Part shown: positions 1-64,000 of the stretch, piece after piece
Layout: the number at the start of each line of letters is the position of its first letter
Numbering within the stretch: position 1 is the stretch's first letter
From: Eledone cirrhosa
Lineage: Eukaryota
Length of the DNA stretch: 64,000 nucleotides
Assembly (NCBI GenBank): GCA_964016885.1
Contig: OZ024764.1
Span: 15,438,001-15,502,000 of the forward strand
Reading direction: 5' to 3'
Made by a program: the position numbers and the translations under genes
Notes under the pieces: model-generated
What the model was told of the DNA's origin: nothing
Seen by the model: the letters and a program-made list of their open reading frames with translations, nothing else
Database searches by the model: none

Positions 1-178
1 TTGATCTTCCTTGTTTATTGGTATTTGACTGCTATTTCTAGCATGTATGGACACTTTAGAAATAGCAGCGAACAACAGAAAACATAAGAAAGAAGGACAG
101 ATACGTATATATATATGTGTGTATATATACATATATATACACACACACACAGATATGTGTGTGTATATATATATATAC

Positions 179-240
<62 letters not shown>

Positions 241-399
241 GTGTTATATATACGTATGTGTATATATATATATATATATATATACACATACGTATATATA
301 ACATCCAAACACACACACACACGCATATATGTACACACACACACATATATATGTAATATAGGTGTGTTTGTGTGTGTATGTATGCACGTACGCACATAC

Positions 400-1312
400 A
401 CAATTATCTATATATCAGGGATATACGCCCCACGGGAAGCAATTTGTATATAATAGGGGTTAATTTGAAGCAGAAAAGATTGGGGACCACTGAAGACAAC
501 AAATCGCCCTTTTTATTTTATTACAATTATTATTATTATGATTATCATAAATAAATAAATCATTATTATTATCACATATATATATATATGCACACACACA
601 CACACATATGTATATATATGTGTGTGTGTGTGTTCTTCTTTCTGTTTTTCGCTGCTATTTCTAAAGTGTCCATACAGCTAGAAATAGCAGCAAATGCGAC
701 CAAACAAACTGCACACCCGCAAAATTTTTGACTCGATTTTTGCGATTAAGTAAGACAAGAGTTATCTTTCTTGGCAAATTGTTTAAAAACTTTTCACTGA
801 TTTTAGGCCAAAGTTTTTTAATGGCCGCCACTTCCGGTTTTTGGTGTGCGTCTACAGGACTGCAGTAAACCTGCTAGAAATAGCAGTCATAGCAACACAC
901 TCACATATATTTTATATCAGGGATTCCCAACGTGAGGTGCATGCCCCTCAGGTGGCAATTTGCATATAATAGGGGTCAATTTGAAAGTGATATAATACGA
1001 CCCAGTTACACTTCGTCTACACATGTTATCGTGTATCTGGCAGCACCTGCGAGGAGTTTGTTTACATTTTGTTTGTTTGTTTTGATCATCGCTGCATCGT
1101 AGCTTTGTTTAAATAAAGGGTTTCTACTTTATATTACAGTAATAACACTTTCAGAAGACTCGGATTGTTTTTATATTAAAGGGGAACATAAACATATTTT
1201 AGATTGAGGAGGGGCATGTAGCAGAAATATAGACACACACGTATATATATATAGATGTCTATGTGTGTGCGTGTGTGGATGCTCTCTGTCCCACTTTGTC
1301 TATCTTTCTCTT

Positions 1313-1386
<74 letters not shown>

Positions 1387-1397
1387 CGTATATATAC

Positions 1398-1434
<37 letters not shown>

Positions 1435-1757
1435 AGCGAAAAACAGAAAGAAGTACACACACACACACACATATAAATATATTTAAATGTGTGTGTGTGT
1501 ATATATAAATATATACATATATATATATATATACACACACATACGTATATATAACATCCACACACACACCTATATGTAATATAGGTGTGTGTGTATGTAT
1601 GCACGTACGCACACACACCATTATATATATATCAGGATATACGCCCCACAGGGAGCAATTTGTATATAATAGGGGCCAAATTAAAGCAGAAAAGACTGGG
1701 GACCACTGAAGACAACAAATCGGCCTTTTTTTTATTACAATTATTATTATTATTATC

Positions 1758-1794
<37 letters not shown>

Positions 1795-3575
1795 TATATA
1801 TATATGTGTGTGTGCGTGTCCTTCTTTCCGTGTTTCGCTGCTATTTCTAAAGTGTCCATACATGCTAGAAATAGCAGCAAATGCGACCAAACAAACTGCA
1901 CACACGCAAAATTTTTGACTCGATTTTTGCGATTAAGTAAGACAAGAGTTATCTTTCTTGGCAAATTGTTTAAAAACTTTTGCCTGATTTTAAGCCAAAG
2001 TTTTTTAATGGCTGCCACTTCCGGTTTTTGTTGTGCGTCTACAGGACTGCAGTAAACCTGCTAGAAATAGCAGTCATAGCAACACACTTACATATATTTA
2101 TATAACGGGGATTCTGAACGAGGGGTGCACGCCCTACTGGGGTTAATTTGAATATAATAGGGTCCAATTTGAAGTGATATAATACGACCCAGTTACACTT
2201 CGTCTACACATGTTACCGTGTATCTGGCAGTACCTACGAGAAGTTTGTTTTGATCATCGCTGCATCGTAGCTTTGTTTAATTAAAGGGTTTCTACTTTAT
2301 ATTACAGTTTCTACTTTATAACACCTTTAGAAGGCTCTGTTTATTTTTATATTAAAGGGGAACATAAACATATTTAAGATTGAGGAGGGGTATGGTGCAG
2401 AAAAGTTTGGGAACCACTGATATGTGTGTGTATATATATATATATGTGTGTGTGTCCTTCTCTCGTCTATGGCTGTTATTTCTATATTGTCCTTCTTTTT
2501 GTTATTGTTCTTAGGATTTGCTCGGATTCGAACGTGCGACCACCGTATTTACAATACAGAATCATTAAAGCTCTCGTAATTTTAAGTAATCCAAGTTGTA
2601 ACCTCGGATTTTGGGGTGATTCATTTATTTTAAAGTATTTTATTATTGGTATTAGTTGGTCGATCGACTAAGGCCATGCTGGGGCACCACATCGATTATA
2701 TTTAATCATTAATATCGGCCCCAGTACATATTCTTTTACACATACAGCCTCACATATTTATTTATTATTTTATTCGTTTCACATTTTAAACTGGCCAGGC
2801 TGGGGCACCGCCTTTATTATATGTGGCCTCATAACACACACACACACATATATATATATACATGTGTGTGTATATATATATGTGTGCCCCTCTTTCTGTT
2901 GTTCGCTGCTATTTCTAAAGTGTCCATACATGCTAGAAATACCAGCAAACAAGACCAAATCAACTGCACAGCCGCAATATATATATGATATATAAATATA
3001 TGTGAGTTGCTATGACTGCTATTTCTAGCAGGTTATTCTTAGCGTGTAGACTGCACACCCGCAAAATTTTTATCTCGATTTTTGCGATTAAGTAAGGCAA
3101 GAGTTATCTTTCTTGGCAAAAACACCCTGGTTTGTTTACATTAAATTTTCTATTGTTTAAAAACTTTTCACTGATTTTTAGCCAAAGTTTTTTAATGGCT
3201 GCCACTTCCGGTTTTTGGTGTGCGTCTACAGGACTGCAGTAAACCTGCGAGAAATAGCAGTCATAGCAACACACTCACATATATTTATTTATGAGGGATT
3301 CTCAACGTGGGGTGCACGCCCCACAGGGGATAATTTGCATATTATAGGGGTCAATTTGAAAGTGATATAATACGACCCAGTTACACTTCGTCTACACATG
3401 TTATCGTGTATCTGGCAGCACCTGCGAGAAGTTTGTTGACATTTTGGGGTTTGTTTTGATCATCGCTGCATCGTAGCTTTGTTTAAATAAAGGGTTTCTA
3501 CTTCATATTACAGTAATAACACTTTTACAAGACTCTGTTTGTTTTTATATTAAAGGAGGACATAAACATATTTTA
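400..3575. repeat. ~1.19-kb unit in three diverged tandem copies, interleaved with (AT)n/(CA)n
   Basis: Block 'gccacttccggtttttg.tgtgcgtctacaggactgcagtaaacctgc' recurs at ~826, ~2014 and ~3201; downstream 'gtgatataatacgacccagttacacttcgtctacac' at ~988, ~2174 and ~3362. Confidence 0.9.
2105..2420. mobile_element. hAT-like MITE inside the 1.19-kb unit; internally deleted versions at 417-492 and 1633-1708
   Basis: Left end 'cagggattcccaac' (copy at 918) and right end 'gtttgggaaccactg' resemble CAGGGGTTCCCAAAC-type hAT TIRs; the short versions join the left part directly to 'gcagaaaagattggggaccactg'. Confidence 0.5.
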
Positions 3576-4457
3576 AATGTTGATATATATATTTATTTAT
3601 TTATGTCCTTCTTTCTGTTGTTTACTAAACTCAACATTTTTCTGTTGTTCTCTGGGATTCTAGCATGTATGTATTATATATATGGCAGTCAACCTCACTT
3701 GATACAGACTCGAAAAAACCGTCGCTAATCGTGATCGTTGGGGTTATAATTAAAGAGCCTAAGACTAAAAATATATATATAGATGTCGAAACGGCAGGAG
3801 CTCAGCCGTCGGGGTCCTGAATATGTTCATATATATATATATATGTGTTCTGCGACATTTATAATTACATAAGCAAGCATCTAATTATTTGAATAACAAA
3901 ATTTGAGGTTTAAATACTTTATTTTTTACCAATAACATTAAGAAAGGCATGAACAACACCACATGTTTTTTTTACTTCCATATTGAAAGTAGGTTTATAA
4001 ATATTAAATTTCAGTCAATTCTTGTAACCTTCATGGTGGTCTGGTGGGAGATACCAGAGATGGTGGAGGTCCTGGTCTGGGGTTCAATCCTGGTCATGAG
4101 ATATAGATAGAAACTTCTTTAACTTTTTTTCTTATCTCTAGAGATAAATACATATACACAAGGTAATTTGGTAGAATTGTTAGAACATCAGATAGAATTC
4201 TTCGTAGTATTTTTTCCAGTTCTTTATTCTCAGTTCAACTTTACCTTTCTTCTTGTATTCGGGGTTGATAATTAAGTACCAGTCAAATACTAGGGGTTAA
4301 TTCTTCCTCTATATCTCTTTCTCACTCTCTATCCTTCTCTGGAAGAAATCTGTTTTATTCAGACCTGGAGATGTTTTGGGTTTTTTTCTAGAGAGAAAGA
4401 GAGACTTTTGTTATGTAGTTAAACAACATCTTTCCATTCGTTACAGTCCTTTGTCAT

Positions 4458-4575
4458 TTCCCAAATGAAACAGTTCTAGTCCTGTAGAAGCCATTTCTAT
4501 ATTAAATATTTATACTCTGCTATGTATTGAGTACCTTACTTACTGTGGTTACCCCCGATTGAACCCAGGATAAAC
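4458..4575 (+). mobile_element. Dispersed repeat, probable Penelope-like pLTR fragment (also 28682-28815 +, ~41315-41380 -)
   Basis: Near-identical 'aaatgaaacagttctagtcctgta...atattaaatatttatactctgct.tgtattgagtac...ctgtggttacccccgattga' at two + sites and reverse-complemented at a third; carries a hammerhead-like GAAAC...GTC half. Confidence 0.5.
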
Positions 4576-4579
4576 TTAT

Positions 4580-4745
4580 ATCATCATCATCATCGTTTAA
4601 CATCCATCTTCCACGCTAGCATGGGTTAGACGGTTTCATTCCATTTGATGCGGGAATGGTCGGGAGACCGTGTCTCACTCACAGGGAAGTGTCTCTGGCA
4701 GGTTTTTTTTACAGTTGGATGCCCTTCCTAACACCAACCACATTT
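4580..4745 (-). mobile_element. SINE 3' portion with RTE-type tail, running into the 49-bp array
   Basis: (cat)n-cgtttaac...ccacgctagcatgggttagacgg tail plus 'ggatgcccttcctaacaccaacc', shared with copies at 15200, 17160 and 29260. Confidence 0.75.
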
Positions 4746-6032
4746 ACAGTGAGGACTGGGAGTCTTTTTACCGTGTCTCCTACATGACCACCTTACAGTG
4801 TGGACTGGGAGTCTTTTTACCGTGTCTCCTACACGACCACTTTACAGTATGGACTGGGAGTCTTTTTACCATGTCTCCTACACAACCACATTACAGTGTA
4901 GACTGGGAGTCTTTTTACCGTGTCTCCTACACAACCACATTACAGTGAGGACTGGGAGTCTTTTTACCGTGTCTCCTTCACGACCACTTTACAGTGTGGA
5001 CTGGGAGTCTTTTTACCATGTCTCCTACGCAACCACATTACAGTGTGGACTGGGAGTCTTTTTACCATGTCTCCTTCACGACCACTTTACAGTGTAGACT
5101 GGGAGTCTTTTTACTGTGTCTCCTACACGACCACTTTACAGTGAGGACTGGGAGTCTTTTTACCATGTCTCCTACATGACCACATTACAGTGTAGACTGT
5201 GAGTCTTTTTACCGTGTCTCCTACACAACCACATTACAGTGTGGACTGGGAGTCTTTTTACCGTGTCTCCTTCACGACCACTTTACAGTGTGGACTGGGA
5301 GTCTTTTTACCATGTCTCCTACGCAACCACATTACAGTGTGGACTGGGAGTCTTTTTACCATGTCTCCTTCACGACCACTTTACAGTGTAGACTGGGAGT
5401 CTTTTTACTGTGTCTCCTACACGACCACTTTACAGTGAGGACTGGGAGTCTTTTTACCATGTCTCCTACATGACCACATTACAGTGTAGACTGTGAGTCT
5501 TTTTACCGTGTCTCCTACACAACCACATTACAGTGAGGACTGGGAGTCTTTTTACCGTGTCTCCTTCACGACCACTTTACAGTGTGGACTGGGAGTCTTT
5601 TTACCATGTCTCCTACGCAACCACATTACAGTGTGGACTGGGAGTCTTTTTACCATGTCTCCTTCACGACCACTTTACAGTGTAGACTGGGAGTCTTTTT
5701 ACTGTGTCTCCTACACGACCACTTTACAGTGTGGACTGGGAGTCTTTTTACCGTGTCTCCTACACAACCACTTTACAGTGTAGACTGGGAGTCTTTTTAC
5801 CGTGTCTCCTACACAACCACATTACAGTGTGGACTGGGAGTCTTTTTACCGTGTCTCCTACACAACCACTTTACAGTGTGGACTGGGAGTCTTTTTACCG
5901 TGTCTCCTACACAACCACTTTACAGTGTGGACTGGGAGTCTTTTTACCGTGTCTCCTACACAACCACTTTACAGTGTGGACTGGGAGTCTTTTTACCGTG
6001 TCTCCTACACAACCACTTTACAGTGTGGACTG
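4742..6032. repeat. 49-bp minisatellite (~26 copies) with a 294-bp (6-mer) higher-order repeat
   Basis: Unit actgggagtctttttaccgtgtctcctacacaaccactttacagtgtgg; matching ORF starts at 4994/5288/5582 and 5199/5493 are 294 bp apart. Confidence 0.97.
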
Positions 6033-7182
6033 TTGTGTCATCGACACAGTGGACAGAAAAGGGAGAGGGAGGGTGGGGTGGGGTGTACATTGAGTTAAGT
6101 GGTGCCTACTGACTGTAGGTTTGTATGCAATGGCAGTACAAACCTACATATATGTGTGTGTGTGGTGTTTAGGTGTATACATCTCTATTTACCATTGTAT
6201 ATGTACATCTATATATTGTAAAAAGAAAATTGAAAGAATTTTATAAAGTTTAACATTTTTTATTGACAACATATGTAAATGACTTTCATAGTTTTTCTTA
6301 TTCCACTTTTCTTACAGATGTCCAGCCTTCTTTGTCATATACTGTGTTTGCTGTAACCACTGAGAGAATATTGGTGAAGTTTCTGTTAATAAAGAATGTT
6401 TACATATAAATTGTGTTCAGTTATTTTCACCAAAAAAGATGGGCTTTTGGCCTCATAAATGAAGTGTTCGTTAATAAAAATTGTTTACATATAATATACG
6501 AACCGTGTTGAAGTATCTATAAGAGACTTATCTTGGTGCATAAACTTCCACCACTCACAGAGTCCTATCTTTCAGCCTAAGCTTCAAGATGGGATTCAGT
6601 CCATAGCATATTCTGACAGCCAGGGGTTTGTAACTATCCCCACTCTTGCCTGTAAAGTCATTTCTGGCACCACACCTGAATATGGAGTTTCCATATTCAG
6701 GTGTGGTGCCATGCAATGGGCATTCTATGAACATCTATAAATCAATGGGTAGCAGTAGTTCCAGCTGCACACATCTAAAGACAGGTGTAGTGGTTCTGAG
6801 AACAATGTAGCTTTACAGGTGATCAATGTAAATTGACAATGGAAAGGTGCTCCCGCTTGAGTTAGAAGAGAACTATTGACCTTCAGGAGAAGCAGTGACC
6901 CCTGATTGTATTCAGCAACCCAAACACATATGAAGTACACCAAATCCAATGCTCCTAGGGGCAGCCCTGGTTCTTCTTATTTGCAAGTGTAAACTTGACC
7001 AGATTAGATTAGATAAGATATATATATGCGTATATAATGGTGTATATATAATGGTGTATTGCTCAATAATTACTGATGCAAACACCAATAATTGAAGTTC
7101 ATTGTACTGAACAAAAATTATACACTCGGTTACACATGTGTATGTGTGTGTATGTTTCTATGTTTATGTGTGTGTATATATA

Positions 7183-7240
<58 letters not shown>

Positions 7241-7339
7241 TAAACATACAAACATGCATATACACACACATACACATATATATATAGTAAAATAAAATAA
7301 CAAGGAGGATTGGTTACTCCTCCATTACATTTATTGGTT

Positions 7340-7426
7340 GGTGACACGTGTTTCACCACTGATCAGCTCAAGGTTTGATCTGTATCGAGCTGACCCAACT
7401 CTGTAATCCGCGGCTCATCAGACCCC
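7340..7426 (-). ncRNA. Type-I hammerhead ribozyme motif
   Basis: Minus strand reads GGGGU-CUGAUGA-GCCGCGGAUU...GAUCAGUGGU-GAAA-CACGUG-UC-ACC: canonical core, stem II, short palindromic stem III, GUC site, stem I GGU/ACC. Confidence 0.75.
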
Positions 7427-7451
7427 TTATACTGGTAATGGAAAAAAAAAG

Positions 7452-7537
7452 GGGGTCTGAGGAGCCGCAGATTACTGAGTCAGGTCAGATTGAACATATC
7501 GAACCTTGAGCTGATCAGTGGTGAAACACGTGTCACC
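7452..7537 (+). ncRNA. Type-I hammerhead ribozyme motif
   Basis: ggggt CTGAGGA(7457-7463) gccgc...gtggt GAAA(7523-7526) cacgt GTC(7532-7534) acc; AATAAA at 7542. Confidence 0.7.
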
Positions 7538-7702
7538 AACCAATAAATGTAATGGAGGAGTAACCAATCGTCCTTGTTACCCTTTCACTATAATACACTC
7601 TGTCTAGCTCTACACCTCGACACTGAAGTGAACCTAAACATCGAGTGCTCACCCGGGTGAACCTACAGTAACTCCAAGTTACACTCCCTGGAGATATATA
7701 TA

Positions 7703-8036
7703 GGCACATGGCTTAGTGGTTAAAGCATTGGCCTTGCAATCGAAAGGTTGTGAGTTCAATTCTCAGACCGGGTGATGTGTTGTTTCCTTGAGCAAGACAC
7801 TTTATTTCACATTGCTCCAGTTTACTCAGCTGTAGAAATGAGATGATAGGGACTGGGGTCCCTATCATTCCACTGCAAAGTGGTCGTGGAGGTGCCACGG
7901 CAAAAAAGCACCCAGCACTCACTGTAAATGAGGTTGGTGTTAGGAAGGGCATCCAGCTGTAGAGATCAAGCCAGAACCAGTTCCCGTCCCACCCTTGCAA
8001 GCAGGGAAAAGCGGACGTAAAATGATGATGATGATA
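7703..8036 (+). mobile_element. Full-length tRNA-derived SINE (CORE-like central domain, RTE-derived tail)
   Basis: A-box 'tggcttagtggt', B-box 'gagttcaattc', CORE-like 'ccttgagcaagacacttta', tail 'cccgtcccacccttgcaagcagggaaaagcggacgtaaaa(tga)n' matching local RTE 3' ends. Confidence 0.85.
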
Positions 8037-8230
8037 TAAATATATTTATTTACACACATATATATATTTGTGTATATGTGTATGTATGCATGTGTGTGTA
8101 TATATATTATATGTGTGTATGTGTGTGTATATGTATGTGCGTATGTATATATATATGTTTGTATGTGTATATATATATGTGTGTGTATGTGTGCGTATAT
8201 GTATGTTTTTGTATGTATATGTGTATATAT

Positions 8231-8790
8231 AGAATTTATTCTCTAGCTCCTCTACTGATTCTGCTATAAAAACCAGATTGTCAGTATAGAGAAGTTCCCA
8301 TGGGCAGATAGTCTTAAACTCCTCTGTTATGGCTTGGAGGACTATAATGAACAAGAGCGGGCTGAGGACCGAACTCTGATGGACTCCTCCTTGTATCTGG
8401 AATTCCTCACTAAACTCCATTCCTACCCTCACTTTACAGACAGCACCTCTGTACAAAGCTTGCACTGTCCTCACAAGCCATTCCTCAACACCTAGCTTCC
8501 TTAGGGATCACCAGATGACAGATTGGGGTACACTATCAAAGGCTTTCTCTAGGTCAACAAAAGCTAAGTATAATGGCTTATTCTTCTCTAAGAACCTCTC
8601 TTGTAGTTGTCTCACTAAGAAGAGGGCATCGGTTGTACTTTTCCCAGGCACAAAACCAAACTGCATCTCATCTAGTTTGACTCTTTCTCCAATTAGTTGC
8701 TCTAATATCCTTTCTGCCACTTTCATAACCTGATCTATCAGTTTTATACCCCTATAATTGATCCTCTCCAGAGCATCCCCTTTACCTTTG
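8231..8790 (-). mobile_element. RTE-clade LINE reverse-transcriptase fragment (degenerate)
   Basis: QFGFVPGKSTTDALFLVRQLQE...YLAFVDLEKAFDSV and GVHQSSVLSPLLF...LLYTDNLV (YADD decayed); stop between the two ORFs. Confidence 0.92.
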
Positions 8791-9064
8791 TATATGTGTG
8801 TTTATGTGAATAGATATATTTTTATGTGTATGTGTATGTATGTCTATATATATATATATGTGTATGTGTGTGTATATGTATGTTTTTGTATGTATGTGTA
8901 TGTATGTGTTAAATATGTGTGTATGTGTGTATATGTATGTTTTTGTATATATATATATATATATATTTTGTATATAAATATATATATATATATATATATC
9001 ATACAATTATAATTAGATCAATGTCCAATTTTTATACAGATACCAGCTCAGCTACTGTACTGAA

Positions 9065-9260
9065 ACCACACCATTACCACCACCTCCACCACTGCCACCA
9101 CCACCACCACCACCTCCACCATACCAACACCACCACCACCACCACCACCACTGCCAACACCACCACCACCATCACACCATTACCACCTCCACCACTGCCA
9201 CCACCACCACACCACCACCACCACCACCACCACCACCACCACCACCACCACCACCACTAC
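9065..9260. repeat. (CAC)n-rich microsatellite
   Basis: Direct reading. Confidence 0.95.
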
Positions 9261-9364
9261 ACTATAAAACTTGAGAAAGTTTGTTTTGATGCATAAATTG
9301 TGGACAGAGTCGATGTGAATGGAAATTACTGGACAGCAGTGGATATTACTGGTACAGGTGGAGA

Positions 9365-9572
9365 GCACTGACATCTGTAGACAGTACCCACATCTGTAGA
9401 CCACACTGAGATCTGTAGACAGTACCCACATCTGTAGACCACACTGAGATCTGTAGACAGTACCCACATCTGTAGACAGTACCCACATCTGTAGACAGTA
9501 CCCACATCTGTAGACAGTACCCACATCTGTAGACAGTACCCACATCTGTAGACCACACTGACATCTGTAGAT
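9365..9572. repeat. 19-bp minisatellite (~11 copies)
   Basis: Unit acagtacccacatctgtag alternating with accacactgagatctgtag. Confidence 0.9.
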
Positions 9573-9599
9573 AATATTAACATCAACAGAATTACTCAC

Positions 9600-9658
9600 A
9601 TCAATTGCTCAGTTAACAATATATAACTATTATAAAACCATTATCAGACCTAGAAAAG
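9600..9658 (+). other. Candidate 5'UTR exon of the secreted-protein gene (start uncertain)
   Basis: Perfect donor AAG|GTAAGT at 9658/9659; the coding exon at 10789 starts with an acceptor 5 nt before the ATG, so an upstream exon is expected. Confidence 0.45.
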
Positions 9659-9830
9659 GTAAGTTTTCTTTCATAATTTTCTACATACATTGTATGTATG
9701 CAGTGTGTGTGTAACTAAGAGAGTATGTGTGTGTGTGTGTGTGTATATATACACACATGCATACATATATATTTATATATATATACACTTTCTAATTGTT
9801 TGACTATGTTACATTTTAGTACTTGAGTGT

Positions 9831-9945
9831 CATTGCTCTCATGTATGTATATAGCATGTGTATATATATCATATATATATAGTAATAATAATAAATGTGA
9901 AGACTAAAATTCAAAGAGGGCTCCATAAGGATAAATATATAATAG

Positions 9946-9979
<34 letters not shown>

Positions 9980-10178
9980 TATAGGTATATAGTATATATG
10001 TTATATATATATATATATATACACACACCCACATATAGGTATATATATATATATATATATATACTATTATATATTTATCCTCATGGAGCCCTCTTTGAAT
10101 TTTAGTCTTCACATTTATTATTATTACTATATATATATGATATATATACACATGCTATATACATACATGAGAGCAATG
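9831..10178. repeat. Near-perfect inverted repeat (~130-bp arms) around a microsatellite spacer
   Basis: cattgctctcatgtatg...aaagagggctccat.aggataaatatataatagta versus tactattatatatttatcctcatggagccctcttt...catacatgagagcaatg. Confidence 0.92.
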
Positions 10179-10242
10179 TAGTCCCACCCTTGCAAGCAGG
10201 GAAAACCGGACGTAAAATGATGATGATGATGATGATATATAT

Positions 10243-10640
10243 ACTAGCTGAATTACCCGTGCCTTGCTGCGTTTCACACATTTTTTTTGTAAGAAAATGA
10301 TGATTTTTGTTGATAATTTTTGTTGTCATAATTCTAGTGATGTTGTGCCACAGATAAAATATCTAAATTAGCCAAATTTTACTTTAAAAGAGGTGATTTT
10401 TTTGTTGATTTACGTTTAATTAATAGAAAAACCCTTGTGATAATAGAGAGTCTAATACTCAAGTTATGGGCTTCCAAAGTTCTCACTATAGGGAGTTTAA
10501 CCCCTATTAGGGTGTCTTAATATTATTGAAATTTGCTGAAATTTTGTGAATAGGCATCATATGTTGTCATTTACCCATGGTTTAAATTTCATATAAATCT
10601 ATAAATATATAATGATGCTATATTAACATACATATACTCT
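10243..10640 (+). mobile_element. Possible non-autonomous Helitron/Helentron-like element
   Basis: Starts 'actagctgaattacccgtgccttgctgcg', a 5' pattern seen in such invertebrate elements; the 3' end is poorly defined. Confidence 0.35.
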
Positions 10641-10793
10641 CTCTCTTATTCTTTCTCCTTCAACTATCTTCTCTTACTACATCCTCCCTCCTCATGTCAA
10701 TCCCTCCCTCCCTCCCTCCCTATATCTATCCACTGACTATTTATTTATTTATCAGCCCCTCTCTCTCATTATTCTGTTCAATTTACAGATACA

Positions 10794-11118
10794 ATGTCCA
10801 AGTGTCCAGTTTTGACCAGCATACTGCTGCTACTCTTAATCCTTGCAACAGATCTGACCATTTCCTCAGAAGAGACATTTAACAAAGCCATTTATCAATC
10901 TCTAGGTTCTGGCTACTCCTACAGCTACCTTTTAACCCCTTCAACAAATGCATTCTCCCTCTGCATCAATGTAGGGCAATGTGCCCTTGCTGCTTTGGAC
11001 AATCAAGCAGAATTCTTCAGCTACGTCCCTTCTACCCTCCATTGCAAGAGCTACTTACCAGGCAGTATAGTGACAGCCAGGAAGGATAATCAGATCTATG
11101 AGAGATGCTTCTTTAGAT
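10794..11118 (+). CDS. Uncharacterised secreted protein, coding exon 1 (signal peptide + Cys-containing PAN/apple-like module)
   Basis: Acceptor tttacag at 10788, ATG 10794, hydrophobic leader ILLLLLILA, C-x4-QC...F.Y.P....C pattern; donor T|GTAAGT at 11118/11119 (phase 1). Confidence 0.88.
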
Positions 11119-11189
11119 GTAAGTAAAATATTTATTATAGTTATTATATACACTAGCAGAAAGACCAGCCTTGGGGTAGTTTTCTGCTA

Positions 11190-14050
11190 GCATGTGTAGT
11201 GTGTATATTGATATTATACACAAGTATATAGACATGTAGACATGATACATGTGTGGTGTGTATATTGATATTATACACAAGTATATAGACATGTAGATAT
11301 GATACATGTGTAGTGTGTATATTGATATTATACACAAGTATATCGACATGTAGACATGATACATGTGTGGTGTGTATATTGATATTATACACAAGTATAT
11401 AGACATGTAGACATGATACATGTGTGGTGTGTATATTGATATTATACACAAGTATATAGACATGTAGACATGATACATGTGTGGTGTGTATATTGATATT
11501 ATACACAAGTATATAGACATGTAGACATGATACATGTGTAGTGTGTATATTGATATTATACACAAGTATATAGACATGTAGACATGATACATGTGTGGTG
11601 TGTATATTGATATTATACACAAGTATATAGACATGTAGACATGATACATGTGTAGTGTGTATATTGATATTATACACAAGTATATAGACAAGTAGACATG
11701 ATACATGTGTAGTGTGTATATTGATATTATACACAAGTATATAGACATGTAGATATGATACATGTGTGGTGTGTATATTGATATTATACACAAGTATATA
11801 GACATGTAGATATGATACATGTGTAGTGTGTATATTGATATTATACACAAGTATATCGACATGTAGATATGATACATGTGTAGTGTGTATATTGATATTA
11901 TACACAAGTATATAGACATGTAGATATGATACATGTGTAGTGTGTATATTGATATTATACACAAGTATATAGACATGTAGATATGATACATGTGTAGTGT
12001 GTATATTGATATTATACACAAGTATATAGACATGTAGATATGATACATGTGTGGTGTGTATATTTATATTATACACAGGTATATAGACATGTAGATATGA
12101 TACATGTGTAGTGTGTATATTGATATTATACACAAGTATATATACATGTAGATATGATACATGTGTAGTGTGTATATTGATATTATACACAAGTATATAG
12201 ACATGTAGATATGATACATGTGTGGTGTGTATATTTATATTATACACAGGTATATAGACATGTAGATATGATACATGTGTAGTGTGTATATTGATATTAT
12301 ACACAAGTATATATACATGTAGATATGATACATGTGTAGTGTGTATATTGATATTATACACAAGTATATAGACATGTAGATATGATACATGTGTTGTGTG
12401 TATATTGATATTATACACAAGTATATAGACATGTAGATATGATACATGTGTGGTGTGTATATTTATATTATACACAGGTATATAGACATGTAGATATGAT
12501 ACATGTGTAGTGTGTATATTGATATTATACACAAGTATATATACATGTAGATATGATACATGTGTAGTGTGTATATTGATATTATACACAGGTATATAGA
12601 CATGTAGATATGATACATGTGTAGTGTGTATATTGATATTATACACAGGTATATAGACATGTAGATATGATACATGTGTAGTGTGTATATTGATATTATA
12701 CACAAGTATATAGACATGTAGATATGTTACATGTGTAGTGTGTATATTGATATTATACACAAGTATATAGACATGTAGATATGATACATGTGTGGTGTGT
12801 ATATTTATATTATACACAGGTATATATACATGTAGATATGATACATGTGTAGTGTGTATATTGATATTATACACAAGTATATATACATGTAGATATGATA
12901 CATGTGTAGTGTGTATATTGATATTATACACAAGTATATAGACATGTAGATATGATACATGTGTGGTGTGTATATTTATATTATACACAGGTATATAGAC
13001 ATGTAGATATGATACATGTGTAGTGTGTATATTGATATTATACACAAGTATATATACATGTAGATATGATACATGTGTAGTGTGTATATTGATATTATAC
13101 ACAAGTATATAGACATGTAGATATGATACATGTGTTGTGTGTATATTGATATTATACACAAGTATATAGACATGTAGATATGATACATGTGTGGTGTGTA
13201 TATTTATATTATACACAGGTATATAGACATGTAGATATGATACATGTGTAGTGTGTATATTGATATTATACACAAGTATATATACATGTAGATATGATAC
13301 ATGTGTAGTGTGTATATTGATATTATACACAGGTATATAGACATGTAGATATGATACATGTGTAGTGTGTATATTGATATTATACACAGGTATATAGACA
13401 TGTAGATATGATACATGTGTAGTGTGTATATTGATATTATACACAAGTATATAGACATGTAGATATGTTACATGTGTAGTGTGTATATTGATATTATACA
13501 CAAGTATATAGACATGTAGATATGATACATGTGTGGTGTGTATATTTATATTATACACAGGTATATATACATGTAGATATGATACATGTGTAGTGTGTAT
13601 ATTGATATTATACACAAGTATATATACATGTAGATATGATACATGTGTAGTGTGTATATTGATATTATACACAAGTATATAGACATGTAGATATGATACA
13701 TGTGTAGTGTGTATATTGATATTATACACAAGTATATAGACATGTAGATATGATACATGTGTAGTGTGTATATTGATATTATACACAAGTATATAGACAT
13801 GTAGATATGATACATGTGTAGTGTGTATATTTATATTATACACAAGTATATAGACATGTAGATATGATACATGTGTAGTGTGTATATTGATATTATACAC
13901 AAGTATATATATATACATGTAGACATGATACATGTGTAGTGTGTATATTGATATTATACACAAGTATATAGACATGTAGATATGATACATGTGTTGTGTG
14001 TATATTGATATTATACACAAATATATATACATGTAGATATGATACATCAA
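11190..14050. repeat. 57-bp intronic minisatellite (~50 copies) with a 741-bp (13-mer) higher-order duplication
   Basis: Unit catgtgtagtgtgtatattgatattatacacaagtatatagacatgtagatatgata; identical ORFs 12235/12976 and 12463/13204 offset by 741 = 13x57. Confidence 0.97.
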
Positions 14051-14149
14051 ATAACACCGTAATTGACAATATACACAGAAATTGAACAAAGACTGTGTTA
14101 CACTGTCTTATGTAATCAGTAAAGTAATCCATGATACATTAAAAAGACG

Positions 14150-14335
14150 ATGTGGATTGGCAATATTGGTAGAGGGTCGGACGCCATGCTTTCTAGCATA
14201 GTTACGTCCCTTTACGATCTGAGTTCAAATCCCGCCGAGGTTGACTTTGCCTTTCATCCTTACGGGATCGATAAAATAAAGTACCAGTAATACACTGGGG
14301 TAATTGCTGGCCTTGTACCTAAAGTAGAAACAATT
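14150..14335 (+). mobile_element. tRNA-derived SINE, second family (Meta/MESC-like central domain)
   Basis: B-box 'gagttcaaatccc', central 'gcctttcatccttacggg.tcgataaaataaagtaccagt'; other copies ~4170-4300, 32755-32920, 33500-33682, 41385-41540, 41880-42070, 62580-63020. Confidence 0.85.
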
Positions 14336-14671
14336 ATATATAAACTGCATTAGGAGAAAATTAGTGACGGAAATATATGAATGTTTATTTAAGCGATTGT
14401 TGACATTTGAAAATTTTAAAGAAGTGAATCTTTAAATAAGCAACAAAATATGTTTAATCAACAGCTAGCTGTTGTTATTTTTTGTTAATTGTTTTGTTTA
14501 TTTTTTTTACTTAAATATATGTAACCCCCCTCCTGTCCCCTGTCTTTATACTGTCCCCACTGTCCCCTATGTTACCCACTGTCCCCTGTGTTCCCCACTG
14601 TCCCCTATCTTTATAATGTCCTCTATGTCCAGCCCTTGTGGTCAATAATAAAGAAATTATTATTATTTCAG

Positions 14672-14850
14672 ATCGTAAATGGATCAAAGCCTATGCCATA
14701 TCTATAGGGGCTAACTCGTCAGTCTATAATTCCTTTGTCAATGAAGGAGATCCTTCAACATGGAATGTGGAAAAATGCAGTGGAAAATTCTGTCCTAACT
14801 TCTTCCGACACCCTATCCTTGATGCCTGGAAACAACATGAAATTGAGCAA
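14672..14850 (+). CDS. Secreted protein, coding exon 2
   Basis: Acceptor ttttcag-like 'tatttcag' ending 14671; phase-1 join gives Y-RKWIKAYAISIGANSSVYNSF...CSGKFCPNFFRHPILDAWKQHEIEQ; donor GTATGG at 14851 (phase 0). Confidence 0.9.
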
Positions 14851-14868
14851 GTATGGATATTCACATGT

Positions 14869-15093
14869 TTAACCCTTTAGCATTTAAACCGGCCATATCC
14901 AGCCCCGATTCTTTCACCTTTTCTGTTCAATCTGGCCCCAACCGGCCCCTCATACTGACTTTAAGGTATTGTTCTCAAAATAAATAATATCAAAATCTCA
15001 TAGATTTGATATCATGTGAGGTATGTAAGAGAAGGCCTTTTACTGCAAAAATACAATAGTTTATAAAGAGTATTGTAAATGCTAAAGGGTTAA
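14869..15093. mobile_element. piggyBac-like MITE (TTAA target site, CCCTTTAGCATTTA TIRs)
   Basis: ttaa-ccctttagcattta ... taaatgctaaaggg-ttaa; same family at 42541-42977 and 50110-51315. Confidence 0.85.
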
Positions 15094-15197
15094 GGATGGT
15101 TAGAGTTGTTTAATTTAATACCTGTAGGTATAACTTTTCAATTCCAATTACTTGCGCAAAACTAACTTTGATATGTAAAATTGGAGGGTTTGCTGTT

Positions 15198-15536
15198 TCA
15201 TCATCATCATCATTTTACGTCCGCTTTTTCCCTGCTTGCAAGGGTGGGACGGGAACTGATTCTGGCTTGATTTCTACAGCTGGATGCCCTTCCTAACACC
15301 AACCTCATTTACAGTGAGTGCTGGCTGCTTTTTTTCCGTGGCACCTCCACGACCACTTTACAGTGGAATGATAGGGACCCCAGTCCCTATCATCTCATTT
15401 CTACAGCTGAGTAAACTGGAGCAATGTGAAATAAAGTGTCTTGCTCAAGGAGACAACACATCACCCGGTCTGAGAATTGAACTCACAACCTTTCGATTGC
15501 AAGGCCAATGCTCTAACCACTAAGCCATGTGCCTCC
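15198..15536 (-). mobile_element. Full-length tRNA-derived SINE, near-identical to 7703-8036
   Basis: Reverse complement of the 7703-8036 copy, including the atgatagggac...cctatcat palindrome. Confidence 0.88.
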
Positions 15537-15649
15537 GTTTATTCTAAAATATTGTGTATGAGGAGGCCCCTAAACCTGAAATGCCCCAGGCCCCCCAAGG
15601 TCTAAATCATACCCTGCATACATACAGGTATATAATCTTATTTTGTCAG

Positions 15650-15804
15650 GTGAAACTGGTACTTTACAATAACAAAACAGTTGTGTTGGATCTAAAGTTT
15701 GATGGACAAAATACAACAATTGAAAACTGGTTCTCTCGTGAAAATCTATGTTCTCCTTGGGTGGACATATACCAGGCTGTATCCTTCTCCCTTTCTGGAT
15801 TTAA
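15650..15804 (+). CDS. Secreted protein, coding exon 3
   Basis: Acceptor ttttgtcag ending 15649; VKLVLYNNKTVVLDLKFDGQNTTIENWFSRENLCSPWVDIYQAVSFSLSGF; donor AA|GTATGT (phase 2). Confidence 0.9.
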
Positions 15805-15814
15805 GTATGTTCTT

Positions 15815-16810
15815 CTCTTTCTCCTTCTTCACCCACTTATTCCTGTGAAGGGTCATGGGGAGCAGAGTCCTCAAACACTCCTTCCAGTGGGTCCTGTCAG
15901 AAACAACTGTCCCCAACTGATCTGGCTGAATCCCCAAGCTCATGGATGTTATCCAACCATCTTGCTCAGTGTTTACCCCTGTGTCTCCTGCCAGTTGGTT
16001 TTGCCATTAAAATCTGTCCAGAGATTCTCTCCTCAGACATTCTAACCACATGTCTGTAGTATCAGAGCTGTGATCTCTCAATCCAGAGATTCTTTCCTCA
16101 GACATTCTAACCACATGTCTGTAGTATCAGAGCTGTGATCTCTCAATCCAGAGATTCTTTCCTCAGACATTCTAACCACATGTCTGTAGTATCAGAGCTG
16201 TGATCTCTCAATCCAGAGATTCTTTCCTCAGACATTCTAACCACATGTCTGTAGTATCAGAGCTGTGATCTCTCAATTCAGAGATTCTCTACTGAGACAT
16301 TCTAACCACATGTCTGTAGTATCAGAGCTGTGATCTCTCAATTCAGAGATTCTTTCCTGAGACATTCTAACCACATGTCTGTAGTGTCAGAGCTGTGATC
16401 TCTCAATTCAGAGATTCTTTCCTGAGACATTCTAACCACATGTCTGTAGTATCAGAGCTGTGATCTCTCAATTCAGAGATTCTTTCCTCAGACATTCTAA
16501 CCACATGTCTGTAGTATCAGAGCTGTGATCTCTCAATCCAGAGATTCTTTCCTCAGACATTCTAACCACATGTCTGTAGTATCAGAGCTGTGATCTCTCA
16601 ATTCAGAGATTCTTTCCTCAGACATTCTAACCACATGTCTGTAGTATCAGAGCTGTGATCTCTCAATTCAGAGATTCTTTCCTCAGACATTCTAACCACA
16701 TGTCTGTAGTATCAGAGCTGTGATCTCTCAATCCAGAGATTCTTTCCTCAGACATTCTAACCACATGTCTGTAGTATCAGAGCTGGGATCTCTAAAAGCT
16801 AACCTTCTTG
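15815..16810 (-). mobile_element. RTE LINE 3' fragment with an internal 65-bp segment amplified ~12x (16021-16790)
   Basis: Minus ORF LGIQPDQLGTVVSDRTHWKECL resembles an RTE C-terminus; the repeat unit (minus strand) encodes an IERSQL.YYRHVVRMSEER-like segment, matching the RTE 'RSQLRWFGHV.RM' motif. Confidence 0.75.
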
Positions 16811-17159
16811 GTTCAATCTTTAGTAAGTATTATCACTTTAGCAAGAATGCCACTTTAGGAATATGGAGATGTTGAAGAAGTGTTCCAATGGTTCAAAAAA
16901 TATATCAGAAAATGTAGTTTAGTTTTTATACAAAGATAATTTATTTTTAATTTGTTTGAACGTGTATAAAGAGTACGCAGCAAAGTTTTCTCTGTGAAGA
17001 TGTCAGTAAAATAAATGTTTTTAGGTAGGCTAAAAATGTAGCGAGACACTAATTTATCATTAACAGTAGGAATACAAGTTACGAGCTGTTGCACTGTCAA
17101 TATCCAGGCTGCAACTGTAAGCTAGTTTAGAAAGAAGGTGTTCTACTGCTGAGTGGAAG

Positions 17160-17435
17160 TCATCATCATCATCATCATCACCGTTTTACGTCCGTTCTTC
17201 CATGCTAGCATGGGTTAGACGGGTTGTCCTGTTGTGGGCAGTGTCTGGTCGGCTGACCATGCCTTGCTCATACAGGAACTGATTTGGCTTGGTTTCTACA
17301 GCTGGATGCCCTTCCTAACACCAACCTCATTTACAGTGAGTGCTGGGTGCTTTTTCGTGGCGCCTACACGTCCACTTTACAGTGTGGGCTGGGTGCTTTT
17401 TTGCCGTGGCACCTCCACGACCACCTTGCGGTGGG
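17160..17435 (-). mobile_element. SINE 3' portion carrying two tandem copies of the ~48-bp module
   Basis: RTE-type tail, 'ggatgcccttcctaacaccaacc', then two units of tttacagtg.g.gctgggtgcttttt..gtggc.cct.cacg.ccac. Confidence 0.8.
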
Positions 17436-17717
17436 GGGTGTGGGGGCATATTGTCTATATGCTTAGTGGTTATTTGTATTCATACATCACCAACCTTACA
17501 GCGCTGGTGACTGACCAAGCACAACTAAATTATGCAACAGCGATAAAATAATACTATCATGTCTTGTTACATGCACATCTATACACATTTCCTAAACCTT
17601 GGATTTTTCACAAAATTGAAAGCTCATAGTCCAGGTTCTTTCCATAAACATTTTCTAAACTTTAGAATATGTTTTCTCCAAAACTGAAAGCTAACCACCT
17701 CCGCTTTCCTTTTACAG

Positions 17718-17881
17718 AAACCGTCGTTTTTATATGGCGAAACCAAAAGGCTGCCTCACAGATAAGGGTTGGTTACTCATTTGTGAAGGTGTTGAAATTG
17801 ACTGTGATTGGACAATTTCACCACATTATCCTCTCATCTTCTACTCCAATACTGATTCAAACGTCCTATGGTCCAGTGGTG
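17718..17881 (+). CDS. Secreted protein, coding exon 4
   Basis: Acceptor ttttacag ending 17717; phase-2 join gives K-NRRFYMAKPKGCLTDKGWLLICEGVEIDCDWTISPHYPLIFYSNTDSNVLWSSG; donor G|GTAAGT (phase 1). Confidence 0.9.
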
Positions 17882-18009
17882 GTAAGTATTTTGTCCTCTT
17901 TCTTTCGGTCAAAATTCTCACTCACATCAAAAGAAAGGAAAATGACATTTCAATCATCAGTAATAGAATAAAAACCAATGTATATTTGTCTGTCACACAC
18001 TAGAGATGA

Positions 18010-18562
18010 CTGAGGAAGGAAGGGGTGATTACGTAGACAGAGGAAGGAAGGGGTGATAATGTCGACTGAAGAAGGAAGGGGTGATAATGTCGACTGAAGA
18101 AGGAAGGGGTGATAATGTCGACTGAAGAAGGAAGGGGTGATAATGTCGACTGAAGAAGGAAGGGGTGATAATGTCGACTGAAGAAGGAAGGGGTGATAAT
18201 GTCGATTGAGGAAGGAAGGGGTGATAATGTCGATTGAGGAAGGAAGAGGTGATAATGTCGACTGAGGAAGGAAGGGGTGATAATGTCGACTGAGGAAGGA
18301 AGAGGTGATAATGTCGACTGAGGAAGGAAGGGGTGATAATGTCGACTGAAGAAGGAAGGGGTGATAATGTCGACTGAGGAAGGAAGGGGTGATAATGTCG
18401 ATTGAGGAAGGAAGGGGTGATAATGTCAACTGAGGAAGGAAGAGGTGATAATGTCGACTGAGGAAGGAAGGGGTGATAATGTCGACTGAAGAAGGAAGGG
18501 GTGATAATGTCGACTGAGGAAGGAAGGGGTGATAATGTCGACTGAAGAAGGAAGGGGTGATT
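18010..18562. repeat. 28-bp purine-rich minisatellite (~19 copies)
   Basis: Unit gaaggaaggggtgataatgtcgactga(a/g). Confidence 0.95.
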
Positions 18563-18574
18563 ACTGGAGGTAAT

Positions 18575-18872
18575 TACTGGAGGTAAGAGGGATAAGTTGT
18601 AGTGCGCGGGAGAGAAGACTGCGTTGGTATGGACATGTGATGCACATGCAGGATGACCGCTGGGTAAAGAAGTGCCAAGAAATGCCAGTAGAAGGAAGAC
18701 ACAGTAGAGGAAGACCATGAAAAACATGGGCGGAGGTCGTGAGAGCTGACCTCAGATCACTGAAGCTCACGGAGGAGATGACGAAGGACCGTGACGAGTG
18801 GAGAGATGCTGCGCTGAATAAGACCCGTCCCACCCTTGCAAACAGGGAAAAGCAGACGTAAAATGATGATAT
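18575..18872 (+). mobile_element. RTE LINE 3' end
   Basis: ERRLRWYGHVMHMQDDRWVKKC...GRHSRGRP*KTW...DRDEWR, then tail cccacccttgcaa.cagggaaaagcagacgtaaaatgatgat. Confidence 0.88.
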
Positions 18873-18996
18873 ACATATATATATTAAGACAAACAGGATG
18901 GTCACAGTTGAAACGTCTTTAGTCATGGGACCTGGTCAATCGCAGATGGAGTATAATCAAACATTACTACAACTACAACCACCACCACTATAACAG

Positions 18997-21900
18997 ATGG
19001 TAGTGTTGGTGTCATGGTATAATACACCCAGTACACTCTGTAAAGTGGTAGTGTTGGTGTCATGATAAAATACACCCAGTACACTCTGTAAAGTGGTAGT
19101 GTTGGTGTCATGGTATAATACACCCAGTACACTCTGTAAAGTGGTTGGTGTTGGTGTCATGATAAAATACACCCAGTACACTCTGTAAAGTGGTAGTGTT
19201 GGTGTCATGGTATAATACACCCAGTACACTCTGTAAAGTGGTAGTGTTGGTGTCATGATATAATACACCCAGTACACTCTGTAAAGTGGTAGTGTTGGTG
19301 TCATGATATAATACACCCAGTACACTCTGTAAAGTGGTAGTGTTGGTGTCATGATATAATACACCCAGTACACTCTGTAAAGTGGTAGTGTTGGTGTCAT
19401 GATAAAATACACCCAGTACACTCTGTAAAGTGGTAGTGTTGGTGTCATGATATAATACACCCAGTACACTCTGTAAAGTGGTAGTGTTGGTGTCATGATA
19501 AAATACACCCAGTACACTCTGTAAAGTGGTAGTGTTGGTGTCATGATAAAATACACCCAGTACACTCTGTAAAGTGGTAGTGTTGGTGTCATGATATAAT
19601 ACACCCAGTACACTCTGTAAAGTGGTAGTGTTGGTGTCATGGTATAATACACCCAGTACACTCTGTATAGTGGTAGTGTTGGTGTCATGGTATAATACAC
19701 CCAGTACACTCTGTAAAGTGGTAGTGTTGGTGTCATGATAAAATACACCCAGTACACTCTGTAAAGTGGTAGTGTTGGTGTCATGGTATAATACACCCAG
19801 TACACTCTGTATAGTGGTAGTGTTGGTGTCATGGTATAATACACCCAGTACACTCTGTAAAGTGGTAGTGTTGGTGTCATGATAAAATACACCCAGTACA
19901 CTCTGTAAAGTGGTAGTGTTGGTGTCATGATATAATACACCCAGTACACTCTGTAAAGTGGTAGTGTTGGTGTCATGATAAAATACACCCAGTACACTCT
20001 GTAAAGTGGTAGTGTTGGTGTCATGGTATAATACACCCAGTACACTCTGTATAGTGGTAGTGTTGGTGTCATGATATAATACACCCAGTACACTCTGTAA
20101 AGTGGTAGTGTTGGTGTCATGATAAAATACACCCAGTACACTCTGTAAAGTGGTAGTGTTGGTGTCATGATATAATACACCCAGTACACTCTGTAAAGTG
20201 GTAGTGTTGGTGTCATGATAAAATACACCCAGTACACTCTGTAAAGTGGTAGTGTTGGTGTCATGATAAAATACACCCAGTACACTCTGTAAAGTGGTAG
20301 TGTTGGTGTCATGATATAATACACCCAGTACACTCTGTAAAGTGGTAGTGTTGGTGTCATGGTATAATACACCCAGTACACTCTGTATAGTGGTAGTGTT
20401 GGTGTCATGGTATAATACACCCAGTACACTCTGTAAAGTGGTAGTGTTGGTGTCATGATAAAATACACCCAGTACACTCTGTAAAGTGGTAGTGTTGGTG
20501 TCATGGTATAATACACCCAGTACACTCTGTATAGTGGTAGTGTTGGTGTCATGGTATAATACACCCAGTACACTCTGTAAAGTGGTAGTGTTGGTGTCAT
20601 GGTATAATACACCCAGTACACTCTGTAAAGTGGTAGTGTTGGTGTCATGGTATAATACACCCAGTACACTCTGTAAAGTGGTAGTGTTGGTGTCATGATA
20701 AAATACACCCAGTACACTCTGTAAAGTGGTAGTGTTGGTGTCATGGTATAATACACCCAGTACACTCTGTAAAGTGGTAGTGTTGGTGTCATGATATAAT
20801 ACACCCAGTACACTCTGTAAAGTGGTAGTGTTGGTGTCATGGTATAATACACCCAGTACACTCTGTAAAGTGGTAGTGTTGGTGTCATGATATAATACAC
20901 CCAGTACACTCTGTAAAGTGGTAGTGTTGGTGTCATGATATAATACACCCAGTACACTCTGTAAAGTGGTAGTGTTGGTGTCATGATATAATACACCCAG
21001 TACACTCTGTAAAGTGGTAGTGCTGGTGTCATGATATAATACACCTAGTACACTCTGTAAAGTGGTAGTGTTGGTGTCATGATAAAATACACCCAGTAGA
21101 CTCTGTAAAGTGGTAGTGTTGGTGTCATGGTATAATACACCCAGTACACTCTGTAAAGTGGTAGTGTTGGTGTCATGGTATAATACACCCAGTACACTCT
21201 GTAAAGTAGTAGTGTTGGTGTCATGATAAAATACACCCAGTAGACTCTGTAAAGTGGTAGTGTTGGTGTCATGGTATAATACACCCAGTACACTCTGTAA
21301 AGTAGTAGTGTTGGTGTCATGATAAAATACACCCAGTAGACTCTGTAAAGTAGTAGTGTTGGTGTCATGATATAATACACCCAGTACACTCTGTAAAGTG
21401 GTAGTGTTGGTGTCATGATATAATACACCCAGTACACTCTGTAAAGTGGTAGTGTTGGTGTCATGATATAATACACCCAGTACACTCTGTAAAGTGGTAG
21501 TGTTGGTGTCATGATATAATACACCCAGTACACTCTGTAAAGTGGTAGTGTTGGTGTCATGGTATAATACACCCAGTACACTCTGTAAAGTGGTAGTGTT
21601 GGTGTCATGATATAATACACCCAGTAGACTCTGTAAAGTGGTAGTGTTGGTGTCATGGTATAATACACCCAGTACACTCTGTAAAGTGGTAGTGTTGGTG
21701 TCATGATATAATACACCCAGTACACTCTGTAAAGTGGTAGTGTTGGTGTCATGATATAATACACCCAGTACACTCTGTAAAGTGGTAGTGTTGGTGTCAT
21801 GATATAATACACCCAGTACACTCTGTAAAGTGGTAGTGTTGGTGTCATGATATAATACACCCAGTACACTCTGTAAAGTGGTAGTGTTGGTGTCATGATA

Positions 21901-24900
21901 TAATACACCCAGTAGACTCTGTAAAGTGGTAGTGTTGGTGTCATGGTATAATACACCCAGTACACTCTGTAAAGTGGTAGTGTTGGTGTCATGATATAAT
22001 ACACCCAGTACACTCTGTAAAGTGGTAGTGTTGGTGTCATGATATAATACACCCAGTACACTCTGTAAAGTGGTAGTGTTGGTGTCATGATAAAATACAC
22101 CCAGTACACTCTGTAAAGTGGTAGTGTTGGTGTCATGATAAAATACACCCAGTACACTCTGTAAAGTGGTAGTGTTGGTGCCATGATAAAATACACCCAG
22201 TACACTCTGTAAAGTGGTAGTGTTGGTGCCATGATAAAATACACCCAGTACACTCTGTAAAGTGGAAGTGTTGGTGTCATGATATAATACACCCAGTACA
22301 CTCTGTAAAGTGGTAGTGTTGGTGTCATGATATAATACACCCAGTAGACTCTGTAAAGTGGTAGTGTTGGTGTCATGATAAAATACACCCAGTACACTCT
22401 GTAAAGTGGTAGTGTTGGTGTCATGGTATAATACACCCAGTACACTCTGTAAAGTGGTAGTGTTGGTGTCATGATAAAATACACCCAGTACACTCTGTAA
22501 AGTGGTAGTGTTGGTGTCATGATATAATACACCCAGTACACTCTGTAAAGTGGTAGTGTTGGTGTCATGATATAATACACCCAGTAGACTCTGTAAAGTG
22601 GTAGTGTTGGTGTCATGATATAATACACCCAGTAGACTCTGTAAAGTGGTAGTGTTGGTGTCATGATAAAATACACCCAGTACACTCTGTAAAGTGGTAG
22701 TGTTGGTGTCATGATATAATACACCCAGTACACTCTGTAAAGTGGTAGTGTTGGTGTCATGATATAATACACCCAGTAGACTCTGTAAAGTGGTAGTGTT
22801 GGTGCCATGATGTAATACACCCAGTACACTCTGTAAAGTGGTAGTGCTGGTGTCATGATAAAATACACCCAGTACACTCTGTAAAGTGGTAGTGTTGGTG
22901 TCATGATATAATACACCCAGTAGACTCTGTAAAGTGGTAGTGTTGGTGTCATGATATAATACACCCAGTAGACTCTGTAAAGTGGTAGTGTTGGTGTCAT
23001 GATATAATACACCCAGTACACTCTGTAAAGTGGTAGTGTTGGTGTCATGATATAATACACCCAGTACACTCTGTAAAGTGGTAGTGTTGGTGTCATGGTA
23101 TAATACACCCAGTAGACTCTGTAAAGTGGTAGTGTTGGTGTCATGATATAATACACCCAGTAGACTCTGTAAAGTGGTAGTGTTGGTGTCATGGTATAAT
23201 ACACCCAGTAGACTCTGTAAAGGGGTAGTGTTGGTGTCATGATATAATACACCCAGTACACTCTGTAAAGTGGTAGTGTTGGTGTCATGATATAATACAC
23301 CCAGTACACTCTGTAAAGTGGTAGTGTTGGTGTCATGGTATAATACACCCAGTAGACTCTGTAAAGTGGTAGTGTTGGTGTCATGATATAATACACCCAG
23401 TAGACTCTGTAAAGTGGTAGTGTTGGTGTCATGGTATAATACACCCAGTAGACTCTGTAAAGGGGTAGTGTTGGTGTCATGATATAATACACCCAGTACA
23501 CTCTGTAAAGTGGTAGTGTTGGTGTCATGATATAATACACCCAGTACACTCTGTAAAGTGGTAGTGTTGGTGTCATGGTATAATACACCCAGTAGACTCT
23601 GTAAAGTGGTAGTGTTGGTGTCATGATATAATACACCCAGTAGACTCTGTAAAGTGGTAGTGTTGGTGTCATGGTATAATACACCCAGTAGACTCTGTAA
23701 AGGGGTAGTGTTGGTGTCATGATATAATACACCCAGTACACTCTGTAAAGTGGTAGTGTTGGTGTCATGATATAATACACCCAGTACACTCTGTAAAGTG
23801 GTAGTGTTGGTGTCATGATATAATACACCCAGTACACTCTGTAAAGTGGTAGTGTTGGTGTCATGATATAATACACCCAGTACACTCTGTAAAGTGGTAG
23901 TGTTGGTGTCATGGTATAATACACCCAGTAGACTCTGTAAAGTGGTAGTGTTGGTGTCATGATATAATACACCCAGTACACTCTGTAAAGTGGTAGTGTT
24001 GGTGTCATGGTATAATACACCCAGTAGACTCTGTAAAGGGGTAGTGTTGGTGTCATGATATAATACACCCAGTACACTCTGTAAAGTGGTAGTGTTGGTG
24101 TCATGATATAATACACCCAGTACACTCTGTAAAGTGGTAGTGTTGGTGTCATGGTATAATACACCCAGTACACTCTGTATAGTGGTAGTGTTGGTGTCAT
24201 GGTATAATACACCCAGTACACTCTGTAAAGTGGTAGTGTTGGTGTCATGATAAAATACACCCAGTACACTCTGTAAAGTGGTAGTGTTGGTGTCATGGTA
24301 TAATACACCCAGTACACTCTGTATAGTGGTAGTGTTGGTGTCATGGTATAATACACCCAGTACACTCTGTAAAGTGGTAGTGTTGGTGTCATGGTATAAT
24401 ACACCCAGTACACTCTGTAAAGTGGTAGTGTTGGTGTCATGGTATAATACACCCAGTACACTCTGTAAAGTGGTAGTGTTGGTGTCATGATAAAATACAC
24501 CCAGTACACTCTGTAAAGTGGTAGTGTTGGTGTCATGGTATAATACACCCAGTACACTCTGTAAAGTGGTAGTGTTGGTGTCATGATATAATACACCCAG
24601 TACACTCTGTAAAGTGGTAGTGTTGGTGTCATGGTATAATACACCCAGTACACTCTGTAAAGTGGTAGTGTTGGTGTCATGATATAATACACCCAGTACA
24701 CTCTGTAAAGTGGTAGTGTTGGTGTCATGATATAATACACCCAGTACACTCTGTAAAGTGGTAGTGTTGGTGTCATGATATAATACACCCAGTACACTCT
24801 GTAAAGTGGTAGTGCTGGTGTCATGATATAATACACCTAGTACACTCTGTAAAGTGGTAGTGTTGGTGTCATGATAAAATACACCCAGTAGACTCTGTAA

Positions 24901-27900
24901 AGTGGTAGTGTTGGTGTCATGGTATAATACACCCAGTACACTCTGTAAAGTGGTAGTGTTGGTGTCATGGTATAATACACCCAGTACACTCTGTAAAGTA
25001 GTAGTGTTGGTGTCATGATAAAATACACCCAGTAGACTCTGTAAAGTGGTAGTGTTGGTGTCATGGTATAATACACCCAGTACACTCTGTAAAGTAGTAG
25101 TGTTGGTGTCATGATAAAATACACCCAGTAGACTCTGTAAAGTAGTAGTGTTGGTGTCATGATATAATACACCCAGTACACTCTGTAAAGTGGTAGTGTT
25201 GGTGTCATGATATAATACACCCAGTACACTCTGTAAAGTGGTAGTGTTGGTGTCATGATATAATACACCCAGTACACTCTGTAAAGTGGTAGTGTTGGTG
25301 TCATGATATAATACACCCAGTACACTCTGTAAAGTGGTAGTGTTGGTGTCATGGTATAATACACCCAGTACACTCTGTAAAGTGGTAGTGTTGGTGTCAT
25401 GATATAATACACCCAGTAGACTCTGTAAAGTGGTAGTGTTGGTGTCATGGTATAATACACCCAGTACACTCTGTAAAGTGGTAGTGTTGGTGTCATGATA
25501 TAATACACCCAGTACACTCTGTAAAGTGGTAGTGTTGGTGTCATGATATAATACACCCAGTACACTCTGTAAAGTGGTAGTGTTGGTGTCATGATATAAT
25601 ACACCCAGTACACTCTGTAAAGTGGTAGTGTTGGTGTCATGATATAATACACCCAGTACACTCTGTAAAGTGGTAGTGTTGGTGTCATGATATAATACAC
25701 CCAGTAGACTCTGTAAAGTGGTAGTGTTGGTGTCATGGTATAATACACCCAGTACACTCTGTAAAGTGGTAGTGTTGGTGTCATGATATAATACACCCAG
25801 TACACTCTGTAAAGTGGTAGTGTTGGTGTCATGATATAATACACCCAGTACACTCTGTAAAGTGGTAGTGTTGGTGTCATGATAAAATACACCCAGTACA
25901 CTCTGTAAAGTGGTAGTGTTGGTGTCATGATAAAATACACCCAGTACACTCTGTAAAGTGGTAGTGTTGGTGCCATGATAAAATACACCCAGTACACTCT
26001 GTAAAGTGGTAGTGTTGGTGCCATGATAAAATACACCCAGTACACTCTGTAAAGTGGAAGTGTTGGTGTCATGATATAATACACCCAGTACACTCTGTAA
26101 AGTGGTAGTGTTGGTGTCATGATATAATACACCCAGTAGACTCTGTAAAGTGGTAGTGTTGGTGTCATGATAAAATACACCCAGTACACTCTGTAAAGTG
26201 GTAGTGTTGGTGTCATGGTATAATACACCCAGTACACTCTGTAAAGTGGTAGTGTTGGTGTCATGATAAAATACACCCAGTACACTCTGTAAAGTGGTAG
26301 TGTTGGTGTCATGATATAATACACCCAGTACACTCTGTAAAGTGGTAGTGTTGGTGTCATGATATAATACACCCAGTAGACTCTGTAAAGTGGTAGTGTT
26401 GGTGTCATGATATAATACACCCAGTAGACTCTGTAAAGTGGTAGTGTTGGTGTCATGATAAAATACACCCAGTACACTCTGTAAAGTGGTAGTGTTGGTG
26501 TCATGATATAATACACCCAGTACACTCTGTAAAGTGGTAGTGTTGGTGTCATGATATAATACACCCAGTAGACTCTGTAAAGTGGTAGTGTTGGTGCCAT
26601 GATGTAATACACCCAGTACACTCTGTAAAGTGGTAGTGCTGGTGTCATGATAAAATACACCCAGTACACTCTGTAAAGTGGTAGTGTTGGTGTCATGATA
26701 TAATACACCCAGTAGACTCTGTAAAGTGGTAGTGTTGGTGTCATGATATAATACACCCAGTAGACTCTGTAAAGTGGTAGTGTTGGTGTCATGATATAAT
26801 ACACCCAGTACACTCTGTAAAGTGGTAGTGTTGGTGTCATGATATAATACACCCAGTACACTCTGTAAAGTGGTAGTGTTGGTGTCATGGTATAATACAC
26901 CCAGTAGACTCTGTAAAGTGGTAGTGTTGGTGTCATGATATAATACACCCAGTAGACTCTGTAAAGTGGTAGTGTTGGTGTCATGGTATAATACACCCAG
27001 TAGACTCTGTAAAGGGGTAGTGTTGGTGTCATGATATAATACACCCAGTACACTCTGTAAAGTGGTAGTGTTGGTGTCATGATATAATACACCCAGTACA
27101 CTCTGTAAAGTGGTAGTGTTGGTGTCATGGTATAATACACCCAGTAGACTCTGTAAAGTGGTAGTGTTGGTGTCATGATATAATACACCCAGTAGACTCT
27201 GTAAAGTGGTAGTGTTGGTGTCATGGTATAATACACCCAGTAGACTCTGTAAAGGGGTAGTGTTGGTGTCATGATATAATACACCCAGTACACTCTGTAA
27301 AGTGGTAGTGTTGGTGTCATGATATAATACACCCAGTACACTCTGTAAAGTGGTAGTGTTGGTGTCATGGTATAATACACCCAGTAGACTCTGTAAAGTG
27401 GTAGTGTTGGTGTCATGATATAATACACCCAGTAGACTCTGTAAAGTGGTAGTGTTGGTGTCATGGTATAATACACCCAGTAGACTCTGTAAAGGGGTAG
27501 TGTTGGTGTCATGATATAATACACCCAGTACACTCTGTAAAGTGGTAGTGTTGGTGTCATGATATAATACACCCAGTACACTCTGTAAAGTGGTAGTGTT
27601 GGTGTCATGATATAATACACCCAGTACACTCTGTAAAGTGGTAGTGTTGGTGTCATGATATAATACACCCAGTACACTCTGTAAAGTGGTAGTGTTGGTG
27701 TCATGGTATAATACACCCAGTAGACTCTGTAAAGTGGTAGTGTTGGTGTCATGATATAATACACCCAGTACACTCTGTAAAGTGGTAGTGTTGGTGTCAT
27801 GGTATAATACACCCAGTAGACTCTGTAAAGGGGTAGTGTTGGTGTCATGATATAATACACCCAGTACACTCTGTAAAGTGGTAGTGTTGGTGTCATGATA

Positions 27901-27935
27901 TAATACACCCAGTACACTCTGTAAAGTGGTAGTGT
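18997..27935. repeat. 48-bp satellite array (~186 copies, ~8.9 kb) filling most of intron 4
   Basis: Unit gtagtgttggtgtcatgatataatacacccagtacactctgtaaagtg; nested higher-order periods of 240, 720 and 3792 bp. Confidence 0.99.
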
Positions 27936-27980
27936 TATTATTATTGATGTTGTTGTTGTTGTTGTTGTTGTCTGTTTCAG

Positions 27981-28045
27981 GACATGGAATGGCCGACTCC
28001 TTGGCCGTATTTATTCGCCTGAAACCGGATAAACATCTCACTTGA
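27981..28045 (+). CDS. Secreted protein, terminal coding exon 5
   Basis: Acceptor tctgtttcag ending 27980; phase-1 join gives G-HGMADSLAVFIRLKPDKHLT-stop (TGA 28043-28045). Exon sum 325+179+155+164+65 = 888 nt = 295 aa + stop. Confidence 0.85.
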
Positions 28046-28057
28046 TCCTCGTCATCA

Positions 28058-28690
28058 CTGCTGCTGCTGTTGTTGTTGTTGTTGGTGGTGCTGGTGTTGT
28101 TGTTGTTGTTGTTGGTGGTGCTGGTGTTGTTGTTGTTGTTGTTGGTGGTGTTGTTGTTGGTGTTGTTGTTGTTGGTGGTGCTGGTGTTGTTGTTGGTGCA
28201 GCAGTTGTTGTTGTTGTTGTTGGTGGTGGTGCTGTTGTTGTTGTTGTTGTTGTTGTTGGTGGTGCTGGTGTTGTTGTTGTTGTTGGTGGTGGTGCTGGTG
28301 TTGTTGTTGTTGTTGTTGGTGGTGCTGGTGTTGTTGTTGTTGTTGTTGGTGGTGCTGGTGTTGTTGTTGTTGTTGGTGGTGGTGCTGGTGTTGTTGTTGT
28401 TGTTGGTGCAGCAGTTGTTGTTGTTGTTGTTGGTGGTGGTGCTGTTGTTGTTGTTGTTGTTGGTGCAGCAGTTGTTGTTGTTGTTGGTGGTGGTGCAGTT
28501 GTTGTTTTTGTTGATGGTGGTGGTGGTGCTGGTGTTGTTGTTGTTGTTGTTGGTGGTGGTGCTGGTGTTGTTGTTGTTGTTGTTGGTGGTGGTGCTGGTG
28601 CAGTTGTTGTTGTTGTTGGTGGTGGTGCAGTTGTTGTTTTTGTTGATGGTGCAGTTGTTGTTGTTGATGCTATTGATGGTGCAGCTGTTG
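28058..28690. repeat. (GTT/GGT/GCT)n compound trinucleotide tract just after the stop codon
   Basis: Direct reading. Confidence 0.95.
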
Positions 28691-28886
28691 ATTTCTCTCA
28701 AATGAAACAGTTCTAGTCCTGTAAAAGCATTTTCTATATTAAATATTTATACTCTGCTTTGTATTGAGTACTTACTTACTGTGGTTACCCCCGATTGACC
28801 CCGGGATAAACTTATATATATATATTTATGTATTATAAGAACAGATTAAAGTTTAAGCAAAGAATCACTGCTTTCGCATTTATTAT

Positions 28887-28972
<86 letters not shown>

Positions 28973-28982
28973 GTGTGTGTGT

Positions 28983-29232
28983 GCAGGAGAGGAGGATGCG
29001 TTGGTATGGACATGTGATGCGTATGAAGGATGACAGCTGCATAAAAAGGTGCAGAGCACTCAAAGTTTATGGAAACCGCGGAGTGGGGAGACTCAAAAAG
29101 ACCTGGGGTGAGGTGATAAAAGCCGGCCTTGCCCAATTGCACCTCTCAACAGCGATGACACAGGACCGTGACCTCTGGCGTCACGCAGTAATACAGAAGA
29201 CCCGACCCCCCACGGGTACAAGCCGAAGCTGA
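28983..29232 (+). mobile_element. RTE LINE 3' fragment
   Basis: QERRMRWYGHVMRMKDDSCIKRC...GNRGVGRLKKTW...QDRDLWR. Confidence 0.88.
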
Positions 29233-29257
29233 AGCATATAGAGAATATGCTGCCACC

Positions 29258-29730
29258 CCCTTCCACTGCAAAGTGGTCGTGGAGGTGCCACGGCAAAAAA
29301 GCACCCAGCACTCACTGTAAATGAGGTTGGTGTTAGGAAGGGCATCCAGCTGAAGAAATCAAGCCAGAATCAGTTCCCGTATGAGCAAGACAAGGTCACC
29401 TGACCTAACATCGCCCACAACAGGGCAACCTGTCTAACCCATGCTAGCATGGAAGAATGGATGTAAAACGGTGATGATGATCATCATCACCATCATCATT
29501 TATGTCTGCTTTTCCCTGCTTGCAAGGGTGGGACGGGTCCTATTCAGCACAGCATCTCTCCACTTGTCACGGTCCTTCGTCATTTCCTCAGTGAGTTTCA
29601 GCCTATCCCTCTTATTCAGTTTCTCTCTCAACACATTCATGCTTGGTCGTTCATGCACATTGACATTGCACACCCAACAGAGCATGCAGCCTCATTTCTC
29701 TCCAACACATCCAACGGAGCATGCATGATG
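29258..29730. mobile_element. SINE 3' portion (+, 29258-29490) tail-to-tail with an RTE 3' fragment (-, 29490-29730)
   Basis: Single 48-bp module and ggttggtgttaggaagggcatccagctg; minus ORF ...LTEEMTKDRDKWRDAVLNRTRPT. Confidence 0.8.
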
Positions 29731-29744
29731 ACGTAAAATGATAA

Positions 29745-30200
29745 TAATAATAATGAAATTATTGTGTACAGTGCTCAGGTGCACTACAACTCATCAAAGG
29801 TGCATGTATAGTACATAGAATAATGTACAAATGTCAGGAAAATGAACAGTGTATGAGTCATGATATAATAATAATAATAATAATGAAATATTGTGTACAG
29901 TGCCCAGGTGCACTACAACTCATCAAAAAGTGCATGTATAGTACATAGGGTAATGTATAAACATCAGTAAAATGAACAGTGCACGAGTCATGATACACAC
30001 ACGTGTGCATGTGTATGGAAGGGGTACATCAGGTGTAGTTTTGGCGTATTTCGGGAAGCATGAGTGTCTTAAAGGATGCAGTGTCTTAAAGGATGCAGTG
30101 TCTCAACAGCTAACAACTGACGCAGGCAGTTTGTTCCATGCTTCAGCAACTCTGAGCGTGAAAAAATGTCTACGAAAGTCATGGGAGCTGTGCTGTTTAT
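29745..30200 (-). mobile_element. CR1-type LINE 3' end with duplicated 3'UTR
   Basis: Minus strand encodes KQHSSHDFRRHFFTLRVAEAWNKLPASVVSC, the CR1 C-terminal FF..RV...WN.LP motif; the ~135-bp UTR block is repeated at 29750 and 29880. Confidence 0.8.
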
Positions 30201-30204
30201 ATAT

Positions 30205-30620
30205 TTGTAATAAGGTTGCTTGGATGCATCGATAGACAGTATGCTGGTTGAGCACTCTATGTCCCTACAGAGCAGAGTATGATAATATGGAAAACGAAGA
30301 ATCAGTGATGCATTGGAACACAATTTATTACGTATTACAATTGTTTCTCCAGCAAACAGCTTGAGGTACGATCTGTTTGTGGATCGAACCTGACTCTGGA
30401 TTCGCAAGTTCCTCAGATACGTCTAGTGATTTTGAAGCAAATCCTCTTTCTGCTGGACTCCAACCCTTCAAATTTCTATCATCTGCCATCATCCTGCTTG
30501 CGCAGCACTTCGATTCGTTGATGTATGTCCACCACTCACACCACTTCCCCATTTTGTTTGTTGACAAGATTGTTCTTCCAGAACGAGGTTCGTCTACAAG
30601 ATAATCTTGCTACTCTTTAT
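30205..30620 (-). mobile_element. Possible degenerate Tc1/mariner transposase fragment
   Basis: Minus strand near 30600 reads LVDEPRSGRT, similar to the mariner N-terminal DEPRSGRP motif; the rest is not recognisable. Confidence 0.3.
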
Positions 30621-30809
30621 AACATTGTGCAACTTAAAACAAACAAAGAAGAAGAATCGAAACAAAACAATTTTCACGTTTAGATTATATTTGCTGATAA
30701 ATGCTTCATTAAGAATTCAGAAGACTGAAGCAGTGGAGCATCATGAATTGATCAAATAGTCTTCACAGTTCTGTGTAAAAGGAAGGAAAGGGTTGGTGAA
30801 AAAGCTACA

Positions 30810-31370
30810 CTGTGTTTGTGTGAATGTATGTGTGTGTTTGTGTGAATGTATGTGTGTGTTTGTGTGAATGTATGCGTGTGTTTGTTTGTGAATGTATGTG
30901 TGTGTTTGCGTGAATGTATGTGTGTGTTTGTGTGAATGTATGTGTGTGTTTGTGAATGTATATGTGTGTTTGTTTGTGAATGTATGTGTGTGTGTTTGTG
31001 TGAATATTTGTGAGTGTTTGTGTGAATGTATGTGTGTGTTTGTGTAAATGTATGTGTGTGTTTGTTTGTGAATGTATGTGTGTGTGTTTGTGTGAATGTA
31101 TGTGTGTGTTTGTGTGAATGTATGTGTGTGTTTGTTTGTGAATGTGTGTGTGTTTGTTTGTGAATGTATGTGTGTGTGTGTTTGTGTGAATGCATGTATG
31201 TTCGTGTTTGTGTGAATATATGTGTGTGTTTGTGTGAATCTATTTGTGAGTGTTTGTGTGTGTGTCTGTGTTTGCACCTTTATACTTATATACTCAAATA
31301 TATAAATGAATGCACACACACACACATATACACACACATATACACATACACACACATATACACACACACA
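30810..31370. repeat. (GT)-rich compound microsatellite
   Basis: tgtgtgaatgtatgtgtgtgtt repeats. Confidence 0.93.
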
Positions 31371-31593
31371 AAAAAAACCTTTAGTAAAGGAAATTGATGA
31401 AAGTATAGTTCAATAATTGATTGTCTTTCTTTCTGTAAAGGTTCATTCTACCATGACAGATCAAAATAATGAATACACAATACATATGAGCAGAGTAAAT
31501 CACCATCATCGCTGTTTAATGCCTATCTTCCACGTTAGCATGGGTTAGACGGGTTGTTGAGGGCAGAGGTAGACAGTAGAGAGAGGAGGAAAC

Positions 31594-32375
31594 TCCCAGT
31601 CCACACTGTAAAGTGGTCATGTAGGTGTCACAACAAAAAACACACAGTCCACACTGTAAAGTGGTCATGTAGGTGTCACAACAAAAAACACACAGTCCAC
31701 ACTGTAAAGTGGTCATGTAGGTGTCACAACAAAAAGCACCCAGTCCACACTGTAAAGTGGTCATGTAGGTGTCACAACAAAAAACACACAGTCCACACTG
31801 TAAAGTGGTCATGTAGGTGTCACAACAAAAAGCACCCAGTCCACACTGTAAAGTGGTCATGTAGGTGTCACAACAAAAAGCACCCAGGCCACACTGTAAA
31901 GTGGTCATGTAGGTGTCACAACAAAAAACACACAGTCCACACTGTAAAGTGGTCATGTAGGTGTCACAACAAAAAGCACCCAGTCCACACTGTAAAGTGG
32001 TCATGTAGGTGTCACAACAAAAAACACACAGTCCACACTGTAAAGTGGTCATGTAGGTGTCACAACAAAAAGCACCCAGTCCACACTGTAAAGTGGTCAT
32101 GTAGGTGTCACAACAAAAAACACCCAGTCCACACTGTAAAGTGGTCATGTAGGTGTCACAACAAAAACACCCAGTCCACACTGTAAAGTGGTCATGTAGG
32201 AGTCACGACAAAAAGCACCCAGTCCACACTGTAAAGTGGTCATGTAGGTGTCACAACAAAAAACACCCAGTCCACACTGTAAAGTGGTCATGTAGGTGTC
32301 ACAACAAAAACACCCAGTCCACACTGTAAAGTGGTCATGTAGGTGTCATGACAAAAAGTTCCAAGCCCACTCTGT
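31594..32375. repeat. 48-bp minisatellite (~16 copies) continuing into the SINE body
   Basis: Unit cccagtccacactgtaaagtggtcatgtaggtgtcacaacaaaaagca, followed by 'ctgtaaatggagttggcgttaggaagggcatc' at ~32373. Confidence 0.97.
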
Positions 32376-32969
32376 AAATGGAGTTGGCGTTAGGAAGGGC
32401 ATCAAGCTGTAGAAACAAAGCCCAAATCAGCTCTGTGTGAGCAAAACAGGTTCTACCGAGTGCACCAGCACAAGAGAGGTTGTAAAGGGTGTACCAGGTG
32501 CATTTTCGTAGCATCAACTCTAGATAGGTTTTTGGTCCTTGTCTGTGGGGTTTGAGTGGGAGCGATAGAAGAGAAATAAGTAAGAATGTATAAGTGTGGT
32601 GTGATTTGACAGGGTGACGAGTGACAAAAACCATATAAAAAAAAAAAATTTCACCTCTAACACGAGATGGGTGTAATTCTAAAAATAATACTAACTCTCA
32701 AAGTTAGTATTACTAACAGCAAATTCAATAAAACAATATTATTTATTCAAAGTGCAGTGTCGGACGCCATACTTTGCAGCAAAGAGTTACGTCCCTTTAC
32801 GGTCTGAGTTCAAATCCCGCCGAGGTTGACTTTGCCTTACATTCTTACAGGGTCGATAAAATAAAGTACCAGTAATACACTGAGTTATTGCTGGCCTTGT
32901 GCCAAAAGTAGAAACAATTATCTTTCTTGCTTAATTATATTTAAGTTTAAGATATATATATATATATAT

Positions 32970-33460
32970 ATTTCTTTATTTGCCACAAGGGCGCACAAGA
33001 AAAGGGGACAATACAAAGTCACATGCCGGGGATTTTACATACAGTCGTGTAAAAATATTGAAACAAACAAATTTAACAATCGCAAACCCCAATAGGGGGG
33101 GAGGCACCACAAATGGGTTGTTTTATACCCCGTAGATAGAACAACCCTCAACTCGAGGAGCGTGTTGTGCAAGTGCTCCCTTCTTCCTTTTGCTCCCTTC
33201 CTCAACCTACAGGTTTATATACAGAGAAGGCCCAATCACTCGGGCCATTTTCGCCACATTCACCCACCTTTCAGTAAATTTACTGGGGTGCAGTGCCTCT
33301 CTCTCCACTCTGATTCTCCTTCTAAAGTGGAACCTAAAGAAGGGAATGAGTTGTTGTCCGGAGAGAAAGGCATCTGTCCTCAGTCCTCTCAACCTTGTCC
33401 TCCATAGCCACTATACAGAGGAAAACCGTCTCTTTCGTTTTGGGGAAGTTTAAGATAACC
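32970..33460 (-). mobile_element. L1/Tx1-like LINE 3' end (second copy 47235-47735, +)
   Basis: Both copies encode a similar C-terminus (GLR...FL.GQQLIPFF..HFRR..R.ERE.LHPSKF.ERWVNVAKMARV) and end in gtggcaaataaagaaa. Clade is inferred from the AK..IW..R / F..RW pattern. Confidence 0.65.
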
Positions 33461-33829
33461 GAATGAAGATGGTTGGAACTGCAGCTACACAATTAAATAA
33501 CTGTTTCTACTTTAGGCACTAGGCCAGTAATTACCCAGTGCATTACTGGTACTTTATTTTATCGACCCCGTAAGGATGAAAGGCAAAGTCAACCTCGGCG
33601 GGATTTGAACTCAGATCGTAAAGGGACGTAACTATGCTGGAAAGCATGGCGTCCGACCCTCTACCGATACTGCCAATCCCACAATTAAATAACATCTACA
33701 GATAATGCCAGTGAAGTGGTAGCCTTTCACTGCTAAACATAGCTGCTATATCTCCCTCAAATAACACCCTACTCTATATTCTGTTAAAAAGTGACGTATT
33801 ACAAAATGTATTTCTAGATATGTGTAATA

Positions 33830-34460
33830 ATTGTTTCTACTTTTGGCACAAGGCCAGCAATTACCCAGTACATTACTGGTACTTTATTTTATCGACCCCG
33901 TAAGGATGAAAGGCAAAGTTAACCTATAAATAATTGTTTCTACTTTTGGCACAAGGCCAGCAATTACCCAGTACATTACTGGTACTTTATGTTATCGACC
34001 CCGTAAGGATGAAAGGCAAAGTTAACCTATAAATAATTGTTTCTACTTTTGGCACAAGGCCAGCAATTACCCAGTACATTACTGGTACTTTATTTTATCG
34101 ACCCCGTAAGGATGAAAGGCAAAGTTAACCTATAAATAATTGTTTCTACTTTTGGCACAAGGCCAGCAATTACCCAGTACATTACTGGTACTTTATGTTA
34201 TCGACCCCGTAAGGATGAAAGGCAAAGTTAACCTATAAATAATTGTTTCTACTTTTGGCACAAGGCCAGCAAATACCCAGTACATTACTGGTACTTTATG
34301 TTATCGACCCCGTAAGGATGAAAGGCAAAGTTAACCTATAAATAATTGTTTCTACTTTTGGCACAAGGCCAGCAAATACCCAGTACATTACTGGTACTTT
34401 ATTTTATCGACCCCGTAAGGATGAAAGGCAAAGTTAACCTCGGCGGGATTTGAACTCAGA
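33830..34460 (-). repeat. 103-bp tandem array (~6 copies) of the 3' half of the Meta-like SINE
   Basis: taattgtttctacttttggcacaaggccagc...gtaaggatgaaaggcaaagttaacc; the last unit continues into 'tcggcgggatttgaactcaga'. Confidence 0.93.
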
Positions 34461-35103
34461 ATAATAATGTTATATACAGTGTTCAGGTGCACTACAATGT
34501 ATGTATAGTCCCGTAACACCTGATAGAGATGGAGGGACAGAGCCCATCCCTCTCCAGGGCTAATTTCTAGATATACAATGTTAGAAATATCAAACACATG
34601 AGATGGTCGTGGCTGGAATATCTATGAACAAAAGGTCAGCTTCGTTAGTCTGACATTTGGACAGTGAACATGCCATGACAGACACCAAGGAATTAATTTC
34701 TATTAGAAAAATATTACACCCAGCAACCCTCGTTACAACCACAACAACAAAACTTACAAAATGTTAAACTTACAAAAATTCCCGGTTTCCATTCGTAAGT
34801 CATACTATCATTCAGAGTTAGCCACACATTTTCAGCCACGATTTCGTATTTTCGTCGCGAAAATGTTTTATTTTTACAATGGTAAATAAAGATTTTTTTT
34901 AAATAATTTTATCAAGGAGTAAAGAAGTAAAATACAATTCACTGAACAGTAATGGTAAAGGAAAGAAAAAAGTGGCGGAGCAATTCTTCACCAAGTACAA
35001 CAATCGGCTGCATTACCACGGGTGATGGCGTATAATTGATATGAAATAAATCTTCTTTAGATATATGTGTGTGTGTTAGGTAATTCGGGGTCATACTTTC
35101 TGC

Positions 35104-35138
<35 letters not shown>

Positions 35139-36451
35139 ACTTCGTTTTTGTATATATATTATATATATACTTCACTTTTGTATTTGTTTTGCAAGATTTC
35201 CTATTTGAAAACGTGTGTTAAAACAGATATTGTTATACTTTGGTAGGGTCATGCTGCCAATAAAAACACATGCATCTGTTGGTTTTCATTCCAATTTATT
35301 ACAAATTTCTAGTTGGTTGGTTTAATAACCAGATGTTTGATTATTGTCAAAGCTCTTTCGTCACACATTCTGTGACCTACGTAGTGACTTATTTGTTATT
35401 TTGTGTCTCTCTTACACCATCTTGTTTTTGTGTGTTGTGTGCTGGAATGGCTCTTCCAACGCATCTCTCTCACCATCCTCCGGTGGAACGCCTTCTCTAC
35501 TCTGGCTGCAGAGTGGCCAGTCTGTGGGCCTCCATTTGTTTATAATAGTGAGGGATGGGGAGAACAAGAGAGACAGAGGCAGTGAGTGAAAGAGAGAGAG
35601 AGAACATTAACACTTATTTACTTATTTATTTATTTGTATTTACATCGCCATTACAAGATTTACTTGTTGTCATTGAATTATTGAAGAATTTTGAGTGATT
35701 TACTAAAATTATTCATTATTCCATTACTAAGTCAATAAGATTCTTATATAAAATTATGTTGGAAGATTTTAATTCAAATTAAAAACCTATAAAATTGGTG
35801 GTTTTATTTCATAGAACCAGAGCCAGTTTTGGCTGGTTTTGGTAACTAAAGGGTTAAATTAAAATATGAGATAGACAAAAACACATTAATAAAAATTAAA
35901 GATTTGTTAGAAACTTTATATTCTTTCAAAAGGCCGCACAGAATGGCATAGAATGTCCCATGTTCCCCATCTCTGTCCTAGCTGCTTTACAGATCCCCTT
36001 GCTTCGCGTTTTCTAGCTTATTTAAATAAAACAAATTATTTCTACTTTTATAGAAAATCGGTAATTCTTCTAGGTTGTCTCCGTTGATTTTTTAAAAACC
36101 AGAATTAGTCGTTTAGTTAGATATTAAGACCTCCAACCCATCCTATTTATTTTATAACGTATTGGGTTTCTAGTAATGTACTTTTTTGTCATGTTTAATG
36201 TTTTAATGTCTAAAGAAAATTAACTGTGGCAGGAATGCTATCACTTAAAATAAAATGTTGCCGGAGATAGATTAGCACAATTTAAGACACTGACTCCAAG
36301 GTACCACACAATAGAAGACATATTCTCTCTCCCTCTCTCACACACACCCTCCTTTATTATTTGGGAGCCGAGAGAAAGCTAGAATCTGTTTCAAACTCTG
36401 GTTTTCTTTTTAATAATTTTTACGAACAATGGGAGACAACTCTTATATTAT

Positions 36452-36613
36452 TTCGGTGGAGTTAGGCCGCCTACAGCGAAGTTCTTGTCTTCACTAGCGG
36501 CTCGCCTTACTGAGGTGTCAGATGATGCCCGTGAGAGTGCTTGGTTATTTCAGCCCCTTAGCGCTGCTACCACTCATGGTAATGCTGCGAGCATGTTAAC
36601 CCCTAAGGTTTGA
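36452..36613 (+). mobile_element. CRE-like (REL-endonuclease) non-LTR retrotransposon C-terminal remnant
   Basis: Hand translation FGGVRPPTAKFLSSLAARLTEVSDDARESAWLFQPLSAATTHGNAASML* resembles the CRE C-terminal motif FL..L..RL....D.RE...LFQRLS.A...GNAA. Confidence 0.6.
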
Positions 36614-36829
36614 GGTGTTGCAGATTGTCACATTTGGTGGTGAATTGTCGTCCCCTCTATTTTTTCCTTCCCTTTCATCTTTCAACAGGATGGTACTCCA
36701 TCTCATTAGAAGCTGCCTGTATGGGCTTATCATCATCATCATCATCATCGTTTAACGTCTATCTTCCACGCTAGCATGGGTTAGATAGGAATTGTCCTAC
36801 TTGAGGCAGGATTGGTCGGGTGACCAATC

Positions 36830-39800
36830 TAGACAGTGTATCTAGGACTACGTTAGATAATGTAGTCCTAGGTACACTGTGTCTGTATATAAGACAGTAC
36901 ACATTAGATAATGTAGTCCTAGGTAGACTGTCTGTATATAAGACAGGACACATTAGATAATGTAGTCCTAGGTAGACTGTCTGTATATAAGACAGGACAC
37001 TGTGTCTGTATATAAGACAGTACACATTAGATATTGTAGTCCTAGGTACACTGTGTCTGTATATAAGACAGTACACATTAGATATTGTAGTCCTAGATAT
37101 ACTGTGTCTGTATATAAGACAGGACACATTAGATAATGTAGTCCTAGATACCTAGATACACTGTGTCTGTATATAAGACAGGACACATTAGATAATGTAG
37201 TCCTAGGTAGACTGTCTGTATATAAGACAGTACACATTAGATATTGTAGTCCTAGATATACTGTGTCTGTATATAAGACAGGACACATTAGATAATGTAG
37301 TCCTAGATACACTGTGTCTGTATATAAGACAGGACACATTAGATAATGTAGTCCTAGATACACTGTGTCTGTATATAAGACAGGACACATTAGATAATGT
37401 AGTCCTAGATACACTGTGTCTGTATATAAGACAGGACACATTAGATAATGTAGTCCTAGATACACTGTGTCTGTATATAAGACAGGACACATTAGATAAT
37501 GTAGTCCTAGGTACACTGTGTCTGTATATAAGACAGGACACATTAGATAATGTAGTCCTAGGTATACTGTGTCTGTATATAAGACAGGACACATTAGATA
37601 ATGTAGTCCTAGGTAGACTGTGTCTGTATATAAGACAGGACACATTAGATAATGTAGTCCTAGATACACTGTGTCTGTATATAAGACAGGACACATTAGA
37701 TAATGTAGTCCTAGATACACTGTGTCTGTATATAAGACAGGACACATTAGATAATGTAGTCCTAGATACACTGTGTCTGTATATAAGACAGGACACATTA
37801 GATAATGTAGTCCTAGATACACTGTGTCTGTATATAAGACAGGACACATTAGATAATGTAGTCCTAGATACACTGTGTCTGTATATAAGACAGGACACAT
37901 TAGATAATGTAGTCCTAGGTACACTGTGTCTGTATATAAGACAGGACACATTAGATAATGTAGTCCTAGGTATACTGTGTCTGTATATAAGACAGGACAC
38001 ATTAGATAATGTAGTCCTAGGTAGACTGTGTCTGTATATAAGACAGGACACATTAGATAATGTAGTCCTAGATACACTGTGTCTGTATATAAGACAGGAC
38101 ACATTAGATAATGTAGTCCTAGATACACTGTGTCTGTATATAAGACAGGACACATTAGATAATGTAGTCCTAGATAGACTGTGTCTGTATATAAGACAGG
38201 ACACATTAGATAATGTAGTCCTAGGTATACTGTGTCTGTATATAAGACAGGACATTAGATAATGTAGTCCTAGGTAGACCGTGTCTGTATATAAGACAGG
38301 ACACATTAGATAATGTAGTCCTAGATATACTGTGTCTGTATATAAGACAGGACACATTAGATAGTGTAGTCCTAGGTACACTGTGTCTGTATATAAGACA
38401 GGACACATTAGATAATGTAGTCCTAGGTACACTGTGTCTGTATATAAGACAGGACACATTAGATAATGTAGTCCTAGATACACTGTGTCTGTATATAAGA
38501 CAGGACACATTAGATAATGTAATCCTAGGTACACTGTGTCTGTATATAAGACAGGACACATTAGATAATGTAGTCCTAGATACACTGTGTCTGTATATAA
38601 GACAGAAGACATTAGATAGTGTAGTCCTAGATACACTGTGTCTGTATATAAGACAGGAGACATTAGATAATGTAATCCTAGATACACTGTGTCTGTATAT
38701 AAGACAGGACACATTAGATAATGTGGTCCTAGATACACTGTGTCTGTATATAAGACAGGACACATTAGATAATGTAGTCCTAGGTACACTGTGTCTGTAT
38801 ATAAGACAGGACACATTAGATAATGTAGTCCTAGATACACTGTGTCTGTATATAAGACAGGACACATTAGATAATGTAGTCCTAGATAGACTGTGTCTGT
38901 ATATAAGACAGGACACATTAGATAATGTAGTCCTAGGTACACTGTGTCTGTATGTAAGACAGGACACATTAGATAATGTAGTCCTAGATACACTGTGTCT
39001 GTATATAAGACAGGACACATTAGATAATGTAATCCTAGATACACTGTGTCTGTATATAAGACAGGACACATTAGATAATGTAGTCTTAGATACACTGTGT
39101 CTGTATATAAGACAGGACACATTAGATAATGTAGTCCTAGATATACTGTGTCTGTATATAAGACAGAAGACATTAGATAGTGTAGTCCTAGATACACTGT
39201 GTCTGTATATAAGACAGGACACATTAGATAATGTAGTCCTAGATACACTGTGTCTGTATATAAGACAGGACACATTAGATAATGTAGTCCTAGATATACT
39301 GTGTCTGTATATAAGACAGAAGACATTAGATAGTGTAGTCCTAGATACACTGTGTCTGTATATAAGACAGGACACATTAGATAATGTAGTCCTAGATAGA
39401 CTGTGTCTGTATATAAGACAGGACACATTAGATAATGTAGTCCTAGGTACACTGTGTCTGTATATAAGACAGGACACATTAGATAGTGTAGTCCTAGATA
39501 CACTGTGTCTGTATATAAGACAGGACACATTAGATAATGTAGTCCTAGATACACTGTCTGTATATAAGACAGGACACATTAGATATTGTAGTCCTAGATA
39601 CACTGTGTCTGTATATAAGACAGGACACATTAGATAGTGTAGTCCTAGATACACAGTGTCTGTATATAAGACAGGACACATTAGATAATGTAGTCCTAGA
39701 TATACTGTGTCTGTATATAAGACAGGACACATTAGATAATGTAGTCCTAGATATACTGTGTCTGTATATAAGACAGAAGACATTAGATAGTGTAGTCCTA

Positions 39801-40440
39801 GATACACTGTGTCTGTATATAAGACAGGACACATTAGATAATGTAGTCCTAGGTACACTGTGTCTGTATATAAGACAGGACACATTAGATAGTGTAGTCC
39901 TAGATACACTGTGTCTGTATATAAGACAGGACACATTAGATAATGTAGTCCTAGATACACTGTGTCTGTATATAAGACAGAAGACATTAGATAATGTAGT
40001 CCTAGATACACTGTGTCTGTATATAAGACAGGACACATTAGATAATGTAGTCCTAGATACACAGTGTCTGTATATAAGACAGGACACATTAGATAATGTA
40101 GTCCTAGAGACACTGTGTCTGTATATAAGACAGGACACATTAGATAATGTAGTCCTAGAGACACTGTGTCTGTATATAAGACAGGACACATTAGATAATG
40201 TAGTCCTAGATACACTGTGTCTGTATATAAGACAGGACACATTAGATAATGTAGTCCTAGATACACTGTGTCTGTATATAAGACAGAAGACATTAGATAG
40301 TGTAGTCCTAGATACACTGTGTCTGTATATAAGACAGAAGACATTAGATAGTGTAGTCCTAGATACACTGTGTCTGTATATAAGACAGGAGACATTAGAT
40401 AATGTAGTCCTAGATACACTGTGTCTGTATATAAGACAGG
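36830..40440. repeat. 51-bp minisatellite (~70 copies)
   Basis: Unit acactgtgtctgtatataagacaggacacattagataatgtagtcctagat; ends in 'agacaggatgatcacagctgga...ctgacctggggttaaacaacaacaac'. Confidence 0.98.
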
Positions 40441-41589
40441 ATGATCACAGCTGGATCAAGACTGACCTGGGGTTAAACAACAACAACAGAAGCATGAATA
40501 ACAATAACAATATTTTATACAAGTAAATTTTAAAATACAGACATAGAAAAATAATAAAAAGCACAGGCATAACTGTAGTTTAGTGAGCCTCACCACATAC
40601 AAGGTCCTGTGACCCCTGGGGGAGTTGTAAGGGAGCTGTACTGATATACAAGGTTTCTAGGTAATTTTTAAAAACCTGATGAAGCCCATCTCCTCTCCAG
40701 CTCTCACTACAGTAGATTTCTTCCCAAGAAGGATAGAGAGAGTGAGAGAGATGTATAGAGGAAGATTTGACCTCAGTACTTGACTGCTACTTATATCTAT
40801 ATATGGTCGGGTCGTCGGCGATTAAACCGGCAACCCCACCAAGCTTGCTTGGTGAGGAGGGTGATATTTGACACCCTGCCAGGATGAAATGCAAGACCCG
40901 GCAAAGGGCAGAGTCAACAGCCATTAAAATAGTACTTCCCCGCTTTTTTTTTTTTTTAACCTGGTTGTGAAAGGCCCCCAGTTGTTGTCACAACACCTTT
41001 CTAGGAGGGAAACTCTGAAAAAAAACCTGCAGCTTCGGAAACATCCGATGATGTTAACCAGTTCTCCTTTTTGGGTGGTGTTTTTGATGCTCAGAGAGTG
41101 GGATTGCTCGAGTGCAAGGCCTTTCCCCACTTAAAAAAACCTTCTAAGCTCAGGCATTGCTTGTTCAGGATATGTTACAGGTTTGTGTGGCTGGTCGTAG
41201 CCTAAAAGGTAGACCATTTTCTGTAATCTGACAAGTGATTGCTGTACTCTTAGCAGAGTTTGTAGCCATCATATATATACATATATACATGTGTGTGCGT
41301 GAGTGTCTGTGAGTAACCTAGGTTCAATCGGAGGTAACCACAGCAAGGTACTCAATACACAGCAGAGTATAAATATTTAAAAGAATCTACCCCAGTATTT
41401 AACCGGTACTTTTTTTTATCAGCTTTGAATGGATGAAAGGCAAAGTTGACCTCGGCGGGATTTGAACTGAGAGAGCAGAGAGACAGAACCAATGCCACAA
41501 GGTATTTATCTGACAGTCAAACAACTCCACCATGTTACTACCTTAACCACACATTAGAATCTCCTTTTAATACTGATTTTACTGGCTTC

Positions 41590-41868
41590 AGTCACATGGT
41601 GGTGCCACATGGTAGGACTCAATATTGAGTCATGTGCTGGTGCCACATGGTAGGACTCAATATTGAGTCATGTGGTGGTGCCACATGGTAGGACTCAATA
41701 CTTAGTCCTGTGGTGGTGCCACACGGTAGGACTCAATACTGAGTCCCGTGGTGGTGCCACACGATAGGACTCAATACTTAGTCCTGTGGTGCCACACGGT
41801 AGGACTCAATACTTAGTCATGTGGTGGTGCCGCATGGTAGGACTCAATACTTAGTCATGTGGTGGTCA
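41590..41868. repeat. 38-bp minisatellite (~7 copies)
   Basis: gtggtggtgccacatggtaggactcaatacttagtcat. Confidence 0.92.
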
Positions 41869-42091
41869 CCACTGTCAAAATAATAGTTTCTGATTTAGGC
41901 ACAAGGCCAACAATTTGAAAGGGATGAGGGGAAAGTCGGTTAAATCAACCCCAAGTTCATTACTGGTACTCTATTTTATCGACCCCCGTAAGGATGAAGG
42001 GCAAAGCTAACCCTGGCTGGGAAACATGTTATCCAACGCTCTTCTGATTCTATTACCAAACCACCATCTTGTCACTGTCCATTTAACAATC

Positions 42092-42370
42092 TAGGACTGG
42101 CTAGTCAAGAGTGATGGTCACTATAGCTATGGCTAGAATTTAGGACTGGCTGGTCAAGAGTGATGGTCACTATAGCTATGGCTAGAATTTAGGACTGGCT
42201 GGTCAAGAGTGGTGGTCACTATAGCTATGGCTAGAATTTAGGACTGGCTGGTCAAGAGTGGTGGTCACTATAGCTATGGCTAGAATTTAGGACTGGCTGG
42301 TCAAGAGTGGTGGTCACTATAGCTATGGCTAGAATTTAGGACTGGCTGGTCAAGAGTGGTGGTCACTAAC
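42092..42370. repeat. 49-bp minisatellite (~5.5 copies)
   Basis: taggactggctggtcaagagtggtggtcactatagctatggctagaatt. Confidence 0.93.
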
Positions 42371-42540
42371 TACAGCCATGTTTACAATTTTAAAATACAG
42401 AAGTAAAAATGTGTTAGGAAAAAATGGATTGTAAGATCACAGACAACTTCCGGTAATCTCCGTGAGAGAACATGACAAGCAATTGGTCACAATCATTAGT
42501 AGTTATTGAACATGAAATGAAAAATAAAGACAAGAATGGT

Positions 42541-42977
42541 TTAACCCTTTAGCATTTAAACCAGCCGTATCCGGCCAGAATTCTCTCATCTCTTTCTGTT
42601 CAAACCGGCTGCAATTCTGCTCATACTGATATTAAGGTATTGTTCTCAAAATAAATATCAAAATTTTTTCAGATTCAATATTATGTGAGGTAAAGCCTTT
42701 ACTGCAGAATTACAATAGTATATATAGAGTAATGTAAATGTTAAAGGGTTAACCCTTTAGCATTGAAACCGACCATATCCAGCCAGAATTCTCTCACCTC
42801 TTTCTGCTCAAACCGGCTGTAACTGGCCACTCATACTTATGTTAAGATATTGTTCTCAAAGTAAATAATTACATCCTCAAAATCTCATAGATTCGATGTG
42901 AATAATTATGTGAGATAAAGCCTTTACTGCGGAATAACAATAGTAAATATAGAGTAATGTAAATGCTAAAGGGTTAA
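42541..42977. mobile_element. Two adjacent piggyBac-like MITEs sharing one TTAA
   Basis: ttaaccctttagc...ttaaagggTTAAccctttagc...gctaaagggttaa. Confidence 0.85.
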
Positions 42978-43021
42978 AGTGACAAGAAAAACTAATTAAT
43001 GAAATGTGACATCTCACACAA

Positions 43022-43226
43022 ACGAGGGTTGGATAAAAAGTTCATTACATAGACTGACCAAGATACTCTCATGGAATGACCAAATGAGGTTTATTTTTGT
43101 TAACAGTCCCTGGAAAAAATTCAATGCAGTTATTAATAAGAGGAGTTGAAATTTATGCATGCAAGATTTCACAGCACTAGCATCAGTCCTCCATAGTCAG
43201 TCTATGAACTTTCCAGCCCACCCTCC
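43022..43226. mobile_element. Mariner-like MITE
   Basis: Imperfect TIRs acgagggttggataaaaagttcat / atgaactttccagcccaccctcct. Confidence 0.55.
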
Positions 43227-43840
43227 TATGTAGGTTTAGCTGGCCTCCTACAAGGTTGTATCTCATAGGAGGTTTCTTGGGTGCTTTAAAGATAGGGACC
43301 CCAGTCCTATCATGTTGTAACAGCTCACACCTATGTAGGTTTAGCTGGCCTCCTACAAGGTTGTGTCTCATAGGAGGTTTATCTGGTGTTTTAATGATAG
43401 GGACCCCAGTCCTATCATGTTGTTACATCTCACACCTATGTAGGTTTAGCTGGCCTCCTACAAGGTTGTGTCTCATAGGAGGTTTATCTGGTGTTTTAAT
43501 GATAGGGACCCCGGTCCTAACATGTTGTTACAGCTCACACCTATGTAGGTTTAGCTGGCCTCCTACAAGGTTGTGTCTCATAGGAGGTTTATCTGGTGTT
43601 TTAATGATAGGGACCCCGGTCCTAACATGTTGTTACAGCTCACACCTATGTAGGTTTAGCTGGCCTCCTACAAGGTTGTGTCTCATAGGAGGTTTATCTG
43701 GTGTTTTAATGATAGGGACCCCGGTCCTAACATGTTGTTACAGCTCACACCTATGTAGGTTTAGCTGGCCTCCTACAAGGTTGTATCTCACAGGAAGTTT
43801 CATGGGTGTTTTAATGATAGGGACCCCAGTCCTATCATGG
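43226..43840. repeat. 105-bp tandem repeat (~6 copies)
   Basis: ctatgtaggt at 43331, 43436, 43541; each unit contains an atgatagggacccc.gtccta.cat palindrome. Confidence 0.95.
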
Positions 43841-43954
43841 ATTAGATTAACATGAAATATAAAATGTCTTAATGAAAGAGACAGTCTAGGAATTGAACAC
43901 ACAACTGTTATGATGACAATGATGGTGGGTCATACAACCTTAACCACTAGGCTA

Positions 43955-44460
43955 TGAGAGAGAAAGAGAGACATAAAAACAATAGAGAGAAAGACATATA
44001 TATATAGAGAGAGAGAGAGATAGAAAGACATACAGGGAGAGAGACATACATACAATACAGAGAGAGAGAGAGAGAGAGACATACAGAGAGAGAGAGACAT
44101 ACCTACAATACAGAGAGAGAGAGACATAAAAACAATAGAGAGAAAGACATATATATATAGAGAGAGAGAGAGACAGAAAGACATACAGAGAGAGAGACAT
44201 ACATACAATACAGAGAGAGAGAGAGAGAGAGACATAAAAACAATAGAGAGAAAGACATATATATATATATAGAGAGAGAGACATACCTACAATACAGAGA
44301 GAGAGAGAGAGAGAGACATACAGAGAGAAAGAGAGACGGACAGAAGACAGACAAAAAAAGAGAGGGGAGGGGCAGACGGAGAGAGAAAGACAGCAAAAAG
44401 AGGGAAAGAGAGAGAGGGGGGTCGAGAAAGACAGACAAAAAGAGGGAGAGAGAGAGAAAG
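43955..44460. repeat. GA-rich low-complexity tract
   Basis: Direct reading. Confidence 0.9.
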
Positions 44461-44536
44461 GTGGGCGTGTAATTAAAAAAAAGTAACAACATCAACAAGG
44501 GAGGGGGGTTATCGATGTATCGAACCTTTGTCCAGT

Positions 44537-45694
44537 TTAGTGACTGTCCTGATCAGACCCTGCAGTCGAAGGTTGGTGATTGAGGGGCAAGAAACGAGAG
44601 ACCTCCTGGCGGAGTTGGTCAAATATTCGATCTGGAAGAGTAAACAGCGCCACGAAGGCGCAGAGGAGAGCTAACAATGCCACGGCCGTGAAGAGGGTGG
44701 ATGTAGACGATGACGTGGGAGATGCTGGCTTCCCACCTCTGCTCCCAGTTGTGTTTCTCTGCTGCTTATTCACGCTGATGTTATTGTTGTTGCTGTTGCT
44801 GTTAGTGGTGGTGGTGGCGGCGGCGGCGGTGGTCCTTGCTGAAGATTTGGGGGATTTTTGCGGTTGTGGTGACCCCTTGGTGGCGGTTCTAGGGTTGTTC
44901 TTTGGTTTTGGTGAGGAAGAAGTTGTGGCTGACATCCGACGTTGTTGCTGCTGTTGTTGTTGTTGCTGTTGCTGCTGCTGTTTCTGTGTGTGCTGTTGGT
45001 CCTTGTGTTTGTTGGTAGAATTACTAGTGTTGTTGTTGTTGTTGTGGTTGTTGTTGGTCTTGGAAGGTTGACGAGCGGCGGCGGCGGCGGCGGCGGCCTC
45101 CTCCATTTCCCGGCAGGCCGCTTCGTGTTCCTGTCTGCGCCTTTCCTTCTCGGCCAATTTCCTCGCCTTCTCCTTCTGCCGCCGGGTCTCCAGCCTGGCC
45201 GCCTCCCTTTCGGCCCTTCTAACCTCGCGGTCTTGTTCCAGTCGCTCAAAGTCGGCTCTGAACTGCTTCATGTAGCTGACAAGCATGTTGGCACAGTTGC
45301 GGCACTCGGAGTCGTTGAGGCAGTCCCCTGCCACGCTCCGGAGAACCGGGTTGAGGGGGTTGTCCTTCAGATCAAGCCACTTCAGTTTGGAAAGATCTCC
45401 GAACGTTAAGGGCAGAAGGGTTAACTGGTTGCCGAGCAGGTCCAAGTGTTTCAGGTTAACAAGGCTCCCGAAGTCGTCTGGAAGCTCCATGAGGCTATTA
45501 TTGCTGAGATCAAGCCTGGTAAGGTGAGTGAGGGAGGAACAGAAGTTGGCTGGTAGCTGGTTGAGACGGTTATAAGACAGATTCAGGGACGTAGCACGAG
45601 GTAACATGGCGATATCACGGACACTAAACGTGGCCAAAGAATTTAAACTAAGGTCCAGTTCTTTACCGTCCACTTTGTCCTTGTATTTCGACAT
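44537..45694 (-). CDS. LRRC59: Leucine-rich repeat-containing protein 59 homolog (LRRs, coiled coil, C-terminal TM helix), 385 aa, single coding exon
   Basis: DGKELDLSL...[12 protein letters not shown]...[10 protein letters not shown]...[15 protein letters not shown]...[32 protein letters not shown] matches the LRRC59 signature; EKERRRQE coiled coil; TM segment [18 protein letters not shown]; Kozak-like gccatcATG. Confidence 0.95.
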
Positions 45695-45824
45695 GATGGC
45701 CCTGGCAGGAGTGACACAGCTTTGTTACAGGGTTTTACTATATATATATATGTATATATATGTGTGTGGGAGAGAGAGAGAGAGAGACAATATACAAGTG
45801 TGTTTGTCTAGTATATATTTGGTC

Positions 45825-45861
<37 letters not shown>

Positions 45862-46168
45862 ATATATATACAGATGTTTACGTGTGTGCACTATGTATAA
45901 ATGTATATGTATATATATACATATATATATATGTGTGTGTGTATATATATATACAGATGTTTACGTGTGTGCACTATGTATATGTATATATATACATATA
46001 TATATATATACAGAGATGTTTACGTGTATGCACTATGTATGAATGTATATATATACATATATATATATACGTGTGTGCGTGCTTGTGTATATACAAATGT
46101 ATATGTATGTGCACTATGTATGAGTGTATATATATATATATGTATGTGTATATATATATATATATGTG

Positions 46169-46229
<61 letters not shown>

Positions 46230-46254
46230 ATATGTGTGTGTGTGTCTAACTCAC

Positions 46255-46345
46255 AAAAAGAAAGCGAAAAATATTCTTTACAAAATGTTCAAAATCTTAG
46301 ACATTGCTGAAGTGAAGACGTATCGAAGTTATGTATCGATAAATG
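46255..46345 (-). promoter_or_regulatory. Candidate LRRC59 5'UTR exon and DRE-type promoter element
   Basis: Minus donor GTGAGT at 46254, acceptor cctgccag at 45702 just upstream of the ATG, palindromic TATCGATA at 46334-46341. Confidence 0.4.
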
Positions 46346-46506
46346 AATTGATTTGCCGGTTTAAAGAGAGAGGCTGCTCGAGAGGAGAGCTTTACCCGAA
46401 GATTGGTGAATACGGCTGGATGATGCTGGACACAGTTCGAATTCCCGAGGAGTGGGGTAATGTTAACACATGAGCTATATAACAATACACACGCTATATA
46501 CTATAT

Positions 46507-46546
<40 letters not shown>

Positions 46547-47234
46547 GAAATCAGTGCGTGTTGACGTGGTGGTACATGTATGTATATATATATTTGTATG
46601 TGTATATATATATATATATATTTGTATATATATAAAGGAGGTGATCGGGGGTGTGTGTGGATGTGGTAAGAATCTCCAGTACTCCAAGCTAGACGTGGCC
46701 TCACATGTTGACAAAGACACGTATATGTATATCAGGCGGATGTTCAACACTGTAATTGCCTCCCTTGAAGGAACGCGGGTGTGCTACAACATAGCTGCTT
46801 CTCCGATACAAAGTAGATGTTCTACAACGTAATTGTTCTTCTCGTTCCACAGGGCGGGTGTTCAACAGTATGGTTGCTGTTCTTGATGCCGAGCGGATGT
46901 TCAACATTCAAATTGTCTCCCTTTAAACAGGGCGGATATTCTACACCATAATTCCTACCTTTAAACAGAACGGATGTTCTACATTGTAATTGCTTTTTGG
47001 GGCGCTTTGTCCAAGGGGAGGTAACTGCTTGTCTATTCCCTCCCCCGCCTCGCCTCATTTCATATTTCCCGGCGAGCGAGGAAGACCATCTGTCTATCTA
47101 TCTATATATTTTGCTACCTTGCTATATATCTATCTAGCTTTATGTTTATCCATCTGTCTATCTAGTGAGCTACCTACCAACCTAGCTATATATCTATCTA
47201 GCTATCTTCGTAGCTAGCTATGTCTATCTATTCA

Positions 47235-47735
47235 TTTAAGAACGAAGGAGAAGCGGTTTTCCTCTGTCTGGTGGCTATGGCGAAAGAGGTAATATGGTGG
47301 ACGAGGTTAAAAGGACTGAGGGCAAACACCTTTCTCCCCGGACAACAACTTATCCCCTTCTTTAAGTATCACTTCAGAAGGAAGGTGAGAGAGAGAGAGG
47401 TGCTACACCCTAGTAAATTCGCTGAAAGGTGGGTGAATGTGGCAAAAATGGCCCGAGTGAATGGGCCTTCTCTGTATATAAACCTGAAGGTTGAGGAAGA
47501 TAAAAAGAGGGAAGACGGGAACACCTACAAAACGTGTTCCTGGTGTTGAGGGTTGTTCTATCCACGGGGTGTAAAACAACCCTGCAGTAACGTCCCCCTC
47601 TATTGGGGATTTCAATTATTTTATTATATATAGTTTATTGTTATTTATTAATGTTAAAGTTATTTTTATGTAAAACCCCCGCCATCTTGTAATGTCCCAT
47701 TTTTGTACGCCCCCGTGGCAAATAAAGAAAGATAT
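47235..47735 (+). mobile_element. L1/Tx1-like LINE 3' end
   Basis: AVFLCLVAMAKEVIWWTRLKGL...SKFAERW; homologous to 32970-33460. Confidence 0.65.
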
Positions 47736-48266
47736 CTATCTGTTTGCTCATGTATCTATCAATCCAGTCAGTTTGTTAGCTGTTTTTATTCTATATATTC
47801 ATTAATCAATAGCAAAAGTGATAGTAGCCATATTCTGGATGTCGACCCAACAGTAATTTAGATCAAGACATACATAGAAAGATATATCATCATTTTTACA
47901 GCTACTTTTCCATGCTGCCATGGTTTGAATAAGTTGTTATGGAATAAGTTTCTTTTTCAGAGTTACTGTCCTCCTAGATGGGTTGGAGGTTTACAACTTT
48001 CCTGTATGTCATGGTTTTTATGGTAGAATGCCCTTCCTGCTGTATCATACAAAACAATACAGTATTCTAAAAACCAGGATACACCATCCAGTTATACATA
48101 TATAACTAGTTGGTATAGATTTTTCTATTTTTATGGGCATGACCCAAATTGTGACAACTAAAATTTTGAAAAAAAATAATAAACAACCTTCGGCCTCCAG
48201 GACGCATGGTAGATTTTTGAGACTTATTTTAGGAAAAAAGTAGCATCTTCGACACTGGGAAATTTG

Positions 48267-48300
<34 letters not shown>

Positions 48301-48994
48301 CAGAGTTTTCTAGCTTGCTCGACAACATTAGCACCACAATCTTAACTTCCGAATGCAGTATAGGCACACAGAGAATTAAGGAAGCCCTCTTAATCAAGCA
48401 ATTAAAACTTAAGATCAATAATCAAATGGAATGAAGTGCACAAGAATGGCTAATTTAAAAGCCTGTATTCCAACATCCCAGCGGCCAGTTTCATTCTTTC
48501 TTTGAAATTAAATACGGTAATTCTTTTTAGACTGTGGCCATGCTGGGGCACTGTCTTCTCTTACTGGGTTCAATCATTAGACTTCCTTGTGTAAGAAAAT
48601 GGTATGCAATGCCCAATGCTAATTCGTAAATTTCCCAGAAACCATTAATGGAATCGCAATTTTTTTTTTGTCCACGGCAATGCGAGGGGACTAACTAATG
48701 TGTGCTGCAAATCTCGAGGAAATCAGCTGAATTATCTTTTAAGTTACGCCTCAAAAAAAACGTGGTTTTTCGCCTAAAAAATTAAATTTTTTTTAACCCA
48801 TTGCACTTCAAGAAATATGTTATGCATGTGTAAAGTTTGAAAAAAATCAGTCGGTACTTCTCAATTTTTAGGGATTTACAGACAGACATCCTCTGTTTTA
48901 TATATAGAGAGAGATTAAATAGCTCTGTACTATACATTGAGCACTCTTCTTTCCTTTACCTGTTCTACAGAAATACTTAAAACATATATATATA

Positions 48995-49565
48995 TCATCA
49001 TCATCATTTTACGTCCGCTTTTCCCTGCTTACAAGGGTAGGGTGGGTCCTATTCAGTACAGCATCTCTCCACTTATCACGGTCCTTCGTCATTTCCTCTG
49101 TGAGGCTTCAGCGATCTGAGGTCAGCTTTCACCACCTCCGCCCATGTTTTTCATGGTCTTCCTTCTACTGGGATTTCTTGTCCATACCATCTCAGTCTTC
49201 TCTTTCACACACTACAACTTATCCCTCTTATACAGTTTCTTTCTCAACTCATCCATGCTTAGTGAATCACGTACATCGACACTGCACATCCAACGGAGCA
49301 TGCTTGCCTCATTTCTCTCCAGCCATCGCATATCCTCTGCAGTTGCTGCCCATGTCTCACTACCATGCAGCATCGCACAAGCATCATATAACCGGCCTTT
49401 CGTACACAGGGAGAAACCCTTCTTTGTCAACAGAAGAAGCAGCTCCCTAAACTTCTTCCAACTTGTCCTTATTCTAGATAATATGGCCTCAGAGCACCCT
49501 CTTCCCTTGCTAATCTGTTCACCTAGGTACCAGAAGCTATCAACCACTTCTATAGAACCTGCCTA
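48995..49565 (-). mobile_element. RTE LINE 3' fragment
   Basis: VDSFWYLGEQIS...SWKKFRELL...KGRLYDAC..MLHGSETWA...RNEASMLRWMC, plus the RTE tail. Confidence 0.92.
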
Positions 49566-50109
49566 AATTTGAAAAATGCGTCTATCACTGCGATTACTGT
49601 CAACTTTCCCTGTACATCTACTGCATATATAGTTTTCCCTACCTGCTATCCAACTACATCTCTTGTGCACCCAAGATCTGCATTGCGTACATTTTATATA
49701 TGTGGTATTTTGTACATTTTAGGTTTATATATGTTACTGTGTATTATTCAATATAAATATATATATAGAGAATGTAGAATGTAGAATATAGTAGGAATTA
49801 GATTGGGTTGGGGAAATCAAAGTCTATATCAAAATGCAATGGTTTTTTTACTCAATAGGTGAAAGGTTTATCAAGTGTTTCTGTGGTGGTTAACCTAAGG
49901 GACAATGAAAGTAATTCCAGTTTTTAGTTAAGGGTCCATGCTGAACAGTTATACAATAGAACAGAGGTAATAGTTGCCTGAAAGAGGCTCCCTTTTCATG
50001 TTGTCTGGAAGTCTAAGAGATAACTTATTAGTGGCACCTGAGGCCAATGTGTGTTTACATCACTTTCACAGCTAGTCTTTCCTACCCAGATAAGTATATT
50101 CTACACAGT

Positions 50110-51315
50110 TTAGCCCTTTAGCATTTACATTACTCTATATATACTATTGTATTTTCACAGTAAAGGCTTTACCTCACATAACATTTACATTACTCTATAT
50201 ATACTACTGTATTTTCACAGTAAAGGCTTTACCTCACATAATATCTCACATAACATTTACATTACTCTATATATACTATTGTATTTTCACAGTAAAGGCT
50301 TTACCTCACATAACATTTACATTACTCTATATATACTATTGTATTTTCACAGTAAAGGCTTTACCTCACATAATATCTCTCACATTTACATTATTCTATA
50401 TATACTATTGTATTTTCACAGTAAAGGCTTTACCTCACATAACATTTACATTACTCTATATATACTATTGTATTTTCACAGTAAAGGCTTTACCTCACAT
50501 AACATTTACATTACTCTATATATACTATTGTATTGTCACAGTAAAGGCTTTACCTCACATAACATTTACATTACTCTATATATACTATTGTATTTTCACA
50601 GTAAAGGCTTTACCTCACATAATACCTCACATAACATTTACATTACTCTATATATACTATTGTATTGTCACAGTAAAGGCTTTACCTCACATAACATTTA
50701 CATTACTCTATATATACTATTGTATTTTCACAGTAAAGGCTTTACCTCACATAATATCTCACATAACATTTACATTACTCTATATATACTATTGTATTTT
50801 CACAGTAAAGGCTTTACTTCACATAATATCTCACAACATTTACATTACTCTATATATACTATTGTATTTTCACAGTAAAGGCTTTACCTCACATAATCTC
50901 ACACAACATTTACATTACTCTATATATACTATTGTATTTTCACAGTAAAGGCTTTACCTCACATAATATCTCACATAACATTTACATTACTCTATATATA
51001 CTATTGTATTTTCACAGTAAAGGCTTTACCTCACATAATATCTCGCATAACATTTACATTACTCTATATATACTATTGTATTGTCACAGTAAAGGCTTTA
51101 CCTCACATAATATCTCACATAACATTTATATTACTCTATATATACTATTGTATTTTCACAGTAAAGGCTTTACCTCACATAATATCGAATCAATGAGATT
51201 TTGAAAGTATTTATTTTGAGAACAATACCTTAACATCAGTTTGAGTGACCAGTTACAGCCAGTTTCAACAGAAAAGGGTAGAGAATTCTGGCCGGTTTGA
51301 ACATTAAAGGGTTAA
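50110..51315. mobile_element. piggyBac-like MITE whose subterminal 60/72-bp segment is amplified ~16x (50120-51185)
   Basis: Begins ccctttagcatttac and ends ttaaagggttaa; unit acatttacattactctatatatactattgtattttcacagtaaaggctttacctcacata is the reverse complement of the MITE end at ~42680-42745. Confidence 0.9.
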
Positions 51316-51564
51316 CCGAGAGATCCTTTAGCTTCCAAACCCTCTGTCTTTCCATATTTTCCTGCATATCTTGTTCTGTCTTGTGTTTATTTTGATATCA
51401 CTAATAACTTGTGCTAGGTGGTGCATTCTTCCCCAGGGAAGGCCTTAGTATTTACTACAGGTTGTGCTAACATGCAGCACGTTGACCTGACCTCGAAGAA
51501 GAAGAAACCCCCACTGTGCAAAGTAAGCCTAACTATTTCATTTCTTTTGAATTCATTACTCCCT

Positions 51565-52392
51565 GATGATGACGGTGGTGGTGATGGTTATAGTGGTAGT
51601 GGTAGTGGTGGTGACAGCGGCGGTGGTGATGATGGTGATCGTGATGGTTATAGTGGTAGTGGTGGTGACAGTGGCGGTGGTGGTGATGGTGATGGTTATA
51701 GTGGTAGTGGTGGTGACAGTGGCGGTGGTGGTGATGGTGATGGTTATAGTGGTAGTGGTGGTGACAGTGGCGGTGGTGGTGATGGTGATGGTGATGGTTA
51801 TAGTGGTAGTGGTGGTGACAGTGGCGGTGGTGGTGATGGTGATGGTTATAGTGGTAGTGGTGGTGACAGTGGCGGTGGTGATGATGGTGATGGTTGTAGT
51901 GGTAGTGGTGGTGACAGTGGCGGTGGTGATGGTTATAGTGGTAGTGGTGGTGACAGTGGTGATGATGGTGGTGATGATGACAGTGGTTATGGAGGTGGTG
52001 GTGGTGGTGGTGATGGTTATAGTGGTAGTGGTGGTGACAGTGGCGGTGGTGATGATGACAATGGTGATGGTGATGGTTATAGTGGTTGTGGTGGTGACAG
52101 TGGCGGTGGTGGTGATGGTTATGGTGATGGTGGTGACAATGGTGGTGGTGGTGATGATGACAATGGTTATGTGGAGGTGGTGGTGGTGGTGGTGATGACA
52201 ATGGTTATGGTGGTGGTGGTGGTGATGACTGGTTATGGAGGTGGTGGTGGTGGTGGTGATGACAGTGGTTATGGTGGTGGTGGTGGTATGATGACAGTGG
52301 TTATGGAGGTGGTGGTGGTGGTGATGATGACAGTGGTTATGGTGGTGGTGGTGGTATGATGACAGTGGTTATGGAGGTGGTGGTGGTGGTGA
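51565..52392. repeat. GGT/GAT-based cryptic minisatellite
   Basis: ggttatagtggtagtggtggtgacagtggcggtggtggtgat units. Confidence 0.9.
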
Positions 52393-52604
52393 TTAAAACA
52401 TCATTGAATTTTCCAAGAATCGCCAGAGATATCCTTTTTTTATACTTGCTTGCATGCATTTCATAATAATAATAATAATAATAATAACAATAATAATAAT
52501 GTTCAAATCATGATAAAGAAAATATCTTTTTTTTTTTTTGTTTTAAATAATAAAAAGTTTCTTAAAGAATCGGTGATGTTTGTACACACAAGCTGTCCTT
52601 AGTG

Positions 52605-52856
52605 TTGCTTTCATCGTCTCCTCGCTTTCATCGTTTCATCTCCTCGCTTTCATCGTCTCGTCGCTTTCATCGTTTTGTCTCCTCGCATTCATCGTTTCGT
52701 CTCCTCTCCTCGCTTTCATCGTTTCGTCTCCTCGCATTCATCGTTTCGTCTCCTCTCCTCGCTTTCATCGTTTTGTCTCCTCGCATTCATCGTTTCGTCT
52801 CCTCTCCTCGCTTTCATCTCCTCGCATTCATCGTTTCGTCTCCTCTCTCTCTTTCG
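52605..52856. repeat. ~22-bp pyrimidine-rich minisatellite
   Basis: tcctcgc(t/a)ttcatcgtttcgtc units. Confidence 0.88.
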
Positions 52857-53369
52857 TTAAACCATAAATAAAGCGTCCACATTAACAGAGGCGTTACAGG
52901 CTGGGGTTTGTTTTTATACAAAGAATAATAAATTCTAGAAGAGAGAGGAAAAAAAAAACATGCTTAACCCTTTTCATAGCAAACCAGCTGCACCTACAAC
53001 ACTGGCTGCAGCCTCCCTCTAGGTCCTCTACAACATAAAGTTGTTTGTATTTAACCTTTAGCATGCTGAACGTCTTAATGGATTACTTCCCTTGACACAG
53101 TATTATGTATTAAGAGGAAATCACTCTATCTGCGATATAAGCTGCCTAAAGCGTACTGAAGGTTAAAACATTCTTTTTGCAATCATAGTTTCATGTAAGG
53201 ACCTTTGTTAAGTTATGTTCCAAACAAGTTAGTTCAGATGTTTTAAGTATGTAAATATCTCCTCGGAATTCTTCAATTTTTTTCAAAGTGTCTCCATTAG
53301 CAGTGACTTTCATGAGGAATACGGTATCGGTGACACAACCACACAGGGGACCTCATCATAGCCATGGAG

Positions 53370-54302
53370 GGAGAGAGAGTGTGACAGAGAGAGAGAGAGA
53401 GTGTGACAAAGAGAGAGAGTGTGACAGAGAGAGAGAGTGTGACAGAGAGAGAGAGAGTGACAGAGAGTGTGTGACAGAGAGAGAGAGTGTGACAGAGAGA
53501 GAGAGAGAGTGACAGAGAGAGAGAGAGAGAGAGTGTGACAGAGAGAGAGAGAGAGTGACAGAGAGAGAGAGTGAATGAGTGTGACAGAGAGAGAGAGTGA
53601 ATGAGTGTGACAGAAAGAGAGAGTGAATGAGTTTGACAGAAAGAGAGTTAGAAAGAGAGAGTGAATGAGTTTGACAGAAAGAGAGTTAGAAAGAGAGAGT
53701 GTGACAGAAAGAGAGAGTGAATGAGTTTGACAGAAAGAGAGTTAGAAAGAGAGAGTGTGTCAGAAAGAGAGAGTGAATGAGTTTGACAGAAAGAGAGTTA
53801 GAAAGAGAGAGTGTGTCAGAAAGAGAAAGTGAATGAGTGTGACATAAAGAGTTAGAAAGAGAGAGTGTGACAGAAAGAGAGAGTGAATGAGTTTGACAGA
53901 AAGAGAGTTAGAAAGAGAGAGTGTGTCAGAAAGAGAGAGTGAATGAGTTTGACAGAAAGAGAGTTAGAAAGAGAGAGTGTGTCAGAAAGAGAGAGTGAAT
54001 GAGTTTGACAGAAAGAGTTAGAAAGAGAGAGTGTGACAGAAAGAGAGAGTGAATGAGTTTGACAGAAAGAGAGTTAGAAAGAGAGAGAGAGTTAGAAAGA
54101 GTGTGTCAGAAAGAGAGAGTGAATGAGTGTGACATAAAGAGAGTTAGAAAGAGAGAGAGTAAAAGAGTGAGAAAAAGGGTGAGAGACAAAGAGAAAGAGT
54201 GAGAGAGGGAGAGAGAGTTGAGTAAGAGAGAGAGTCAGAGAGAGAGAGAGAGTGAGAGAGAGTGAGTGAGAGAGAGTGTGAGTGAGAGAGAGAGAGAGAG
54301 TG
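53370..54302. repeat. GA-rich compound repeat
   Basis: gagtgtgacagagagagag and gacagaaagagagttagaaagagagagt units. Confidence 0.92.
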
Positions 54303-54399
54303 ATATCTCAGGACGGTGGCGGTGGGGAATATATAAAAAAAAAAGATTCCAATAAATAAATAAATAAACTAAAGAAGCCATGATAGTGGGAACTATTGA

Positions 54400-54986
54400 C
54401 AGGTCCTCTGTTGTGGGCAGGTCCCTTCTAGCTGCTGGGTCTGGGCAGGTCCCCCTCTTGTGGGCAGGTCCCTTCTAGCTGCTGGGTCTGGGCAGGTTCC
54501 CCTCTTGTGGGCAGGTCCCTTCTAGCTGCTGGGTTTGGGCAGGTCCCCCTCTTGTGGGCAGGTCCCTTCTAGCTGCTGGGTCTGGGCAGGTTCCCCTCTT
54601 GTGGGCAGGTCCCTTCTAGCTGCTGGGTTTGGGCAGGTCCCCCTCTTGTGGGCAGGTCCCTTCGAGCTGCTGGGTCTGGGCAGGTCCTCCTCTTGTGGGC
54701 AGGTCCCTTCTAGCTGCTGGGTCTGGGCAGGTCCCTTCTTGTGGGCAGATCTTTTCTAGCTGCTGGGTCTGGGCAGGTCCCCTCTTGTGGGCAGATCTTT
54801 TCTAGCTGCTGGGTCTGGGAAGGTCCCCTCTTGTGGGCAGATCTTTTCTAGCTGCTGGGTCTGGGCAGGTCCCCTCTTGTGGGCAGATCTTTTCTAGCTG
54901 CTGGGTCTGGGCAGGTCCCCTCTTGTGGGCAGATCTTTTCTAGCTGCTGGGTCTGGGCAGGTCCCTTCTAGCTGCTGGTCTGGGCA
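54400..54986. repeat. 46-47-bp GC-rich minisatellite (~12 copies)
   Basis: gggcaggtcccttctagctgctgggtctgggcaggtccccctcttgt. Confidence 0.95.
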
Positions 54987-55114
54987 CACATACACACAGA
55001 TACACAGACATACACATACACACATACACACAGACACACACACACACACACTCGCATACAAAACTATACTGCCACATATACATACACACAGAGTCACATG
55101 GACATTGCCTCCAC

Positions 55115-55680
55115 CACTGCTGTTGTTACTGTTGCTGTTGTTACTGTTGTTACTGCTGCTGTTGTTACTGTTGTTGTTACTGCTGCTGTTGTTACTGTTG
55201 TTACTGCTGCTGTTGTTACTGTTGTTACTGCTGCTGTTGTTACTGTTGTTGTTACTGCTGCTGTTGTTACTGTTGTTGTTACTGCTGCTGTTGTTACTGT
55301 TGCTGTTGTTACTGTTGTTACTGCTGCTGTTGTTACTGTTGTTGTTACTGCTGCTGTTGTTACTGCTGCTGTTGTTACTGTTGCTGTTGTTACTGTTGCT
55401 GTTGTTACTGTTGTTACTGCTGCTGTTGTTACTGTTGTTGTTACTGCTGCTGTTGTTACTGTTGTTACTGTTGCTGTTGTTACTGTTGTTACTGCTGCTG
55501 TTGTTACTGTTGTTGTTACTGCTGCTGTTGTTACTGTTGTTACTGCTGCTGTTATTACTGTTGCTGTTGTTACTGCTGTTGTTACTGTTGTTACTGCTGT
55601 TGTTACTGTTGTTACTGCTGCTGCTGTTGTTACCGTTGTTGTTGTTACTGCTGCTGTCACTGTTGTTGTTGTTGTTGTCA
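55115..55680. repeat. (GTT/ACT/GCT)n trinucleotide tract
   Basis: Direct reading. Confidence 0.95.
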
Positions 55681-55744
55681 CACTAGCCAGTGGTAACTGT
55701 CTTTGCTAGTTTTTTCTTGCCTGTTTGATGAGAAAATAATTAAA

Positions 55745-56215
55745 AAATATGTTAATGAAGGGTTAAAGTGTTTATATTTATCTAAAGACCTCCCATCATA
55801 ACTTAACAAAGGTTCTTACATAAAATTATAATGGAGGGTTTCAGATAAATATAAACACTTTAACCCTTTCATTACCATATTTCTAATGAAAGACACTGTT
55901 GGTGTTTGGAACATAACTTAACAAAGGTTCTTACATAAAATTAAGATGGAAGGTTTTTAGATAAATATAAACACTTTAACCCTTTCATTACCATATTTCT
56001 AATGAAAGACACTGTTGGTGTTTGGAACATAACTTAACAAAGGTTCTTACATAAAATTAAGATGGAAGGTTTTTAGATAAATATAAACACTTTAACCCTT
56101 TCATTACCATATTTCTAATGAAAGACACTGTTGGTGCTTGGAACATAACTTAACAAAGGTTCTTACATAAAATTATAATGGAGGGTTTCAGATAAATATA
56201 AACACTTTAATTAAA
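55745..56215. repeat. 116-bp tandem repeat (~3 copies) built from TTAA-CCCTT MITE-like ends
   Basis: taaccctttcattaccatatttc at 55861, 55977 and 56093; inverted 'aagggttaaagtgtttatatttatct' at ~55758. Confidence 0.85.
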
Positions 56216-56429
56216 ACTTGTATCATAGAACCAGGGGTGGTATAAAACATGGTCCCGGGGGTGATGCAGTTGGGTGGGCAGGGAGTTGTTAATATTTGAA
56301 AGGTTAAACAGGGGGGGGGGGGCAGACGGTGCAGATGTGAGGGCAGGGGAAGTGTTAGTAATTAATAGCTTAATCCTGCTCCCAGGTGGCAGCAGGAGTG
56401 TGGTGGAGGGGTCAAAGGGAGGGATCAGT

Positions 56430-57236
56430 ATCTAAACAGTTACCATGCTACAATATGCCAAGGGAGGGGTCAGTATTTAGTTACCATGTTACAATATACC
56501 AAGGCAGGGGTCAGTATTTAGTTACCATGCTACAATATACCAAGGGAGGGGTCAGTATTTAGTTACCATGTTACAATATACCAAGGCAGGGGTCAGTATT
56601 TAGTTACCATGCTACAATATACCAAGGGAGGGGTCAGTATTTAGTTACCATGCTACAATATACCAAGGGAGGGGTCAGTATTTAGTTACCATGTTACAAT
56701 ATACCAAGGGAGGGGTCAGTATTTAGTTACCATGCTACAATATACCAAGGGAGGGGTCAGTATTTAGTTACCATGTTACAATATACCAAGGGAGGGGTCA
56801 GTATTTAGTTACCATGCTACAATATACCAAGGGAGGGGTCAGTATTTAGTTACCATGTTACAATATACCAAGGGAGGGGTCAGTATTTAGTTACCATGCT
56901 ACAATATACCAAGGGAGGGGTCAGTATTTAGTCACCATGCTACAATATACCAAGGGAGGGGTCAGTATTTAGTTACCATGCTACAATATACCAAGGCAGG
57001 GGTCAGTATTTAGTTACCATGTTACAATATACCAAGGGAGGGGTCAGTATTTAGTCACCATGCTACAATATACCAAGGGAGGGGTCAGTATTTAGTTACC
57101 ATGCTACAATATACCAAGGGAGGGGTCAGTATTTAGTTACCATGCTACAATATACCAAGGGAGGGGTCAGTATTTAGTTACCATGCTACAATATACCAAG
57201 GGAGGGGTCAGTATTTAGTTACCATGCTACAATATT
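56430..57236. repeat. 41-bp minisatellite (~19 copies)
   Basis: gttaccatgctacaatataccaagggaggggtcagtattta. Confidence 0.96.
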
Positions 57237-57297
57237 CAAGAAAATCTTCCTGGACAACAACATCAACAACATGCCAAATATATATAAAAAGGGCAAG

Positions 57298-57332
<35 letters not shown>

Positions 57333-57363
57333 GGTGGTGGTAGTACTAGTGGTAGTGGTGGTG

Positions 57364-57395
<32 letters not shown>

Positions 57396-58322
57396 GGTAG
57401 TAGTAGTAGTGGTGGTGGTGGTAGTAGTAGTAGTGGTGGTGGTGGTAGTAGTAGTGGTAGTAGTACTAGTGTTAGTGGTAGTAGTGGTAGTATTAGTGGT
57501 AGTAGTACTAGTTGTAGTGGTAGTAGTACTAATAGTAGTGGTAGTAGTACTAGTAGTAGTGGTAGTAGTACTAGTTGTAGTGGTAGTAGTACTAGTTGTA
57601 GTGGTAGTAGTACTAGTGGTAGTGGTGCTGGTAGTTGTGCCGATGGTATTATTAATGATGGTGATAGTAGTAGTAGTAGTAGTAGTAGTAGTAGCAGCAG
57701 CAGCAGCAACAATGGTGGTAGTAAGAGAGATCCTTCAATGATTGTGAAGATGTGAGGGCCAGCATGCTGTTTTTCTCACATGCAGGAGATGAAAGAGAGA
57801 GAAAGTATGAGAACAACAAGCGCCAGATGGTGAAAGCCACCACACAGTGGCCACATACCTAATATCTGTTGGTCAGCTGACAGGTCAGGGGGAAAGGTTG
57901 GGTTTTGGTCTGCTCAGTAGTTTTGTGGTTGTCTTTGGTCTGTTGTTGTTGTTGTTTATATTTCCAGTGGCGGGGGGTTGGGTGGAAGGAGAGAGAGAGA
58001 GAGAGAGAGATGGAGAGATGGAAAGAGAGAGATGGAGAGATGGAAAGAGAGAGAGATGGAAAGAGAGAGATGGAGAGATGGAAAGAGAGAGATGGAGAGA
58101 TGGAGAGAGAGAGATGGAGAGATGGAAAGAGAGAGATGGAGAGAGAGAGAGATGGAGAGAGAGAGAGATGGAAAGAGAGAGAGAGATGGATGGAGAGAGA
58201 TGGAAAGAGAGAGAGATGGATGGATAGAGATGAAAAGAGAGAGAGATGGAGAGAGATGGAAAGAGAGAGAGAGAGAGATGGAAAGAGAGAGAGAGAGATG
58301 GAAAGAGAAAGAGAGATATATA
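57298..58322. repeat. (GTA/GTG)n tract (57298-57710) and GA/GATG tract (57988-58322)
   Basis: Direct reading. Confidence 0.9.
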
Positions 58323-58902
58323 GAGGAATCCGGAATGGTTTTAAGAAAAGTAATTGTTTTATGGTGGTGGTGTGGTCGGTTGCGAAGAAGGGGGATAAAA
58401 AGAAATTAAATTTAAAATAAAATTTAAAAAAATATGAAATAAATAAATAAAGTTTTTTTTAGCCAAGGGCCGAGATGAAACAGGTCGTGCCTGGCTCCAG
58501 AGACAGATAGCTTCATTTGTGAGCATGTGTGTGTGTGTATATATATATATAAATCCCATTCTACATGATGCAGTCATTTAAACCACATCAACACAACTTG
58601 TCATCATTCTAACACTTTTTTTTTGTATTTCTTACTCTTTTCTTCTCCTACTCTACTACGATAAAGGGTTTAACCCGAGACATCAGATCGTTTCTTCACT
58701 TTCTATTCACTGTCAATATCTCCACAATATACACATTATTCATATCTTTTGTCTTCTTTTTTCACATTTTCTGTACTCTCAGATTCTAACTGTTTGCTCC
58801 CCCGTCATATACATATATATACATATATATATGCATGTATATATATACATATATATATATGCATGTATATATATATATATATATATATACATATATATAT
58901 GC

Positions 58903-58945
<43 letters not shown>

Positions 58946-59148
58946 TACATATATGCATACATATATGAATGTATATATATATATATATATATATATACAT
59001 ACATATATATTCATATATGTATGCATATATATATATACATGTATTTCCTAATGTTTGTTGAGTGAGTTGGAATTTGGCCGGAGTATCGCTAAAAAGCTTT
59101 CTCCGATATTGTATTTATATATGAATGTATATATATATATATATAGGC

Positions 59149-59194
<46 letters not shown>

Positions 59195-59432
59195 GTGTAT
59201 ATATGTATATATATACATGTGTATATATATATATATATATACATGTGTATATATGTATATATATACATGTGTATATACATATATATAGGCATATGTATAT
59301 ATATATATATCTATGCCTATATACGCATGTGTATATATACATACATGCATACGTAGATATACTAAGCTGTGGTATAGCAATCAGAGATAAGAGTTTCATT
59401 TTAGTTAAAAGTTCCGAGTTTATGTCGTGTGT

Positions 59433-61603
59433 TTAAAGTCGGCTTTCTCGAAGTGATGAGAAACGGTCTTGTGACTCTCCATTATCTGCCCTTACATCTG
59501 TGGCACTCGGTGGAGTTTTGGTGTCGCAGTCGTTCACCCCAACATCTGTGGCACTCGGTGGAGTTTTGGTGTCGCAGTCGTTCACCCCAACATCTGTGGC
59601 ACTCGGCGGAGTTTTGGTGTCGCAGTCGTTCACCCCAACATCTGTGGCACTCAGTGGAGTTTTGGTGTCGCAGTCGTTCACCCCAACATCTGTGGCACTC
59701 GGCGGAGTTTTGGTGTCGCAGTCGTTCACCCCAACATCTGTGGCACTCGGCGGAGTTTTGGTGTCGCAGTCGTTCACCCCAACATCTGTGGCACTCGGTG
59801 GAGTTTTGGTGTCGCAGTCGTTCACCCCAACATCTGTGGCACTCAGTGGAGTTTTGGTGTCGCAGTCGTTCACCCCTACATCTGTGGCCCTGGGCGGAGT
59901 GTTGGTGGTGCAGGGAGGTGAGGGTTCCTTTCGGCTTCTGACCAATGTCACATCAATTTCACCACCATCACCATCATCAACAACATCACTAGCAGTGGTG
60001 GGTTTAGTTGTCGTGGCAACCTGGTCGTCAATGGTGACAGACGATTTAAAACGTGAACAGTCGACAGGAGTCCCTTCCACGCTCGTCGGCTGCTCAGACA
60101 CCGAGGAGCTATTATCCACAATAGTTGTGCTGCTGCTGCTGTTGTTGTTGGTGGTGGTGGTGGTGGTGTGGTTCTTACAGACTCCAGCAGAACCCCCGCC
60201 GCCATCTTGTTCAGACTTGTGTCGTGTTGCAGACTTTTCACTCTTCTCCGAAGAAGCATTCGAACTTGTCATCATAGTGGTGGTCGTGGTTGTCTCCCCT
60301 GATTCTGTCGATCTCCTAACAAACATTGTTGCCGTCCTCTCCTCTTCCGTTGTTTTCGTCTTCGTTCTCCTCGTCACAGTTGACTTTGAAGATGAACACG
60401 TCATTTCACTGTTGCTAGCGCCCCCCCGCGGGCCGAACGTGGTGAGGATGGGCCTGCCGCTACCCCCACGCCCACCACCACTGCCCGATGACGATGACGA
60501 TGACATGAACACCTCAACCTTCAGTGGCTTCATTTTCGACCTGGACTTGGATTTTGATTTCGTTTTTGGTGGCGTCGCGCCCGACTGCACCACACCTGCG
60601 GCGGCGGCGGAGGAGGGGGAGGGGGGAAATCCTGCATCGGGACGTGCCGCAGCAGTCCGAGGTTGGCCTCCTTCCGTGGACGGATCCCCGCTGGAATTGA
60701 CTCTGGTCTTCTTCTGCGGCTGTGGTGCCACCGCATGTCGCAGTTGGGGAGCTACGGTGCTGGAGGTGTGCTGCTCATTTGCTGAAATTCGCTCAACCGT
60801 TGGTTCAATCTGCTGCACCTCCACCGCCAGCAACTCACCACCCCCATCAGTCACCTCCATCGCTTCCGACAGAGGCACCGGCAGCACCCTGGCAGCTAAG
60901 GGCCCAGTCCTCTTCGACACCTCTGCTGTGGTCATGTGGCTCACCTCGACTGCGCGCATGTCCATCGTTTGAGGCCCGGCTGCCTGCTGGTGTATCTGTT
61001 CGGCCGGCAGGAGCTCGGTACGTGAATGCACTGCAGCATGTGTCTCGTGCAACCACTGCACATCTTCCTCTTCGCCGGCAGCAAGAGGAGCCAGGGCATC
61101 ACAACTGTCGCCGTGGTACCCAGCGAGGGGCACCTGCTCCGCGCTGCCCTCGCTTTCCCCCTCCGTGCTCACATGGGACGAGGCGTACAACAGCAAGTTA
61201 TGATTGCTGCGTCCGTCGAGATCAGCTGACCAACGCTGCGGAGCCCCTGTGGTGCTCACGCCAGAGGAGGGGGACATAGGTGTCACCTGTGTAACCATTG
61301 GAGACGAAGCAGACATTTTAAGTGACGGCTTCGCTTCAGATCTTTGTTGTTGTTGTTGTAAATGCTGTTGGTCTTGTTGCTGTTGTTGTAATAACTGCTG
61401 TTGTTGGTCTTGCTGTTGTTGTTGTTCTTGTTGTTGTTGCTGTAGTAACTGCTGTTGTTGTTGTTCTTGTTTTCTTAGTAGCATCAGTTGTTGTTGTTGT
61501 TTCAGCTCCTGCTGCAGCTGTTGTTGTTGTTGTTGTTGTTTGCTGTCGTCTTTCCTGGTGAGTTTCCCCAATAACCTCTTCTTGTCTTTCTTGCCTTTTG
61601 TTG
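59433..61603 (-). CDS. Large terminal coding exon of an unidentified protein (basic patch, polyQ, S/T/P-rich disordered region, 16-aa tandem repeats)
   Basis: 712-aa ORF in GC-rich, mostly non-repetitive sequence; the frame extends upstream to an acceptor ccctgtttag|CA at 61604 ([21 protein letters not shown]) behind a very long polypyrimidine tract; TAA at 59433-59435. No upstream coding exon found in the window. Confidence 0.8.
59493..59905. repeat. 48-bp in-frame coding VNTR (~8.5 copies; [16 protein letters not shown])
   Basis: Unit caacatctgtggcactcggtggagttttggtgtcgcagtcgttcaccc. Confidence 0.95.
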
Positions 61604-61609
61604 CTAAAC

Positions 61610-61649
61610 AGGGTGAGGGGATGGGGTAGAGGGGTGGGGGGTAGAGAGG

Positions 61650-61690
<41 letters not shown>

Positions 61691-62352
61691 TAGATAGATA
61701 GATAGATAGCGAGATGGAAAAAGAGATAGAGAGATAGAAAGAAAGCGGGAGAGGAGAGAGAAAGAGAAGAATAGAGAAAGAGGAAGGGGAGAAGAGAGAC
61801 AGAGAGAGAGAGGGGGGGATATGAGAAGGGGTAGAGAGGGGGGGATATATGAGAAGGGGTAGAGAGAGGGGGGAGATATATGAGAAGGGGTAGAGAGAGA
61901 GGGGGAGGGGGGATATATGAGAAGGGGTAGAGAGCGAGGGGGGGGAGATATATGAGAAGGGGTAGAGAGCGAGGGGGGGGGGGGAGATATATGAGAAGGG
62001 GGTAGAGAGAGAGGGGGGGGGAGATATATGAGAAGGGGTAGAGAGAGAGAGGGAGGGGAGATATATGAGAAGGGGTAGAGAGAGAGGGGGGGAGATATAT
62101 GAGAAGGGGTAGAGAGAGAGAGAGAGGGGAGATATATGAGAAGGGGTAGAGAGAGAGAGGGAGGGGGGATATATGAGAAGGGGTAGAGAGCGAGGGGGGG
62201 GAGATATATGAGAAGGGGTAGAGAGCGAGGGGGGGGAGATATATGAGAAGGGGTAGAGAGCGAGGGGGGGGAGATATATGAGAAGGGGTAGAGAGCGAGG
62301 GGGGGGAGATATATGAGAAGGGGTAGAGAGAGAGAGAGAGAGAGAGAGAGAA
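61610..62352. repeat. Purine-rich ~35-bp repeat with G runs
   Basis: gagatatatgagaaggggtagagagcgagggggggg units. Confidence 0.93.
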
Positions 62353-62446
62353 ATGAAAATGAAAAGAGATAAAAATTAATTGATATGAATAATTAAACAA
62401 TAATAATAATGTTAATGATAACAATAACAATAACAATAACAACAAT

Positions 62447-62520
<74 letters not shown>

Positions 62521-62579
62521 CCGTCCAAACCCATGCAAGCGTGGAATATGGACGTTAAACGATGATGATGATGTTGATG

Positions 62580-63330
62580 ATGAATGTTTCTAATTTTGGC
62601 ACAAGGCCAGCAATTACCCCAGTACATTACTGGTACTTTATTTTATCGACCCCCCGTTAGGATGAAGGGCAAAGTTAACCCCGGCGGGATTTGAACTCAG
62701 ACCGTAAAGGGCCGTAACTCTATGCTGCAAAGCATGGCATCCGACCCTCTACCGATACTGCCAATCCCCCGCCCTAGTAGTAATAATAATAATAATGATA
62801 TAATAATAATAATAATAATAATAATATAGTAGGAATGTCATAAGTGCTGTAAATTGCCGAGCTATGCTTTGCGGCATAGAGTTACGGCCCTTGTCATTCT
62901 GGGTTCAAATCCCAGCGAGGTTAACTTTGCCTTTCGTCCTTACGGGGGTCGATAAAATAAAGTACCAGTAATACACTGGGGTAATTGCTGGCCTTGTGCC
63001 AAATGTAGAAACAATTGTTATAGGGTCAATAAAATAAAGTACCAGTAATACACTGGGGTAATTGCTGGCCTTGTGCCAAATGTAGAAACAATTGTTATAG
63101 GGTCAATAAAATAAAGTACCAGTAATACACTGGGGTAATTGCTGGCCTTGTGCCAAGTGTAGAAACAATTGTTATAGGGTCAATAAAATAAAGTACCAGT
63201 AATACACTGGGGTAATTGCTGGCCTTGTGCCAAATGTAGAAACAATTGTTATAGGGTCAATAAAATAAAGTACCAGTAATACACTGGGGTAATTGCTGGC
63301 CTTGTGCCTAACGTAGAAACATTTGTTAGG
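62580..63330. mobile_element. Head-to-head pair of Meta-like SINEs (- 62580-62775; + 62850-63020), with the 3' end of the + copy repeated as 77-bp units to ~63330
   Basis: Shared 'aaataaagtaccagtaatacactggggtaattgctggccttgtgcc'; period 63001 to 63078. Confidence 0.88.
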
Positions 63331-63561
63331 TACATGCAGGAATTATCAAATGGAATGTTACCGAACCAAAAGAAATGGATAGAAAGACTAGGGAGCTAAT
63401 GGCTACCTACAGCATGTTCCACTAAAGTGACGTTGATAGACTCCACTTAAAGAGATTTGAAGGTGGAAGAGGTCTTAACATAGAGGACTGTGTTCAGATG
63501 GAGAAGAGCAGTCTGCACACATATGTGGCTGAGAGTAGGGAGACAATGCTCAAAGTTGTAC

Positions 63562-64000
63562 TGAGGTGAGGGGAAGGTAAGATGAGGTAAGGTAATGTGA
63601 GGTGAGGTAATGTGAGGTGAGGTAATGTGATGTAGAGGTAAGGTAAGGTGATGTGATGTGATGTACAGGTAAGGTGAGGTGATGTGATGTGATGTGATAT
63701 ACAGGTAAGGTGAGGTGAGGTAAGGTGATGTACAGGTAAGGCAAGGAGATGTACAGGTAAGGTGAAGTAAGGTAACGTAACATAAGGTGATGTGAGGTAA
63801 GGTAACGTAACATAAGGTGATGTGAGGTAAGGTAACGTAACATAAGGTGATGTGAGGTAAGGTAACGTAACATAAGGTGATGTGAGGTAAGGTAAGGTAA
63901 CGTAACATAAGGTGATGTGAGGTAAGGTAACGTAACATAAGGTGATGTGAGGTAAGGTAAGGTAACGTAACATAAGGTGATGTGAGGTAAGGTAACGTAA
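63562..64000. repeat. Pentamer-based repeat resolving into a 30-bp unit
   Basis: ggtaacgtaacataaggtgatgtgaggtaa. Confidence 0.93.

What the first reader, a model, noticed from the sequence alone, without database searches (positions are those of the whole stretch)
4742..32375. One ~48-bp SINE-internal module repeatedly seeds satellites: 1, 2, ~16, ~26 and ~186 copies in one window
Seen: intact SINEs carry one unit 'cactg.aaagtggtcgtggaggtgccacggcaaaaaagcacccagcact' bounded by a direct repeat cactg(c/t)aaa (7871-7930, 29264-29322, ~15310-15365). A copy at 17330-17430 has two units. The arrays at 4742-6032 (49 bp) and 31594-32375 (48 bp) are still joined to the SINE body (ggttggtgttaggaagggcatc). 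The 8.9-kb array at 18997-27935 keeps ctgtaaagtggt...ggtgtca...cacccagt.cac. Each array is homogenised around its own variants, so they expanded independently. Inference: the SINE carries an expansion-prone cassette and acts as a mobile source of minisatellites that can inflate introns. TE-derived satellites are known in general; I cannot say whether this family has been described.
Basis: partly seen in the sequence, partly recalled or inferred. Interest (0 to 1): 0.78.

Follow-up and report, generated by a model that had tools for sequence, protein, structure and literature searches.

The report
LINE tail cassette seeds satellites genome-wide
A 48-base unit carried in the non-coding tail of a jumping gene (a LINE, and a SINE that borrowed it) occurs in anything from zero copies to an estimated 14,500 tandem copies, and likely grows after insertion by mispairing of two short repeats that bracket it; this is a new, unusually complete example of a known route from transposon to satellite DNA.

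Summary
The arrays are real and homologous (26.6, 186 and 16.5 units), but the unit is not SINE-internal in origin. It lies in the 3'UTR of an endonuclease-RT-PHD LINE, 31 bp after the stop codon; a young tRNA-SINE borrowed one unit. Only two of the listed copies are SINEs, the two-unit copy is a LINE subfamily trait, and the two flanked arrays sit in LINE remnants. In 99 systematic 10-kb samples, 15 of 96 unit clusters are arrays, and 14 of 74 complex minisatellites contain the unit. Of 30 consecutive copies of array 1's subfamily, 23 have one unit, 3 none and 1 four, so copy number changes after insertion, at the bracketing direct repeat. One unit type forms a ~698-kb block on the same chromosome. 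The three window arrays differ because they come from three unit types that recur genome-wide, not through private drift. The 8.9-kb array has no host flanks, holds an exact 3,792-bp duplication, and shares variants with unlinked arrays, possibly by ectopic exchange. No intron context was found. Verdict: a new variant of known transposon-derived satellites (Ogre 3'UTR satellites, squamate SINE satellites).

The parts
4570..4741 (-). 3' body and (ATG)n tail of the LINE copy that hosts array 1
4742..6032 (-). Array 1 (type a1): 49-bp unit x ~26, expanded inside a LINE 3'UTR of subfamily 'R3'
6033..6150 (-). LINE 3'UTR leader of array 1's host: degenerate unit and C-rich tract (G-quadruplex-type motif on the + strand at ~6061-6083); 5'-truncated
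7703..8040 (+). Young tRNA-derived SINE: tRNA head 7709-7766, core, hairpin 7843-7868, one unit 7871-7931 plus body from the LINE 3'UTR, terminus shared with a second LINE
   Evidence: Rfam tRNA 29.3 bits; top genome hits 97-99%; 20,887 exact hairpin/unit junctions
15200..15534 (-). Second copy of the same SINE, one unit
   Evidence: 97.6% to 7703-8040
17161..17463 (-). 5'-truncated LINE 3'UTR of a two-unit subfamily (two diverged units, no tRNA head)
   Evidence: the same second unit is in raw reads (table 5c)
18720..18872 (+). 3' end of a second LINE family without the unit; its terminus matches the SINE's terminus
18998..27936 (+). Array 2 (type a2): 48-bp unit x186, three transitions from the unit of an old LINE-type family ('O'); no host flanks; 20270-24144 repeated exactly at 24062-27936
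28985..29480 (+). 3' end of the source LINE: ORF end (stop 29230-29232), leader, one unit 29264-29324, body, (ATG)n tail
31499..31557 (-). LINE terminus in opposite orientation to array 3; likely the other half of one 5'-inverted insertion
   Evidence: reference positions 1041-1100 on -, 871-1004 on +
31590..32378 (+). Array 3 (type a3): 48-bp unit x16.5; same type as the ~698-kb block at G000:C25:18426713-19124329
32379..32444 (+). LINE body following array 3

Best explanation
The 48-49-bp unit lies in the 3'UTR of an endonuclease-RT-PHD LINE (likely RTE clade) and in a tRNA-SINE that likely borrowed it; retrotransposition likely scatters short cassettes (one to three units) as seeds, and after insertion a copy likely loses or gains units by slippage or unequal exchange between the short direct repeats that bracket the unit, and can grow into arrays of tens to thousands of units. 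Steps. (1) Shown: the unit starts 31 bp after the ORF stop, and LINE subfamilies carry fixed cassettes of 1, 2 or 3 diverged units. (2) Shown by sequence, direction inferred: the SINE is a chimera of tRNA head, core, this 3'UTR segment and the end of a second LINE. (3) Shown: copies of one subfamily differ in unit number (0, 1, 4, 26), and new junctions fall inside the bracketing repeat. (4) Inferred: the first duplication is microhomology-driven; later growth is by block duplication (unequal crossing-over or conversion). (5) Inferred: long arrays favour small chromosomes and chromosome ends, probably because recombination is higher there. (6) Less certain (~0.55): a2-type arrays, including the 8.9-kb one, also exchange or copy tracts between unlinked loci. 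No host function is proposed.
For: LINE identity: Exo_endo_phos E 3.6e-7, RVT_1 E 1e-32, PHD E 1.7e-6 in upstream copies; best PDB matches are L1 ORF2 and R2; all 20 fetched loci show ORF end, leader, unit, body, tail. Subfamily cassettes. Array 1's subfamily, first 30 of 267 exact matches (all on C1): 23 one unit, 3 none, 1 with 0.4, 1 with 1.5, 1 with four, 1 truncated. Unit and tail diverge alike in these singles (89.5% vs 88.8% pairwise). 22 of 24 a1-type arrays with the 3' end in view keep the LINE body. SINE copies with 5-7 units keep head and tail, with junctions inside the direct repeat (L138, L140, L220). Raw reads of two other samples show the 49-bp go-back joint with a 3-letter overlap in 1,246 and 1,230 reads. 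Systematic sample of 99 x 10 kb: 96 clusters, 15 arrays; 14 of 74 complex minisatellites contain the unit, against 1 wholly from ~33 kb of other parts of the same elements. Several unselected arrays have private monomers (L138, L266, L286, L288). Position: 35 of 4,049 exact SINE-type tandem junctions lie on C1-C4, 54% of the genome; 9 of 11 multi-hit a2 loci on C1-C7 lie within 6 Mb of an end.
Against: 7 of 15 unselected arrays, most a2-type arrays (5 of 23 pass the body test, a sixth has a decayed tail) and both ends of the 698-kb block have no recognisable host flank, so in-place growth is not shown for them. In my sample the share of clusters that are arrays did not differ between small and large chromosomes (13 of 76 vs 2 of 20, Fisher p=0.73), and the 4,049 junction count may be dominated by a few large arrays that I could not see. 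The genome makes many other repeat-derived minisatellites (60 of 74, including a 72-bp family at ~9 places), so part of the effect is host background. No target-site duplications could be fixed. The monomer tree has 1 of 24 branches well supported. RTE-clade membership was not tested by phylogeny.
Confidence: 0.8

Rival explanations
1. Arrays form a connected network. Dispersed units act as landing pads, and a break in one is repaired by copying a multi-unit tract from an array elsewhere (ectopic conversion or reinsertion of circles), so many arrays, the 8.9-kb one in particular, are copies rather than independent growths.
For: 24 a2 arrays at unlinked loci: monomers 92.3% alike between arrays vs 94.3% within, while 18 unselected old units average 75.6% to a2 and the few attached flanks are decayed and unlike each other (59% over 50 nt). 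One A/T transversion is polymorphic within 16 of 22 arrays. 13 of 23 3' ends fall near the natural end of the old unit (p=0.003, window chosen after seeing the data). One exact 33-bp a2 junction occurs 1,735 times, at about 30 loci on C1-C8 alone.
Against: The a2 set was picked by similarity to the window array (top 40 of 136 candidates). Unselected old-type arrays have private monomers (0.72-0.78 to type). An old two-unit lineage already carries a2-like states (L115, L236, L247), and mid-arm single hits may be an unseen younger subfamily. For a1, between-array identity (90.8%) matches plain subfamily descent (89.5%), and most of its shared variants are CpG or junction sites.
Confidence: 0.35
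2. One reading: the tRNA-SINE is the source and each array arose independently from a SINE copy.
For: The SINE is abundant (20,887 exact junctions) and some copies have 2-7 units; 2 of 15 unselected arrays are SINE-hosted.
Against: None of the three window arrays has the SINE head or terminus; their monomers are 0.71-0.80 to the SINE unit, whereas the a1 type is identical to a LINE unit (L123) and the a2 type is 45 of 48 to the old-family consensus. The SINE unit is identical to the unit of one LINE subfamily.
Confidence: 0.05
3. Satellite first: an old 48-bp satellite was captured into the LINE 3'UTR and carried around, and large arrays are ancestral.
For: A ~698-kb block exists without LINE flanks. 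Young LINE cassettes begin with the tail of a previous unit, which looks like the scar of an earlier tandem.
Against: The oldest family carries the unit inside a longer ~120-bp 3'UTR repeat, with its own upstream sequence, mostly without the 48-bp tandem junction. The big block is homogeneous (93.5-95% across 0.7 Mb), so it is young or recently turned over. A second organism's run holds the LINE end with units (X5).
Confidence: 0.1
4. The long arrays are inflated by assembly error.
For: The 8.9-kb array holds a mismatch-free 3,875-bp repeat at lag 3,792.
Against: Tandem junctions are in raw reads of other samples. Arrays show diverse variant strings and flanks, and other arrays in the window have shorter exact blocks too (231-878 bp). 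At most this lowers 186 to ~107 units.
Confidence: 0.1

Closest known systems
Satellites from tandem repeats in the 3'UTR of Ogre LTR retrotransposons (pea PisTR-A; nine Lathyrus satellites; PMC7004042 passages, PMC9659126 passages)
   Same: A short tandem cassette downstream of the coding region is dispersed with the element and occasionally expands into long arrays in favoured chromosome regions.
   Different: The carrier here is a non-LTR LINE in an animal. The cassette is 1-3 units and is passed on to a SINE. Arrays favour small chromosomes and ends; in Lathyrus expansion was mainly at primary constrictions.
SINE-derived satellites (sSat1-3) of squamates (PMC10702118, parts 1, 3 and 4 of 5 read)
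   Same: Arrays of a retroposon segment, up to ~1000 units, with a longer terminal unit running into the element, homogeneous within and between loci, tending to subtelomeres.
   Different: sSat units are 70-290 nt from SINE heads or bodies. Here the unit is 48-49 bp, comes from the LINE-derived part, is bracketed by a direct repeat, and varies in number between LINE subfamilies.
RTE retrotransposons as generators of microsatellite families in Lepidoptera (PMC2887409, abstract)
   Same: LINE 3' ends seed dispersed tandem repeats; truncated 3' copies are the usual carriers.
   Different: There the repeat is the terminal simple-sequence tail of a very short 3'UTR; here it is an internal 48-bp minisatellite that reaches satellite size.
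TE-derived human minisatellites (PMC3389668, abstract); SVA VNTR (recalled, not read)
   Same: About a fifth of minisatellites are TE-derived in human (23%); SVA carries an internal variable repeat.
   Different: Here one cassette alone is in 14 of 74 sampled complex minisatellites, and one type reached ~0.7 Mb.

Membership tests
Non-LTR retrotransposon (APE-type LINE) | Endonuclease domain upstream of a reverse transcriptase domain | tested here: met
   Exo_endo_phos then RVT_1 in overlapping copies; PDB best hits L1 ORF2 and R2
Non-LTR retrotransposon (APE-type LINE) | Copies share the 3' end, are variably 5'-truncated and end in a short-repeat tail | tested here: met
   20 loci with common 3' end, shared homology starting 1-1450 nt into the locus, (ATG)n tail
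RTE clade | RT phylogeny groups with RTE elements | not tested
   No reference RT set at hand; the label rests on domain order, tail and a recalled C-terminal motif
RTE clade | Single ORF with endonuclease and RT | tested here: inconclusive
   Domains found in broken copies; longest open piece 665 aa; 5' end not reached
RTE clade | Very short 3'UTR of simple repeats (as in lepidopteran RTEs, PMC2887409 abstract) | tested here: not met
   The 3'UTR is ~240 nt or longer with the cassette; the second LINE at 18720-18872 does have a short one. An octopus RTE with ~600-nt UTRs is reported (PMC9115989 passages), so this feature is not universal
tRNA-derived SINE (7703-8040, 15200-15534) | tRNA-related head | tested here: met
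   Rfam RF00005 29.3 bits vs gathering 29 at 7709-7766; ARAGORN finds no tRNA gene
tRNA-derived SINE (7703-8040, 15200-15534) | 3' part shared with a LINE; high copy number with fixed ends | tested here: met
   Unit and body match one LINE, terminus matches a second; 30 loci with common ends; 20,887 exact junctions
tRNA-derived SINE (7703-8040, 15200-15534) | Target-site duplications | tested here: inconclusive
   Insertions sit in (TA)n tracts; matches are low-complexity
SINE-derived satellite (sSat) as in squamates | Monomer comes from a SINE segment and the array ends in SINE sequence | tested here: not met
   Not met for the three window arrays (LINE or no host); met for L138, L140, L220
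Retrotransposon 3'UTR-derived satellite (Ogre type) | The same unit exists as a short cassette in the 3'UTR and as long arrays | tested here: met
   0-4 units in dispersed copies, 5-186 in arrays, ~14,500 in one block
Retrotransposon 3'UTR-derived satellite (Ogre type) | Relatives have the cassette but not the satellite (direction of origin) | tested here: inconclusive
   Run X5 of another organism holds the LINE end with units; its arrays could not be sized
Centromeric satellite (698-kb block) | One block per chromosome; CENP-A binding | tested here: inconclusive
   Strand excess of one 33-mer (7,689 vs 1,473) is mostly explained by this single block, which argues against one per chromosome for this variant; chromatin not testable

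The most novel reading that the evidence does not exclude
The LINE and its satellites form a loop. The 3'UTR cassette seeds on the order of ten thousand arrays, up to a 0.7-Mb block; arrays copy tracts into old dispersed units on other chromosomes, using them as landing pads; and array ends feed back new multi-unit cassettes into new LINE and SINE subfamilies.
Probability: 0.25. Interest if true: 0.72.

Novelty: new variant of a known kind. Interest (0 to 1): 0.48.

Why it matters
How satellites are born and spread is usually inferred from end states. Here one defined seed was dropped at many thousands of sites by datable retroposon subfamilies, and every stage is present in one genome: deleted, single, few, tens, hundreds, and about 14,500 units. 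Each LINE-hosted array has its own neutral clock attached (the tail). That makes birth rate, growth rate, dependence on chromosome position, and in-place growth versus ectopic copying directly measurable. In practice, the unit is the commonest single source of complex minisatellites in the sample, a risk for assembly and marker design. The general route is already in print, so the interest is as a test system, not as a new principle.

Tried and rejected
Host function or intron context: 144 open frames from outside the repeats were scanned against Pfam (144 of 219 candidates plus additions). Above Pfam's cut-off were only an LRR frame (44537-45724, ends in its own stop) and an RT fragment (8508-8801), so there is no evidence that the arrays are intronic; small exons would be missed. 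Structured RNA: Rfam on 7500-8200 gave only the tRNA head above gathering score. Hairpin-driven expansion: trimers of all four unit types fold no better than shuffles as DNA (z -0.33 to +0.53). G-quadruplex trigger: a G4-type motif lies just upstream of 8 fetched arrays including array 1, but SINE- and old-family-hosted arrays lack it; not adopted. Arrays retrotransposed ready-made: rejected for array 1's subfamily (23 of 30 single-unit); no target-site duplications were found at array ends. Segmental duplication as the cause of a2 similarity: shared 600-bp flank hits were other repeats. Monomer tree: too few columns; types group only weakly. Expression: no RNA holder listed. Earlier scan notes: none. 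Literature: 10 searches found no description of this unit or of cephalopod satellites of this kind. Subscription journals, Repbase and Dfam were not searchable, and supplements (e.g. the repeat library of PMC13282606) were not opened, so the family may be catalogued there. An early estimate of 124 kb of non-unit element DNA was inflated by a (TA)n tract in the reference and was replaced by 33 kb.


Full report
1. Observation. The window is G000:C25:15438001-15502000 in a 3.0-Gb assembly. TRF confirms the three arrays: 4726-6032 (49 bp x26.6), 18998-27936 (48 bp x186.2) and 31590-32378 (48 bp x16.5). All align to the unit in the element at 7703-8040, with consensus identities of 0.76, 0.71 and 0.80. 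A monomer HMM had no hit of 14 bits or more on reversed sequence. So the homology is real.

2. The carrier is a LINE. Only 7703-8040 and 15200-15534 have a tRNA head (Rfam 29.3 bits). At 29264 the unit follows an ORF whose stop is at 29230-29232. All twenty loci fetched with this stretch show ORF end, short leader, unit, body and (ATG)n tail, with variable 5' truncation. Walking upstream gave Exo_endo_phos, RVT_1 and PHD, and the best solved relatives are L1 ORF2 and R2. RTE clade is likely but was not tested by phylogeny. The SINE unit is identical to the unit of this LINE subfamily, and the SINE terminus matches a second LINE whose end lies at 18720-18872. The SINE is thus a chimera that took one unit with its LINE-derived part; the direction is inferred from the usual LINE-to-SINE sharing (PMC10702118, part 1 read). 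It has at least 20,887 copies.

3. Cassettes differ between subfamilies. Among 21 unselected copies that keep the ORF end, the 3'UTR holds one, two or three diverged units in fixed order. The two-unit copy at 17161-17463 is a truncated member of a two-unit subfamily (L123, L136, L008), not a local duplication. An older family ('O', 18 unselected units, mean 75.6% to the 8.9-kb type) carries the unit inside a ~120-bp 3'UTR repeat; its consensus unit differs from the a2 type at three transitions.

4. Growth after insertion. Array 1 has the LINE leader on one side and the LINE tail on the other. Its subfamily has 267 exact matches to a diagnostic 30-mer; of the first 30 (all on C1), 23 have one unit, 3 none, 1 has 0.4, 1 has 1.5, 1 has four and 1 is truncated. 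In the single-unit copies, unit and tail are equally diverged (89.5% and 88.8%). Of 24 a1-type arrays with the 3' end in view, 22 keep the LINE body. SINE copies with 5-7 units keep both ends, and their junctions join the right-hand copy of the bracketing repeat to the left-hand one (L138, L140, L220). Raw reads from two other samples show the same 49-bp go-back joint with a three-letter overlap (1,246 and 1,230 reads). Trimers fold no better than shuffles. Microhomology-driven slippage or unequal exchange is therefore the likely first step, followed by block duplication (exact internal blocks of 231-3,875 bp).

5. Scale. I sampled 99 stretches of 10 kb at fixed positions (100 asked, one did not exist). 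They hold 96 unit clusters: 59 single, 22 with two or three units, 15 with four or more; of these 15, 6 have a LINE tail, 2 a SINE head and 7 no recognised host. Of 74 complex minisatellites (period 30-200, four or more copies), 14 contain the unit and 1 comes wholly from the ~33 kb of other LINE/SINE sequence. Thirteen arrays in 580 kb of C8-C27 extrapolate to about 17,600 (95% range 9,400-30,100). Against a simple position effect, the share of clusters that are arrays was 13 of 76 on small and 2 of 20 on large chromosomes (p=0.73). For it, both large-chromosome arrays lay within 8 Mb of an end, 35 of 4,049 SINE-type junctions lie on C1-C4, and 9 of 11 multi-hit a2 loci on C1-C7 are within 6 Mb of an end. 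The a3 type forms a block at C25:18,426,713-19,124,329, about 698 kb; every probe was array, with 93.5-95% monomer identity across it and no LINE flanks. It explains most of the strand excess of a diagnostic 33-mer (7,689 vs 1,473), so it is probably a single block for this variant.

6. Independent or connected? The window arrays differ (76-82%) because they descend from three unit types that recur at many loci; an unselected array (L146) has the same consensus as array 3. For a1, descent from a LINE subfamily suffices (90.8% between arrays vs 89.5% between single units). Several unselected arrays have private monomers, which fits independent growth. The a2 type is harder. Twenty-four arrays are 92.3% alike between and 94.3% within; only 5 of 23 pass the test for a host body; the attached flanks are old and unlike; and one A/T site is polymorphic within 16 of 22 arrays. 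This suggests ectopic copying, but the set was selected by similarity (top 40 of 136 candidates), and an unseen younger subfamily could explain part of it; the single mid-arm hits that would test this were not examined. I put some exchange among a2 arrays at about 0.55, and exchange as the main source of arrays at about 0.35.

7. Caveats on the window. 79 of the 186 units are an exact duplicate, recent or an assembly error. Array 3 has LINE positions 871-1004 on + and 1041-1100 on -, the geometry of a 5'-inverted insertion (interpretation from recalled knowledge). No exon was found near the arrays, so intron inflation is unsupported.

8. Comparison. The route is known. Ogre 3'UTR repeats expand into satellites (PMC7004042 and PMC9659126, passages seen). 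Squamate SINEs give satellites with terminal SINE sequence and a subtelomeric bias (PMC10702118, parts 1, 3 and 4 of 5). RTE 3' ends seed microsatellites (PMC2887409, abstract), and 23% of human minisatellites are TE-derived (PMC3389668, abstract). An octopus repeat annotation (PMC13282606, part 1 and term search) has no passage on satellites; PMC4758252 and PMC9115989 were seen as passages only. Ten searches found no account of this unit; repeat databases, subscription papers and supplements were not seen. What differs here is a LINE carrier with subfamily-specific cassettes, transfer to a SINE, and the full range from zero to about 14,500 units.

9. Verdict. Observation partly confirmed; interpretation partly supported. 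New variant of a known kind; interest 0.48; confidence in the LINE-cassette, grow-after-insertion model 0.8.

Noticed in passing
G000:C25:18426713-19124329 (L232, L233, L304-L313, L324-L333, L346-L349): About 698-kb, single-strand block of the a3 unit (~14,500 units, 2.4% of the chromosome). All 19 internal probes and five 10-kb pieces were array; the rest was not read. The left end starts abruptly; the right end finishes in a short fold-back.
   Followed up: partly
window 20270-27936: Exact 3,792-bp tandem duplication inside the 8.9-kb array, plus smaller higher-order repeats; very recent event or assembly artefact.
   Followed up: partly
window 31499-32444; L199, L218, L231, L035, L104: Head-to-head or inverted pieces next to arrays; the window case has the geometry expected of a 5'-inverted (twin-primed) LINE insertion (mechanism name recalled).
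   Followed up: partly
L224 (G000:C25:9843672-9844703) vs window 4522-6153: Shares the 5' end and ~55 bp of 3' flank with array 1's host, with 21 vs 26 units: apparently a duplicate of the same insertion.
   Followed up: partly
L352, L358, L359: The LINE ORF has a PHD finger right after the RT domain.
   Followed up: no
window 7843-7868 and 15368-15393: Perfect 11-bp-stem hairpin at the join between SINE core and LINE-derived part.
   Followed up: no
window 50122-51186; L131, L143, L148, L149, L162, L267, L292, L296: A second dispersed minisatellite family (60/72-bp unit) at ~9 sampled places, probably inside another mobile element.
   Followed up: no
window 33826-34440, 62946-63328, 16019-16793, 43225-43839; L134, L146, L165, L168, L302: Other repeat-derived arrays (77-103 bp, 65 bp, 105 bp including the SINE hairpin, 112 bp of unit plus body): this genome turns many element parts into arrays.
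   Followed up: no
window 44537-45724 (-): Uninterrupted 395-aa frame with N-terminal leucine-rich repeats, a charged middle and a hydrophobic C-terminal stretch (LRRC59-like by recall).
   Followed up: partly
window 59433-62375 (-): Long open frame without Pfam match whose end includes an unrelated in-frame 48-bp tandem repeat (59494-59907).
   Followed up: no
window 7302-7568: Inverted-repeat element (MITE-like) seen in the sequence just left of the SINE.
   Followed up: no
L111, L160, L272, L266, L268, L135: Several sampled stretches of large and small chromosomes are wholly or mostly other satellites (50-143-bp units).
   Followed up: no
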